Source: Bilabrum cf. latius (Eukaryota). Taken from it: 64,000 nt of DNA. The stretch lies in NCBI GenBank assembly GCA_965178125.1, contig OZ237776.1:434001-498000 (forward strand), read 5' to 3'. Shown here piece by piece: positions 1-64,000 of the stretch (position 1 is its first letter; each line of letters starts with the position of its first letter). The notes beneath the pieces were generated by a model, which saw only the letters and a list, made by a program, of their open reading frames with translations, was not told the origin of the DNA and ran no database searches. A program made the position numbers and the translations under genes.

Positions 1-63
1 TGCTGAGAATAGTGCCAGTTTTGCCTGCGCTAGCGAATTAAGTCTCTATCCACCTGCTCCCTT

Positions 64-1587
64 ATGTATTTCGTTGTTATTGAAACATCTGAATCGCAGG
101 GGACGATCGATGCAACGGGGGAGGGCGTGCCGGTGCAGGGCGGCGTTCCGGCTGCCAAGCATTCGGGCGGCTCCTCTTCCAGCGACGATGAATACGTCGT
201 GACAAACATTTAGAATACGACAGGATAGGAGGCCAAATCCAGGTGGCAGACCTGGAACAGGCGGGTATTGTCGAGCTTCGTGATGGTGATCGCAGCCAAC
301 CTGCTGCTGCTGTATGGCCGGCAGCTCGCAATCGTGCTGCTGATTTTCTTCCTGCAGGCAAACATCTACAGGGAGCTCGTGCTGATTTCCATCCGCCACG
401 ACGAGGAGCGGCAGCAGCCCACGTTCAAGTTTTTCTACTACTACTGGTTCATCGTGTGCGCATTCTTCTTCTACGTGCGCACTCTGCGGGAGCACTTCGA
501 GCCTCTCACCGAGCAGCACTGGGCCTTTCAGTGGGCGGTCAGGAACCACGTGCCGGTGTCTTTCTTCGCTTACATGTTCGGGATCGTGCTGTTCGTGGTC
601 TCCCTGCAGCGGCGCAGGAGGTTCGTGTACATGTTCACGCAGTTCTCCTTCTGCCACATGGCCCTCCTGGCTGTGGTGCTGCAGTCGACCTACCTGGCGG
701 CCAACGTGTTCAACGGGATAATCTGGTTCGCGGTGCCCTGCGGGCTGGTGGTGTGCAACGATTGCTTCGCGTACATCTTCGGTTTCTTCTTCGGGCGCAC
801 TCAGATCGTGCCCAAGCTGAGCAAGAAGAAGACCTGGGAGGGTTTCGCGGGGGCCTTCCTGGCCACGCTCGTGTTTGCCTGGTATTTCACCATGTTCTGG
901 GAGAGGGTGGAATGGGCGGGGATCAACCGAGTGGCGCTCTGTCCCTCCCGCGGGTTTCAGTGGGAGACGCCGAGCTGCGACCCACTGACCGTGGACGGGG
1001 GGATCCACGGGCCGAGGCCGTTCACGCAGTTCCACATCGGGCGGGCGCTGGACAACCACGTCATGCGGCCGCTGGGTGCGAGCTTCCTGCTTGGCTTCGA
1101 TTGCTCCGAGTTCCAGCTCCACGCTCTGGTGATGGCCACCTTCGCCAGCCTGGTGGCCCCCTTCGGTGGATTCTTCGCTTCGGGGGTGAAGCGGACCCTT
1201 GGGCTGAAGGACTTCGGGAGCTCTTTGCGGGACCATGGGGGCTTCACGGACCGGATGGACTGCCAGCTGGTGATGGGGTCTTTCTCGTACATGTACTCGC
1301 ACTACTTCATCCCGCTGGGGCTGCCGCAGCCGGTGGCGGCTCAGGCGCTCCTTCAGGCGGTGCTGGCGCTGCCGTCGGCGGATCAGGGGAGGCTTGTGCG
1401 GCGGCTGGTAGACGCGGTTGGCATGGACGGTGCGTCGCTGCAGGCGCTGTGCTCTGGTGTGCACGGCGCCACTGCGTTCTGGGAAGGGGCGGCGGGGGCG
1501 GGGGCGGGGGCGGGGGCTGCTGTGGAAGCCGATGGCGCTGGGGGAGTTGCAGCGGGGGCGGGTGCCGTGGGAGGAGGCGAATTGTAA
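64..1587 (+). CDS. CDS1: Phosphatidate cytidylyltransferase (CDP-diacylglycerol synthase), eukaryotic type; start uncertain
   Basis: Motifs KLSKKKTWEGF, FASLVAPFGGFFASGVKR, KDFG and HGGFTDRMDCQ. The frame extends upstream through TAGs at 211 and 226 to ATG 64, or to a possible intron acceptor at 99. Ends TAA. Confidence 0.93.
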
Positions 1588-1613
1588 TCAAAAAGGACAT
1601 TTTATTCCATAAT

Positions 1614-4600
1614 ATGAAGCGCTAGACTGCGTGAGTGCTCACATCTCGAGATCGGAAATTCGGAATCTCGGTTGACGGTTCGGCAACACATCACGTGACG
1701 GTGCTGCCCAACACTGCGATGCTGGGGGTGGGCGACCAAGTTGAAATATAGCGCCGCAGTGCATTCCTTGGCGACGACGCACGCAGAAAAGCAAAGTTGG
1801 CAGCAGACCGGGTTCATGCGGAGCACCCCAGAATCGCGATCGGTGTTCGCCGGTGGGCCGACACGCACCCGCCCGTCGAATTGCCGGCCGAGCTTGCGGC
1901 TAAGATATCGTACTGTAGGGATGCCTGGGCCGCTGGGCTGCGTAAGATTTTTCTTCAAGCGCCCATCCGACCAGTGGTTCCTGCTTCCATACGAACGAAA
2001 TGGAGCCCTGCCAGCCAGGCTGACCCGCCCACCTCTGCTGGTGATCCCATTGCATTTGGCAGTAGACTGTGTCTGCCGACATGGACTAATCCGGGAGCCA
2101 TGCAAGCTGTCGCTCAGTCGGAGCTTGGGCGTAGGCTCGCGGCTGGCGAGCAATCGAATGCGCAGCCGCCCACCGTATCGTGGATGCGCGAGGAAGTATC
2201 AGCACTGTCTCTGGTAAATTTTGGGAGGCAAGGTGAATCAGCGGCGACTCTCAAATCTGCGATGCAAGCCGGCCAAATCGGACGACCGATGCTCCCAGAC
2301 GAGGGCATGTTCCAGGCCGCGCCTGGGGGTGCTGCGAGCAGCGAAAGCAAAGTTGGGGGGAGCAATAACCCCAATCCACAATCTTCTTCTTCATCCTCAA
2401 GGTTTTTGCTCCCTATGCGCTCCATGGAGCCAGCGTCGTCCTCGTCGTCGTCCGCCGCGGCAGCAGCCGCCCCGGAGCCACCATCCTTTGACGGGATCGG
2501 CGCTGGCCTGCTGCTCGGTGCCCAGGGCCTTTCGCACGCTCTGGCCCTCTCAGAGATGGTGCTTGGCCAGAGTGGGGAGCGGGGGGCCAGGGCCGATGCG
2601 AATTAGGTGGTGGCGGCGGTGTCGGGAGCAGGAGCAGGAGCTTCTGCAGGAGAGCAGAGCGCAGGGGCAGCGGCAGGGGCCGAGGCGGGGGCACAGGAAC
2701 ACGAGGCCAGCGCAGCCCCGTCAGGTGCGCTGCAAGGCAATGCACCCACACCCCAGGAGGCAGGTGGCCCCCCTTCCCAAGCCCAGCCAGGGCCAGTGAC
2801 AGAGCCAGTGACAGAGCCAGGTGCCGCTGCCCCGCCGCCCGCTGCCCACGCCCAAGGTGCATCGCGCGATGGCACCGCTGCCCCCATCAGCGGGGGGCAG
2901 CCCACTCAGGACGACATGCGGGCGTGCACGGAGGTTGGTATGCCCGCTTCCAGCATCGCGGTCTGCCTATATCGCGCCATTGGCGGCGCCAGCCAGGTGC
3001 CCCCCTCCCAGGCAGTGCCCCTCTCCACGCGCCTGCAGGGTGGCAGACACAACCTGCTCGTGGCCTTGGCAAGCGACGACGAGCTGGACGCCCAGTTACA
3101 CAAGCTGGAGCTGAGGGCTTGCATCGGCCCCCTGCTGTGCCCGCCCCAGGACGAGCTGTTCTACATGGCCAGGAGGGAATGGGCCAAATAGTCGAGGGGC
3201 CCGCCGGACCTGAGGCTGCTGGAGGAGGTTGCAACAGCTGGGGAACAGGCCTTGAAAGCCATGCGGGAGGGCAGGGGGGAACAGGCTGAGAGGGCCAGGC
3301 GACAGGCACTGCGCATGGAGCTCCCCGGGGAGCTCCAGGAGGGTGAGGTGGTGCGGCTGGTGGGGGCCAAGATCCGGAAGTCGAGTGGGTACACACGGGA
3401 GACGAGGAGGGCGGCGCTGCGGGTGGTGCGGGCGGGGATCCAGCTGCTCCCGGCGACGTGTGCCGAGTGGTTGCACGTGCACGGACTATGCGAGGCGTTG
3501 GGCAACACGATCCGCAAGACGCCCAAGGAGGACGCGCTCGAGGAGATGGCCCTCGCATTCGAGTGCCTGTACCTCCTGGCCAGGCAGGGTCTCCTCCCCA
3601 CCAATAAGATGGGTGCCAGGGAACTGGCCCAGGCCCGCAGCAGGGAGCTGAGAGCCATCCGCGCCGCCCGCATGTCCCTCGCCGAGGCCAACAATCCTCC
3701 CAGCGCAGAGGAGGAAGAGAACGACCCCCAGTACATGGCCACGCTGGACGCCGAAGCTGAGCTCAGGCCAGAGGACATCGCGCACTGGGGCGCTGAGCAG
3801 CTGCCGTACGAGTCGGCTCCCAGGGAACAAGGGACCCAGGGGGCAGATGGGGGCCAGGGGCAGCAAGCGGCGCCCGCCCACAGGTTTGCCGGGCTGGACC
3901 CAGACCCCAGGGTGCAGGTGGCGGCGCTGGAGGAGTGCGGGCTGGGCCGACTGGGGGAGCTCGCGGCGCCCGCCTCGCTGGGGGGTAGGTTCCGCTGCCA
4001 CGTGGACGCGCACGCTTGCCTGGCCAGCACCCCGCAGCTCCTGGAACGGGCCTGCAACATCATCCGCGTGTGCCAGCGATAGGCGGCCAATGACCTGTCC
4101 ACTGTTTCAGCCGGGCCCAGCATGCATGGCATGAGGCTCAGAGGCAAGGTGATCGAGGGCAGCACCCCGATGGCGCGCCTGCAGTCGATGTGGAAGCAGG
4201 GAGCGGGCGATTGCGGGCTCAAGCTGCGGGAGTCGGCCACCTGGGCGCTGCGGATGATCCACAAGATGCTCAGGCCGGGGCTGGCGGAGAGGAGGAGGAT
4301 CGCCTCCAGAGGGGGCACGCTCTCGCGGAACGCGTCTCTGGAGGATGCCCTGGGCGAGGAGGACGAGGCGATCTGGACGGGTGGGCTCGGCATGGGCCAG
4401 CGGTTGCTGAAGAGGGGGCTGGGGAGGCACCTGCGGCAGCTGTCGACCGTACTGGACTGCGAGCCCGGGCCACTCAGGGTGTCCGGGGTCACATGCAGGG
4501 CACTGCGGTGCTTGTGCCGGATGTGTCGGTACGTGCCCGGTGCGTTTGAATTCGGCGTGGTGCGACAAGGCTTCGGCTGGTTCCTGCGCCGCGCCGTGAA

Positions 4601-6731
4601 GGAGTGCCAACCGGAGGGCATCGACCTCGTGTGCAGGGAGGCGGCCGCTGTCCTGAGGAGACCCGTGGCCGTGCGGCTGCTGGAGCGCATGCCCAAGCTC
4701 ATGGCCAGGCACCCGTCGATGAACGGGATCCTGAGGGTCCTAACGGAGGCGGCAGCGCGCAAGGCACCTCGTTTGGTGCGGAGGCTCGGCAGCTCGGCCG
4801 AGCGCAGGTCGCAGCAGCCCGCCCCCGGGCAGCCCCTGTGTCCGTTCGCCGCGCGGCTCCTCGATTACGTGGAGCGGCCCCGCCTGAGGTACATGGCGTG
4901 CATGCCCGCCCCCGATGAGCCGAGGCAGGAGGTCCTGCACCGGAGGCTGGATGCCTCCGGTGCCGTGCCGGTCAACAAGAAGGTCCAGCCCAGCGGTGCC
5001 GTGCGGCTTGACCCGGGCGTGCAGGCCCTGCTCGAGATACCCCCGCAGGGGCCCGGGGAACAGTTGGGGTCACCCATCCCAGGGGAGGCTGTGGATGACG
5101 GGATGCTCTACGCGCTGTGCTATGTGGAGATAGCCGTTCGGTGCTCGCCCAAGCTGGACATCGCCGCTGTGCTGAATCAGAGGTACGAGGAGGCTACGGG
5201 AGTGGTGGATGCAGGGGATGTGGAAGGTGCAGGTGCAGGGGCTGGTGCAGGTGCAGGGGCTGGTGAATCTGTCCAAAACTCGCCGGCCAGCATACGAGGG
5301 GCTGGCCCGGAAGCTGGTAGTGGTGGTGCACTGCATGGTGGTTCACTGCATGGGGGCAGTCCGGTGCAAGGGGGTTTAGACGGAGGTCGCAGGCTGTCAG
5401 AGGTGCACATGCCGCCCCCTGCTGCTGCTGCTGCTGCCACTGCCACTGGTGCAAGTGAAACGACTGGTGCATCAGCTGCACCTGCACAAGCGCCGGCACA
5501 AGCGCCTGCACATGCGCCTGCACAAGCGCCTGCACAAGCGCCTGCACAAGCGCCTGCACAAGCGCCGGCACAAGCGCCGGCAGCTGCTGCAGATCCTGCG
5601 GCAGGGCCGTCCCCTGAGGCACTGCAGGCTGCGCAGGAGGCGGTCGCAGCGAGCCTCGCTGCCCTTAGGGGTGCACCGCACGATGGTGTTGCGCTGGACC
5701 TCGCCCCAAGGGCCGGTCTAGGACACTCCAGTCGACATGGGGCCGCAGCGGGTGCAGTGCACGGCAGCGGGCCCCTGGACGACGATGTGCTCGACGGTGT
5801 GTACGGCCTATCCGGTCTCATGGGGGCGGAGGGAGAGGTGGAGGGCGGCAGGGAACAGCAGCAGCAGGCTGCAGGGGGAGGGGCAGGGAACAGGGCCCAG
5901 CATACGGCGGCTCCTGCAGCGGACGGCTCCGGCGCTGCAGCCGGTGCTGGTGCTGGCCCTGGCCCTGGTGCTGGCCCTGGTGCTGGCCCTGGCCCTGGTG
6001 CTGGTGCTGGTGTGGATGGCAGGGCGGACGCAGAGGGCAGTGCTGGCGGGAGGCCAAGCCCCACAGCCACGGACTCCACGGCGGATACAGGGCACGCGCA
6101 TGGCGAAGGGGGCAAGGGCAGCGCCAGCAGTGTGACGAGTGCCTCTGGGTCGTCGAGGGGGGAGGCCGAGTGGTTCCCCGAGCAGGAGGCGGAGGAGGTG
6201 ATGGCGGGGGCGGGGGTGTCTGCGGGGCAGGGTGCATCGCACGGCGGTGCCGCGGGGGGTGATGGCGGGGATGCATTCGACTAGGCGGTTGGGTTTGGCG
6301 ATTGGGGCGGGGCACCGGGCTTGGGGAACAACGGGGGAGGAGGGGACGGTGGAGGCGATGGTGGATTCAGTCTGGAGGGGCTGGGGATCGATGGGGGACA
6401 GGGGGAGGGTGGGGATGGTGCGGGTGGGTGGGGAGGGATGGGGGGCGACGATGACTGGGCCGGAGGTGGTGCAGATGCAGGCGGGGTCGGGGATGGGGAT
6501 GGGTGGGGCATCGGGGGCGACCAGGACTAGGGCTGGGGTGGGGGTGGGGAGAATGATGCCGGAGCAGGGGGCAGTGCAGGAGCAGACCCAGGTGATAGCG
6601 CGGGTCATGATGCCTGGGAGGCGCTCCTCCAGGAGAGCGAACTGCCGGGGTCTGGGCCGAATGCCATCCGGAGAGCGCCAGCCGAGCATGAGCCCACGCC
6701 AGAGGAGCATGCTAGGAATTCCACCCTGTGA
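1614..6731 (+). CDS. Large hypothetical protein (about 1650 aa) with helical middle region and low-complexity A/G/P tails
   Basis: ORFs 1797, 2607, 3252, 4122 and 6321 share one frame and are joined by TAGs (2604, 3189, 4080, 6282, 6528); ends TGA 6729-6731. Probable exon 1 is ATG 1614-1630 (contains TAG 1623) with a GTGAGT donor at 1631. CAG acceptors at 1759 or 1786 both preserve the frame. Confidence 0.75.
5477..5582 (+). repeat. 12-bp coding tandem repeat (APAQ)n
   Basis: About 8 copies of gcacaagcgcc(t/g). Confidence 0.9.
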
Positions 6732-6803
6732 ATGGCAGGTTCGTTTTCATGGTTTGATAATGGTATACGCATGTAGGTAGTTGCGACCTGTTTGTGGTGC
6801 AGC

Positions 6804-7220
6804 TTATGTTTCGCTCGAATCGCCTGCGCCAGATGCAGAAGCTGCCGCGCTGCTTGCAGCCGTCCCATCGTCCGTTTTTTCGATCCCAGCCAATTGAGCG
6901 AGAGTAAGACCCGTAGGTGGATTCTATTCCAGCCAATCGCTGCCCCTAATTGCCCCAGCCAGCGCCCGTACAAGACCTTCGAGATCGTCCTCGCCATCCC
7001 CTGGCTCACTTAGCGCCTTCTTCAGATCCGCGCTCGCGTCAGGCCCGCTCGACTCGGCTGAACGAGCTTCGTCTCCACTCACAATCTTGGCTGATGACAT
7101 GCCTTCGTCTTTCAACAGAACAGCAAGGCTGCTGGCCAAGGCTGAAGCTTCAGCGGCCTGCTTGGCCGTCAAGTTGGGCGCGCTGCTGGGCTTCTCTGCA
7201 TCTTGCGACACCGAGGCCAT
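6804..7220 (-). CDS. Hypothetical protein, 138 aa
   Basis: ATG 7220; reading through TAG 6924-6926 continues a compositionally similar A/S/D/E-rich frame to TAA 6804-6806. Confidence 0.6.
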
Positions 7221-7539
7221 GCAATGTTGTCGTCTTACTCAGCAAATTGCCAGCCGAAACAAGCAGATTCTAGTTTTATGCTGCACAAAATGGGTGGGTT
7301 CCCAATCGAATCATCACACACCACGCACACTTGGCGACAGCCGCGCAATCAGGTGATTCAGTGTGCAGAAGAAAGGACCAGTACGATTTGAATCAAACAA
7401 TCAAGTATAACCGGAGAGCCATTGTGCGATACGGCTGTCTGGCTGCTGCATGATTCTAATCATTGATCAGGCCGACCAATTTGTTATTGATTCGTCCAAC
7501 CGGTTTTGTGGTTCGATCGACTAAGAAGCAACTGAAGAT

Positions 7540-10266
7540 ATGGGAGCTGCAAACTCAAATGGCGCTGCCGATGCAGTGGGGGCCCCTACAGATGCAACTT
7601 CGCAATCTGGGAGGTCAGGTGCACGGAGCGACAAGGCTTCCAATATTGCCGCTGCTCTCGAGAGCAATCAAACGCAGCGGTACGTCCCGGGACTATAGAA
7701 TGCTGGGAACACATGTTTCAATAACGCGTTGCTCCAGGCACTGGCTGCCCTTCCACCGGTGCATGCCCACTTGCACAGGCTGCTGACTGCCTGGCAGCAA
7801 GCTGGCAAGTGCCTGTCCAAGCGCAAGCAAGAACAACAGGAGAGAATGGAAAGATTAGAGAAGATTGGCAGAGGGGTGGATATGGGCGAGGAAACTAGCA
7901 AGGCTGGCCCCGTAGACACCGATTCCGCTGTGGCCAATCTGGATCCCGTCAAACAGAAAGGAAGGGGAATCCGTCGATACGACGACATCGAAAGCACGGC
8001 GGGCCCTTTGGCAGGGGAGCTCCTCGGACTGTTGCAATCTCTCTCGCGGGTGAGCACGGCGAGCATGACCCCCAAATCCGGAAGCAAGGTGCTCCACCGA
8101 TTCGAGCGCTACTTCCGGTCTGGGCAGCAGCAGGACGTGCACGAGCTGCTTCTCCTGCTGCTGGCTACCCTGGGCGAGGATGCCGGGTCCTGGCTCCGAT
8201 CGTCCAGGTAGGATGAGGCATGGGCGGGCATCGAGGCACGACTAGGGGCAAGGGCAGGAGAGCGGTTGCAACCGGGTGCCGGCAGGAGACCTGCCGTGTC
8301 CGGGAGGCAGGGGGGCGTGGGTGGCGCCGCACAGGGCAAGAGGCGCAAGCTCGTGGCTGCACCGCAAGGCAGTGCATCTGCACCAGGCGGGGAGGACCCC
8401 ACGCCCAGAACACCCTCGAGCGGTGCAGGAGCAGGAGCTGGTGCTGGTGCTAGGGACCGCACGCCTGCAGGTCGTGCTGTCAGCGCGTCGATTTCCTCGC
8501 AGACCCGCAGCACTGACCATGGGTCCTCCTCCTCTTCCGTTCCGAGTGGGAGCAGGGGCACGGGTGGGACAGGTGGGTCGCGGGGGTCCCGAGGCACCAG
8601 GGGCCGGAGGGTGACGGTGCCCAGGCGGCTGGCGGTGCTGGTCGAGGAGGGTGCATCGCATGGTGAAGCACCTCAGTCCCCTGCCATCATGCCCGCGTCT
8701 GCATCAGCATCAGCATCAGCCCCCGGCTCGGACACGCTCGCCTAGGCCCTGGTGTCGCCCTTCTCACTCAGCTGTCTCCGGAGAGTGAGGTGCCTGCACC
8801 CGGGCTGCAAGGCGCACCACCCCACGTGGCACGAAGAGGAGATGCTGGCGGTGCAGGCGCACGTGAGGGAGGGAGGTGTGATGCCCGGTGCCTCGAGGAT
8901 GGGGGCCCGTGGAGAGATCATGAGGGCGCAGAAACTGACTGAGCTGCTGCGGGGCGAGCTGGAGAGTCGAGAGAGGCTCGAAGGGTACAGATGCGAGAGC
9001 TGCGGGCGCATGGGGGCGGAGAGGAGGCGAGTACTGGCGAGGGCGCCGAGGTGTCTGCTGGTGCACCTGTCCAGGGTAGGCTTCGGGGCCCACGGGGCTG
9101 CCAGCAAGAACATGAGCAGGGTCAACTTCAGGCCCGTGCTGGATCTCGACAAGGCCCTCCGGAGGAACAAGGGCAGGCACAAGAGCAGGCACACGGATAA
9201 GGGGACTGGGATGAGCGGCGCCTCGATGGATGAAGGGGCCCAGCCCCGCAGCGACAGCGTGTACGACCTGGCCGCTGTGGTGGTTCACATCGGGGGCGCC
9301 TATGGAGGGCACTACGTGTGCTACAGGAGGGCGCCTCGACGGGTGGGCATGGGTGAGGCTGCGCGGGCGGGGGAGGGGAGAGGGGAAGATGGATCCACCG
9401 GTGGATTGGGCCTGGGTGCTCCCGTCGGCATGTCCCGCATGCAGTGGGTGCGATGCAGTGACTCGAGCGTCAGGCCGGCACAGTGGAGCGAGGTGGAGAG
9501 GCAGGAGGCCTCGCTGCTGCTCTACTGCAGGCGGGCATAGCGCCCTGAGGGGCTGTGGGTCGGAGACGGGGCAGGGAGCCCGGAGCATGGAGTGCCCACT
9601 TGGAAGAACCAGCTCTCGGGTGTGACGAGTGCCAGCCGCGGCTGCACTCCGATAGCGGCATCGATGCCACGCGGATGGGAGCAGCAGTGGGACAGCGACC
9701 TCTGGGTGCTCCCCAGGGAACAAGACCAGGGGACCGCTGCTAGTGGACAGGATGATTCGGCGAGTGGTCATATGGGCACGGGGCAGCGATTGAACGGCCG
9801 ATCGCCTCACTGGGTGAGTGGGCTGACGACGACATACGAGAATGCGAGGAAGCTCAGGGAACAAGGGGTGGGAGGGGTGGGAGGGGATGATCCCCCCCAA
9901 GTGGTGGTGGTGCAGGACTGGGGGGATCTGGGCGAAGTGGAGGGTGCAGGAGCAGCGATTGGGGGAGCGAGCGGGCACACCAGCGGGGCGGCAGGGGCCT
10001 TGGGTGCCCCATCGCCGGCACCAGGGTCTGATGCATTGGCAGGTGCATTGGCAGGGGCAGTGGGGAGCGCTAGGGATGGCAGGAGGTCGCTGAGTAGAGA
10101 GACGCTGAGGGGGAGCACCCCAGGGGGTAGTGCCGGGGGGTCTGAGGGCGGGGATCAGGAGCAGGAGGTGCGATTCGGGGGAGGGGGAGAAAGAGGAGGA
10201 GAGCAAAGTGTGCCGAGAGTGAGGGGGCCAAGGCAGCCCGAGGACCCGGTAGCGGATGTGGACTGA
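7540..10266 (+). CDS. Ubiquitin carboxyl-terminal hydrolase (USP / peptidase C19), 908 aa
   Basis: Cys box GL*NAGNTCFNNALLQAL (TAG 7696), QQQDVHE, His box YDLAAVVVHIGGAYGGHYVCYRR, and WVRCSDSSV. All lie in one frame through TAGs 7696, 8209, 8743 and 9538; ends TGA. Confidence 0.92.
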
Positions 10267-10659
10267 GGACCCGGCAGCGGGAATTTTCATTTGTCTTTCT
10301 TTTCTATACCCCGGGGAGCTTGTGTCCCCAGCTACGGGAATTGCGGGTGGGAGGGGCGGAGCTCCCGTCGAGTCCTGAGCGTAATTCTCGCTGGCAGCCA
10401 CGGAAGCGGCAGTTTTCCGTTCTGGTCCATCTGCCCCGTCACTCATAAAATGGTTGGCACTAACGTCGTCTATTTTTCGGCAGATATATACCAGTGTGTG
10501 CAGTGATTCGTTTTATTTATTTTCGTCGTCACATGGCATCTGCTTTCTTTTTGAATTCGGTATTTTTCATCTGCTCTCCCATCGCAACCTGGTGAGGAAA
10601 GGAACAATTCTATCCGTATAATTAACGGTATACCTGGTCCAAACTGCCAGCCACCTCCC

Positions 10660-13600
10660 ATGGATACTTCGTGGATTTTTGAGGAAGAGGACGATGCTTG
10701 CCGAGACCAGCGAGTCCGACTCAGAACCGGCACTGAATCGAAAAGCCTACGTCGTACGCTGCCGTTATACCAGCTAGACCGACTTGATAAGATCCAAGCT
10801 CTTGTTGCGGGAACAAAGGGTCGGGAAGTCTCGAATTCGAAGCGGTCAGAGCTGGATTCCTCAAATACGTCTCATTCGCAGCCCCTTCGAGCTAGGCTAC
10901 CGCTGCCACGAACTGAGCCAGGCATGCAGGCTCCACAAACAGAATGCTGCTCAGAGGTGTCGGGATGTGCAGATGAGATGAGCCGGACGCTTGATTACAG
11001 GCATGCACGAGCATTGAGATCCGCTCAGACAGCCTTTCAAGCAATGTCGGGCAATTCTGCGACAGGGGGGGAATGGAACGCAATGTTAAGCAAGCCAAAC
11101 ACATCTACAGAGCTGACACCCAGCGATACATTGGGGTTCAGTGCATGCGACGCCTCCCGTCGCTGGCTCAAGACTGCAGCCGGCGCCCTCTCGCCCATCG
11201 AGTGGGAGGCATCGCCCGAGATGGAGGGCAACAGCCTAACGGACGGAACTTCTCCCGCCATATAGTGCAGTGTACCATACATGGCCGGGAGTAATGGCTC
11301 TTCCGAGTGCGCATATCATGATGGGGCCGATCGTGCCGCTGGCAGTGGTGTCCCACTGCAGCACCTGCTCCCAGTCGAGGCGAGCACAAGCACTGGCACT
11401 GGCACTGGTACTGGCACTGGTACTGGCACAGACGCAAATACAAGCACAAGCGCAAGCACTGTGGGCAGGGAGGCTCTTCTGAGGGCAGCGGTGGGCAGGG
11501 CTTTGGCACGGTGCGCCGAGGAGCAGGCCCTGCGACAGGCAGCCGAGAGGGAGGCCGGAGGACTGAGGGCGCGGGTGGACGAGCTGAGGGAGAGGGCGGA
11601 GGAGGGGGAGAGGGAGATGGGGCGGCTGCGGGAGCGGGGGGCGTGGCTGGGGCATGCACTGCAGGAGGCGCGCACGAGGCCGAGGATGGAGGTGATCGCG
11701 GGTACGTCATGGGCAACAGAGGATGACGATGAGGACGAGGGCGAGAGCAAGAGCGAAGGTCAGAGCGCAACCGGAAGCTCCTTGCCGGGCCGCAGCTTGG
11801 GTCAGTCGAATTGGAAGCACACAGAGTAGGAACAGGAACAGGAACAGGAACAGGAACAGGAACATGCCCTGCTGCCGCTGATCGAGGCGGCCCCGTCGCT
11901 TGCGGAACTTCGGGGCGCCGCGCTACACCAGGCCCAGCAGCAGGCCCTGGACGCCAGCAGCAAGTGCAGCGCACTGCAGCACCGACTCGAGGTGGAGCAG
12001 GCTCGGCACGAGAGCGAGATCGGCCGGTGGGAGGCCAAGGCAGCCGCCCTCGAGGCAGCCATGCAGCGGTGGGGCAGGGTGGCATCGAGCGCGGCTGTCG
12101 TGGCGGATGCCCGGGTGAGTGCTATGCAGGAGGAGGTGGAGGGTGCCAGGGGGGCGAGGGAGGCGGCAGAGGAGCGTGCGAGGGAGCTGGGTGCCCGGGT
12201 GGAATCCCTGGGAGCAGCGCTGGAGACTGCACGTGCACGGGGTGCGGATCTGGAGGGCCAGCTGCGAGAGGCGAAGGGGCAGCTGGAGGGGCTGCGGGCG
12301 ACTCTCCATGAGAAGGAGAAGCAATTGGTCGAGGAGAGGAGGGGGGCCAGGGAGGCCGAGGCCAGGGAACAATCCGCGGCAGTGCGGGCAAGAGAGGCCG
12401 AGGCTGCGCTGGGGGAGGCCTTACCGGCGGGAGGCAGGGTGCATGGGGCTGCAGTGGCAGTGGGTCCGGGCGGGTTGCGGCTCGGCGGTGACTGGGGCGA
12501 GGACCTTGGCTCTGTAGTGGTGGATAGGGGGTCAGTTGGTGCCTTTGGCTCGGTAAGGGGTCGGGTGGCGGGCCAGTCGGTTTCCCGCGTGTCTATGGCA
12601 AGCAGGCATGTGGACGGGTCTGCAGCGGTGTCAGGGGAAGCTTTGAGCGGGTCTAGCCCCGGCGTGCTGGTGCGGCAGCTGAGACGGGCGCTGGAGAAAG
12701 AGAGAAGGAGAGCAAATGAGGCAGAGGCGGCTCTTGGGCAGGGCAGCGCGATGGGCCTCCTCCGGAGCAGAGCCGCTGGAGGCTGCCAGGAGTGGCATGC
12801 GGGTGCCTCTCGATATCTCTCTTAGCAAGGTGACCCCGCCGCGTACAGACTGGCCATACCTGCTGGTCTGCACCATCGGTAGGTACATGTACAGGCAACC
12901 GTGTCCTGTGTGCCGCCAGCTGAGGATGCTGCCACTGCAAGGCGGGACTCTGTGCTAACCAAGGCGTACAGGGTCGGTGTGGTCAAGGTTGGAGCCCCTG
13001 CAGCGGGGCCGGATGAGAGCGGTGCAGCCAACACTTATCTGGCTCTTGGCATGTCTACGGCTCGAGTCTGGTCCAGCTCTGTGTGCGCTGCTGTGGGGCT
13101 GAAGAGCAGGCGCATTCACACAGCCTGGGGTGACCGGTCGGGACCGCCGCTATCAGGCATGACACTGACAGGTACGATTCCGACAGGCATCGCACATGCA
13201 GGAATTGATGGCGGGTAGTCGTGCAAGGGGAGCTTTGCACCTGCTAGCTGCATCGATACGACTGGGCCATACGTCGTCAGCACAGCAGAAGCAGGCACCC
13301 AGTGCCAGAGCAGCCACGGCACAGCAGAGGCAGGCACCCAGTGCCAGAGCAGCCACGGCACATCGGAGGCAGGCACCCAGTGCTGTAGTAGTGTGGCTGC
13401 AGGCGGCGGCATATCCGACGGGCTGCTGCTGGCAGACGACGACGAGGACCAGGACGTCACCAATGACAGTGCTAAGCATGGCACGGCAGACAGTATATCA
13501 GGATCTCAAGATCTTACCTATCACCACCCCTATCATTGGGCGGCAGCCAAGAAGAATCCTGAGGACCAGGACCAGGACCAGTACGAAGACGGGGACTACC

Positions 13601-14511
13601 TGGGCCTGGACGTGTCGCACTCGTCACACCTGAGCGGGACAGGAGCTACCTTCAATGAGTCCACGATGCTGTACACGCCCGCTCGCGGCACTGGCACTGG
13701 CACTGGCACTGGCACTGGCACTGGCACTGGCTCCAACCAGCGCAGCAGCGGGGCGGGGTCCCTCGCGCGACCTGCGGGCACCGGCCCTGGCAACCAGGAC
13801 GAAGGCATGGGCGCAGGCGCAGGGCAGCTGTCGGTGGGAAGGCCCGCTGGAAATAACGGTGCAGTGCATGGTAGTGCGCGGGAAGGTCTCGGTGCGCCAG
13901 TGGCACGGCAGCTTCGGCACCCTGAACCTGAGCGGGGCATGCCCAGCCCAGGGCTAGGGCTAGGGCGGCAGTGGGCTGTGCACGCGCTGCAGGGGTGCAC
14001 CGTGCCAGCTGCGGCTCTGCCGGCCCATGGTCACGGTCGGAACCAGAGGCAGGGCCAGGGCCGTGTGCCTGCACCTGGCCAGAAGACCATCCCAGGGACG
14101 GAGACTGTCTTTGGGCTGGTCTCGGTCGGGCACCGCAAGGAGGCTGGGGGAGGGGCAGGACCCGAGAGGGCGGACGCAGCCGGCCTCAAGAGGGCGCTAG
14201 AGGTGCAGAAATAGGAGAAAGAGGCGGGGATCAGGCGGTGGAGGGAGCTGGCAGCGCAGTAGGAGCTGGCGTGGGCCAGCCGATGCGCGGCCAGCGGGGT
14301 GCGTGGGGTGAGGGAGGGCATGGTGATCGCTGGTGCAGCGAGGGCGTGCGCGGGGCTTGGGGTGGGGACTGGCGCATTGGACGGAAGTGTTGTTGGTGGT
14401 ATTGATGGCGATGGTAGTGGTGGGGGAGGTGGTGGGGAGGGATGGGCGAGTGGGGAGCTTGTGGGAATGGTGGATCGATTGCTGCAAGCTTGCGGCGATG
14501 GCAGCAGCTGA
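10660..14511 (+). CDS. Coiled-coil, low-complexity protein, 1283 aa
   Basis: Six listed ORFs in one frame, joined through TAGs 11263, 11827, 12823, 12880, 13216, 14212 and 14260. E/A/R-rich heptad stretches at about 11470-12420. Ends TGA. Confidence 0.75.
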
Positions 14512-14619
14512 TGATACGATGGTTGCCAACCTGGCCGTACAGCGAGAAGCACGCCATACAGTGCTATAATTACAACACGTTTATTGCCATCACCGCGAAC
14601 CCAAAATGTACTATTCGAG

Positions 14620-15441
14620 TCACTGCGCCCCCCCGCTGCCCCCGCCCCCGCCGGCCTAGCTCCCGCTTGACTCTTCCTCCTCGTCCTCGCACGCGGCTTT
14701 GGGGAATGTGCGGCCCTCCCCCTCATCCTCCCGGGGAACGGGGAGGCCTCTGTACCCTAGCACTTCCTGAATCTGTGCGCTGGTGGTGGTCTTCTTTATT
14801 CTAAACTCTCCCAAGTGCTCCCCCTGGTCCGAGAAGAACTGGATGGTCGGTGGCTGCGAGTAGGGATGGATCTGCAGCTGCTCCTTGCTGTACCGCGGGG
14901 CCACCATCGAGCGGAACTCCTTGAGACCGGGGTAAAATTTAATCACACACGTATGGATTGGGGCCTTGATGAGTGCGTTCGAGGCCTATCGCCCCCCGAT
15001 GTGGGCCGCGAGGGGATCCCCTTCCTCCTCGTCGAAAAGGTGATCGCCCTGCAGCTGCTGCCTAGCGCGATCCTCTGCTTCCAGTCGCTCTCTAGCCTCT
15101 CGCTCTGCCTACTCAGCGTGCTATCGCGCAAGCTCTGCCTCTCTCTCCTCATCCTCGTCCGCGTAGTCGTCGTACACCACACCACCTCGTCGGTGCGAGT
15201 CACCGGCGGTCACAGACCCGTCTGCTCTTACTTCCATCGTATCGGCGGCTATCTGTGAGAACAAAACGATACAGGATATTTGTACCCGCGGATTTATCAT
15301 CGGAAAAGTAATGCCAAGGTGGCTCGACACGAGGGAATCGAATTTCTTTGAAAAAAACTTGATGCAAGCCAAGATACAACTTACCGCAAGGCCACAGAGA
15401 AGCACTAGTACTAAAAGATACTTCAAGCACTAAGACTTCAT
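14620..15441 (-). CDS. Secretory Sep15/SelM-like thioredoxin-fold protein (Cys form)
   Basis: ATG 15441 and signal peptide MKS*CLKYLLVLVLLCGLA. Phase-0 intron 15384-15253 (GTAAGT...TCACAG). Domain ALIKAPIHTCVIKFYPGLKEF...PPTIQFFSDQGEHLGEFRI...IQEVLGYRGL resembles Sep15/SelM. TAGs at 15430, 15121, 15109, 14986 and 14656; ends TGA. Confidence 0.62.
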
Positions 15442-16142
15442 GAAGAATATCCCTGCAAAGCTGGACTGCCTTGGCGGAGAGACATTTGCAAAATACAGAG
15501 TTTATGCAGTGCAGTTTCAGCTATTGCAATAATGTCGGTAAATAATCCAGCAATGAGGCCATGGCTGACCTAGGGCGGCGTAACAATTGAAATAAGTTGT
15601 TAAATTATTACGGATTGCAGCGCTTTGCTCGTGATGATTGTGGCTGGGATCGGTAGTCTCGATTTCCCCTCGGGGTGAACGGCACCTATATACTGTCTTC
15701 AGCGGCGACTTCATTCGTCTGCCTCGTTCTCGGATGAATGTGTAACGGATTCTTGCTAGTGACTTCCAGAGCACTGATATCTTGCAACGGTTCCCTCCTG
15801 CAAAGTGAAGCAGCGAAGCTATGACTACTTCAACCAAGACTGCGAAGCACCTTTAGGCCACAAATGGACAAGTACATCCAACATTTGCAATAGAATGTGT
15901 CTATACAGTAACGGGGGATCCCTGCTCTGCCATGCGATCGTTGAGGAAGAAAAGCTTGAGATTAGCTCTGTTAGGGTATTTCTCGGCATTACAGTGTCGG
16001 GCAATTTCACTTCGGCCATTCACAAGTTAACACGGCGGGGACTATATTTTACTAGCAACATTGTCAGCAATCCATATCAAGCTAGTGGACTGTGTATCGG
16101 TGAATTGGTGTCGACCATTGTAAAAACTGCGAGCGTTGGGGG

Positions 16143-17446
16143 ATGGCAGACGATCCGGCAGACGATTCACGCCGATCCAGAACTACAACCGCTCGGAAGC
16201 AGCAAAATAACATTCCTTCGCCATCTGCAAGACGAACCAGGCGTCCCCGTAAGTTCATTGACGACTACGATCCTGCTGCAGCCAAGTGGGATGACGTTAT
16301 CCGCCTCTCAACGCATTTACAGGCGTTCCTGTCAATTGCGGCCAATCAGGACTCTTCCCCGCCCCAAAACGCAATCGATCAGGTAGCTCGACGTCTTCGA
16401 GAGGCTAGACGAGCTGTGGAATCTCTGGGTTTATCGATTGATGCAAGACTCAAAGATGCTGACAGCGATTTAAACGCTGAAACGGGCATGAACAGTCGAC
16501 CGCCCACGATCTCGGCATTATCTAAATCCGGGGGCAGATCTTGTCATCAAACGGGCCGAGACGTGGCAGTTTCACGGAGTCGTCCTCAGAAACCTGAATC
16601 GTAGGACATGCCACCTTTTGGGCCCGATTTGAGACTTGCAGGCGAAGGACTGGGCCTTGCTGCCGCTGGGCAGCCCCAGACCACCGGTGGAATGGCTCCA
16701 CCGACTACCATGGCGGTTCCAGGGCAGCTGACTAGGTCGCATACCGCTCTAGATGTTGCGCATAGTAGGATTCGCTCGTTTGAGAGGCCGATTGCAAGTG
16801 GAGGCACCTCCAGTGGGGCTGTTGGTATTTCGGCCGTTCGCGGCGAAGCAATGGCGATTGCGCCAGAGATCACCGCACCCAGCACTGGACTTGATAACCA
16901 GCAAATATTGGATTTACACGACCATAGACGGCTATTCCCGGCTGAAGAGAGTCGGGGGATCGCCACATGGAGGGCAGGCAGCGGTTCCCTCGGTGCATTC
17001 AGCGCATCCCCACCGCACGTCATGGCGCCACTCTCACCGACGGTGGAGGACAGTAGCGCGCTGCTCGCTGCATCTAAAGGGAGAGAAGCTGGCATGGCTC
17101 CCGCAGCAGCATCCCCCGTAGGTCTGCTCAGCGGATACCCGCGGCACTCGGGCAGTCCTCCATTGATTCCCTCCTCCTCGGCCTCCAGCTCATTCTCGTC
17201 CTACATGAGGCCAGGACCAGGACCAGGGCTGGATCAAGCGGGTCGTAGTCCTAGTGTAGAATGTGGTCTGCATGCTGGGGCTGGCGCCAGTGGATCCATG
17301 GGATGGGGTGTGGGCATGAGTGACGGCAGCGCGGCTCATCTGTCGTACATTAGCGACGGGGAGGATCTGTCCCCTACGATACGAGGCAAGATCACTGGCA
17401 ACGGCAACGGAGAGGCGGCCGCTGGCAGCGGGGAGCAGGAGAGGAG

Positions 17447-17501
<55 letters not shown>

Positions 17502-17771
17502 AGGGAGCAGGAGCAGGAGAGGGAGGACAGCGCCAGCTCTGGTTCCCTGCTGATGGGTGCTTCACAGTCGAGTGGACCGAGATAGCAGTGGGCTACGGGC
17601 GATGACCTTGGCCGGGATGAGTACAATGGCCAGAGTCATGGAGTGGGGCAGCCGGCGATGGAGGGGGGCGAGGCCTTGGAGCCTGAGGGGCTGTCCGGGG
17701 GATCATCCGGCCCGGGGAAGCTCGACTTCCCTAGCAGCGGTTCGGGGCTAGGGGATATGCGCGGTAGGTAA
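16143..17771 (+). CDS. Hypothetical low-complexity protein, 542 aa, with (EQ)n tract
   Basis: ORFs 16143 and 16608 are in the same frame, with TAGs at 16602 and 17583; ends TAA 17769-17771. (GAGCAG)n at about 17433-17520. Confidence 0.68.
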
Positions 17772-18200
17772 CTTAAGGTGACCCAAAAGCTCGCTGCATC
17801 CTATTCGAATCGCCTTGTAGATTGCGTGGCGCCGCGCTAAATCGAAACGGAACCACCTGACTTGGCTCAGGATCAGGAGGATCCTCACCAAAGAAAAGTA
17901 GTCAATCTCCTTTGGTTTGAGCTAAGTTTTCAACTTCTGGCTCCTGATTGAATCGGAGCTCGATTACACGGTCCAACCGGGCTATTGAACCTGTGCTCTT
18001 TTTTTGAAGACGGATCAATAGTGTTTCGGTGCAGCTAGATATTGGGCCGTTCACACCGAATTCGCATATTATCTACTTGATTACTGGTTGTATCTTACCA
18101 CTGCCTGGGACGGTAATCCGTATCAGCACCACGCGTGGCGATTCAGTCCGCCGGTGGATTCGACTCTGCAGCGTTCGATAGAGAAAGGGCGTGCATCGCT

Positions 18201-21200
18201 ATGAATGGCTCATACGGCGCAGCGAGCAAAGCTTCGCATAGAAATAAACAAACGTCCGCATGGTCGTTTGGCCCAGACGTGACGAACCAACCCCTTGGGT
18301 ACCGGGATCCGTTGGAACGCGCCGACGGTGGCCTCCCCAACTTTGATGAAAGCAACCATGTAAGAAGCAGTGGCAGACTGCACCCGGATGACCTTAACGC
18401 TCCAAAAAATGCGAGGCAGCAATCTGGGCGCGCTCCTAGCTCCCGGCCTCCGGGTCAGGATATCTCGCGAGCCGCGAGCGGAGTTGGCATGCGCCTGCAT
18501 GTGCCGGGACACGCTCACAGCCGTCGCGGTGGAACAACCGCTGCAGCAAGCCGCACCACCTCCGGGAGATCGAAGCAAAGAATCAACCATCATCAATCGT
18601 CACACCCCGAGAGGCTCAAGTCCTCCCGCTCCCGGCCCCGGCTCCCCGTGGATAGGGCCAGGCACCACCACCGCGCGGTCCCCAGTCCAGCAGGGGAGCC
18701 CGTGCGCCTGCCCGTGGCCGCGCTGGGCGGGCCCATCTCGTCCAGCAAGGGCCAAGCCGCTCTCTCCCGCGCGGCTCTGCATGCGCGCAGGGAGCAAGCT
18801 CACAGGCTCCGTGCCAGCACAGCGGCGAGGGCCAGGGGGGAGTACGGTGAGCTGCAGGCCGCTGTGAGGGAGGCCCTGGAGAGGCACAGGAACCCCCATG
18901 TGGGGGGCTTGGGGGCGGGTGTCGTGGGGGGATCTCCTCGGGAAAGTGCGGGGGGTAAGAGTGACGAGTACACAGGATACGGGACAGACCATGGCGGGGG
19001 CTGGGCGGGTGATGGACGCACTCTGGTCCAAGTTGGCACTCATCACACGGACCCGGCACTGGCTCGGGCCCTGGAGGCTCACCTGGAGGAGAGCCGTGCT
19101 GCTCTGCGCGCCATGGAGGAGCATGTGGCGGTGGCTGACGGGGTCATGAGGCAGCTGTGCGAGGGAGGCGCGGGGGCGGGGGCGGGGGTGGATGGCTCGG
19201 GGGCCTATGGGGGACGACCTGCGAGGCGGCGGGAGGCATGGGGCACTAGGAGCAGTGGTCCCATCCGGGGTGTGACGAGTGCGTCACGAGGGATGCACCG
19301 GGCCTACATGGATCCCCAGCCCGGCCTCGGCGCCTTGGAGCGAGATGGGAATAGGAGCGACGCGCTGGAGTAGGTACACCAGCATCGGCGGCGGCAGGAT
19401 CCTCATCACCAGCGAGGTCTTGCACTGAGTGGGAGCACGTCCGCCTTGAGATCCAGGGGGGCACGAGACTCGGATCGGTCGCACTCGTCACAGGGACTAA
19501 TACCATCGACACTGGTTCGCTCGAACTCTGCCCGTTCGCTGGCCGAGGACGTGGCTCCCGGCAAGCGCGTGAACGGGGGCGTGCTGCAGCCGATTCGGGC
19601 CAGCGGGGGGCTATCACCGGGATCCGTAGGTCAGCGGAGGGAATTGCGTCTGGGTGACAGCGAGCATGCGCGTGTGACGAGTGAAGGCAGGCACCGCCCC
19701 CCGGCAGTGGGCCCGGGTCCAGCCCGCACTAGCCCCCAGGCCACCGCGCATGCCCTGCAGGAAGCCCGGGCCAGCAGCCCCGAGACCCTGAGGGAATCCC
19801 CACTGCTGCAGCCAGTGCGAATGCAGAGCCGGGGAGATGCTAGGCGAGACGTGACTGGGTTCGCGGGTGTGAGGCCTAGGACCAGCAGCAGCGGGAGGGG
19901 CACCAGGGCCGCGGTGGGGGCAGGAGGGGGTGCTAGATCAAGCACGAGGCAGAGAGAGAGACCCACGAGGCAGAGAGAGAGACCCTCGTCTGCTGCTTCT
20001 TCCTCCAGACAACGGGCCAGTGGTTCATCAACGAGGAGGAGACGAGGAGGGGGGCATGGAGTGTCCCGAGGTGATTCAGGCCGCAGTGGAGGAGGACGAG
20101 CAAGAAGCCGGAATAGTGGCGCCATGGTTGCTGCAGGCTCGGCGCCAGCTGCTACGGGTGGGGTGCTGGAGCGCGCCATGCAGAGCCAGCACAGCCAGGA
20201 CGATGATGCGGGGATTCACGATGCGGGGATTCACGAGGGGGGACTGGATGTTGACGACGTGCACGCGGTGGGGGATGGGCACAGTGCAATGCATGGTGGT
20301 GCCATGAAGGCGGATGAACTTCTGGAAGAGGAGGAAAAAGCGATGAGGGAGCACTCTAGTATGCGCGGTGCAGGTCACCATGGGCCTGTGGAGAGGTCTG
20401 CTGCAGCGGCGCTGGGGCCTCTTCGGGAGGAGGCGGTGCGGGGGATGCATGCCAGTGGGTAGGAGATGAGAGAGCGCGGGAGGGATGGGCGAGTTGGGCA
20501 TGACGGGGTCTTTGATGGGGCGGGGGATACAGGGGGAATTCCCCGGGGGGATCGTGGGGGTCACTAGGATGATGTGGGGGCATGGCAGGTACCCAGCAGC
20601 AGCGCGGGCTAGGGCAATGGGGATGCAGCCAGCCTCAGCATGCACCACCATGCAGTGCATCCCCAGCTGCACCCCCTTCGACTGCAATCGATCGAGGAGA
20701 GAGAAGTTGGAGGTGCATTGCATAGTATGGCACCCGCTGCATTGCCCCCGGTGCATGCCGATGGACGCTTGCATGGAACGGGGCACAGGCCGGCGAGGCC
20801 CCACAGCGCGCAGCCGCGGCGACCCAGAGACAGCTCATTGCAACTGGGCAGCAGTGCACTGCACCCTGCTGGCGAGCTCGCCGCACCATTGGACTCGATG
20901 GACCATGGGCGTGGACCTCCCACTGCGCCTCGCCGTACAAGGCCACAATCCGCGCAGCCCAGCCGCAGCGCCAGCAGGGATCGGTCTAGCAACCGCGGCC
21001 ATGGCCGTGGCAGGGCCCGCCCGGCGTCCGCCGCATCTCGTCGCGGAGGCGATGTGACGAGTGCGACCGATGCCCTCGACTCCGCCCGTCAGCAGCGCGA
21101 GGCCGTGGACCGTCTCTTCCAGGGGTACTCCGCGGCCGGGGAGGAGGAGGTGCGGGCCAGAATCGCGCGGGATCGAGCCCGGGTGGGGGTGTTGCGCGCC

Positions 21201-24200
21201 CGGGCCCAGCGGTAGATCCACGCGGGCGGTAGGGCGGCGTCTGCCAGGCGACGGGCGGAGCGGCGGCGCAAGCGAGAGGAGCAGCAGGAGGCTGTCGCCT
21301 GGGGCCAGGAGTTCGCGGAGAAGGTTCGTCGCCGCAGCGTGGACCTGCGGGCGGAAGGTCGTTGGGGCGGGGGCGGGGGCTCGCGCTCTGGGGCTGCCTC
21401 CAGATCTGCGGCGGAGACGGGTTGGAGCCCTGCACGGGTGCGGGGGGAGCAAGAAGGACAAGAAGGGCAAGGGGAGCAAGGAGGGCTAGGAGAAGACAGG
21501 GGACATGGTGCTTCCGGGCTGAAAGGCGCGGAAGAGCAGCTGCAAGAGGAAGAGGAAATCGGTGTCGTGATGGATCAGGGGCCTGATAGGGAACAAGGCA
21601 TGGCCAACAAGCAGGGCGCGCCACAGATCACTATCAGGGATGCATCTAGGCCCCCCTCCCCCTCCCCGTCTGCAGTCAGCTCGCGTCGCAACAGCACGGG
21701 AGGCATCCGCGCACCTGTGGCCCGGCTTGACCTGTCGGGGTCCTGGGGGCGCAGGGGCAAGGGGTCTGGAGACGGTCAAGGGCGGCGTGCAGACGCTGAC
21801 GATGGCGATGGCGATGGCGTCGAGAGCGACAGGAGCGATGAAAGCGAAGAGGGTCGTGTGGAGGTGGCGCTACCTGGGGGACATAGGGTGCAGCTGGGGA
21901 CCGGTGCGCTGGGGGTGGCAGTGGAGGAGGCAGCCCGGTGGGAGGCATCCAAGATGATGCAGCAGCATCAACAGCATCAACCGCAACAGCAGAGCACAGG
22001 TGGAGAGAGAGGCAGGGAGCATGCCAGCAGCAGCAGCAGCAGCAGCAGCAGGAACAGGGGCAGCACCACGGGGTTGAGCAGGAGGAGACCCCAGTCCGCC
22101 CAGCGACGGTCCTCGTTTGTGGCCGCTGGGGGAAAGCCCGTTGATGCCTCGCAGCTGCGGCAGTCTGCGTCGCAGTGGGCTGCATCTGGCCCCATCGCTG
22201 CTAGTGGGCTGGCTCCCAAGCGTCAAGCCGCAGATATACAGCAAACAGGCGCCATGGATAGAGACGACGTCGACGAGAACAAGCCGACCTACGATCCGAC
22301 CGAGAACCAGCCCGCGGAACAGGGCACGGAGACAGCACAACGTGGACGTGCCACGGACCAGGACCAGGCCGAGGAAGAGGGTCGCACGGAAGCAGCACCG
22401 CCACCGCCTGTCCGCCCGCAGGCGCCAGCTCGCCCACAGACCCCTCGAGACTCTGTAGGTGGAAGTGATCCGCAGGGCAGTTCCCCCAGGGATTCGGACT
22501 CCCCCCAGTCGGGGCAGAGTCCCAGTTCCCCCCGCCTCACCGTGGTGTCCATCTCCAACGGGGCAGCATCCCCGCACGGGCCCAAGGGACAGCATAGCGG
22601 CAGGCTGCACGGCGGGGGCAGCTACCTAGTGGGCGAGCAGTGGGCTCAGGGGGAGGGGCTAGGGGGGGGAGGTGAGTCCCCCCTGCTGCCGGTGGCGGCG
22701 CAAACTGCAGATGCGGCCGGTGTGGGCTGGCGGAGTCGGAGGCGGCCGAAGCATCCACGCGGCCCAGGGCTCTACCATGCTCGCAGCCCCGGTGCGGTAG
22801 CAGAGTCTGGCCGTTCGAGTCCCTCGGGTGGAGACGGGTCCGTGCACAGCGCGGGGCTGGCGGCCGGCACCACTGCGGGGGCCCGCCGGTCTTCTCTTCC
22901 CCTGCAGCTTTACTCGCCCATGCCCCTGCCCTCGCCCTCGGATAGAGCCAGGGGCGCCATTCCCGGTCCCGCGCGAGGTGCCCCTCGGAGGATCGTGTCC
23001 TCCTTCTTCCAGGGGCCCGGTCACGGCAGGCGGGCCTCCCACGATGGTGCGGGGTCGTTGGCGATGGCAATGAGTGGGCCGAGGGGGGCATGGCCGGCGG
23101 CTCCCACTGCACCTTCACAGGGCACGGGGTCCGTGTTGCAAGGCAGTGCACCCAAGTCGTGGGAAGGGGACGAAGGTGCCACGGAGGCCCCTGGGGCGGG
23201 CGACAGGACGGCGAGCGTGGCACATGGAGCAGGGGCAGTCAGCGGCGGCGTGCCGGCGGGAGAGCTTGGGGCGGGCCTTGGTGTGGCGATCCACAGTGGA
23301 GTCGGGAGAGGGGGGCAGCAAGAGGGTAGCGATCGAGGCCACAGGGATGGTGACCCGATCGCTTTGCACAGGGCAGCGTTTCGAGGCGACGTGGACGAGC
23401 TGCAGCGGCTGCTGATGGAGGGGGCTGTGGCGGGGGACGTGGACGGCAGAGCGCGCATCGCACTGCACTACGCGTGTGAGGGCGGGCACCTGCGCGCAGT
23501 GCAGTTGCTGTTTGAGTCGGGCGGGGACGATTCGGCGCGTGCTCGGGACCAGGACGGCAACACGCCTCAGATCCTTGCCGTGATGCGGGGCCGCAGGTCG
23601 GTGGTCAGATACCTGCTGCAGAGCGCGGTGGATCCACGGGAGAGAGACGGGAGGGGACGCACGCCGGCTTAGATCGCGAGGCAGCTGGAGGCAGGGGGAG
23701 GGAATGGAAATGAAAGGAGAGGTCACGGTGCGAGCGCCCAGGGGGCTAAGTCAGGACAAGTGCCCGGTCCGCGGGTGCACGTGAGATCGTCAGGCAGCGC
23801 CAGCTCCAGTCCGTCCGGCAGTGGACCCGGGGTGGCTGCCTTGCTGGAGGAATACGAGGGATATTTTGACGGGGCCAGCGCGGTGCAGGGGCACGGGGAT
23901 GGTAGGGTGCAAAGGCGTATGGAGGTGCGGGGGCAGCATGGAAGCACGGGCAGGCTTGGGTAGGCATAGCCCGAGCTCACCGATGCGGTTATCGAGGACG
24001 GCGTGTCAGAGGCCGTAGGGCCGGCTGGCCGCAATAGGTCCGTTGAGCTTAACACCAAGCGACCCATGATGCAGCTGACGCTCCCCCGGGACAGCCCCCT
24101 GCCGCCAGGCGGGCCCGACTCCCGCTGGGAGGGGCACTCCGAGGCTGCCTCCAGCTCGGGGAGGTCAGAGGCGAGGTCGGTTGTAGGCGAGGGGGCGGGA

Positions 24201-24584
24201 GGAGGGGCCACGAGAGAGGGGACAATCGGGGGAGGGGCAGAGCAGGGTGCGATGTCTCGGAGCCGGAGCAACGGGTCAGGAGCAAGCGGCTCGGAGGGTG
24301 CAGCTGGTGCAGCGGAGCAGCCGTCGGTGGTGCTGGATTATGATGCATATGCATAGCAGGTTGAGAGGGAGAGTTAGGGTGCAGAGGTGGAAGGAGGAGG
24401 AGGAGGAGATGCACCTGCCAGTGGGCTTGGGCATCGGGATGAGCATGCACAGCAGCTGCAGCCTGGTGGATCTAGTGGGGAGCACCGAAGATCCACTTGG
24501 GGGGGTGTGGCCAGCACCGTGCACACGACAAATGATGCCAGCATGATGAGAGCCGCACTGGGCTCTGGGCCTGCCTCTCCTTAA
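18201..24584 (+). CDS. Very large (about 2127 aa), mostly disordered protein with C-terminal ankyrin repeats
   Basis: Seven listed ORFs in one frame, joined by 10 TAGs (19371, 20460, 20565, 20610, 21213, 23670, 23961, 23967, 24354, 24375). Ankyrin repeats ALHRAAFRGD, ALHYACEGGH, GNTPQILAVMRG and GRTPA*IA at about 23350-23690. Ends TAA. Confidence 0.8.
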
Positions 24585-24615
24585 CCTGACTGAGATGGTA
24601 GTACTTCGGCATTGG
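24487..24615 (+). repeat. Diverged direct repeat, copy 1 (copy 2 at about 27206-27338)
   Basis: Shared cores gtggccagcaccgtgcacac, atgccagcatgatgagagc, ggctctgg and tgagatg.tagt. Confidence 0.8.
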
Positions 24616-25338
24616 CCGGAAAAGGCACACCTCCTGGTGCAGCCGATGAGGCGGGCAGAGACTGCATGCGTCTCAGGCCTTACTTGGCCAGAATCGTAGC
24701 CATATGGACAATATCTGGCGCAGAACAGAATTGGCGAATTAATTCAATTCAATTCGAGATGCCGTCATCGTCATCCCGTGCTATTTCTGACAACTTGTCG
24801 TGAGTAGTTAGGTGATCATCCTCACACGCATACCCTGTCAAACTCTGCAAGAGCTGCAAGTGTTTGATGCCTTGCATCCGCCTGCAGGAAAGCCAGACGA
24901 CTTGATTGCGCTTGACGCATCAAAATAAGTGGTATGGTACATCATCGGGGAATCAATGTGCGGCGGGATATCGTGATAGTATAATCGCTACCATCGAACG
25001 CTACCGTCACCTTCTAGCTTCTAGAACCTCGCCTTAGGCCCTCGTCCAATATTAGTATTCCCAGGGAGAGAAGCACCTGCACACGCTACTGTACCCTGGA
25101 ACCAGTACAAGCAAGCAAGCACTACGTGTCATTAAGCAAGCATGATTAAAACATGTGATCAATCTTCAAACAAGCATGAGTTATACAGCGATATAAGCAT
25201 GAAGCAGATCACAGCTTTTTAAAGTTGCGAGTACATTCAAAAATGAAATCGGGCTACGGGCCGAGCTGAGCGCGAACAACAGTATAGACATTGTTTTCGC
25301 AGACCACGCAGTGCTTGCGTGCATTTTTACTTGTCAAA

Positions 25339-27156
25339 ATGCCTAAACGGCATCGCGGTCATGATAAACTTGCCGAAGGGCCGTATCCGAAGCGTGGGCG
25401 GGCAGATCCAGAATCTAGGATTCAAGATGGCATGTACCACGGTGTTCGTCATTTCAACTGCGAAGGACCGTCTAAACCAAACATGCATTTCTATATAGAC
25501 CCGCTTTCAGCGCAAAGAACTAAATAGTAGTTGATGCTTGGCAAGGAAATCGATGAAAACATCAGCAAAGAGGCAGGTACTTCTTGCTTCAGGGTCCGAG
25601 GCAGTCCATGAAAACTTCTCTCCTTCAAGCTGTGAGATATAAACTAAATTAGGGCGGAAGATATAGCTGTATTCTAATGAGCATGCATGAAGTGGCGCAG
25701 TTGTCTGCCAGCGATGCTGTGGAAGCAAACAAAATCCTGTCGGCATGCGTTAACAGAGCTTGCCCCAAAGAAACTGCGCCAGACCGCCAAAACCGGGGCA
25801 AACGTGAGAGCGAATATGACCTGGTATTCATGCTCAATGAATGGTCTAGGAATGAAAGGGAGAGAGGTAAACTGGCTGTCATGCTGATCGATGAATTCGA
25901 TGGGCTTCCACGTAGTGTTGCGCAGTACTTTCTATACGCGCTGCGAAACTTGACCAACCAGAATAGCATTGAAAGACCAAAACTGCATGCAGTGGTTATT
26001 TGCGGGCGGGAAGTAGGGGACTGCGCCGCGGAAATATCCGCTTCGAGTTCGGAGAGCCCGCTCAACATGCTCTACGAGACTACGGGACACCTGACAACCG
26101 GCTACCTTCCTCAGTCTGAAGTGCAGTACTTGTTAAAGCAATGGGCGGATTAGGACACAGTAGATTTTAGTGATGATGCTATCGATGAATTCATGGATTG
26201 GACAAATGGATAGCCATGGCTTGTGAATCGTCTAGGATTCCAGCTGCAAGAGCACGTTAAGGCCAGTCGTCCCGGTTCGAACAGTTCCAGGAAGCCGGCT
26301 GCTGGTCGTTCTACCGCCTCTTCCGTACGGGCAATCTCTCAGGTCAGTATCACGGGTGCTACCGTCCGCGAGATGGCTCACTTAATCTGCCGGCAGACGA
26401 CGCGTCCTGTCTCTCGCATGGAGATGCACTTCCAATCATTGTTTCACAGGCTTGCTAACTGTGCGGGAGTCCGAGCAGCGGTTGCTGACGCGCTTAATAT
26501 TCAGAGTGAGGTGCTCGACGGAGTTAAAAGGCGGGCTGGTATCGCTGAGGTGTTGGGCCTACTCAGAGATGGTACAGTCAGTTGTGGCATCTATCGGGAC
26601 ATGCTTGCTCCATTTGTCTGGAAGTTGTGTGCAAAGGACTCCCTACGACCGGGTGTCGACGTCGGCATGGTAGCTGTCACAACGAAGAATGTTGACTAGA
26701 CTCTACCCAGTCGGCGTGGGTGGGTCCCGGACGCGAGAAGTCACGTACGTGTACGCACATGGTGGTCGAAAAGGAAAGGACGGACTAGCGGAAATCCACA
26801 CCGAAGCAAGAGGACAGGCCAAGAACCGAGCGGACGGATCTGCAGCAGCGAGCCATGGCGCCGATGGTCTCATCCGAGACGAAGGCGGCCAAGCCCGCGG
26901 GGGAGCAAGTGATGCCGAGCGCCGCTAGTCGCAGCAAGCAACTCATGAATCACAGGCAGACTCTTCGTCTTCCTCGGCCTCCTCGACGTCTTCAGCTCAA
27001 CAACCAGCGGCCCTTAGTGCGGTGACGCAGTTTTCTGCCGAGGCGCTGAAACGTTCCAGAATGAACTCGAAGAAGGCCGAGAAGGTCAAGAAGAGCAAGA
27101 AAGAGAAGAAGAAAAGGCCACCCAAGAAGTGCAGGATAGCTCTTGTCGTTTTGTGA
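25339..27156 (+). pseudogene. Bacterial-type AAA-like P-loop ATPase, frameshifted (pseudogene or sequence error)
   Basis: Motifs RHFNCEGP..PNMHFYIDPL, GRYFLLQGPRQSMKTS (Walker A), VMLIDEFD (Walker B), SPLN, WTNG*PWLVNRL, HFQSLFHRL and LGLL..GIY. Frame change near 25565 and possibly a second near 26650-26690, so the 3' end is uncertain. Confidence 0.75.
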
Positions 27157-27205
27157 CGACTCGGCTCGATGGCGTACTGAACACAGAGCCGTCGCCGTGT
27201 GCCTG

Positions 27206-27338
27206 GAAGCTCAACTGGGGGGGACGTGGCCAGCACCGTGCACACAGCGAACCATGCCAGCATGATGAGAGCGGTGCTTGGCTCTGGATCTGCCACTCGT
27301 AAACCCGAGTGAGATGATAGTATGTACTGCGGCGTTGG
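27206..27338 (+). repeat. Diverged direct repeat, copy 2 (matches the 3' end of the ankyrin gene)
   Basis: Translates GGDVASTVHTANHASMMRAVLGSG, versus GGVASTVHTTNDASMMRAALGSG at the end of the 18201-24584 gene. Confidence 0.78.
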
Positions 27339-27403
27339 TATTTCTTCAATGGCTTCGGCAGTCTGACACATCTTTTTGGGCACAGTTGACGCCATTGCAC
27401 TCA

Positions 27404-28609
27404 TCACACAGGCAGCGAAACCGCCTCTTCCTTGTCGTCTTCCTGGTTAGCATTGCGGGCGCTGTGCAATACCTCGGGCTAGGGCTCGTCCATGGGGTTG
27501 CGCACCGAAGCGCCGCCCTCTCCATCATCGCCCTCTGCAATCCCGGCCCCATCCTCGTCTGGCGCCGGATGCTTCGTGGACCGCTGCTCTATGGCCGCAC
27601 CCCCTGCGTCACGCTGGTCTCGCATTGACTCACGGAAGTCTAGGATCAAGCAGCAGCCGACAATTGCCAAAAAGACCCCGAGCATTGAATTGATCACGAC
27701 GAACAGCCAGTAGCAAACCTAGGCGTATCCGACGGGTTCTTTCGCGACTGGACTGGACATCAGCTCAGTCCGCCAATCGCTTTCGTGCCTTCCGTCGAAG
27801 TGGACCGCTCCTATGCAGCCGAGGACAAAGAACGCGATCAGGGGCAACACGAACGACAGGACTGCCCAGGCCCACTGAGACCCGCGGCCCGGGGCCGGGG
27901 CGCCTTCGCCTTCATTCCGTGCCTTATCCTCGTTGCACATGTATGCGATTAAGCCACAAGAGGCAGCCGTCCATGCTACCGTCAGCACCAACCATGCCTG
28001 TCCCAAACGGAGCACCCCGAAAGGCAGCCACTCGCTCGTTTCGAACCACACATTATCGCCGGCCGATCCGACGTCACAGAAATCAAAGCTGCCCGATTGG
28101 AGTCCCACGGATATGTACTCAGAAGTGTTGCCAAGCTGCGCTATCTCCAGCGCCCCTGGGAGCTCGTTGGACACCACCGCAATTGCCGTCGCGTTGACGT
28201 CTGTGGACACGCTGGTCTCCACTTCCAGCGGGTACTGCCAGACCTGGGTGACACCCCCTTCTTCACGCGCCGTGAATGTTCCGTTTGTTGCTATTTCAAC
28301 CCATTGTCCCATTGTCACGCTCTGCGATTCAATGAGACCTTTTCCTGACAGTCCCAGTTGCCGTTGCGCGACAATTCGATTCGCCTGCAGCAACCCAGCG
28401 TCAGGGCGCTGCCTCAGGAACAATGGAATATCAGTGCCATTCCACTCAAAGTGAATTGCGCGCCCCATGACGCACGACAAGTCTAAGTCGCCGCTTAGAC
28501 GAACCGCCCGCAATCCCATATGGGTGGCTATGCCTGACACAGCTATCAGCGATATGTAAGCAGAGCATGCTGCACCCACTGGCGTAAGATAGAATATGTT
28601 CTCGGACAT
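27404..28609 (-). CDS. Membrane protein with about 3 C-terminal TM segments; possibly the 3' part of a longer frameshifted gene
   Basis: ORFs 27719-28609 and 27479-27697 are in frame via TAGs 27719 and 27479; ends TGA 27404. An upstream frame (to at least 29247) joins if an 8-bp duplication at 28659-28674 is removed. Confidence 0.6.
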
Positions 28610-29620
28610 TTCGCAGTAGTTTGATGTGTCCGTCTAGTCACTGGTGGCGTAGAACTCCTTCACGACTTCACGACGTCACCACAACCGGGGTAATGTGTAG
28701 TTAGTGACTACAAATCTGGATAAACCAATCGAACCAATTGCTCAGATTCCACGAATCTGGCCTCCGATTTTAGTAGGAGCTCTAATTGAATGAGTTGTGG
28801 TGCCATATCCTGGCCAAGGGCTCCACACATGCTCTCCGGGTGCCTATCTGGTGGATGACTGTCCTGACGGAAGTAGATCCGGGGGTAGCACACTGGAGGG
28901 GGCTAAAAAAAAGTCGTATCATTACATTCAATCATCATCATCATCACCTTCGAGATCTCGCACCGGACCCTCGTCCTAGGCTTGATCTCTGTGGCACTCA
29001 CCAAGGCTCCCTAGTTCACGCAGGATGATCCAGCAACACCTATACCCCGCCATGGTGAGGTCGTGGTGCAGCTGGAGCTCCTGCATCCTCGGGTTTGGGA
29101 TTTAAACCAAAGGTGCACGCCATCACGACTACGCATATTGAAAACAAGCTTGATTAATGAGACAGATTTTACAGGCGCCGTTCCCCTCAGGCCATGGCGC
29201 CGGCAGGGGCAGCATGTATTGCTGCCACTCGACACTCGACTTGCCATGCCTGCATGTGTCGTCCCGACGGCCTCTGAGCTTCCAGACCCTATTTGATGTC
29301 TGCTGCTGCGCCCCCTTGTCCCCGTCCCCCGCTCCCATAAGCCTCACACAGACGCCCTACCCGAGTGCCATGGTGCACCACATGCAGCCAGTGGATAGCG
29401 TCTGCGGATTCCACGGCATCCTTCACCAACTGGCTAGGCGCCAGAGCCCTCTCCCGGTCGCCAGCATCTCTCTGCTAAAAGGCCACCGTCCCAGTTCCTC
29501 CCAACGCCAGGATCCACCACCCCCAATGCCGTGCAGTGCACTCTGCAGCATGCGGTGCTAGTTCCGGTTTATTTACCGGACTTGCGTGGCTTTAATTATA
29601 CTGCCTCAGGTCCCAACATC

Positions 29621-30148
29621 ATGCTTCGAAGGGCAGCTAGCCGCTTGCCTCGAAATAAACCGTTGTATAACGCTAGGATTTCATCGTTGTATGCACGTTT
29701 ATCTTCCAGCCCAGCTACACAGGACGTCAAGGTATTCTTCGATGGAGGCTGCGGCTTATGCACGAGAGAAATAGGCTTTTACAGATGGTTATCAGATAAA
29801 TGTAATGCAAAGCTTCGTTTTGTGGATCTATTTTCCGAGGAAGCAGCTCCAGAGCTAAGATCACGAGGCATTGCCTGGGGTGATGCATTCAAACGAATCC
29901 ATGCTGTGAATCGCAGCGGCGAAATAGTGTCTGGCATCGATGCTTTCCTTGCAATTTGGGCAGAACTTCCTGTGTTTAACGGACTCTCCTCGATTGTCAG
30001 GGCCTTTCCTGGTTTGAGACGTGCCGGCGAGAATGCCTACGTGTGGTGGGCCGCTCGCCGGCCCCGACTTGCAAGTGGGAAGGGCTCGCCCCCTGGCAGT
30101 GACCACGATCTCCATGAACATCATAAGCCTTTTTCAGGCCGAGAATAA
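29621..30148 (+). CDS. DCC family (DUF393) thiol-disulfide oxidoreductase with probable mitochondrial presequence
   Basis: VFFDGGCGLCTREI (DxxCxxC), IHAV..SGEIVSGIDAF..IW and Y.WWA.RR. R/S-rich N-terminus. Ends TAA. Confidence 0.9.
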   Translation: MLRRAASRLPRNKPLYNARISSLYARLSSSPATQDVKVFFDGGCGLCTREIGFYRWLSDKCNAKLRFVDLFSEEAAPELRSRGIAWGDAFKRIHAVNRSGEIVSGIDAFLAIWAELPVFNGLSSIVRAFPGLRRAGENAYVWWAARRPRLASGKGSPPGSDHDLHEHHKPFSGRE

Positions 30149-30694
30149 GCTCACATTCGAGTGCAGTGCTAAGAGCGGGCTCACCAGATTGGGATTGCGA
30201 ACAGTGTGAGGGCTGAGCAAAGGGACGCATCAATGTCACGGTGTATAGTCTAGGTGACTTGCATACCTGGCTAGACTCGGGTGCTACATGATGATGCGGA
30301 CGGATGGCGGCAACCCACACCATGATTCGAGTACCGCGACGGTGTGCCACCGCGTCCAAGGGCAACGCGGAGCACGCTCATATGCGACAGACTCGTGAGC
30401 TGCATCTGAAGATTCAGAGAGTTGAGGCGGCGGATCAAGCGAGGATGGGAGCAAGGACCCCTCGAGCAAGGATTGCTGGCCAGTTCAGCATGCCGCCGCT
30501 CACCTGAGCAGTCGAGTGTGAGGTGTCTAGGTCTCTAAGCCAACAGAGCGAAAGCATGGAAATTGCCAGAACTTATCCTTTCTGTACATCGCAGCCCACG
30601 TAGCCCTACCGCGCGATATAACCCGACTCAACGCCCAAACAACCGATCCCAAGCTGTATCACACTTTGACAAGCCACCAACCAAAAGCCTCCAC

Positions 30695-33600
30695 TCATTC
30701 CTCGATGCACTGCTTCACAATCTCGGCCTGCTCGTGGTTGTGCACGGACAGCGCGCCGGCTGCAGGAGACGACTCTGCCTGCCTACCAACGTACCGCGCC
30801 CTGCCTCCGGACTGCTCCACGCCAAAGTGCTTGCAAGCGGTCTCGATCCGGGGAGCCACGTAGCTCCAGGCGCCCATGTTGCGGGGCTCCTCTTGCGCCC
30901 AGACGATCTCCGCGTTGGGGAACCGCTTGAGCTCGGCCGCCACCGCGTCGAAGGGGAAGGGCGACACCTGCTCCACCCTCGAGATGGCCACCTGCCCCGC
31001 CTTGTCGCCCTTCTCGCCGCCCTCCTTGACCAGGTCTCGCCTCCGCTTGAGCAGGTCGTAGTACACCTTGCCGCTGCACAGCACCACACGCCTCACGTCG
31101 CCCTCGCCTGCCGTCATGCTGCCCTCGGCCTCAGGCAGGAACCGCTGGAAGCTCGAGTCTCCCAGGAAATCCTCCCGCCTGCTCACCGCGTCCTTGTGCC
31201 TCAGCAGCGCCTTGGGCGAGGGGATCACCAGCGGCTTGCGGAAGTCGCGGTGCAGCTGCCTACGGAGCACGTGGAAGTAGTTGGCCGGGGTGGTGGCGTT
31301 CACGACCTGCATGTTGGTGTGCTGCACCTGCTTTGTCGTGTCCCGGCTCAGGTCAGGCACATGGTCCTCCTCGTCGTCGCACGCCTGAAGGAACCGCTCG
31401 ATTCTGCAGGACGAGTGCTCGGGGCCCTGCCCGTCGTATCCGTGCGGCAGCAGCAGCACCAGCCCGCACTGCCTCAGCCACTTGCTCTCGCCCGACACCA
31501 GGAACTGGTCGATGATGACCTGCGCGCCGTTTGCAAAGTCGCCGAACTGGCCCTCCCACAGCACCAGCTGGTGCGGGGACTCGAGCGAGTACCCCAGCTC
31601 GAAGCCCATCACGGCGAACTCGGACAGGTGAGAGTTCGCCACAGTCACGGGGCCCTGGTCCGGGCCCAGGTGCGCCAGCGGCATGTACTCCTCGTTGTTC
31701 CGCTGGTCGTGCAGCACAGAGTGCCTGTGCGAGAAAGTGCCCCGCTCGCAGTCCTGCCCCGAGAGCCTCACCCGGTTGCCCTCCAGAGCCAGGGTCCCGA
31801 ACGCGAGCGCCTCGGCCGTGCCCCAGTCGATGTTCTCGCCCGACTCCAGCACCTGGCTCTTGGCCTTCATGATGCGCTTGATGGACGGGTGCAGCTGGAA
31901 GCCCTCGGGCAGCGCCACCAGGGCGTCGGCCACGTGCTTGAACCTCTCCTCGGTGACCCCCGTGTTGCGGATGGGGGAGTGCTCCCCGGGCTTGAAGAAA
32001 CCGGTCCACCGGGAGGACAGCCACTGGCCCGCGTTCGCCTTCGCGTCGTACGTCTTGGACCGCTCGAAAGAGTCCGCCAGCGCGGTGTCCACCTTCTTCT
32101 GCACGCCGTCCAGCTCCTCCTGCGAGCATACCCCCTGGTCGAGGAGGGCTTGCTTGTAGATCTCCAGCACGCTCGGGTGCTCGTCGATCTTGGAGTACAT
32201 CACGGGCTGCGTGAACTTGGGCTGGTCCAGCTCGTTGTGTCCGAACCTGCGGTACCCCACGAGGTCGATGATCACGTCCGAGTGGAAGGTCTGCCTCCAC
32301 TCGGCGGCCAGCTCGAACACACGCACCACGGCCTCGGGCTCGTCCGCGTTCACGTGGAAGACGGGGGCCTCGAAACACTTGCCCACGTCGGAGCAGTATG
32401 ACGTGCTGCGGGCGTCCCTCGTGTCCGTTGTGAAGCCGATCTGGTTGTTGACCACCACGTGGATCGTGCCCTTGGTGCCGTAGTGCCGCAGCTGAGACAG
32501 TTGCATAGTCTCGTACACCACGCCCTGCCCGGCAAAGGCGGCGTCGCCGTGCATCAGCACACCCACCACGCTGTCTTCTTTGCCCGGCCCCGCCGCGTCC
32601 TGCTTGGCGCGCACCTTGCCGCATACCACCGGGTTGACTGCCTCAAGGTGCGACGGGTTGGCCACCAGCGCCAGGTGGATCTTCCTCCCGTCTGGGTACT
32701 GCCTGTCGAAGGACGTGCCCAGGTGGTACTTGACATCTCCAGTGCCCACCCACTCGGCCTGGTCCTGGTTCCTCCTGATCTGTTCCTCGAGGTCGACGTG
32801 CGTGCCCTGGAACTCGGCGAAGAGCATCTCGGCGGGCTTGCGCACCACGTTGACCAGCGTGTTGAGCCTGCCACGGTGCGGCATGCCAAGCACCATCGAG
32901 TTCACGCCCAGCTCCGTGGACCGATCGATCATGAACTTGAGTCCCGGGATGAGAGACTCGGCCCCTTCGAGCCCGAACCGCTTGGCAGTGTTATACTTGG
33001 TGGCAAGGAACCGCTCCAGCGTCTCGCCGTAGGAGAGGCGCTCCAGCAGGTGCAACTGCTTGTCCCGGTGCATCTTGGGCGGGTGCGGGGTCTGCTCGAT
33101 CCTCTCCCTGATCCAGTTGCACTTGTTGCGGTCCTAGATGTGCATGTACTCGTACCCTACGGGCCCGCAGTAGACCTCCTTGAGTCCGTCCAGCATCTGC
33201 CTCAGGGTGCCCTTCTGGTGCACGCCCAGGAAGCCAGTCACGCCACTGAACCCGCTGATGTCGAACTCACGCTCCATGTCCGCCTCGGTGAATCCATACG
33301 TGGCCGGGTCCAGCTCTGCCAGCACGCTCTCGTCTCCCCTGCTGCCCTCTGGCCCGCCCCCGTCCAGGGGATCCAGCTCTGCCACGAGGTGGCCCCGCAC
33401 CTGGTACGACCGCACCAGGTGCAGCAGCCGGACCACAGCCCCGTCTCCAGCCGCACTGGTACTGCTGCTGGTAACCCCCGCGGCCTGCCCGGACACTGGC
33501 TTGTTCCCTGGCTGCAGAGAGGGCGGTGGTGTGAACGCGGCACCCGGCGGGGCGCCCGCCTCGGTGTTGGAGAAGAAAGCGTCCCAGGAGGCATGCACGG

Positions 33601-33814
33601 AGGCAGGGTCTGCCTTCCATCGGCGGTACATCTCCTCCACGTAGATGGCGTTGGTGCCGCTCATGAACACCTCGCTGGAGTGAGGGGCCTGTGGCTTGGA
33701 GGCAAGGGGCGAGGGCGCCGTGCCGTGCATGGCGCGGCTGGCGGGCTGCTGCCACACAATGGAACCCGAGGCCGCTCGATGCGGCCGCACTGCTGCGATG
33801 AGGCATGAGCGCAT
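30695..33814 (-). CDS. OGDH: 2-oxoglutarate dehydrogenase E1 component, mitochondrial (about 1039 aa)
   Basis: Motifs FMSGTNAIYVEEMY, RSYQVRGH, YEYMHI*DRNKCNWIRERIE (TAG 33134-33136), KRFGLEG, GMPHRGRLN, HGDAAFAGQG and LLLPHGYDGQGPEHSS. Ends TGA. Exact start uncertain. Confidence 0.97.
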
Positions 33815-34426
33815 GGTGTACGGCGTGGTGCGGTCCAGAAGGGCCGTGCAACGAACGAGCCGGGCCACAAAATGGCTTAAGGAAAGCAAACAGCGCGCAA
33901 AACAGCCGTTTACTAGCCCGGAACGAAGAAATCAAGCCATGTAGTCCATATTGATAATATGGAAGTCTACGCGCGTTGAGAAAATAGCGCAGAAGCGTTC
34001 ACGACAACGCGGCAGAACGCTCCATGACACAGATATGCTTCACGGGCAGTCATGCATGACTTAGCAGGCTGAGTGACGTCCCGTTGCACGGAGAATCGTA
34101 AGCGGTCAAACAATCAAATGCCTGCCACGGTTGATCATCGCAAGCCAAAACTTGCGCGAACACGTGCTGCAGCCCAACACACGACATGTCTCAACTGGTG
34201 TTCCCAAATTGCTCACCGCAGGCGCCTATCAACCGTCGCGACCGATTTGCAATTCTACGTAGCATATCAACTCTGAATTAGTATCGAAAACTGCCAGAGC
34301 GGCAGAACTCAAGGCCGCTTGTACGCGTTTGACTGTTGCGGCTTTTTCTGTGCATGAAGTACACGTTACGAATGTGCTAAAATCATAGAATTTTGCAAAC
34401 TGCAATCGCCTATTTCTAGCAAATGA

Positions 34427-35157
34427 ATGATGCTACCGCCCAATTACGAACTATCGGCGGGGATTACACATCAATTAAGAGAGCAATGCGAGAACTTAAC
34501 TCGTTGGCAGGCGCTGGATCGAAGGATGAAGCGTGAGACAAGTTTGCAAGTTTTTGATACGATATTTGTGCGCACACTAGATTCTATGTCACGTTCGTTT
34601 CCGCCCAACAGTGTGCATGCAGTATGTCTGCATATGAGGAGCTGAGTGCGTTGCTTTTGGCTTTGGAATAGGAGACCCTGTCAACTGCTGTCGCAATTCC
34701 AAGGGCTGGCCAGGATACGGCCAGGCACGGCACAATACGAAGTCATATTAAGGCAGAGGAGAGCAGGCTATCTGACGATGTATCCAGATTACGAGATGAC
34801 TTAGTAGCTGCGCGCCTGGAGCGGGAGCGGCGCTTGGAGTACGAAGAGCGAGCCGCTGAAATTGCACGACTTCCCACGAGGGCGGCCCTGCAGGCAGAGG
34901 TGCATGAGCGAACAGCGGAGGTGGATCGCATCAAAGACTAGGTAGCTGGCGCCACTCGCAGAGAAGACACTCGCCGCAAGCAGCTAGCAGCTCTCCTGCT
35001 CGCCCTCCGGGAGCTGGAGGAGGGGATCAGGGGGGAGGAGGCTGCGGACGCGGGAGTGGAGGGAGAGGCGGGAGGGGGGGCAGACAAAGGGGGAGAGGCG
35101 CGGGGGAAAGGGGTCGTGTCGAAAGGATAGGCTGGCGGGGCTGCGCCCATGACATGA
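34427..35157 (+). CDS. THOC7: THO complex subunit 7-like; 5' exon structure uncertain
   Basis: Frame from about 34624: LVAARLERERRLEYEERAAEIARLPTR...KD*VAG...DTRRKQLAALLLALRELEEGI, resembling THOC7 RKNRQEYDALAKVI..PDR and LRRKQF..LL. TAGs 34939 and 35128 (possibly also 34669); ends TGA 35155-35157. Mostly missing from the ORF track. Confidence 0.72.
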
Positions 35158-35323
35158 TGTATCGTGCTCACTCGGATCTTCAAACAGTCAACTCGTCGTT
35201 CGATTGGCACCGTGTGGCATGCTGCAGAGCAATCGAAGAAACGAGAAGAGTAAAGACCCGCGCTTTCAATGCGACTGTGTGGACTCAGTGGCAGCACCAG
35301 ATCCTGCCACCAGGACTGCCTGT

Positions 35324-37222
35324 TCATTTCAGCGCACTCCTGCCCCTCCCGTGCAGCACCCGAAACGCGAATGCCTCCACTAGCGCGCTCTGCTTGGCCT
35401 CCGCCCCCATGGGCTGCATGACGATATCCAGGCACCTTGGGCCGAAGCACAGGGGCGGCATCTCATCCATCAGGGGGGCATCCCACCCCTCCGCGGGGGC
35501 ATCCACCTCGCCTCCTAGCAGCAGGAGAGCAGCCCGGCACGATGCATCGAGCGCCGCACCATGTCCCGATGACGCGCCCTCGCACGCCCTCTTCGCCTCT
35601 CGACTGTCCCCCAGCAGCGCCACGCCGCCCAACCGCAGCCTCCTCTGCAGAGGGGCAGACCGCTGCAGCAGCACGGTCAGGCTGCTCGAAAGCGTCCTCA
35701 TCCTCTCGCACAGCCACGCCCTGCCCCCCTCTTGGAACACCGGCCGCTGCAGCACCTGCAGGAGGGCGCCATCACGGTCCCGCCACAGGGCGCCGATGGC
35801 GCGCCGGACCGTCTCCTCCACCTCACCACCGTGCGCTGCACCCTGCTGTCCCTGTCCCCAGGGCAGCAGCACCATCCGGTTCCCCCGCAGGAGCATGGGC
35901 AGCGGCGGCATGGAGCCCCCCGAGTACACTGGGATGGACCCCGCGAAGCTCGAGTCCAGGACCTTCTCGCTCACGTACTGCCTGTCCCACTGGGAGGACT
36001 CGATCGCGATGTCGAAGCAGCGGCCCCGCACAAACTCGTCCTTGTGCCAGGCGCGCTGCCCGATCCCAGGCCAGGTCCGCATGTATGCGCTGGGCAGATC
36101 AACGGCAGGGGCTAGAGGGGCGTACCCTAGGCCGGGAGCCGTCATGGTCTCGCCCAGCAGCGCCCCTCGAGCAGCCCACTGGGCCCATCGCACCCGGAGA
36201 CTCCCAGACAGCCCCTCCCTCCCCCTCGGCAGGCCAGTCCCCGCGATCTACTCAGCTACGTCCTGCACCTAGGGACGCTCCCAGCGGCCCTCCCGCTCCG
36301 CCTCCAGCGCGCTCATGGGAGTCCCCAGGCTCGCGCTTCTGCCCCCATCCTCCATGGCTGGGGGCAGGCCAGCCCACTCCCAGTCACCTGCACTCACTCC
36401 TTGTTCCCTGGGATAGCCTCCCGCATCCTCCCAGGCGGCCTGCAGCGCCCGCAGCGCCAGCGACCGCCGCCCGTCCGCTGTGTCGTGCCCGAGCAACCCA
36501 GAGGCAAACCTTCGCTTGTGCCGCCGAACCCAGTCCAAAGGCAGCCGGTGCGCAAACGTACCAGCCAGGCGCATTCTCTGGGCACTATGAAGAGTATGGG
36601 TGAGAGCCTCGGGCAGGTACATGACCGACCCGAGCTAGGCACCAGGGTCCTGCACACGGCCGGGGCGATCAGGCGCGAAGCCAAGCACCAGGTCAGCCAG
36701 GCTGCGAAGGGCGTCCACGAGGGCATCACCGGCTGCATCTTGCCCTTTGGGTCCGTATCCCATCATGGTGCGGGTCACGAAGTCTGGTTCGGACAGGATA
36801 AGCACAACTGGTATGCCCTGCCGTCTTGCGGCCTCCATTGAGGCAAACGTAAGCTCCCGTGGCAGGTAGATCCCTTGTAGAACAATATCAGGGTTATCTT
36901 GAGCAATGATGATGCGTGGAAAGCATAGTGCTTTCCCTAGCGTTTGCCACAGGGCGTGCCTTGGGTACTCAAAGAAATCAGTTCGTCCAGCGTTGGGCCA
37001 TAGACCGCTTACAGCAACTCGAAGGGCGGACGGGGCTAATTTGCACGAACTTTCTGGTACGCATTCTCCCCCATCGCATGCAAGACGACGATTTTGCAGC
37101 CATGTGAATCCAGTTTGGGATGAAGTGCCCTGCTGGATTGGATGCAATACACGGGCGGATGCAAACATGCCCAGCACTGCCGCCACAGCGTACAAAGACC
37201 ACTGTGCACGCATGATCTGCAT
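35324..37222 (-). CDS. Glycosyltransferase family 10 (alpha-1,3-fucosyltransferase-like), 632 aa
   Basis: N-terminal hydrophobic anchor and GT10-type motif FDIAIESSQWDRQYVSEKVLDSSFAGSIPVYSG. Three ORFs in one frame via TAGs 36635, 36269 and 36248; ends TGA. Confidence 0.8.
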
Positions 37223-37403
37223 TCCAGTGCACTGATTAATATGTTTATGCTATACCAGTGCGCTACCGGTCGTGGGTCAGGTCAGGCAAAGAGTTACAAT
37301 TTCGAACGCCACCAATACTATTTGGCTCCGAGTCCGGGCAGATGAACAACTTTGCATGCATGCAGCATCATGCATTTGCAGGTTTTTCAACACACTCCGC
37401 CTG

Positions 37404-39069
37404 TCATCTCGCCCCACTGTTGACCCCTGCCTCGACACTGTGACGCCCCACCCCAGGGCCAGCTTCCTTCCCTTCAAGTTCCGCTACATCCCCACCGCCG
37501 CCCCCACTGCCCTCTCCCTTGGACCTCTGCCTCGCTCCCGCCCCCGTCCCCACCATCTCCGCCCCCGCCCCCGCCTCTCCCCTGGCGGCCCTCTCCGCCT
37601 CCAGCCGAGCCACACCCTCCCTCCTCAGCTGATCCGCGAGCCCCTTGGCCTCCCCGTGCCCCTCCATCCCGGGCTCCAAGTACCCAAGCACGTCCGCGCG
37701 AGCTGCCTCCGACCCGAAGCGTGGCGCCAACGGAACCAGCCACGTCCATGAAAACTGCCCGCGCGGCGCCCCAAACACGCGATACAGGCCCGTCCACGAG
37801 GTGTGACGAGCGCGCGGGAGTCCCTCCGTGTTGATGTACCTGCCCTTGGCCCTGTCCACAGTGGTCACGTTGTTCCCTATCATGGCCAGCTAGTCCAGCA
37901 GCATGAATGCGGTGAAGCATCCGAACACCACGGCCACCACCACCAGCAAGTACAGGCCGGTGGTGCCCCGACTAGAGAGCGGGCTGCACTTGAACTACCC
38001 ACTAGACGGCGGAGCTGACCCTGACTGCACGCCTGCAACGTTTTCGGTGCTAGCTCCGGCTGGCTCGGCTGTGGAAGCTCCAGCGGCAGTGGCAGTGGCA
38101 GTGGCAGTGGCAGTGGCAGTGGCAGTGGCAGCAGCCCCAGTTGCATCTGGGTTGGGTCCCTTACTGGCACACGAGAAGTACTGCCACATTCCTAGTGAGA
38201 GGGCATACACGCACAGGGCGCAGGTCCAGCCGCAAAACAACAGGAAGTACTTCTGATTACGCACACCGACTGCGATGAGGACGGGCACACGGGCGGACAA
38301 GACGGGAGGATCGGCGGACAGCAGTTGAGCCGGGCCGTGCTGGGGCCGTGCAATTGCGACCCGCAGTGCAACTAATGCTAGTAGCACGCGCCATGTCTAC
38401 CATTGATTCCTGCGCCATTCTTCTCGCAGACCTCACCGGCATTGCCCACCCATGGACAGACGTGATCCAGACCCGCGACACATCGGCCCAGGGACCGGCT
38501 GTGGCTGGCGCGAGGTGGCTTGAACGCGCGGCACTCATTGCACCGCTGCAGCACCTTCTGGCCCGCCACTGTCGGGGCGCGGAGGACTCGGGAAGGCTTG
38601 ACGCCACTTTTTCCTTCGACGGTGTCCAATAGCGGCGCGGCGTCGGAAGGCACGCAACCCGGGTCTGTGAACATGGCTGCGAGCATCTTGTTGAAGAGAG
38701 GTAGCTGGCGAGGAGAGGTGTGGTGTGGTGCACGCAGGCGGTCGTTCCATGCAGACACTCGATTTTGTCATGTGTACACACTCAATCAATCACAGAAAAT
38801 GAAATTTGTCCCATTCCACAAGCCAAACCTGCCTTACTTCGTGCATTGCAGGCCAATGCCATTGAGGCCAAAAAAGCCAATGCCATTGTTGCTGGCATTG
38901 CCATCGAGCTAGACCCCAGCCACGGAGCAATGACAACCTATGAGCATAAATATGATTGCGATAAGACTAGACTCCATGTAAAGCTGGCCCCAAATAAGCC
39001 CGTCGGGTGAGCATAAAACCAAATCGCCGCGCCTTCGTGAGTCCCGATACTCCAGCTGTTGTGCTTCAT
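37404..39069 (-). CDS. DHHC palmitoyltransferase, zDHHC3/7-like, with DHVC motif
   Basis: Exons 39069-38838, 38676-38437 and 38269-37404; introns 38837-38677 and 38436-38270 are GT-AG. Spliced motifs [41 protein letters not shown] and [20 protein letters not shown]. TAGs 38938, 37995 and 37890; ends TGA. Confidence 0.9.
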
Positions 39070-39250
39070 TTAAAATACAAAACCAGTCAATAGATTGAGT
39101 AATCTGCAGCTATACCTTGCCAGGTATGCCCAGGTGCACCTCCACCAGCCAGAGAATGTCAGTTCATCCGGCGAACTTTATCACCTCACCGAACGTTCGT
39201 AATTCCAACGGCAACTACGACAACAAATCGCTTCAATACAGCTAAACGTA

Positions 39251-42200
39251 ATGGAAGCAGTCCATTCGATAGCATCAGTATTAGTAATTGACTATTTACG
39301 TGATATTGGTTGCGATGAAGCTGCGTCAATGATGGAAAAGGCTCAAGAACAAGCCGCAGCGAAGGGGCTTCACACTCTGGGCGAGAAGCAGGAGCATACG
39401 GAGACCCGAAGCGCAGTTGAGAGTACGCGATTGCTTTTACGTAGTATGAAAGCTCGCTCAATCCCCGGGGATAGGTCTCCCGGCCTTCAGTAGGTAGGGC
39501 TGCTCTCGCGCCTGGTTGGCACAGTGAAACCGCGTCCACCACAAACCTTCAGATCCCATGGTCTCACCACAGATTAGGATGCATAGCTGCGAGTGCAGGC
39601 CGCACAACAAGCTGGTGTAACAATTGACAAAATCAAGCATGCCGGAGCTCCGAGCAAGTCATCCAGTCGCGGTGTCTCGAAGCGAAAGCGCAAGGCGAGC
39701 AGCACCAGGAAGAATATGTGCGAAGGCACACCAAAGCTAGGCAACGCATTGGCAGGAAGGGGAAAACTTGGAGCAGAATCCCAATAGAAAGACTCGATGG
39801 GCCTGCCTTCGCGGTCCGATCTCCAGCACGAGCGGCTGGAAGTGTCTGGGCCAGAACTTCTATCGACAGACGGACCCTTGCAGGCGGCAGGTGCCTGGAC
39901 AGCATCGGATGCAGTGGAGCCAGGTCTGCCCAAAGCAGCACATTCAATAGAGCAGGGAATGACACGCAGCGGAGAGACAGAACAGGGGAGCAAGCAAGGG
40001 CTAGGGCTGGGTGAAGGTACTGGCGACAAGACACTGCTTGGGAGCGGCAGTGGCGCTGGTGGAGATGCAGGTGCAGGTGCAGGCACGGGCACTGGATTCG
40101 GCGGCAGCAGTACAGGTGGATTCGGCGGCAGCAGTACAGGTGGATTCGGCGGCAGCAGTACAGGTGGATTCGGCGGCAGCAGTACAGGTGGATTCGGCGG
40201 CAGCAGTGCAGGTGCAGGCGCAGGTACGGGCACTGGATTCGGCGGCAGCAGTACAGGTGGATTCGGCGGCAGCAGTGCAGGTGCAGGTGCAGGCACGGGC
40301 ACTGGATTCGGCGGCAGCAGTACAGGTGGATTCGGCGGCAGCAGTACAGGTGCAGGTGCAGGCACGGGCACTGGATTCGGCGGCAGCAGTACAGGTGGAT
40401 TCGGCGGCAGCAGTGCAGGTGCAGGTGCAGGTACGGGCACTGGATTCGGCGGCAAGGTGTCAGCGTGGGGCGAAGCATCGTCCACTCCCAGAGACACAAG
40501 GGGATTGAGCGCTTAGCAGCAACCGTAGGTGCACCAGCAGTTCGAGTAGGATGAAGGTGGAGCTGGCAGTGCGGAGCACCAGCCTCCTACAGAGCCAGTG
40601 GCGTGGGGCCAAGCTGCATCTAAGCGCGAAATCAGCCCGAGACCATCTGCATGGGGTCAGGCAAGTCCAGAGGGAGGTGCCATCTCCACTGTTGTGCCGC
40701 CATCATCTGCAGCAGAGGCATAGGTAGCGGAGCAAGGGAACGATGTCCTGGTCGAGGAGGACGTCGATGACCTGGATGAGGAGCAAGGAGGTATGGTGGG
40801 GACGGGAAATTAGAGCGCCGCGCGAGGCAGTGCAGTGCACCCAGTGCCGGCAGCCGGGCTTGCAGCGTCATCTAGCGATGGCAGTCGTGATGGGCTGGCT
40901 CCGCCACTGGTTCCGCTGTCCCTAGGCGCCGCGCAGCTGGATACGTGTGACGGGCAGGACACCCCCGCGTTCATAGAGGGACTGCCCCTGCGGCGAGACG
41001 AAGCAGCGGCGCTGCAGGTGCTTCTCTTCGGGTCTACAGAGGGCGCGGATGCGGCTGCGCGGGCGGGCAGATACTCCAGCCGGGGGCTTGGGGTGCTGCG
41101 GGAGCCGTGGACGCGGCAGGGTCTCTTCTTCATGTACCAGAGCGAGGAAGCAGGAGCGGCAAGGGAGGGCCAGCTGCAGCTGCCGGGGAGTGGCGCGGCG
41201 GGCAGTGGAAGCAGCAGCGGTGGTATCAGTGATTTGTCGTACGGTCTGGTGCAGAGCAAGGGAGGTCCCTGCGGCCCCCTGGCCTGCGTGCAAGCGTGGA
41301 CCATGGCTCGACTGGCAGACCCGAGTCAGTGGACAGAGCCAATGCGAGCCGCAAATAAAGCGGCGGAGGAGCATGGCAGCAGCAGCAGCAGCAGCAGCGG
41401 TGCCGGGTCGACTGGGGGCGTGGAGGCCGGCGCGGGAAGCAAGTAGAGGAAGAAGAGGGGCGCGTTTCGCTGGCAGTGCCTCAGGGTGAGGGAGGAGGCA
41501 TGTGCCGAGGGCGTGGTGGACATGCTATGGATGTGCGCGGAAGAGGCCTGGAATGCGGCTGCGGCTGAGCGGAGGAGCGAGAGGGGGGCAGGGGTCGGTG
41601 GCCCCGTGGCTGTGCTGGCCCTGCCCGCTGGCAGAGGACAGCTGCGGCCGCCGCTTGCTGGATTGCTTCCATCGGGGAGCAGGTCGGCCGAAGGAGACGA
41701 TGCCAGGCTGAGTGCGGAACACATGCAAGGCGCCGTGCCCTCCGACGGGTGTCTGAGTCGGGTGCGGGCTGTGGCGTGCGACAGTCGCGAGTCTCTCCGG
41801 GGGGCGGTGCGGCGGGGCTGGCCCCTGCTGGCTGAGCCAGGGGGGCTGGGGCTCGTTGCTGTGGTGCTGTCGGCGATGCTGACCAGAGGCGTGCTGCCGT
41901 ATGCGCGCACCGGACCCCTGCTGCTGCTTGAGCAACTCCGTGCTGTGGAGGCCGGAGTGAGCACAGGAGGGAGGGTGCCCTCTGTGGGCGGGTACTAGTA
42001 GCAGCCGGAGCTGCTGCTGGGCAAGGACCTTATCGAGGGTGTGGCGGCGGGTGGCGGAGATGGTGGGTGCAGCGGTGATTTTGATTCCGGGTTGGGCGCA
42101 GAGGGTCGCATGATCGGCGCCCACGGGTATGCGACCCAGGAGCTGGTGAACCTGATGCTGGTGGGGCGTGCCTGGAGCAACACGATCGATGGAACGAAAT

Positions 42201-42754
42201 CGTTCGGGGGAGCAGATGAGGGCACGGACAAGGACAAGGACAAGGACAAGGGCAAGGAAATGGCAGAGAAAAAGCAGAAGGAGTCAGGTGTGGTGCTGCA
42301 CGGCCCCCACCGCCGCAGCTCGATCGGCTTCTTGTCCCTGCACGAGCACTACGGGAGCGTGCTGGTGGGCGCGAGACTCAAGGACCCAGCCCGGCCCGTG
42401 TGGGTCATCAGCTCAGAAAGCCACTACACGTGCGCCTGGGTGTCGTGTCCCCACCTGGGGGCATCCCCCGCTCCCCCTGGGGGTGAGTGCAGGTGGGACA
42501 TGCCTGTGGACCTGCACTACTGGGACGGGCTCGTGGGGCAGGACGAGGAGATCATGTTCTCGCTGGAGGACGACGAGAAGAAAAAAGAGGTAGCGGCGAG
42601 CCGAGGCAAGAGTGCATCGCATAGTGGTGCACCCTCCTCGTTCTCAGTGGCCGGTATCCTTGGGCTGGATGACGCGCCCCCGCTGGAACTGGTCCTGAAG
42701 ACGAGGTGGAAGGGGGCAGCGGTGGACTGGAACGGGGTGCAGCCGTGGCTGTAA
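39251..42754 (+). CDS. MINDY4: MINDY-4-like deubiquitinase (FAM188B family), 1167 aa
   Basis: N-terminal IASVLVIDYL helix, QSKGGPCGPLACVQA (catalytic Cys), GYATQELVNLMLVGRA, PVWVISSESHY, YWDGL and PPLELVLKTRWKGAAVDWNGVQPWL-TAA. One frame with 12 internal TAGs. Confidence 0.9.
40086..40454 (+). repeat. Coding tandem repeat (GGFGGSST)n interleaved with GAGAGTGT spacers
   Basis: 24-bp core ggtggattcggcggcagcagtaca, about 12 FG motifs. Confidence 0.92.
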
Positions 42755-42837
42755 CGGGTGCTTTCACATTTTAACAATGATCGCAAGTTTCATGTTGCAA
42801 GCAAAGCAAAGCGCAAAATTTAACACCACTCAAGCCC

Positions 42838-43270
42838 TTCAGCCAGATCCCCTCTCCGTGCGCCGCACCCCTTCCACAACCTCAGCCAGACCCTCTCTCC
42901 GTGCGCCGCACCCCTTCCACAACCTCAGCCAGACCCTCTCTCCGTGCGCCGCACCCCCTCCACAACCTCAGCCAGACCCTCTCTCCGTGCGCCGCACCCC
43001 CTCCACAACCTCAGCCAGACCCTCTCTCCGTGCGCCGCACCCCTTCCACAACCTCAGCCAGACCCTCTCTCCGTGCGCCGCACCCCCTCCACAACCTCAG
43101 CCAGACCCTCTCTCCGTGCGCCGCACCCCCTCCACAACCTCAGCCAGACCCTCTCTCCGTGCGCCGCACCCCCTCCACAACCTCAGCCAGACCCTCTCTC
43201 CGTGCGCCGCACCCCCTCCACAACCTCAGCCAGACCCTCTCTCCGTGCGCCGCACCCCTTCCACAACCTC
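42838..43270. repeat. 43-bp minisatellite, about 10 copies
   Basis: Unit ctcagccagaccctctctccgtgcgccgcacccc(c/t)tccacaac, head-to-tail with no spacers. Confidence 0.97.
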
Positions 43271-44710
43271 CGCGAGCCCACGCTTGGCCTGCCCATCAAT
43301 TCCCACCACGCCCAGGGAACACAGGTATTCTACAAACGCAGGGACAGTGACTCTGTAGTACTTCTCCAGCATCTTGCACGTTGCGGGCGGGATATCCACC
43401 AGCCAGTCCACTCCGGCGAATCGAACCTGGCCGGTGCCGTTGACCGCAGGCCCGGCCAGCTGCTCAAAGGCAAGCCGGAAGAAGTCAGCCTGCATCTGTT
43501 GGGATGACCCATCCGTGGAGGGGGGCGTATGCCCGGGTTCATACCCCGAGGGGAAGCCCAGCTCCTGCATGACCACGCATCTGCCCCCGGGTAGCATAGA
43601 GGGCAGGGCGCCAAGATCGCGGGGAACCGCCACGGCGGGGTCCTGCACGCTGAAGTTGCCCTGCAGCGGGTAATACGTGACTGGGATGGCATCGGTGACC
43701 TGTGGCAGGGCAAGGTAGGCGAACCACTCTGATGATCTGGTCCCCTGCGCGGCGAGACCGCCGTAGGTGAGAGTCACCCCCACCGAGAGACGGGAGGCGC
43801 CTTCACCCCCCGTGATGTTGTGGGCCACCGCGCGGGCGATGTACGTGAACAGAGCGTACTCCACTGCATGCTCCGGGTGCATGCCCTCGAGCGTGCCGTC
43901 CACCTCGTTGCCCACTCCCAGGTGAGTGCCTCCGTGGGCCACGATCAGAGGGACTGCCTGACCAAGCATGATCGCGTACCGAGTCACCACCTCGGTACTG
44001 TTCCACGCCAGCCCAGGCCTCAGCCTGTCCGGGTCATCAGGATCCAAGAGGTCCCTGGGCACCGACGCCGTGTCCGTGTCGATAGCAGGAAGGTTCACGA
44101 TCGAATGCAGGCCCACCTGGCCCAGTAGCTGCATGACTGCCGCAAGCTCGCTGACGTTTAGCCCCCCCTTCGTTGGTTCCAGCTGCTACCATGTCTGGTC
44201 GAACGCGAAGCCGCTCATGCCGGCGCCAAGAATCTCGTTCCAAATCTTGTCTGTCTTTTTCTTCGCGTCCGGATCGTCCGGCGGCGAATATGACACGGAC
44301 GTGTGAGTTCCCGGTGGCAGCAGGGGGAGGCACGATAAGTTCTAAAATGATGGGGCCTGCTCTTGCACGGGGTGCAGCATGTATTCAGCGGGATACTCAA
44401 TGGGTCGGCGCGTACCCATCGCTGAAATGGCCGTGTGCAAGGCCGCTGCGCGTTGAATAGGAGAGGCCCGCTGGCCAGGTGCTGGGGTTGGAAGTATGGT
44501 CAAATCTACTGTAGCGGCGAGGTGCTCGGTGACTTTCTTGACTCCATCTACTGGGATGCCCCTTCCGTACATTCGCTCCGCTTCGGCGATCGCAAGCTTA
44601 GACACATGCTCAAGCGTGCTGTGAGCTGAAGCGGCTAGTTCAGGAAACGCTTCACTTGCTATTGATACAAAAGGGCTACTGACTAGAATGGCAGCCATTA
44701 TTGCTCGCAT
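43226..44710 (-). CDS. Secreted glycoside hydrolase, clan GH-A-like TIM barrel, 494 aa
   Basis: Signal peptide MRAIMAAILVSSPFVSIAS, W*QLEPTKG, LGVGNEVD (acid/base), PVTYYP, VMQELGFPS (nucleophile) and QADFF. TAGs 44342 and 44186; ends TGA inside the 43-bp repeat. Confidence 0.72.
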
Positions 44711-45023
44711 ACTGAAAGTCTGGCTAGGAAGGAGTGGCCTTGTATTCGGGCCGTTCCTGGGCATATCGTGGAACTTTCGCAGAACACGATGTTTTCCATA
44801 CGGCTGAATGGAGCAATCAGGGCAAGACACATCTCATGGTTGTAATAAAGCTTTGATATTGTACTTCTTCATGGTGTCAATCCGGTTCATGTAGAAGCCG
44901 CTTGGGCCATTTGATCCGAATTGGCGGCGGGCCGGCGGCGGCCTCTGCGCTACAATTTCACACGCTACAATTCGAAAGTTGCACTTCCGGTGAGAGGTCG
45001 TGGCAAGGCCACTGCTTGACTCC

Positions 45024-47371
45024 ATGAAGTCGTATGGTAGCTTGTTGGCGTCTGTGCTTACTTTATGTGCAGTGAAGATATCACAGTCGGCGCCGCCACC
45101 GCATATTGTTTTCATTCTGGCTGGTGAGGATGGCTCCCACGATCTACGACACGCTGTCGTCTGAATACAACGCCTACTCCTTCCACGTTTCATGGCTTTC
45201 TTAAAACTCCATAATTTATATCAATGCAGATGATCTCGGTTACAACGATGTCAACTTTGAACCCGAGGGATCCCCGGAAGCGACTTGCGCGATACGCACA
45301 CCACATACCACGAATCTTGCGCGGAATGGGCTTGTGCTTGGACGAGCACACATCAACCCGATCTGCACGCCCACTAGATCGTCACTGATGTCTGGGTAAG
45401 CACTGGGTTTTTTTCGGGGTGGGGGGGGGGGGGTGCTACTCGCTTGCCATCCGTGCTACGCGTCATCGCCTGATCCTGATTAGGCCCAGCCTGTATCTTC
45501 ACTCGCTTCCGTCGCAGACGGTATCCAATCCACTTGGGTCTGTAGCACGGCGTTATCCTAGATGCGCAGCGCAACGCCGTTCCCTTGAACAACACGTTGC
45601 TGCCCGCCCGTCTCAAGTCGGCGGGCTACTAGACGCACATGGTGGGGAAGTGGCACTGCGGCTTCTACAAGGAGGAGTACGCGCCGTACAACAGGGGCTT
45701 CGACACCTGGTTCGGTTACTACACGGGCAACGAGGACTACTGGATGCACCAGTCGCCGGCGTGGCACGCGGGCAACTTCACCGGGCTAGACCTGAGCCAC
45801 GGGCGCCCGGGGCAGCCCCCGGTCCCTGACTTTAGCTGGAACGGGACCTACAGCACCAACCTGTTCGGGGGCGTGGCCGTAGACCTCATCAACTAGTTCG
45901 CTGACACCCCCCCTGCAGCCCGCGCCCAGCAGGGGGGGGACAAGCTCTTCCTGTACCTGCCCTTCGAGGCCGTGCATGGGGCGGCTTCATGCGACCCGGA
46001 CTGCTTCAACCCAACGGGGGATCTGCTGCAGGCCCCCCAGCAGTACATCGACCAGCAGCCCGAGGGAATGAACAGCGAGAGGCGAACCTTCGCTGGGATG
46101 GTTGGCGCGCTGGACGAGGCCGTTGGTAATGTGACGAGTGCGCTTAAGGCGAAGGGACTCTGGAACAACACGCTGCTGGTTTGGGTGAGTTGGACTGCCA
46201 TCGAGCCACTGCATCGAGCCATTTATTCCCAACCCGCGGTTCTCTGATGTCGCGGCATTGTTGCTTGATTCTGTCCTCACCCGCACCTCTGTATACCGCT
46301 TTGCCTCCGCAATGACTGCAGACAAACGATAACGGAGCCCCCGATTCACACTTCAACGGCCAGGCGCTGTCGAACTTCCCTCTGGTGAGAAGGAGAACAG
46401 TGTCATTCTTGCTATATTCCCGCCACACGACTTCCATTCGCGCTCGTTGCCATCCCGTCCCCCCCACCGTTTGCTCACCGATCGAATTGGATGTATTCGT
46501 CACTCCACGGTTTGCTCACCAATTGCAGAGAGGCGGCAAGGGCACTCTGTGGGAGGGCGGGCACAGGGCGCGCTGGTTCTTCTCCGGGGGATGGGAGGGG
46601 CTGGACCAGGTCGGTCGCAACTGGACGGGCATGGCCCACATCACGGACGTCCTTCCCTCCCTGGTGGCTGTCGCAGGGGGGGGGGCAAAGGGGGGCCCGG
46701 GGACAGGGCTGCCTTTGATGCTCACGGCGGACGAGTCTCACCGGTATGACCCCGCATCGGGGACAGACAGGCTCACGGGGGCCCCCGCTGAGATGCCGCT
46801 GGACGGGTATGACGTCCTGACCCCGGCCATGCAGGACAAGCCCAGTCCCCGAACGGAGATCCTGCACAACATTGACCCCATCGGGAAGGGCAGGGCAGTG
46901 CGGGTGGGTGAGCTCAAGCTCATGTGCGGGCAGGGGAATGCTGGGTGGGGCCCCAACCCCGACAAAGGGCTCGTGCCCGGGGCGCGATCCGGGTCCAAGC
47001 CAGACTCGTTGGGAGGAAACCAGCGCGCTTTGCCCCCCAGCAGCATGGCGGACCCCGGCGATTGCCACCTGTACAACATCACGGCGGACCCATGCGAGCG
47101 CGTGGACCTCATCGATAATCCCGAGTATCAGTAGGACCTGGCGAGGGTGCAGGCCAGGCTGCAGCAGTACGCCGACTCGGCTGTGCCCGTGAGGTACCCC
47201 CAGCCAGACCTCTCCTGCAATCCCAACCTGCCGGGCCGCACAGGCGCCTGGGCGCCGTGGGTGCCGGACAGCGGGCCCGGTAGCGACGAGGAAGCCGAGA
47301 TGCTGGGCCTGCCCTGGGCGCCTTCGCAGGTGTGGGAGCACAGCTCGAGGCTCTTCAAAAGCGAAGTGTGA
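45024..47371 (+). CDS. Arylsulfatase B-like sulfatase, secreted or lysosomal
   Basis: Five exons; introns 45124-45229, 45396-45517, 46185-46321 and 46385-46528. Motifs [64 protein letters not shown] and [11 protein letters not shown]. TAGs 45543, 45630, 45894 and 47132; ends TGA. Confidence 0.94.
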
Positions 47372-47434
47372 TGCGATCGCTGCCGCTGGCTGGGTGCCTC
47401 GTCACCCTTCCAAGTCGGCTGAGTGCATTCCCGC

Positions 47435-49633
47435 ATGGATTGGACGAGCCCGCTGGCCGTTGTGCTAGATGGAGCTGTGTGCATTATTGTAGGTATAGTT
47501 TTGTACCGGCTCCTGAGCACGTCGACTGTCATATTCTTAGGGGGTGTAGGCAGTAAAGCGGTGCAAACCTACAAACCGTCAATACTTGCTTTAGTAAGCG
47601 ACATTGCTCCGCACAGCCACAGATTTCCGCTTACTTTCACCTCAAGCATAGTTTGATTCGTGCATGCGATCCTTTTTTCACAGAACGGACACTGTCACAC
47701 TGTGTGGGGATTTGCTTGTCGGGATGTGACGCTCGGCAAGGATCCCTACACGCGGGAGCTAATCGAATCTAAAGGATGGCACCACCCTGGAGAGATTTTT
47801 AGTATTGATTGGCACCTTCCTGAAGGCGTGGGCCCGCACGATCCCCTGGCAGACTGTGGGGGGTCAACACCTGCCGGCATTGCTCTGGTGCTCGCCGGCC
47901 TTTCGGGTGGCTCGCAAGAGACGTACTGTAAGGCAGCCGTAGCTGCGTTGGCTTCCAAAGGCTTTCGAGTTGCAGTTATGAACGCCCGCGGTTGCGGGAA
48001 TACCCCTCTGACGGGGCCCACGACCTTCTCCGCGTGCTTCACGCAGGACCTGGACCAGGCTCTGCGGCTGCTGCACACCAGGGCGAGAACGAGGGGGGGC
48101 AGCGTGGTTGCAACCGGGTTCTCGCTTGGAGGTACCGTACTGGCGAACTGGCTGTGCGAGCAGGGAGCAGATGCTCAGGCGCTGCTGGCAGGGGCAGCCG
48201 TGGTGGGGGCCGACTACGACCTGGCTGCCAATAATAGGAGGCTGATGCAGCCCGTGTGCGGGGACTGCTGCGGCCATGGGGGAGGGAGTTAGATTTTGGC
48301 GGCAGGAGAGACTGATAGTGGTCTCGAAGAAGAGGGAGGGTATGAAACGGAGGCTGGTGGGGCGGCATCATTCCACCAGCAGGGCGGACCCAGTGGCAGT
48401 GGCAGGGCTGGGCGAGGGGCTCTGCCTGGCACCGCTTCTGGTTAGTGGGACACTGTCCCCATGCCGGGGACATGCCCCCAGGTGCCCCCTGACGCACTGT
48501 GCCTGGGGCCCTGCTGCTGGTGCCCCTGCGTGTACCACGCCGCCATGACCGGCTCGCTCCGATCGTACGTGAGGCGTCACGAGGATGCTTTCCGTGAGGG
48601 AGCCCAGAGCGGCTCCATTGCTCCGATCGACATGCAGGCCGTGAGGCACGCAAGCTCCATGCGGCAGGTGGCTGACCTGGTCCTGACGCGCTCCCACGGC
48701 TACAGGGACTGCGAGGCGTACCTGGCGCGGGGCACCACGGTGCATCGCATTGCAGCGCGAGTGTCGGTGCCCACGCTGCTGCTGCACGCCGCCGATGACC
48801 CGGTCACGCCGGCTGCCAATCTCCCAGTTGGCGCCGCGCAACGGAACCGCAACGTATCCGTGGTAGTTTCAGCGGAGGGGGGTCACCTGGGGTGGGCCAC
48901 GAGGAGCCCTCGGTGCACTGGATGGGGGATCCATTGGGGATGGGGCGGGGGCGGAAGGTGCAAGTCCAAGATTGCTTCGATCACTGGTGAGGTCTGCCGG
49001 GGTGCACTGCACGGTGGTGATGGCCCCTTGCTAGCAGCAGAGGAGGGAACACATCCCTCCGAATCATCCCCAGTGGAGGAGATGCCACGGACACCCCCCC
49101 TGGATGGAATCACCTGGGGGGAGGCTGTCATGGTGGATTACCTCTGGCGGTGCGCGACCGGTGACCTTGGCCCCTTCCCAATCCCTGGGGCCACTGCCCA
49201 CGGGCCCGAGGACAGGAAAGACCTGCGGGCCATGGGACTCGGAGTGAGACACCCCTCGCCTGGGAGGCCGGAGGAACCTCTCTTGGTGGCCTCCTCTCCT
49301 GGTTAGATGCGTCGCGAGGGTCCACCAGAGAGCTCGAAAGAAGCCCAGTGGCGATGCAGTGTGGCAGATAGCAGTGCGGTGCATGCACAGGCACAGACAC
49401 AGCGGGGAGAGGACGGCACGCAGCCTGCACTTGGACCACTTGAACTAGTTGGGAGCAGTCTGCTGCCAGTAGGGGAGGCAGACGCCCCTGAGCTGGCCTA
49501 GCATACTACTAGTAGGCCGGCGAGGCGAGCACGAGGCTCGAGGGCGGGCACAGCCACGTGTCTCGCAGAGAGCCTGGAAGGGCAACCGAACGTTCGTCCG
49601 AAGCGAACCCAGAGGACCCGGGTCCAGCAATAA
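47435..49633 (+). CDS. Alpha/beta hydrolase, ABHD1/2/3 (YheT) family
   Basis: N-terminal TM segment; intron 47594-47683. Motifs NGHCHT, GLSGGS, MNARGCG, GFSLGG (Ser), AADDP (Asp) and GGHLGW (His). TAGs 48290, 48443, 49304 and 49499; ends TAA 49631-49633. Confidence 0.88.
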
Positions 49634-51173
49634 GTTTTGTGTGCACTGCACCCAAAGGCCATCCATTGCCCTACACACCGGGAAGCTAGGTACCGGCGCA
49701 TGGAAGGTCCTGGAAGAGCTAACGAGGATCCTGAAGAATCGGATCGGGGGGAGGCAGAGGAAGAGAGTGGACGCCCGGGTCAGGACATGGGCCAGGCGCA
49801 TCACGATGGTGTTGGCGAATACGGGCAGAAATCATGGAAAATCATTACAACCACATCCGTCTGGTCACTGCGCGCGATCTCACCGCGGAGGAGCAGCAGA
49901 GAGGGCTCGGTACACAGTAGTGGAGGCAGAGGCAGCGGTGAATGCCGTCAGGAGCACGTAGCAAGTAGATGCCGGAGTCGCCAACAGGTCAGAGCCGAGG
50001 TAAACGTAGACATAACTGCGACCCCGGGTGAAGCTCCTCTTGATGGAATCGAGCTCCGAGTCGAGACACCAAGAGCCCCAGGGGCCCCCACCACGGAGTG
50101 GTGCAATTGACTTTGCGTCAGCTTGAGTGACCTTGACAGACTCGATTAGTGCCTTGGACTACGTTAGTGTCTACTGATGAATCATCAGGCCGCGACCAGG
50201 CGGTAAATATACCAATTGCGCCTCGAAAAGGGAGTCATTCAGACGCCGAGTGGGACGTCAGAGGGAAGGGCGATGACGAGGAGTTGGGGGTGGACAGCCG
50301 GCGGCGGAGGCATCGGAGGGGCTGCGCAGGATCGCTAGCAGGGCGGCTAGAGGGCCAGCCGGTTGCCACACGGAGTTGGTGGGAAGTAAAGGGGCGGGAG
50401 TAGTAAGCTGGGATAGTGTGTCTGGCAGGGCTTAGAATTCTATAGAGAGGTTTTGGGATCTGAGATATAGGCAGAATGTTTATAAGCCGCCGTATAGGCA
50501 TATTCCCGGACAAACTGTATGCTTATACTTTGACCCCGCCCACACCTCTGCCGTACTCCCCAATTACGGGGTTAGATCGATGTTCTAGGTTGTGCTGGTG
50601 GGTGTGCTTTGTATTTGCTATTGTATCTACGTGCTGAGAGCCCTAGCAGTTCCACACGGAAGTTGCTGCGGGTGGTTGGTGGACGACAACCTCGATGTAT
50701 TTACCGGTGAAGCTCGACGGCTCCCTGTTTCGCAAAGCCTGTTGGTATGAAGCAATCTAAATTAGCCTACAAAACATGCAGCTGCAGTCAAGTATTTGCA
50801 GTACCCTTGTGTGAAAAGGTTGCTCGTGCGTGTGTATGCAGTCGCGACTCGTGACTCAAGTTGTGCCACAGCACGCAGGATGACACTGTTGCCAACACCG
50901 CACATAGCGACCGACTAGATATAGTGATTGATGAAGTCCAATTGCAAGGCACAGGAGGTACATTAGAGGCCATTCAACCAGAAACTCGATGCACGCGTGC
51001 GACGTGCCAAATTGGTCGCACGGTCTACGGGGAACAAAAAAAAAACAAGGCAACAAAGAGGTACATACCTGCGCTACAGCGACTTCAAAGGAAACGGTAC
51101 ACGAACCAAGCTATGCCAACTTTGGCCACATATACCAAATACAGTATACGGTCGCGGCAATTATTTTGTGAGT

Positions 51174-51709
51174 ACGCCTCGCTGTGAAACATCTGCATTG
51201 GCCAAGGTCGAGGCTGCATGGCTTGGAAGTACTACGTTGTGCATGTAGCAGACAGCGCGCAGCGTCTGTGTACGTGTTGCAGACGTATTGCAATGATATA
51301 GCACCAGCATTACGTGTGTTGCGCTTCCATGGAGGGCTGGATGAACGCGTACACGCCTCGCTGTGAAACATCTGCATTGGCCAAGGTCGAGGCTGCATGG
51401 CTTGGAAGTACTACGTTGCGCATGTAGCAGACAGCGCGCAGCGTCTGTGTACGTGTTGCAGACGTATTGCAATGATATAGCACCAGCATTACGTGTGTTG
51501 CGCTTCCATGGAGGGCTGGATGAACGCGTACACGCCTCGCTGTGCAACATCTGCATTGGCCAAGGTCGAGGCTGCATGGCTTGGAAGTACTACGTTGCGC
51601 ATGTAGCAGACAGCGCGCAGCGTCTGTGTACGTGTTGCAGACGTATTGCAATGATATAGCACCAGCATTACGTGTGATGTGCCTTCATGGAGGGCTGGAT
51701 GAACGCGTA
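51174..51709. repeat. 179-bp tandem repeat, 3 near-identical copies
   Basis: Units start at 51174, 51353 and 51532 (acgcctcgctgtg...ggatgaacgcgta). Confidence 0.96.
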
Positions 51710-51952
51710 TGCATCCTACTGGCTTGTTGCCACCGCTTCAGTACTCAGTTGATCCTTTTCTCAATTCAAAATACTATGCTATCTGCTGCATACATCTTGA
51801 AATATGCTAAATATGTTCAATGAGGCTACAACTCGAAGGGTGAATGTGCAGCAATCCTTAGTCTAGACTCTTCAGCATCTCGCGCAGCCTACCGGCCCGC
51901 CCCCCAATAGCTTGATAGTGTCCTGCCGCATAATGCAACCCTACTAGGAGAC

Positions 51953-53760
51953 CATCCGTGACCCCACAGATCTTGTCGTGTAGTTGACTCGGAATATTTA
52001 AAAAAGGAAGCACTCAGGAACGTTCATTAACACGGCATAATGCAACTGAATTATATCTCCGTGTGAAGTCGTTAGTTTCTAGTTTTTAGATCAAAAAGAA
52101 GATTTTTGATATCTTGTATACTTCAAGAGATATGCGCGATCAAAAACCGTGGATTTGGGCTTCAGCTGGGCTCAATATCGTGACGAGTGTCCCCACACAT
52201 CTTGACAGGTAGTTTGTATCTCCAAAATCATTGTACTCTAAGCAAACCCATTGATGTCGTATCAGTACATGCAGAACATGACTATTAAAACTATCGATAC
52301 AGCCAAACAATTTTGGTGCTTATTCAAATTTAGGCACGCTGTAGCTCGTTGAACCAGGCCTCTTTGGACTGCCACTAAATTTGCTTTCTTTCATCTCTGT
52401 ATTCTACAGTATCGGCTTGCAGCGCAAACTGTAGGCAACATTTCCAATATGAGCGCTTTCAAAAACAAATGCGTAGCATGGAATTCCGATAGTTGTTTCC
52501 GATGGGCCCGTTTTGTCGACTAAACATGCGTTTGTGCAGATCAAGTCAGAACCTGGCAACACCAATGCGAGATGAGCGCAGCATACTACACGCAGGATCG
52601 TATCAATGCAATCTTTATATGGAAGTAGACGATATAGTCCAAAGCTTAACTTGCACATGTTGCAGAGCCCGTCTGTAACGGCAGGTCTCTACACCAGTAT
52701 GCGGATCTTGCATCACGGGCGAATCCACCGATCCTCGCTCTTTAATGAGGCATACAGCCATCTAAGCCAGAATTTATGCATTAAATATTAGTGAGGATTC
52801 TATTCATGCGATGATATGCGTATTGATTGAATATTGGCGAGCATGGCCCACGCAGTCCTGCCGTCGGTCAATCGGTAGAGGTGCGCGAAGCATGTATCCT
52901 GTGCCCAAGTCGTTTGCTGTTCTGCAATTTCCTGTACCTGAAATCATGCCATACATTGGTATTCTATCCAACCGGCTAGGTCGGAGTTATCTACCACCCT
53001 GAATAATGGCCTGGGACCTGGTTCAGTGACACGAGGTGCTAGGTCAGCCAGCGACACGAACAACTACCGTTTATGCTCCTTCAATAATGCATCAACAGTA
53101 GATTCACTCATACCAATGGTTCAATGAAGTCCTAATTTTACCAAGAGTGCGTTTTCAGTCTCTAGCTTTCTCATGGACGCCCAAGTCGGGCGACTCTGTC
53201 TCATGTGTACCAGCCAGCGAATCTGGCCACGGGCAACGACCTCAGTAATGTATGATTATGGAGCGGTAAAACTCCAAGAATGATGAGGCCTATAATAGTA
53301 TAAACCAAAACAACGCAAAAATCGAATCAGTTTGGTCTGCATGCATCATGCAAAGTGCACGTAGTTATGATGCCCAATCGATCCAACCTCCGGCTTCAAC
53401 TCAGTGCACAAAAGTGACGCAAAGCATAAAATAGAGCCAATCACACATGTACATGCTATATGTGGCTTAGTTGGGAGAGTCGTAGTTTACGTTTCATACA
53501 AATCGGCCCGCATCTAAGTATCAATAGTAAAGATGATCCAACACGTACGGTACACAGCCCTAGTACAGTGCATGAAGCCTACTTCGAGGTTTACTCCTCA
53601 CCATACTACGATTACGATATATATAAATGCTTGAAGCAAAGACTTCCCAAAGAATACTCATTAAATCTCGCGTAAAATAGGAGTTTGTGCCAAACACGCC
53701 AAGATGTGTGGGCGTGCTCGTCACACTTACTACACGACAAGATCTGTGGGGTCACGGATG
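51953..53760. repeat. 32-bp perfect inverted repeat pair (51953-51984 and 53729-53760)
   Basis: catccgtgaccccacagatcttgtcgtgtagt and its exact reverse complement. Confidence 0.9.
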
Positions 53761-54295
53761 CCCGTCGCCAATATGTTCACTTTGCGTGCGCTTGAATTCC
53801 ACACAATCACACCGCACGCAGCATACTTGGCCAGTGCCTGCACTTGAGCGGTGTCAGCCCACGTGCCGTTCAACTCATGCAGCTGGAAGAAGTGATCTAG
53901 ATCTTGTGGCAAGACCATTGTACCATCCTGCAGCTGGATCTCGTCCTGCAGAACATACAGTCCTTCAAACTCCGGGTCCTTCAACTCAAGGTAGTGGCGG
54001 AGTGTCTTGTTGAAAAGTCAGCAACTGCCATCGATGAGTACTTGGTAGGGTCAAGCTTGGACAGCACAACACGCGCGCTGTCATAGAAGCAGTTACTGTC
54101 GCTCGCAGTTGGAATGACATTTACCCCCGAAGGCATCCTGAATGGAACGTCATGGCCAGAGTCGTCCTCGTCCTCCTGGTCTGCACGCACTGCACAGTCT
54201 GCAGCGCAAGTGCAACTACACGAAATCGTGCTCCCCTGCAATATCAGTAGCCACATAAACCACCAAAACTGCATATTAATACATTTTTGTATCAT
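53727..54295 (-). pseudogene. OTU-like cysteine protease remnant
   Basis: VIPTASDSNCFYDSA (DGNC-like), a frameshift near 54010, then LRHYLE...NGTWADTAQVQALAKYAACGVIVW (W-x-x-x-x-E/Q-I/V-x-A-L pattern). No clear His motif. Confidence 0.6.
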
Positions 54296-55775
54296 CTCAC
54301 AAGCCCACAGCTGCTGAAAAGGCCTCCAAAGTTTTTGAGGTGACCAACAAAAGTGAAGGTTTATAAGGCAAATCTTGGTCTGGTGTACTGCTTATAGGCA
54401 CCTTATAAATTTCTAAGCCCTGGTGTCTGGGTGGGGAAGACTGGACCCAGCGAGCCCGCCGGCGACTCGGACGCCTAGTCTAGTCAAGGCCCAGGGTGAT
54501 GATGCCGATTGATTTTGCAATAGAGCACCTGTCGGTTTCATGAAACGCCGAGCGATTTTAAGATTTCTTGTCACCGAGCATTTTGCATCGCACGATAGCG
54601 CCTCGGCGATATCGCTTGTGATTGCTCGAAAATCAAGATTCGTTCGTTCGTTCGTGTATCAGCGATTAGGGCACTTCAAGCTCTAAGTTTTGCTGTGTCT
54701 GGTGTCTTGACACCACAACTAGTTGGCGGGAACTACTTGCCTGAAGTGTGCCCACTTTTCACTGAAAATAGGCGCGAAATCGTGTTCACCATTCCATTCG
54801 TGAAATCCTGCTGTGAGCCCGATGCACAGGCCAGCTTCGGTATTTTCGGCGTAAACATTCGATTTCCTGACGATTTATCATTCATAGAACATACTCAATT
54901 TCTGTTGATGTGTTTGTTTCGCAACAATACTCAGGTGTGAACCAAATATGCACGGTAGGTGCAAGTGCAACTCAAGTATCTCCCTTTCATTTCGAAACGG
55001 AATTCAAGCTGCATAACTCACCGTCAATGATAGATTAACGATTAACAACTTGGATGACCTCCTCGATTCCGGCTCGCCTTCCTCGTTCTCGGCGGAATCC
55101 GAGGCGTGGTCGTCTCGCTGCTCCAGTCCACGATCGACCAAATCGAGTCGATGGCCCCAATTGGTTCGCCCTGCAGCCATTCTTCAACCGCATATGTCTA
55201 ATCCTGTAATGCTTGAATATTCCTGGTGGGGCGGCGTTCTAATGCTTCGGTTTTCGCTGCCAGGTGGTAAGCCTTTGCCCTCACCAGCATGTCCAGCTTG
55301 GTGGTGATCAACACAATGGGTGTCCATCTAATCATTTCGCGCTTCTTGATTGCCCTATACTCGGATATATTCAGTTCGGATTGGTGCTGCTGGTTGCTTG
55401 GATACTTGGCAGTCTGTACGTACGCTGCCCCTGCCAGTGGCAGCGGCGGCTGCTGCGCAAGGTGCACCGGGTGCCTGGGACAGTCACCTCGAGCCTGGCC
55501 ACTGCTAGTTCCACTAGCTTTCCAACCTAGCACTACTTGATATGCTCAAGTTGTCCATACATTTTGTCAGCTGGGGCGTCAGCCGGTACTTTGCCTGGCT
55601 CGATGAGTCCGGCACTCGGGGTCGGCGAGTTCAACCCCACCTCCGAGTCCTCGTCAATGTCCTCGTCCTCACTATTTGCCGCGGGCGTACTAGCATCTAT
55701 ATACACATGTGTGATATTTGATGCAGCCATTGTACATCCTACTGCTGACTATAGGCGGAAAGCCAAAAGTGAAGC

Positions 55776-57199
55776 CAGACCCCGCCAAGGGGTTGCCTAC
55801 ACGATTTTGACCGGGAGGGGTGCCTACCAGGGTGCCTACATTTTGGGGGGTGTGCGCTCAGGGGTGTAGGCACCCCCCATTATTTGAAGATGATGATAAC
55901 AACTGTCGAGCAGCCACAACGATGGCTGGCGTCAATGCACCAAAGAAGAAAGAAAAGCACATCTGTTGCTGATGGGCAGAAACATGCAGATGTCTTGGAG
56001 AAACTGGCTCAAGAGTCACGGGAGTAGACACTGCGAGAGAATCTGTGCAACGCGGTGCTGGTGGGTGGCGGACAAAGATGTGATGAGCCAGTGTGCGCGT
56101 ATCTTGGCCATCGGACCCGCGGGAGGCAAGAAAGCTGCAATGAGCCGGGCAAAGTACTAGAACTTGCGCAAAGATGTCGTGCAGAAGAAGCTGCTGTTCT
56201 TCGATATTGTAACTCGCCGACCTCATGTGCTAGTTGCAGCGACCACTTGGACCATGCTCGACCTCGAAGCAGCGGAATCATTCGGCCTCCCGCACGATGT
56301 GGTTGTCAAAGCATGAAGCGGGTTTAGGTTCATTTGCGAGCAGTTCTAGGACGACCTGAAGGGCGAGTAATTTAAGGATGATGCGTTCGGGATGTGGATC
56401 GAGGCGGAGAGGCTTCTGCTTGCTGTGAGCAAGGCATCGACAAAGCCAGGTGCTTCGGTCAAGGGTGCAGTACAGGTCGACAGGAAGAAGAGATCGGTGA
56501 TTACTGATCAAAACCGCAGCGATATGCAGGTTGCCATTTTAAGGTGGCTCGTCTCATTCTCATGCTGCCGCTGTGTAGCCCTGAGGTGGAACGGCTCTTC
56601 TCGGCACTGAAAGCGTGCAGGGACGACAGAAGGACAGGGCTTTCGCATGACTAGCGACTTGTGGATGCCATGCTTAGATGCGATTGAGAGACACCGATCG
56701 CAGTACTCGAAGCAATGCTGGTAGATATTGGGGCCTACGACCGTGAGAGCCTTCGCAAGCTGCAGCACATGTTTACTGGCTGTGCAGACCTACTGTACGA
56801 ACCAGATAGATATCCTGCTGAAGATGACACCGACTAGGAGTCCATGTTGGCTGATGATTCGAGTTCAGGTGACGAAGTTGCAGTTGGAGCAGCGGAGCGG
56901 GAGCTGACCGCTGCCAGCCTGTGATCTGCAACCAGGTAGATCAATACAGATCTGCCGCGTGATCATACAATTATACGCTACAATTTTTTGAAGATAAAGC
57001 GCCGTGTTGACGTGCATCTTTAGTAGATAATAGAAATAAACAAATAAATAATATTCATTTTCTGCGCGTCCTTCTTTGAGATGTCCTCTGAGCGCAGAGC
57101 AAGACAGGGGGGTGCCTACATTTGCACAAATATTAGTGAATTTCATGTAGGCACCCATGTAGGCACCCCTATGTAGGCAACCCCCTTTGGCGGGGTCTG
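55776..57199. mobile_element. Non-autonomous hAT-type DNA transposon, 1424 bp
   Basis: TIRs cagaccccgccaa(a)gggg(g)ttgcctaca and an 8-bp TSD agtgaagc at 55768-55775 and 57200-57207. Multiple subterminal gggtgcctac/gtaggcaccc repeats. No intact transposase ORF. Confidence 0.9.
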
Positions 57200-57350
57200 A
57201 GTGAAGCTGGTCCAGTGCCGATTTGTAACGTGTAGTTTTACCCTTTCACCTAGATTACGGATCTAGCCCTGGATCTATATCACGGATGCTCAACACTGAT
57301 TTTGCATTTACTTTCCTTTGCTCACTCGCGTCACAAGCACCGTGGATTGG

Positions 57351-59990
57351 ATGAAGTCAGAACCACTTCTTGGGCCATCAAGGTGCAAGGCAGGCGACCC
57401 GGACCATGCGGATCACTCGGTACACGCAGGTCGGACGAGGCAACCGCGGCCAGACTTCGTCAGCTTCGCAACACTTTTCGCATCAGCTGTACCGTACAAG
57501 CAGGTTTATCTCATCACTGTGCTGGTCCAGGCTGTTCTTGTTATTGCAGCTTCACTTGGGGTTGGCCTACCCGGCAAGTTGCACTATGACCGGCACAGCA
57601 TCATTCTCTTCGTTCTTCTGCCGAGCTTATCCATTTCGATGTTCATCGTTGGATTCGCATGTCACGGGATATGCTCTTTTAGAAGGGCCTCAAAGGGCAG
57701 ATATGTAGATCGAGGCATACCTGTCTATCGTGGCTTCCTGCGGCTGGTCTTCGGGGATGGGTGCATCGGAGAGTCATCACCTGGGGGCCCACTTCTGCAG
57801 CTTCGGCGCTCCATGCAGCCAAATGTCGGCAGTATTATCGCACCTTTCACCTACTTGTTTCGGGCGGTAATCGCAGGCCCCGCATGTGCCGGCATGCTAA
57901 TGCTCCAGGCGCACGTTTGCAACGCCTCGAGCGACGTGTTTCGTGAGCATATATATCACAAAGATCCGGGCTGCGACGTACCAGCTGGGGGAAGCTGGAA
58001 CTGGAGTTCTGTCTCAGCTGTTCCCGCCGTGGTCGTCATTGTGATGGCTCGAGTGGTTTTCTCGGCTTGGCGGTCTGCCCCCTCGTTCTGGTGTCCCAGC
58101 ATCAGGGCAAAGGAGTTTGACTAGGCCGAACAGCTCCAGCTCCAGTGCGAGAAGGAGGACCCCGTTGGGTCCGCCACCCGGATACTCCTGCTGTACCGGT
58201 GCTGGAACGGGATGAAGGGCTACCAGCCGATGGAGCGAGCCAAGAGGAGCGCGCAGCTTCGGTGCGAGGCAGCTGTACCAGCGGTGGCAAGTGGGCGCAG
58301 CCGCAAGGAGCCCAGCCAAGGAAGCGCCTTGCAGTGCTGCTGCGGCAGTGTGTGCAGTACTTGGCTGTCTGGATTTTGCCGCGCGATCCAGCAGCCTTAT
58401 CCGTTCCGTCTTACCCTGTTGCTGGTCCTCTTTCCTGTGCTGCTGTCCCTTGGCCCCATTTCGTATCACCCGACTCCCATGAAGGGCGTGTGCGAGGAAG
58501 ACTTCAAATTGAACGGCACGGTGTCAAAGGAGAATCCGCTGCTGCTCTCTGGTAGTACGCCCGCCCTCTGTGCGATCGCGATCGAAACAACCATCAAGCA
58601 CAGCATCCCCCGGAAGCTATTCGATCAAGAGATCTTGGTCGTCGCTGTTGTCCTTGCCATGACTGTTGCGTTTGAAGTCATGGAGGCGGTGGACGAAGGC
58701 CACCTCCCTTTGTTTGAGGACATGGAGCTCGCGCTGCGGGGTCTGAGCGATGTCCCTCAAGTCGCCGGTGTTTTGGACACCGTGCAAGACTTGCTGGTTG
58801 AGGTCAACGACTGGCAACATGTAGGCGCGGCAGGCGTTGCCGCAGATGCTGTGAACCTGAGCGGGCACCTGCTCGCGGACGCTCTTGAAGCCCCTGGCGC
58901 TTCAACTGGAGGGGACAGCAGCCAAGCGCGAGCAGGTTCAAGCCAGCCTGTCGGCGGACCACATTCAACCTCTGTTAACAGTGGTGTAAAAGCGGCGGCT
59001 CCTACCGCGACTGCAGGCACGATCATGCTTGAAATTGGTGCGGGAGGAAAGATGGGTAGCCCAGATCCACTGGCTGGCAACATCGGGGTCGAGCCTAACG
59101 GGATGCGGGAGCTGCTTTCGGAAGCGCTTGAATTCGCTCGTGGATCTACCTCAGATGATGCAGAAGCTGTCGGACTGCTTCGTGAGCTGCGTGAGATCCT
59201 CGACAATACGGACCTTGCTAAAATTGATCCATCCGGCGCCCCTGATGAGAACGAGGAGGCTATGTTTCGGGCGGCCAGAAGCGGCTGGATTGTCTACAAC
59301 TTGACCTTGCTGCTCAATATCCAGCCGACGGTGATAGCCCTGAACTCATTGCTTGGTAGCAACGTGCTGGTGTCCGTCGTTGCGCTCCTCCTTCTATTGT
59401 GCTCGGCGGTCATGAGCTGGGCGCGAGTCGGGAGGTACGTCCTAGACCCCTCGCAGTGCGTGGCTTGCATCGTACTGATCGTGCAGGCTACGGCCGTCAC
59501 AGTTACCATGATGCAGCTGGCCACGATGGAGGATAAGCTGGTCGACAGGGTGCTCAAACACAAGAGACACCTGGTTCTGCTAGAGGATGGCACTTCGCCC
59601 CGGATACTGCGCAGTCGATTCCCTGGCTTAATTCGAGAAGCAGACACAGTCGGGGGCTCGTGCGGTTCAGTGACATCCCCAGCAGTGCTGGCGAGGCGCA
59701 GGCCTTCTCAACGTGTACCATATGCTGATGGTGATGACCAATAGCAGCCATCAGTCGTCCAGCTCGGCGGACCCGACGTACCTCGACCCAATCGCACGAC
59801 TCTGGAGCTCTTCGAGCGGCTGGTGGAGACAAGTCGCAGGGCTTTCGAGGTAAAGCTCCTAGGACTGGTTCCGTTCCGGTGGGCGCAGGTAATCGGCTAC
59901 GCAGGCCCGATTGTGGTGGCCGCTGGCACCAGTATCTTCGGCCTCGTTGTTTCAAACTTCATCGAACCCATGATCAAGCGGATGCCATGA
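57351..59990 (+). CDS. Multi-pass membrane protein, 879 aa; C-terminal half possibly 7TM ion channel / GR-like
   Basis: ORFs 57318 and 58212 are in frame via TAG 58122, continue via TAG 59742 to TGA 59988-59990, and contain many hydrophobic segments. Confidence 0.75.
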
Positions 59991-60626
59991 TCGTTGGTGC
60001 GGGCGGCGGGCTTTGGGCTATCGTGGATAGAGGGTTGTTGGGGACAATAGGCACCCTGGCTCTCAAATGGTCAGGTTGTGGTTCATCAGGTGTAGGTAAG
60101 GCTGGCCTCTAGCTCTAGTTTAAACTACCTGGAAGCAAGTGCTGGAAGAAGGGCTGGCAGACACCCTGGTCGGCGAGCTGGCCTGGCGAAAAGTGGCTAG
60201 GCGAGCACGAAAATTGAGAGCGAAGGCAGCCATGTGCCTTGCATAGAGCCTGAAAGGGCAGAGAGATGATGGAGGCGCCTCAGCTCAAACTACGAATGCC
60301 GCCTAGATCTATCGGATGCCCGGTTCCAGCCGGTTCCAACCTCTGATAAGGTTTTAATCTTCTTCTTGAAAGTTCAACACGCTACAAAGGACCTCTTGCA
60401 AACCCCCCGCCCTCATCAGTCATTTCGCGCACGTTTCGCAGGCCTGGTGTCAGCACTCTACTGAGAAACCTTAACCACTGCATGCTCCGCGTTCACGACA
60501 TTCCCGAAGTTCTCGGGACTAAGTGAAATTGACGGCATCACACCATCCTCATTTCTGATACGGTTGCAACCGGGTTGCTTTCAGCCTGGCATCGTGTAGA
60601 GTAGACTAGACTCGAAATCGCTAAAA

Positions 60627-62462
60627 ATGCTATCAAATTCTTTTGTTGTTGTAGCACTGCTGTGCAGCTGCGCATGCGCTGTTGGCACTCGCAAGCACCT
60701 GCTCTTCCTTTCGATTGATGATATGGCTCCAATCTATGGGGAGACGTATGGCCCGTCGTGGATCGACACGCCTTTCATTGACGAGCTGTCCCGCCGCGGT
60801 GTTGTGTTTGATCGTGCTTTCTGTCAGGCTGCGACTCGTGGCGTCAGCCGCTCGAGCTTTTTGACAGGAAGGCGCGTTGATACGACGGGAGTCTACAACA
60901 ACAACGAGTGCTTTTACAAGACTGGCGGCAACTGGACTTCCCTTCCTCACTATCTAAAATCAGTAGGAGGATACATTACGCGTGGATCCGGGAAAATATT
61001 TCATCCCGGGGTCTGCGAAGGCCTCGCAGTAGGCGAAGACGCCGCCGCTTGGACTCAGCCGTACTACCACTCGCCGTGCCCGCAGCACGGTAGCTTTCCG
61101 TGCGAAGACACCGGTGATCGTCCTTACGGGTGGTTTTCAAACCAAACTGCGACAGAGATGGACACGGCCGACGGGCTCATCGCCACCACGACCATCAACG
61201 AGATCCTGCAGGCTGGCAAGGAAATCCAGCGGGAGCACGAGCTCGGGCTAGAGGCCACCCCGAGGGCTTTTTTTTGCGGCATGCACAAGCCGCACCTGCC
61301 TCTTGTCTCGTAGACGCGCTTCTTTGACCAGTATCCCCCTGGGGTCGCGCCAAAACCTCCGAACCCGCTTCCCCCCACGGACCTCCCCTCCATCGCGTGG
61401 AACCCATCCGGCGAGATTCGATCCTACGATGACGTCAGAGACCAGACGAAGGACTACGGGCCCAACACGACGTTTCCAGCCAACCTGACCGCCACCCTCC
61501 GGCGCGCCTATGCCGCGGCGCTCAGTGGCACAGACGAGCAGGTGGGCCGGCTGGTGGGCGCACTCAGGGCCGCGGGCATGGAGAATGACACTTTGATCGT
61601 AATGGCAACCGACCATGGGTGGTCCAGAGGTGAGACCGTGTACTGCACTGCACTGCACTGCACTGCAATGAGATGCAGTTTGTCTGCCAAGCCTGCCTGT
61701 CTGCCTTGACAGCACTCAATGCTGCAACGAATCGACCACCTCGCCTACCGCCCTAGCGCCACTTCCCGACACCTCACAGGGAATAACAACGAGTGGGCCA
61801 AGCACACGATCTTCCACGCCGCAGTGCACTCCACCCTCCTGATCGTGGACCCCTCCCTGCCCCCCTCCCGCCGAGGGGTCAGGACCTCCGCCCTGGCGGA
61901 GCTCATCGACCTGTACCCAACCGTGGTGGATCTGCTGGGGCTGCCCGTGCCAGACCTGTGCCCACACAACTCAACGGACATACGCGCATGCGTAGAGGGG
62001 TCCTCGCTGCGGCCCGTGCTGGAGAACTCCGACTACGACAGCCCCCCGCTGCAGGGCGCTGCAGTGGTCGGCGAGGACCTCCACGGAAGGAGGGCAGTCG
62101 GGGCCAGCAATCCGGGGAGCGGGCTCGTGCCCGGCCCGTCCACTGGCCTCGTGTGGAAGAACAGCACCTTCTCGCAGTGGCCCAAGGACGATGACATGGG
62201 ATACAGCATCCGCACGGACAGGTGGAGGTACACCCGTTGGGTGGGCTTCGATTCCCACGCGCGGCAGGGCAAGTGGGACGAGCTCAAGGGGGAGGAGCTG
62301 TACGACCAGCAGGAGGATCCCTTCGAGATCACCAACAGGGCGGGGGACCCCGCGGTGGCAGCCAAGAAGGCGGAGCTGTTCGAGCAGCTCAAGCTCGGGT
62401 GGAGGGCTGCCCTGCCCAAGCAAGCGGGGGCAGCGCGTGATGGTGCGCGCAAGCAGGTCTGA
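60627..62462 (+). CDS. Iduronate-2-sulfatase-like sulfatase lacking the catalytic Cys
   Basis: Signal peptide; motifs LLFLSIDD, FCQAATRGVSRSSFLTGRR, GKIFH, HKPHLP, DHGW..G...EWAK, MGYSIRTDRWRYT and ELYD..DP.E..N. Intron 61630-61779; TAG 61311; ends TGA. Confidence 0.9.
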
Positions 62463-62634
62463 TGCGCTTTCCGGAATTGGCCTGGAGTTGTGCAACCAGT
62501 CCTGTCCGGGGCCACTACGATGGGGCAGCAGCGGTCAATGTAGAGCATGCAAGGCATGAAGGTGGCTTTCAGGCGAACCCAGTCCGACCCGGTTGTAGCA
62601 AGTACAACGTATTCAGTATACACACAGCTCGCAG

Positions 62635-64000
62635 TCAACCCCGACCCGGGTCGTCGTCCCCCACACCCGAGGCGGGCTGCTCCTGGGCTGCCCCCGCATT
62701 CGATCTACCTTCATCCATCCCCGCAGTTGCATCACCGCTCGCCAGTCGCTGCTCCCTTGCCCTGAGCGCCTCCTGGAACTGCGGGTTGGACTCCTCCATC
62801 TGCAGGTAGGCTTGTCCCTGCACCACGGTCCAGTACCTGTACTCGGGCCGGTTCCTCTGCTCCCAGTCCATCTCGCCCTCGAGGGACCGGATGATGCGCG
62901 CCTGCTCCAGCACCCACCTGTCCTCGGCCTGCTCCGCGATGTTCTGAAAGGTGTCGCTCATGCTGGCGATCAGAGTGTTGAGCAGCAGCACCGACATGAC
63001 CACCACATACCCCAGCAGGAGCCCCTGCGCCAGGGCACCCGTCACCACCCTCAGAGCGCCTGATACACTCCACACGCCCGCCCCTGCCCCCTCATCCCCA
63101 CCCACACCCGCATCTGCACCCCCTGCCAGCCAGTCCACTTCCTCATCAGCGCTCTCAGCCAGGTCATAGTCCTGCAGCACGATGCGGAAGGACTTGTACA
63201 GCCGCTGCATGAAGAGCCCTCCGCCACCCCCCAGCGCGGGGTCGTGCAGAGAGAAGGACGCCTGCGTATACCCCATGAGCAGGACCACCATGAGTACGCC
63301 GAAGCGGGCCACGTCCTTGCGCAGCATCTCATAGATTGCCACCACATAAGGCCCAGTTTCTGGAAAGCCAAGAACGAAAAACAACGTGCGGCCCCACGCG
63401 CCCAGCGCAGCACCAGTCAGTAGCAGCCGAAAGACGAGCCCAGCCAGCTCGGAATCGCCAAGCCATCCCCCGGCCACAGGCCCTGCATCTGCCCTGCACC
63501 ACGCCTCCTGCTCTTGCGACAAACCAGGGAACACACTTCCCGCCAACCAGCCCAGTGGCCGCCCCACATCCGAGCATACCACCGCCTGTGGCTGTCTCAG
63601 CACCGCCAGCACCGCCAGTGCCGCCACGCACGAGCTGAAGGTCAGTGCCGTGGTGTTCTCCACGAACCCAGCCCCCCTCACACTCAGGTACTCCCGGATG
63701 CCCTCCCTCGCCACCTCCATGCCCTCCACCATCAGCTTGGACAGAGCAAACGCAGTGACCCAGCCCTCCAGCAGCCCGGGGGCAACGCACGCCAGCCGGG
63801 CACGGAAATACGAATCTCCCACCAGCGTCAGCAGCACTGCGCTGGGCCCCGATCCATCGCTGGCACTCGGCGGATCCATCACTCGCAGGGCGCAGCTGTG
63901 CGTGTCCCGCAGCACCCAGGCGTGCTGTTCCCTGGCACCCACCGCCGAGGCCAGCACGATCCCCAGCACGAAGCACAGCAGCATCACTGCATGCTCCACG
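62635..64000 (-). CDS. TRP-family cation channel (TRPV/TRPA-like), 5'-truncated by the window edge
   Basis: GFPETGPYVVAIYEMLRKDVARF (S4-S5 linker), LLLNTLIASMSDTF (S6) and WVLEQARII (TRP helix). Ends TGA. Confidence 0.9.
   Translation of the reverse strand, partial: VEHAVMLLCFVLGIVLASAVGAREQHAWVLRDTHSCALRVMDPPSASDGSGPSAVLLTLVGDSYFRARLACVAPGLLEGWVTAFALSKLMVEGMEVAREGIREYLSVRGAGFVENTTALTFSSCVAALAVLAVLRQPQAVVCSDVGRPLGWLAGSVFPGLSQEQEAWCRADAGPVAGGWLGDSELAGLVFRLLLTGAALGAWGRTLFFVLGFPETGPYVVAIYEMLRKDVARFGVLMVVLLMGYTQASFSLHDPALGGGGGLFMQRLYKSFRIVLQDYDLAESADEEVDWLAGGADAGVGGDEGAGAGVWSVSGALRVVTGALAQGLLLGYVVVMSVLLLNTLIASMSDTFQNIAEQAEDRWVLEQARIIRSLEGEMDWEQRNRPEYRYWTVVQGQAYLQMEESNPQFQEALRAREQRLASGDATAGMDEGRSNAGAAQEQPASGVGDDDPGRG

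Follow-up and report, generated by a model that had tools for sequence, protein, structure and literature searches.

Nuclear genetic codes in which UAG is reassigned

To our knowledge, UAA and UAG nearly always shift meaning jointly. Codes in which both are read as glutamine (UAR = Gln, NCBI table 6) are reported from many ciliates, Ulvophyceae, Hexamita, Streblomastix and Amoeboaphelidium, and only a handful of lineages are listed as separating UAA from UAG (PMC11687900). The same source gives UAG-only recoding in Scotinosphaera (serine), Protocruzia tuzeti (glutamine) and the rhizarian exLh (leucine), as well as the ciliate Oligohymenophorea sp. PL0344, in which UAA specifies lysine and UAG glutamate. 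In the fornicate Iotanema spirale the nuclear code assigns UAG to glutamine and keeps UAA and UGA as stops (Panek et al. 2017, PMC5304391). The stop-recognition motifs of eRF1 are GTS, NIKS and YxCxxxF, and Iotanema eRF1 is described as carrying the change T32G (PMC5304391). In Condylostoma and karyorelicts, stop triplets are translated internally and their role as terminators is kept by position (10.1101/2022.04.12.488043).

Here we describe a stretch of 64 kb (hereafter the window), which very likely comes from the GC-rich nuclear genome of a stramenopile allied to Cafeteria, one that uses UAG as an ordinary glutamine codon and UAA and UGA as stops, a code of the NCBI table 15 type. We regard the window as a new lineage with this known but rare code. 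The three codon meanings are identical to those published for Iotanema, with UAG decoupled from UAA, and the predicted mechanism is alike (a tRNA-Gln(CUA) and an altered eRF1). However, Iotanema, a metamonad represented by a transcriptome, is anaerobic, whereas the window is of an aerobic type with 2-oxoglutarate dehydrogenase, has 60% GC and shows stramenopile affinities. Protocruzia tuzeti and two phyllopharyngean lineages (table 15) likewise read UAG as glutamine with UAA as a stop, as surveyed in PMC11687900, and represent recurrent independent origins. Unlike these ciliates, the window belongs to a different supergroup branch, shows no sign of the genome features of ciliates, and finds its best matches in Cafeteria and oomycetes. 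As reported for exLh, Scotinosphaera and PL0344, UAG is reassigned apart from UAA, but the evidence here points to glutamine rather than leucine, serine or glutamate. Translation of stop triplets inside genes is shared with Condylostoma and karyorelicts, in whose reported codes all stops or UAR are affected, in contrast to UAG only in the window. The list of UAG-only codes in the initial annotation was roughly right but incomplete, since it lacked Scotinosphaera, Protocruzia tuzeti and the oligohymenophorean ciliate (PMC11687900).

In-frame TAG codons in conserved genes

With TAG read as sense, we counted 79 in-frame TAGs among the 15,207 codons of 21 ORFs or exons that show a coding signal, which agrees with the hand count of about 80 in about 20 genes in the initial annotation. 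TAG thus read makes up about one tenth of the glutamine codons. The ORFs opened in this way reach 2155, 1698, 1318, 1183 and 1078 codons, while the standard-code maximum is 818. However, ORF length was dropped as decisive proof because ORFs of at least 500 aa number 33 with TGA as sense, compared with 20 with TAG. As a control, an intact standard-code ORF of at least 800 aa is present in 76 of the 80 metagenome OGDH loci fetched.

Several TAGs lie within conserved motifs (coordinates are followed by the strand, + or -). The gene for 2-oxoglutarate dehydrogenase E1 (OGDH; 30695..33931, -) is a single ORF of 1078 codons with four Pfam domains and 120 homologues listed, and its one TAG (33134-33136, codon 266) is found in YEYMHI-TAG-DRNKCNW. 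In an AAA_35/ATPase_2-like ORF (25557..26912, +) TAGs occupy codons 32, 199, 219 and 381, of which codon 219 (26211-26213) falls in the motif G-TAG-PWLVNR. A USP30-like ubiquitin hydrolase ORF (7525..10266, +; Pfam UCH E 5.9e-36) has four TAGs, at 7696, 8209, 8743 and 9538, the first one inside the Cys box. An arylsulfatase B-like gene (ARSB; 45480..47371, +; Pfam Sulfatase E 1.6e-24) is split over two or more ORF pieces (45480-46247, 46316-47371) that together have four TAGs, one of which (45543-45545) lies inside a GL-TAG-H motif. An iduronate-2-sulfatase-like gene (60465..62462, +) also comprises two ORF pieces, in the first of which a TAG (codon 283) adjoins HKPHLP.

The highest counts are in a MINDY-3/4 deubiquitinase (39251..42754, +), which matches the Pfam model to its end (E 3e-40) and has 12 in-frame TAGs, and in an ankyrin-repeat ORF (18117..24584, +; 2155 codons, Ank_2 E 5e-14), which has 10 and ends at TAA; both numbers repeat those first reported. 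The CDP-diacylglycerol synthase gene (CDS; CTP_transf_1, Pfam E 2.6e-52; 64..1587, +) carries two TAGs (211-213, 226-228) and is terminated by TAA (1585-1587). Its alignment with a Cafeteria protein (P0127) extends upstream of codon M93 through W..WN.R, and the start codon is ambiguous. Two long ORFs of low complexity are a 1698-codon frame with six in-frame TAGs and no family match (orf1635; 1635..6731, +), in which a codon-usage score favours frame 0, and a coiled-coil frame of 1318 codons with seven (orf10555; 10555..14511, +). A DHHC palmitoyltransferase ORF (37404..38432, -; Pfam E 4.9e-9) has three in-frame TAGs. An alpha/beta-hydrolase ORF (47657..49633, +) has four and ends at TAA, although its gene model is uncertain past about codon 420.

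We compared the three frames in homology-bounded spans, namely 3,987 codons of 10 genes in which Pfam or homologue matches fix the frame. Frame 0 contains 18 TAG, no TAA and no TGA. In frames +1 and +2 of the same codons there are 17 and 14 TAG, 6 and 11 TAA, and 80 and 58 TGA (totals 31, 17 and 138), with TGA the most frequent of the three. The frame 0 and out-of-frame counts differ with a Fisher exact p of 4.3e-13. The absence of TGA from frame 0 stands against 80 and 58 occurrences, while that of TAA stands against only 6 and 11 and has modest power, TAA being rare in this DNA. TAG is not a rare triplet at this GC content, and its density is equal in and out of frame in these spans; therefore, it is not selected against. 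The claim in the initial annotation that intact genes have no internal TAA or TGA holds for the homology-bounded spans, but for whole ORFs it is circular because the ORFs are themselves delimited by TAA and TGA. Along the ORFs, TAGs are evenly distributed (KS p 0.25), and the base following TAG is similar to that following CAG, indicating no special context.

Sequence identity among runs and TAGs in spliced contigs

Contigs from four runs of three studies (X1, X5, X6 and X7) show no base differences and no indels relative to window positions 1-20000. This region has 27 in-frame TAGs, all of which are covered by X1 and 19 of which are covered by the pieces listed for X5-X7. The contigs of X5, X6 and X7 span 100-1478 of the CDS gene with no differences, and an X5 contig spans 1701-5543 of orf1635 without a joint or a difference.

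A gene of two exons with a weak match to a Sep15/SelM-like domain (14620..15441, -; Pfam E 0.0016, below the cut-off) contains five in-frame TAGs. It has its ATG at 15439-15441, a 132-nt GT..AG intron at 15253-15384 and a TGA at 14620-14622. The joint 15252->15385 is carried by X5, X6 and X7 and is lacking in X1, and the depth of X5-X7 is uneven from gene to gene. On account of this joint and of the variable depth we infer that X5-X7 are RNA-like, the RNA label being a guess and X5 being labelled 'probably DNA'. The spliced X5 contig keeps all five TAGs, and across the three runs with the joint the 19 covered TAGs are present without a difference, again in contigs whose RNA label is guessed. 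A 90-nt GT..AG intron (34533-34622, +) is predicted from an orthologue alignment in a THOC7-like gene, and together with the 132-nt intron of the spliced contig it fits the range of 90-170 nt given for introns in the initial annotation.

The in-frame TAGs are not an assembly artefact. Two checks had been proposed in the initial annotation, a search for CAG in reads and one for retention of TAG in mRNA; the four runs are identical to the window over the region compared, and TAGs are kept in spliced contigs, subject to the guessed label.

Glutamine as the meaning of UAG

Evidence on the residue comes from a metagenome relative (L001), whose OGDH is identical to that of the window at 733 of 868 residues (84%). 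The two carry TAGs at different sites, and at all three a TAG in one, including codon 266 of the window, is opposite CAG in the other. These columns are otherwise dominated by other residues among the 120 homologues listed. The window TAG column has P in 39, A in 35, L in 14, S in 12 and Q in 7, with L in the Cafeteria-clade sequences, and is variable and uninformative on the residue; in the remaining two columns Q is absent from the eight commonest residues listed. The THOC7-like gene (34423..35157, +; Pfam THOC7 E 3e-5, below the cut-off) is supported by synteny with L001 and has TAGs at 34669-34671, at 34939-34941 and close to the 3' end. The first is opposite CAA (Q) and the second opposite GAT (D) in L001. 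In total, four of the five TAG sites compared between the window and L001 in these two genes pair with CAG or CAA.

In addition, all 14 homologues have Q opposite codon 219 of the AAA_35-like ORF. At codon 199 of this ORF the same homologues have E in 13 and Q in one, and at codon 32 nine of the 14 have K. Alignments with PDB entries place Q of 1fsu opposite codon 22 of the ARSB-like gene and Q of 5gvi opposite codon 672 of the USP30-like ORF. Codons 51 and 139 of the former are opposite T and N of 1fsu, and codon 58 of the latter is opposite V or L of USP30. The hydrolase ORF has weak PDB matches with its TAGs outside them, and no PDB match was found for the DHHC ORF.

Across the 14 alignable TAG sites, the closest homologue has Q at eight (binomial p 4e-8 at a 4.5% background), and the six others (N, N, T, P, V and D) are all in variable columns. 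This tally excludes codon 381 of the AAA-like ORF (opposite K once and gaps in 13 homologues, in a tail scoring as non-coding), CDS codons 69 and 74 (in a part of the N-terminus that is not conserved, where their alignment to Q and A of Cafeteria is weak) and MINDY codons 748, 932 and 933 (gaps relative to the relative P0260). With AAA-like codon 381 and the two CDS codons added, Q would be found at 9 of 17. The composition of neighbouring residues is less specific. Q is enriched 1.49-fold beside TAG compared with 1.55-fold beside Q itself, with similar values for N, D and W, and the likelihood of the neighbour profile ranks W, Q and D together without singling out Q. Taken from sequence comparison, the exchanges with L001 and the all-Q column support glutamine as the meaning of UAG, as first proposed.

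UAA and UGA as terminators

The MINDY gene ends at a TAA (42752-42754, +) that coincides with the exact C-terminus of P0260 (...PWL) and with the end of the Pfam model. OGDH ends at a TGA (30695-30697, -), and its homologues match up to residues 1076-1078. These conserved C-termini bear out the earlier view that both triplets are still stops. All C-termini that can be checked by homology, a handful, end at TAA or TGA and none at TAG. The code resembles published UAR = Gln codes in the new meaning of UAG and in its origin, presumably from tRNA-Gln. In contrast to such codes (NCBI table 6), in which in-frame TAA is expected, the window has no TAA in the homology-bounded codons and has one at the conserved MINDY C-terminus.

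We also scored codon usage in ORF tails after the last TAG, of which five are coding-like and five non-coding-like. The latter, of 43-82 codons, belong to orf1635, orf10555 and the ankyrin, AAA-like and hydrolase ORFs; UAG may terminate in places, or these gene models may be wrong. Coding-like short tails include those of orf16104, orf27404, ARSB2 and orf57300. When short tails are pooled, frame 0 scores 0.044, compared with -0.071 and -0.152 for the other frames.

Alternative explanations

The tails bear on an ambiguous code in which UAG is glutamine internally yet a context-dependent terminator at some 3' ends. In five ORFs the stretch from the last TAG to the terminator gives no codon-usage signal for frame 0, and such tails are about as long as the run of approximately 61 codons after which a TAA or TGA would turn up by chance. 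We nevertheless consider this reading unlikely: the four named tails score as coding and pooled tails favour frame 0, the checkable C-termini lie at TAA or TGA, and TAG is spread uniformly along ORFs. Moreover, scores are noisy where tails are of low complexity, and introns that escaped recognition would produce the same picture. Less probable still is read-through by near-cognate tRNA-Gln(CUG/UUG), without a suppressor tRNA, combined with an eRF1 that is poor at UAG. Near-cognate tRNA-Gln is described as reading UAG in standard-code organisms (PMC13192750), and no tRNA(CUA) was found in the 64-kb window, a search too small to have shown one. However, TAGs number up to 12 per gene across the 21 ORFs, their surroundings lack a read-through context, and even if every site were read through at 90%, less than 30% of MINDY would be full-length. 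In Tetrahymena a dedicated tRNA-Gln(CUA) reads UAG, and such a tRNA is predicted, not shown, for Iotanema in the account of PMC5304391.

A sense meaning other than glutamine (leucine, serine, glutamate, lysine or pyrrolysine) might be suggested by L of the Cafeteria clade in the OGDH column, or by the prevalence of K and E opposite AAA-like codons 32 and 199. We consider it very improbable, given the exchanges with CAG and CAA at most orthologous sites and the invariant Q at codon 219, and in the closest-homologue tally of 14 sites no residue other than Q is found more than two times. Apart from the general presumption that stop codons end translation, nothing favours artefact or decay, and the probability we assign to it is close to negligible. 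Assembly error, pseudogenes, TAGs in unspliced introns and U-to-C editing are contradicted by the identity of the runs, by the lack of any TAA, TGA or frameshift in the 3,987 homology-bounded codons, by TAGs within invariant motifs (OGDH, AAA_35-like), by their survival in contigs from which a GT..AG intron is gone, and by the same pattern at other sites in L001. Ordinary decoding of UAG as glutamine is thus the reading that we prefer.

Organism and possible mechanism

Cafeteria roenbergensis is the best named match for both proteins searched with names (OGDH, 60%; CDS, 52%). An OGDH tree places the window and L001 together as the sister group of a clade with Cafeteria in it (SH-aLRT 99), and the wider set around them includes the oomycetes. 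The tree is of a single gene from a quick search, and on these two proteins and one tree the organism is apparently a stramenopile related to the bicosoecid Cafeteria. The matches and the grouping agree with the earlier view, which set the organism apart from ciliates and fornicates. In addition to the TAGs in L001, a MINDY relative (P0268) ends directly before TAG codon 97, a shared TAG site. Comparison of these sequences supports UAG recoding as a trait of a clade.

By analogy with the other UAG-only codes discussed for Iotanema (PMC5304391), a tRNA-Gln(CUA), one base from tRNA-Gln(CUG), would read UAG and not UAA, recognition of UAG by eRF1 would be lost or weakened, and TAGs may have built up via C-to-T transitions at CAG codons. 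A tRNA scan of the 64-kb window found no tRNA genes, Rfam gave no match, and no eRF1 gene was seen within it.

Implications for annotation and code evolution

We found no report of a nuclear UAG reassignment in a stramenopile or bicosoecid in the open-access literature. The accessible portions of work on bicosoecid genetic codes deal mainly with organelle genomes and name no nuclear code change. We lean slightly towards this being the first case among Stramenopiles of a reassigned nuclear stop codon, an independent UAG-only origin of glutamine in at least two related free-living organisms (those of the window and L001) with a GC-rich genome, in which UAG may still terminate some genes. Under this reading, AT-driven codon loss cannot be the route because the genome is GC-rich. 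No nuclear code change is known on this supergroup branch, and at 60% GC TAG is not rare. A further independent UAG-only case helps to test why UAA and UAG are coupled and how that coupling is broken.

Standard-code gene callers split the genes of this organism. A public protein library contains MINDY pieces 100% identical to the window as three fragments ending at TAGs, and in it the CDS of a relative (P0125, 89% identical) is N-terminally truncated. Because of such fragmentation, annotations, orthologue sets and metagenome bins of the lineage are wrong until table 15 is used. The organism is seemingly present in the runs of three studies, so that material for studies of its tRNAs, eRF1 and proteome may be obtainable.

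Gene content and in-frame TAG codons

The window has a G+C content of 60.3%. Both of its strands are dense in long eukaryotic genes, most of them poor in introns. The longest stop-to-stop ORF has 818 codons in the standard code; reading TAG as sense yields ORFs of 2155, 1698, 1318, 1183, and 1078 codons. Genes were named by their Pfam matches, which include CDP-diacylglycerol synthase (CDS, 7-1587), a USP-type ubiquitin hydrolase (USP, 7525-10266), an ankyrin protein (18117-24584), an AAA_35-like ATPase (25557-26912), 2-oxoglutarate dehydrogenase E1 (OGDH, 30695-33931, minus strand), and MINDY-3/4 (39203-42754). Also present are a DCC1-like oxidoreductase, a DHHC palmitoyltransferase, two sulfatases, an alpha/beta hydrolase, an ion-transport protein, and, by a weak match, THOC7. 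Across 21 ORFs or exons (15,207 codons) we counted 79 in-frame TAGs, in agreement with the initial annotation, which estimated about 80 for some 20 genes. MINDY and the ankyrin ORF are richest, with 12 and 10 respectively.

A segment of approximately 7 kb (50000-57300) has a lower G+C content than the window overall (40–55% versus 60%). However it is read, its ORFs stay within about 210 codons, and the three that were tried lack a Pfam match. All assemblies break at short repeats (1479-1526, 5408-5460, 13341-14007, and 17438-17529), which are probably simple-sequence repeats common across the genome; in one bin among them the depth of the public sequencing run X1 is 500 versus about 13 elsewhere.

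UAG is a sense codon in conserved genes

The length of ORFs is insufficient as proof that TAG is sense. Reading through TGA gives 33 ORFs of at least 500 amino acids versus 20 for TAG, because, among the stop triplets, TGA occurs most often in the GC-rich window. The frame was therefore fixed by homology, using 3,987 codons from ten genes that have a Pfam or homologue match on either side. These codons include 18 in-frame TAGs and not a single TAA or TGA. The +1 and +2 frames of the same DNA contain 17 and 14 TAGs, 6 and 11 TAAs, and 80 and 58 TGAs, respectively (Fisher's exact test on stop-triplet counts by frame, p = 4.3e-13). TAA and TGA are thus excluded from the frame in homology-bounded spans. 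TAG is equally frequent in and out of frame, and therefore is not selected against. The in-frame TAGs noted earlier are confirmed, and the earlier proposal that UAG is a sense codon here is supported.

Several of the TAGs sit within conserved motifs, as in OGDH (YEYMHI-TAG-DRNKCNW), the AAA_35-like gene (G-TAG-PWLVNR), the Cys box of USP, and arylsulfatase (GL-TAG-H). As a control, 80 metagenome OGDH loci were examined, and in 76 of them a standard-code ORF of at least 800 amino acids is intact.

Reality of the sequence and retention of TAG in mRNA

At least part of positions 1-10000 is contained in seven of eight listed public runs, which come from three studies. Contigs of four runs (X1, X5, X6, and X7) show zero letter differences and zero indels relative to positions 1-20000. 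X1 covers this region evenly and has no joints at introns. X5, X6, and X7, which stem from two studies other than that of X1, have strongly gene-dependent depth (in X5, 73 on the CDS gene versus 1–3 in bins at 10.0-11.3 kb). They also carry a joint (15252 to 15385), absent from X1, that skips 132 nucleotides with ends CT..AC, or GT..AG on the minus strand. On account of the spliced joint and the gene-dependent depth, X5–X7 are taken here to derive from RNA; the run labels themselves are guesses, and X5 was labelled 'probably DNA'.

All 27 in-frame TAGs in positions 1-20000 are covered by X1, and 19 of them by the listed pieces of X5–X7. In one spliced X5 contig that runs across a small two-exon gene (ATG at 15441, TGA at 14620), each of the gene's five in-frame TAGs is still present; on our reading of X5–X7 as RNA, TAG is retained in mature mRNA. 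Assembly error, location in introns, and RNA editing are excluded for the covered sites by the identity of the runs and by the TAGs in the spliced contig.

The two-exon gene (14620-15441, minus strand) encodes a small secreted-looking protein with a weak, below cut-off match to a Sep15/SelM redox domain (E = 0.0016), and has no in-frame TGA where proteins of this type can carry selenocysteine. In the region 64-300, the contigs of X5, X6, and X7 all start exactly at base 100. This base lies downstream of the sole in-frame ATG (64-66) before the conserved W..WN.R of CDP-diacylglycerol synthase, and the first ATGs past it (110 and 188) are out of frame.

The amino acid at UAG

The strongest evidence comes from a relative. 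Scanning metagenome contigs with the OGDH protein recovered the contig L001 (3.8 kb, 55% GC), whose OGDH is identical to that of the window at 733 of 868 residues (84%). The sole OGDH TAG of the window pairs with CAG in L001, and both in-frame TAGs of the L001 gene pair with CAG in the window, so that all three sites are TAG-CAG pairs. In 120 deeper homologues these columns hold mostly other residues; glutamine occurs in 7 of 120 at one site and, at each of the other two, falls outside the top eight residues listed. Judged from these alignments, the sites are lineage-specific glutamines whose codon alternates between CAG and TAG, as is characteristic of a synonymous transition.

L001 is also syntenic with the window, carrying the same THOC7-like gene upstream of OGDH on the opposite strand. 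One TAG of the window copy pairs with CAA (Q) in L001 and another with GAT (D), in a stretch of 60% identity. In L001 (1-1171) as in the window (34423-34983), this gene and OGDH are arranged head to head. The window copy has an inferred 90-nucleotide GT..AG intron (34533-34622), and in L001 the two conserved parts are in different frames.

Other genes can be compared with more distant proteins. In the AAA_35-like gene, all 14 homologues have Q at codon 219. At codon 199 the closest homologue has Q and the remaining 13 have E, and at codon 32 the closest has N and nine have K. Against the solved structure of human ARSB, arylsulfatase codons 22, 51, and 139 pair with Q, T, and N. Against solved structures, iduronate-sulfatase codon 283 pairs with P, USP codon 58 with V or L, and USP codon 672 with Q of zebrafish USP30. 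Tallied by closest homologue, glutamine occupies 8 of 14 alignable TAG sites (binomial p = 4e-8 at a 4.5% background) and any other residue at most two; with three left-out sites added it occupies 9 of 17. The composition of residues flanking TAG is compatible with glutamine, and other residues fit too. UAG is thus most probably decoded as glutamine, and the comparisons support the amino acid assigned in the initial annotation.

Termination

UAA and UGA remain stop codons, as had been proposed. MINDY ends at a TAA five residues past the last position of its Pfam model, and P0260, a library protein of a relative, has the same ...PWL C-terminus. OGDH ends at a TGA, and its homologues match to residues 1076–1078. 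The common code in which both UAA and UAG specify glutamine is excluded by the lack of in-frame TAA in homology-bounded spans, with modest power since TAA is rare here.

UAG might also serve as a terminator in addition to its sense role, a dual use that we consider improbable. Past the last TAG, 43–82 codons lack a frame-0 codon-usage signal in the ORFs at 1635-6731 and 10555-14511 and in the ankyrin, AAA-like (25557-26912), and hydrolase (47657-49633) ORFs, as expected if that TAG were a stop. However, the signal is present in five other short tails, and low-complexity sequence or missed introns could account for the tails without it. TAGs are evenly positioned along ORFs (KS p = 0.25), and the base after TAG resembles that after CAG, so that TAG has no read-through context.

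The organism and its relatives

No rRNA or tRNA genes were found in the window. Both proteins searched against named sequences have Cafeteria roenbergensis as best named match: OGDH is 60% identical (oomycetes 53–55%, plants 52–54%) and CDS 52% (oomycetes 39–43%, labyrinthulomycetes 40–41%). In a quick maximum-likelihood tree of this single gene (43 rows), the OGDHs of the window and L001 (support 100) have as their sister clade Cafeteria together with three unnamed sequences (SH-aLRT 99), and all of these fall inside a larger group that also contains oomycetes. These comparisons place the organism as a stramenopile near bicosoecids and no more precisely. The Cafeteria proteins carry full-length annotations in the standard code; the code change therefore post-dates the split from Cafeteria.

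Relatives at 84–89% protein identity are present in metagenome data (L001 and the proteins P0125, P0260, and P0268). P0268 stops exactly before the site of MINDY TAG codon 97, which suggests that this TAG is common to the window and the organism of P0268. In a public protein library, MINDY itself (39203-42754) is split among three entries (P0259, P0261, and P0262; residues 545–747, 774–931, and 970–1183), all matching the window at 100% identity. Each starts or ends at a TAG, the gene having been cut into pieces by standard-code gene calling.

Relation to known codes and possible mechanism

The code is the same as NCBI table 15 and as such is already known. Passages of PMC11687900 list UAG as glutamine with UAA as stop in Iotanema spirale, Protocruzia tuzeti, and two phyllopharyngean ciliate lineages, and other UAG-only changes to Leu, Ser, or Glu; no stramenopile is among the lineages with UAG-only changes listed there. 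Searches of open full-text literature found no nuclear code change for stramenopiles, bicosoecids, Opalozoa, or marine stramenopiles; a prior description is possible. Judged by title or abstract, the papers found there on bicosoecids and the genetic code concern mainly organelle genomes, and none names a nuclear code change. The window represents a further, apparently independent origin of a UAG-only glutamine code, in a supergroup branch new to this code and at high GC content. The novelty of such a code in stramenopiles is plausible but unproven.

By analogy with other systems, a tRNA-Gln with anticodon CUA would read UAG and ignore UAA, would arise from tRNA-Gln(CUG) by one mutation, and would act together with an eRF1 that loses affinity for UAG. 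According to Panek et al. 2017 (PMC5304391), reading of UAG without UAA is confined to tRNAs that have a CUA anticodon, tRNA-Gln(CUA) is one mutation from tRNA-Gln(CUG), and UAG reassignment needs loss of UAG affinity by eRF1, which in Iotanema carries T32G in the GTS motif.

Two further metagenome OGDH loci were recovered. L040 (1-2655; GC 54%) carries an unrelated OGDH, about 48% identical to that of the window. It has a TAA terminator and four in-frame TAGs, at columns that in 120 homologues are Q in 120, E in 79 and Q in 27, K in 116, and R in 85; its organism may be another with UAG reassigned. L038 (1-3315) is 55% identical to L040. In the standard code its longest ORF has 163 codons, against 174 once TAG is read as sense, which points to numerous introns or to a code in which other stops are affected.
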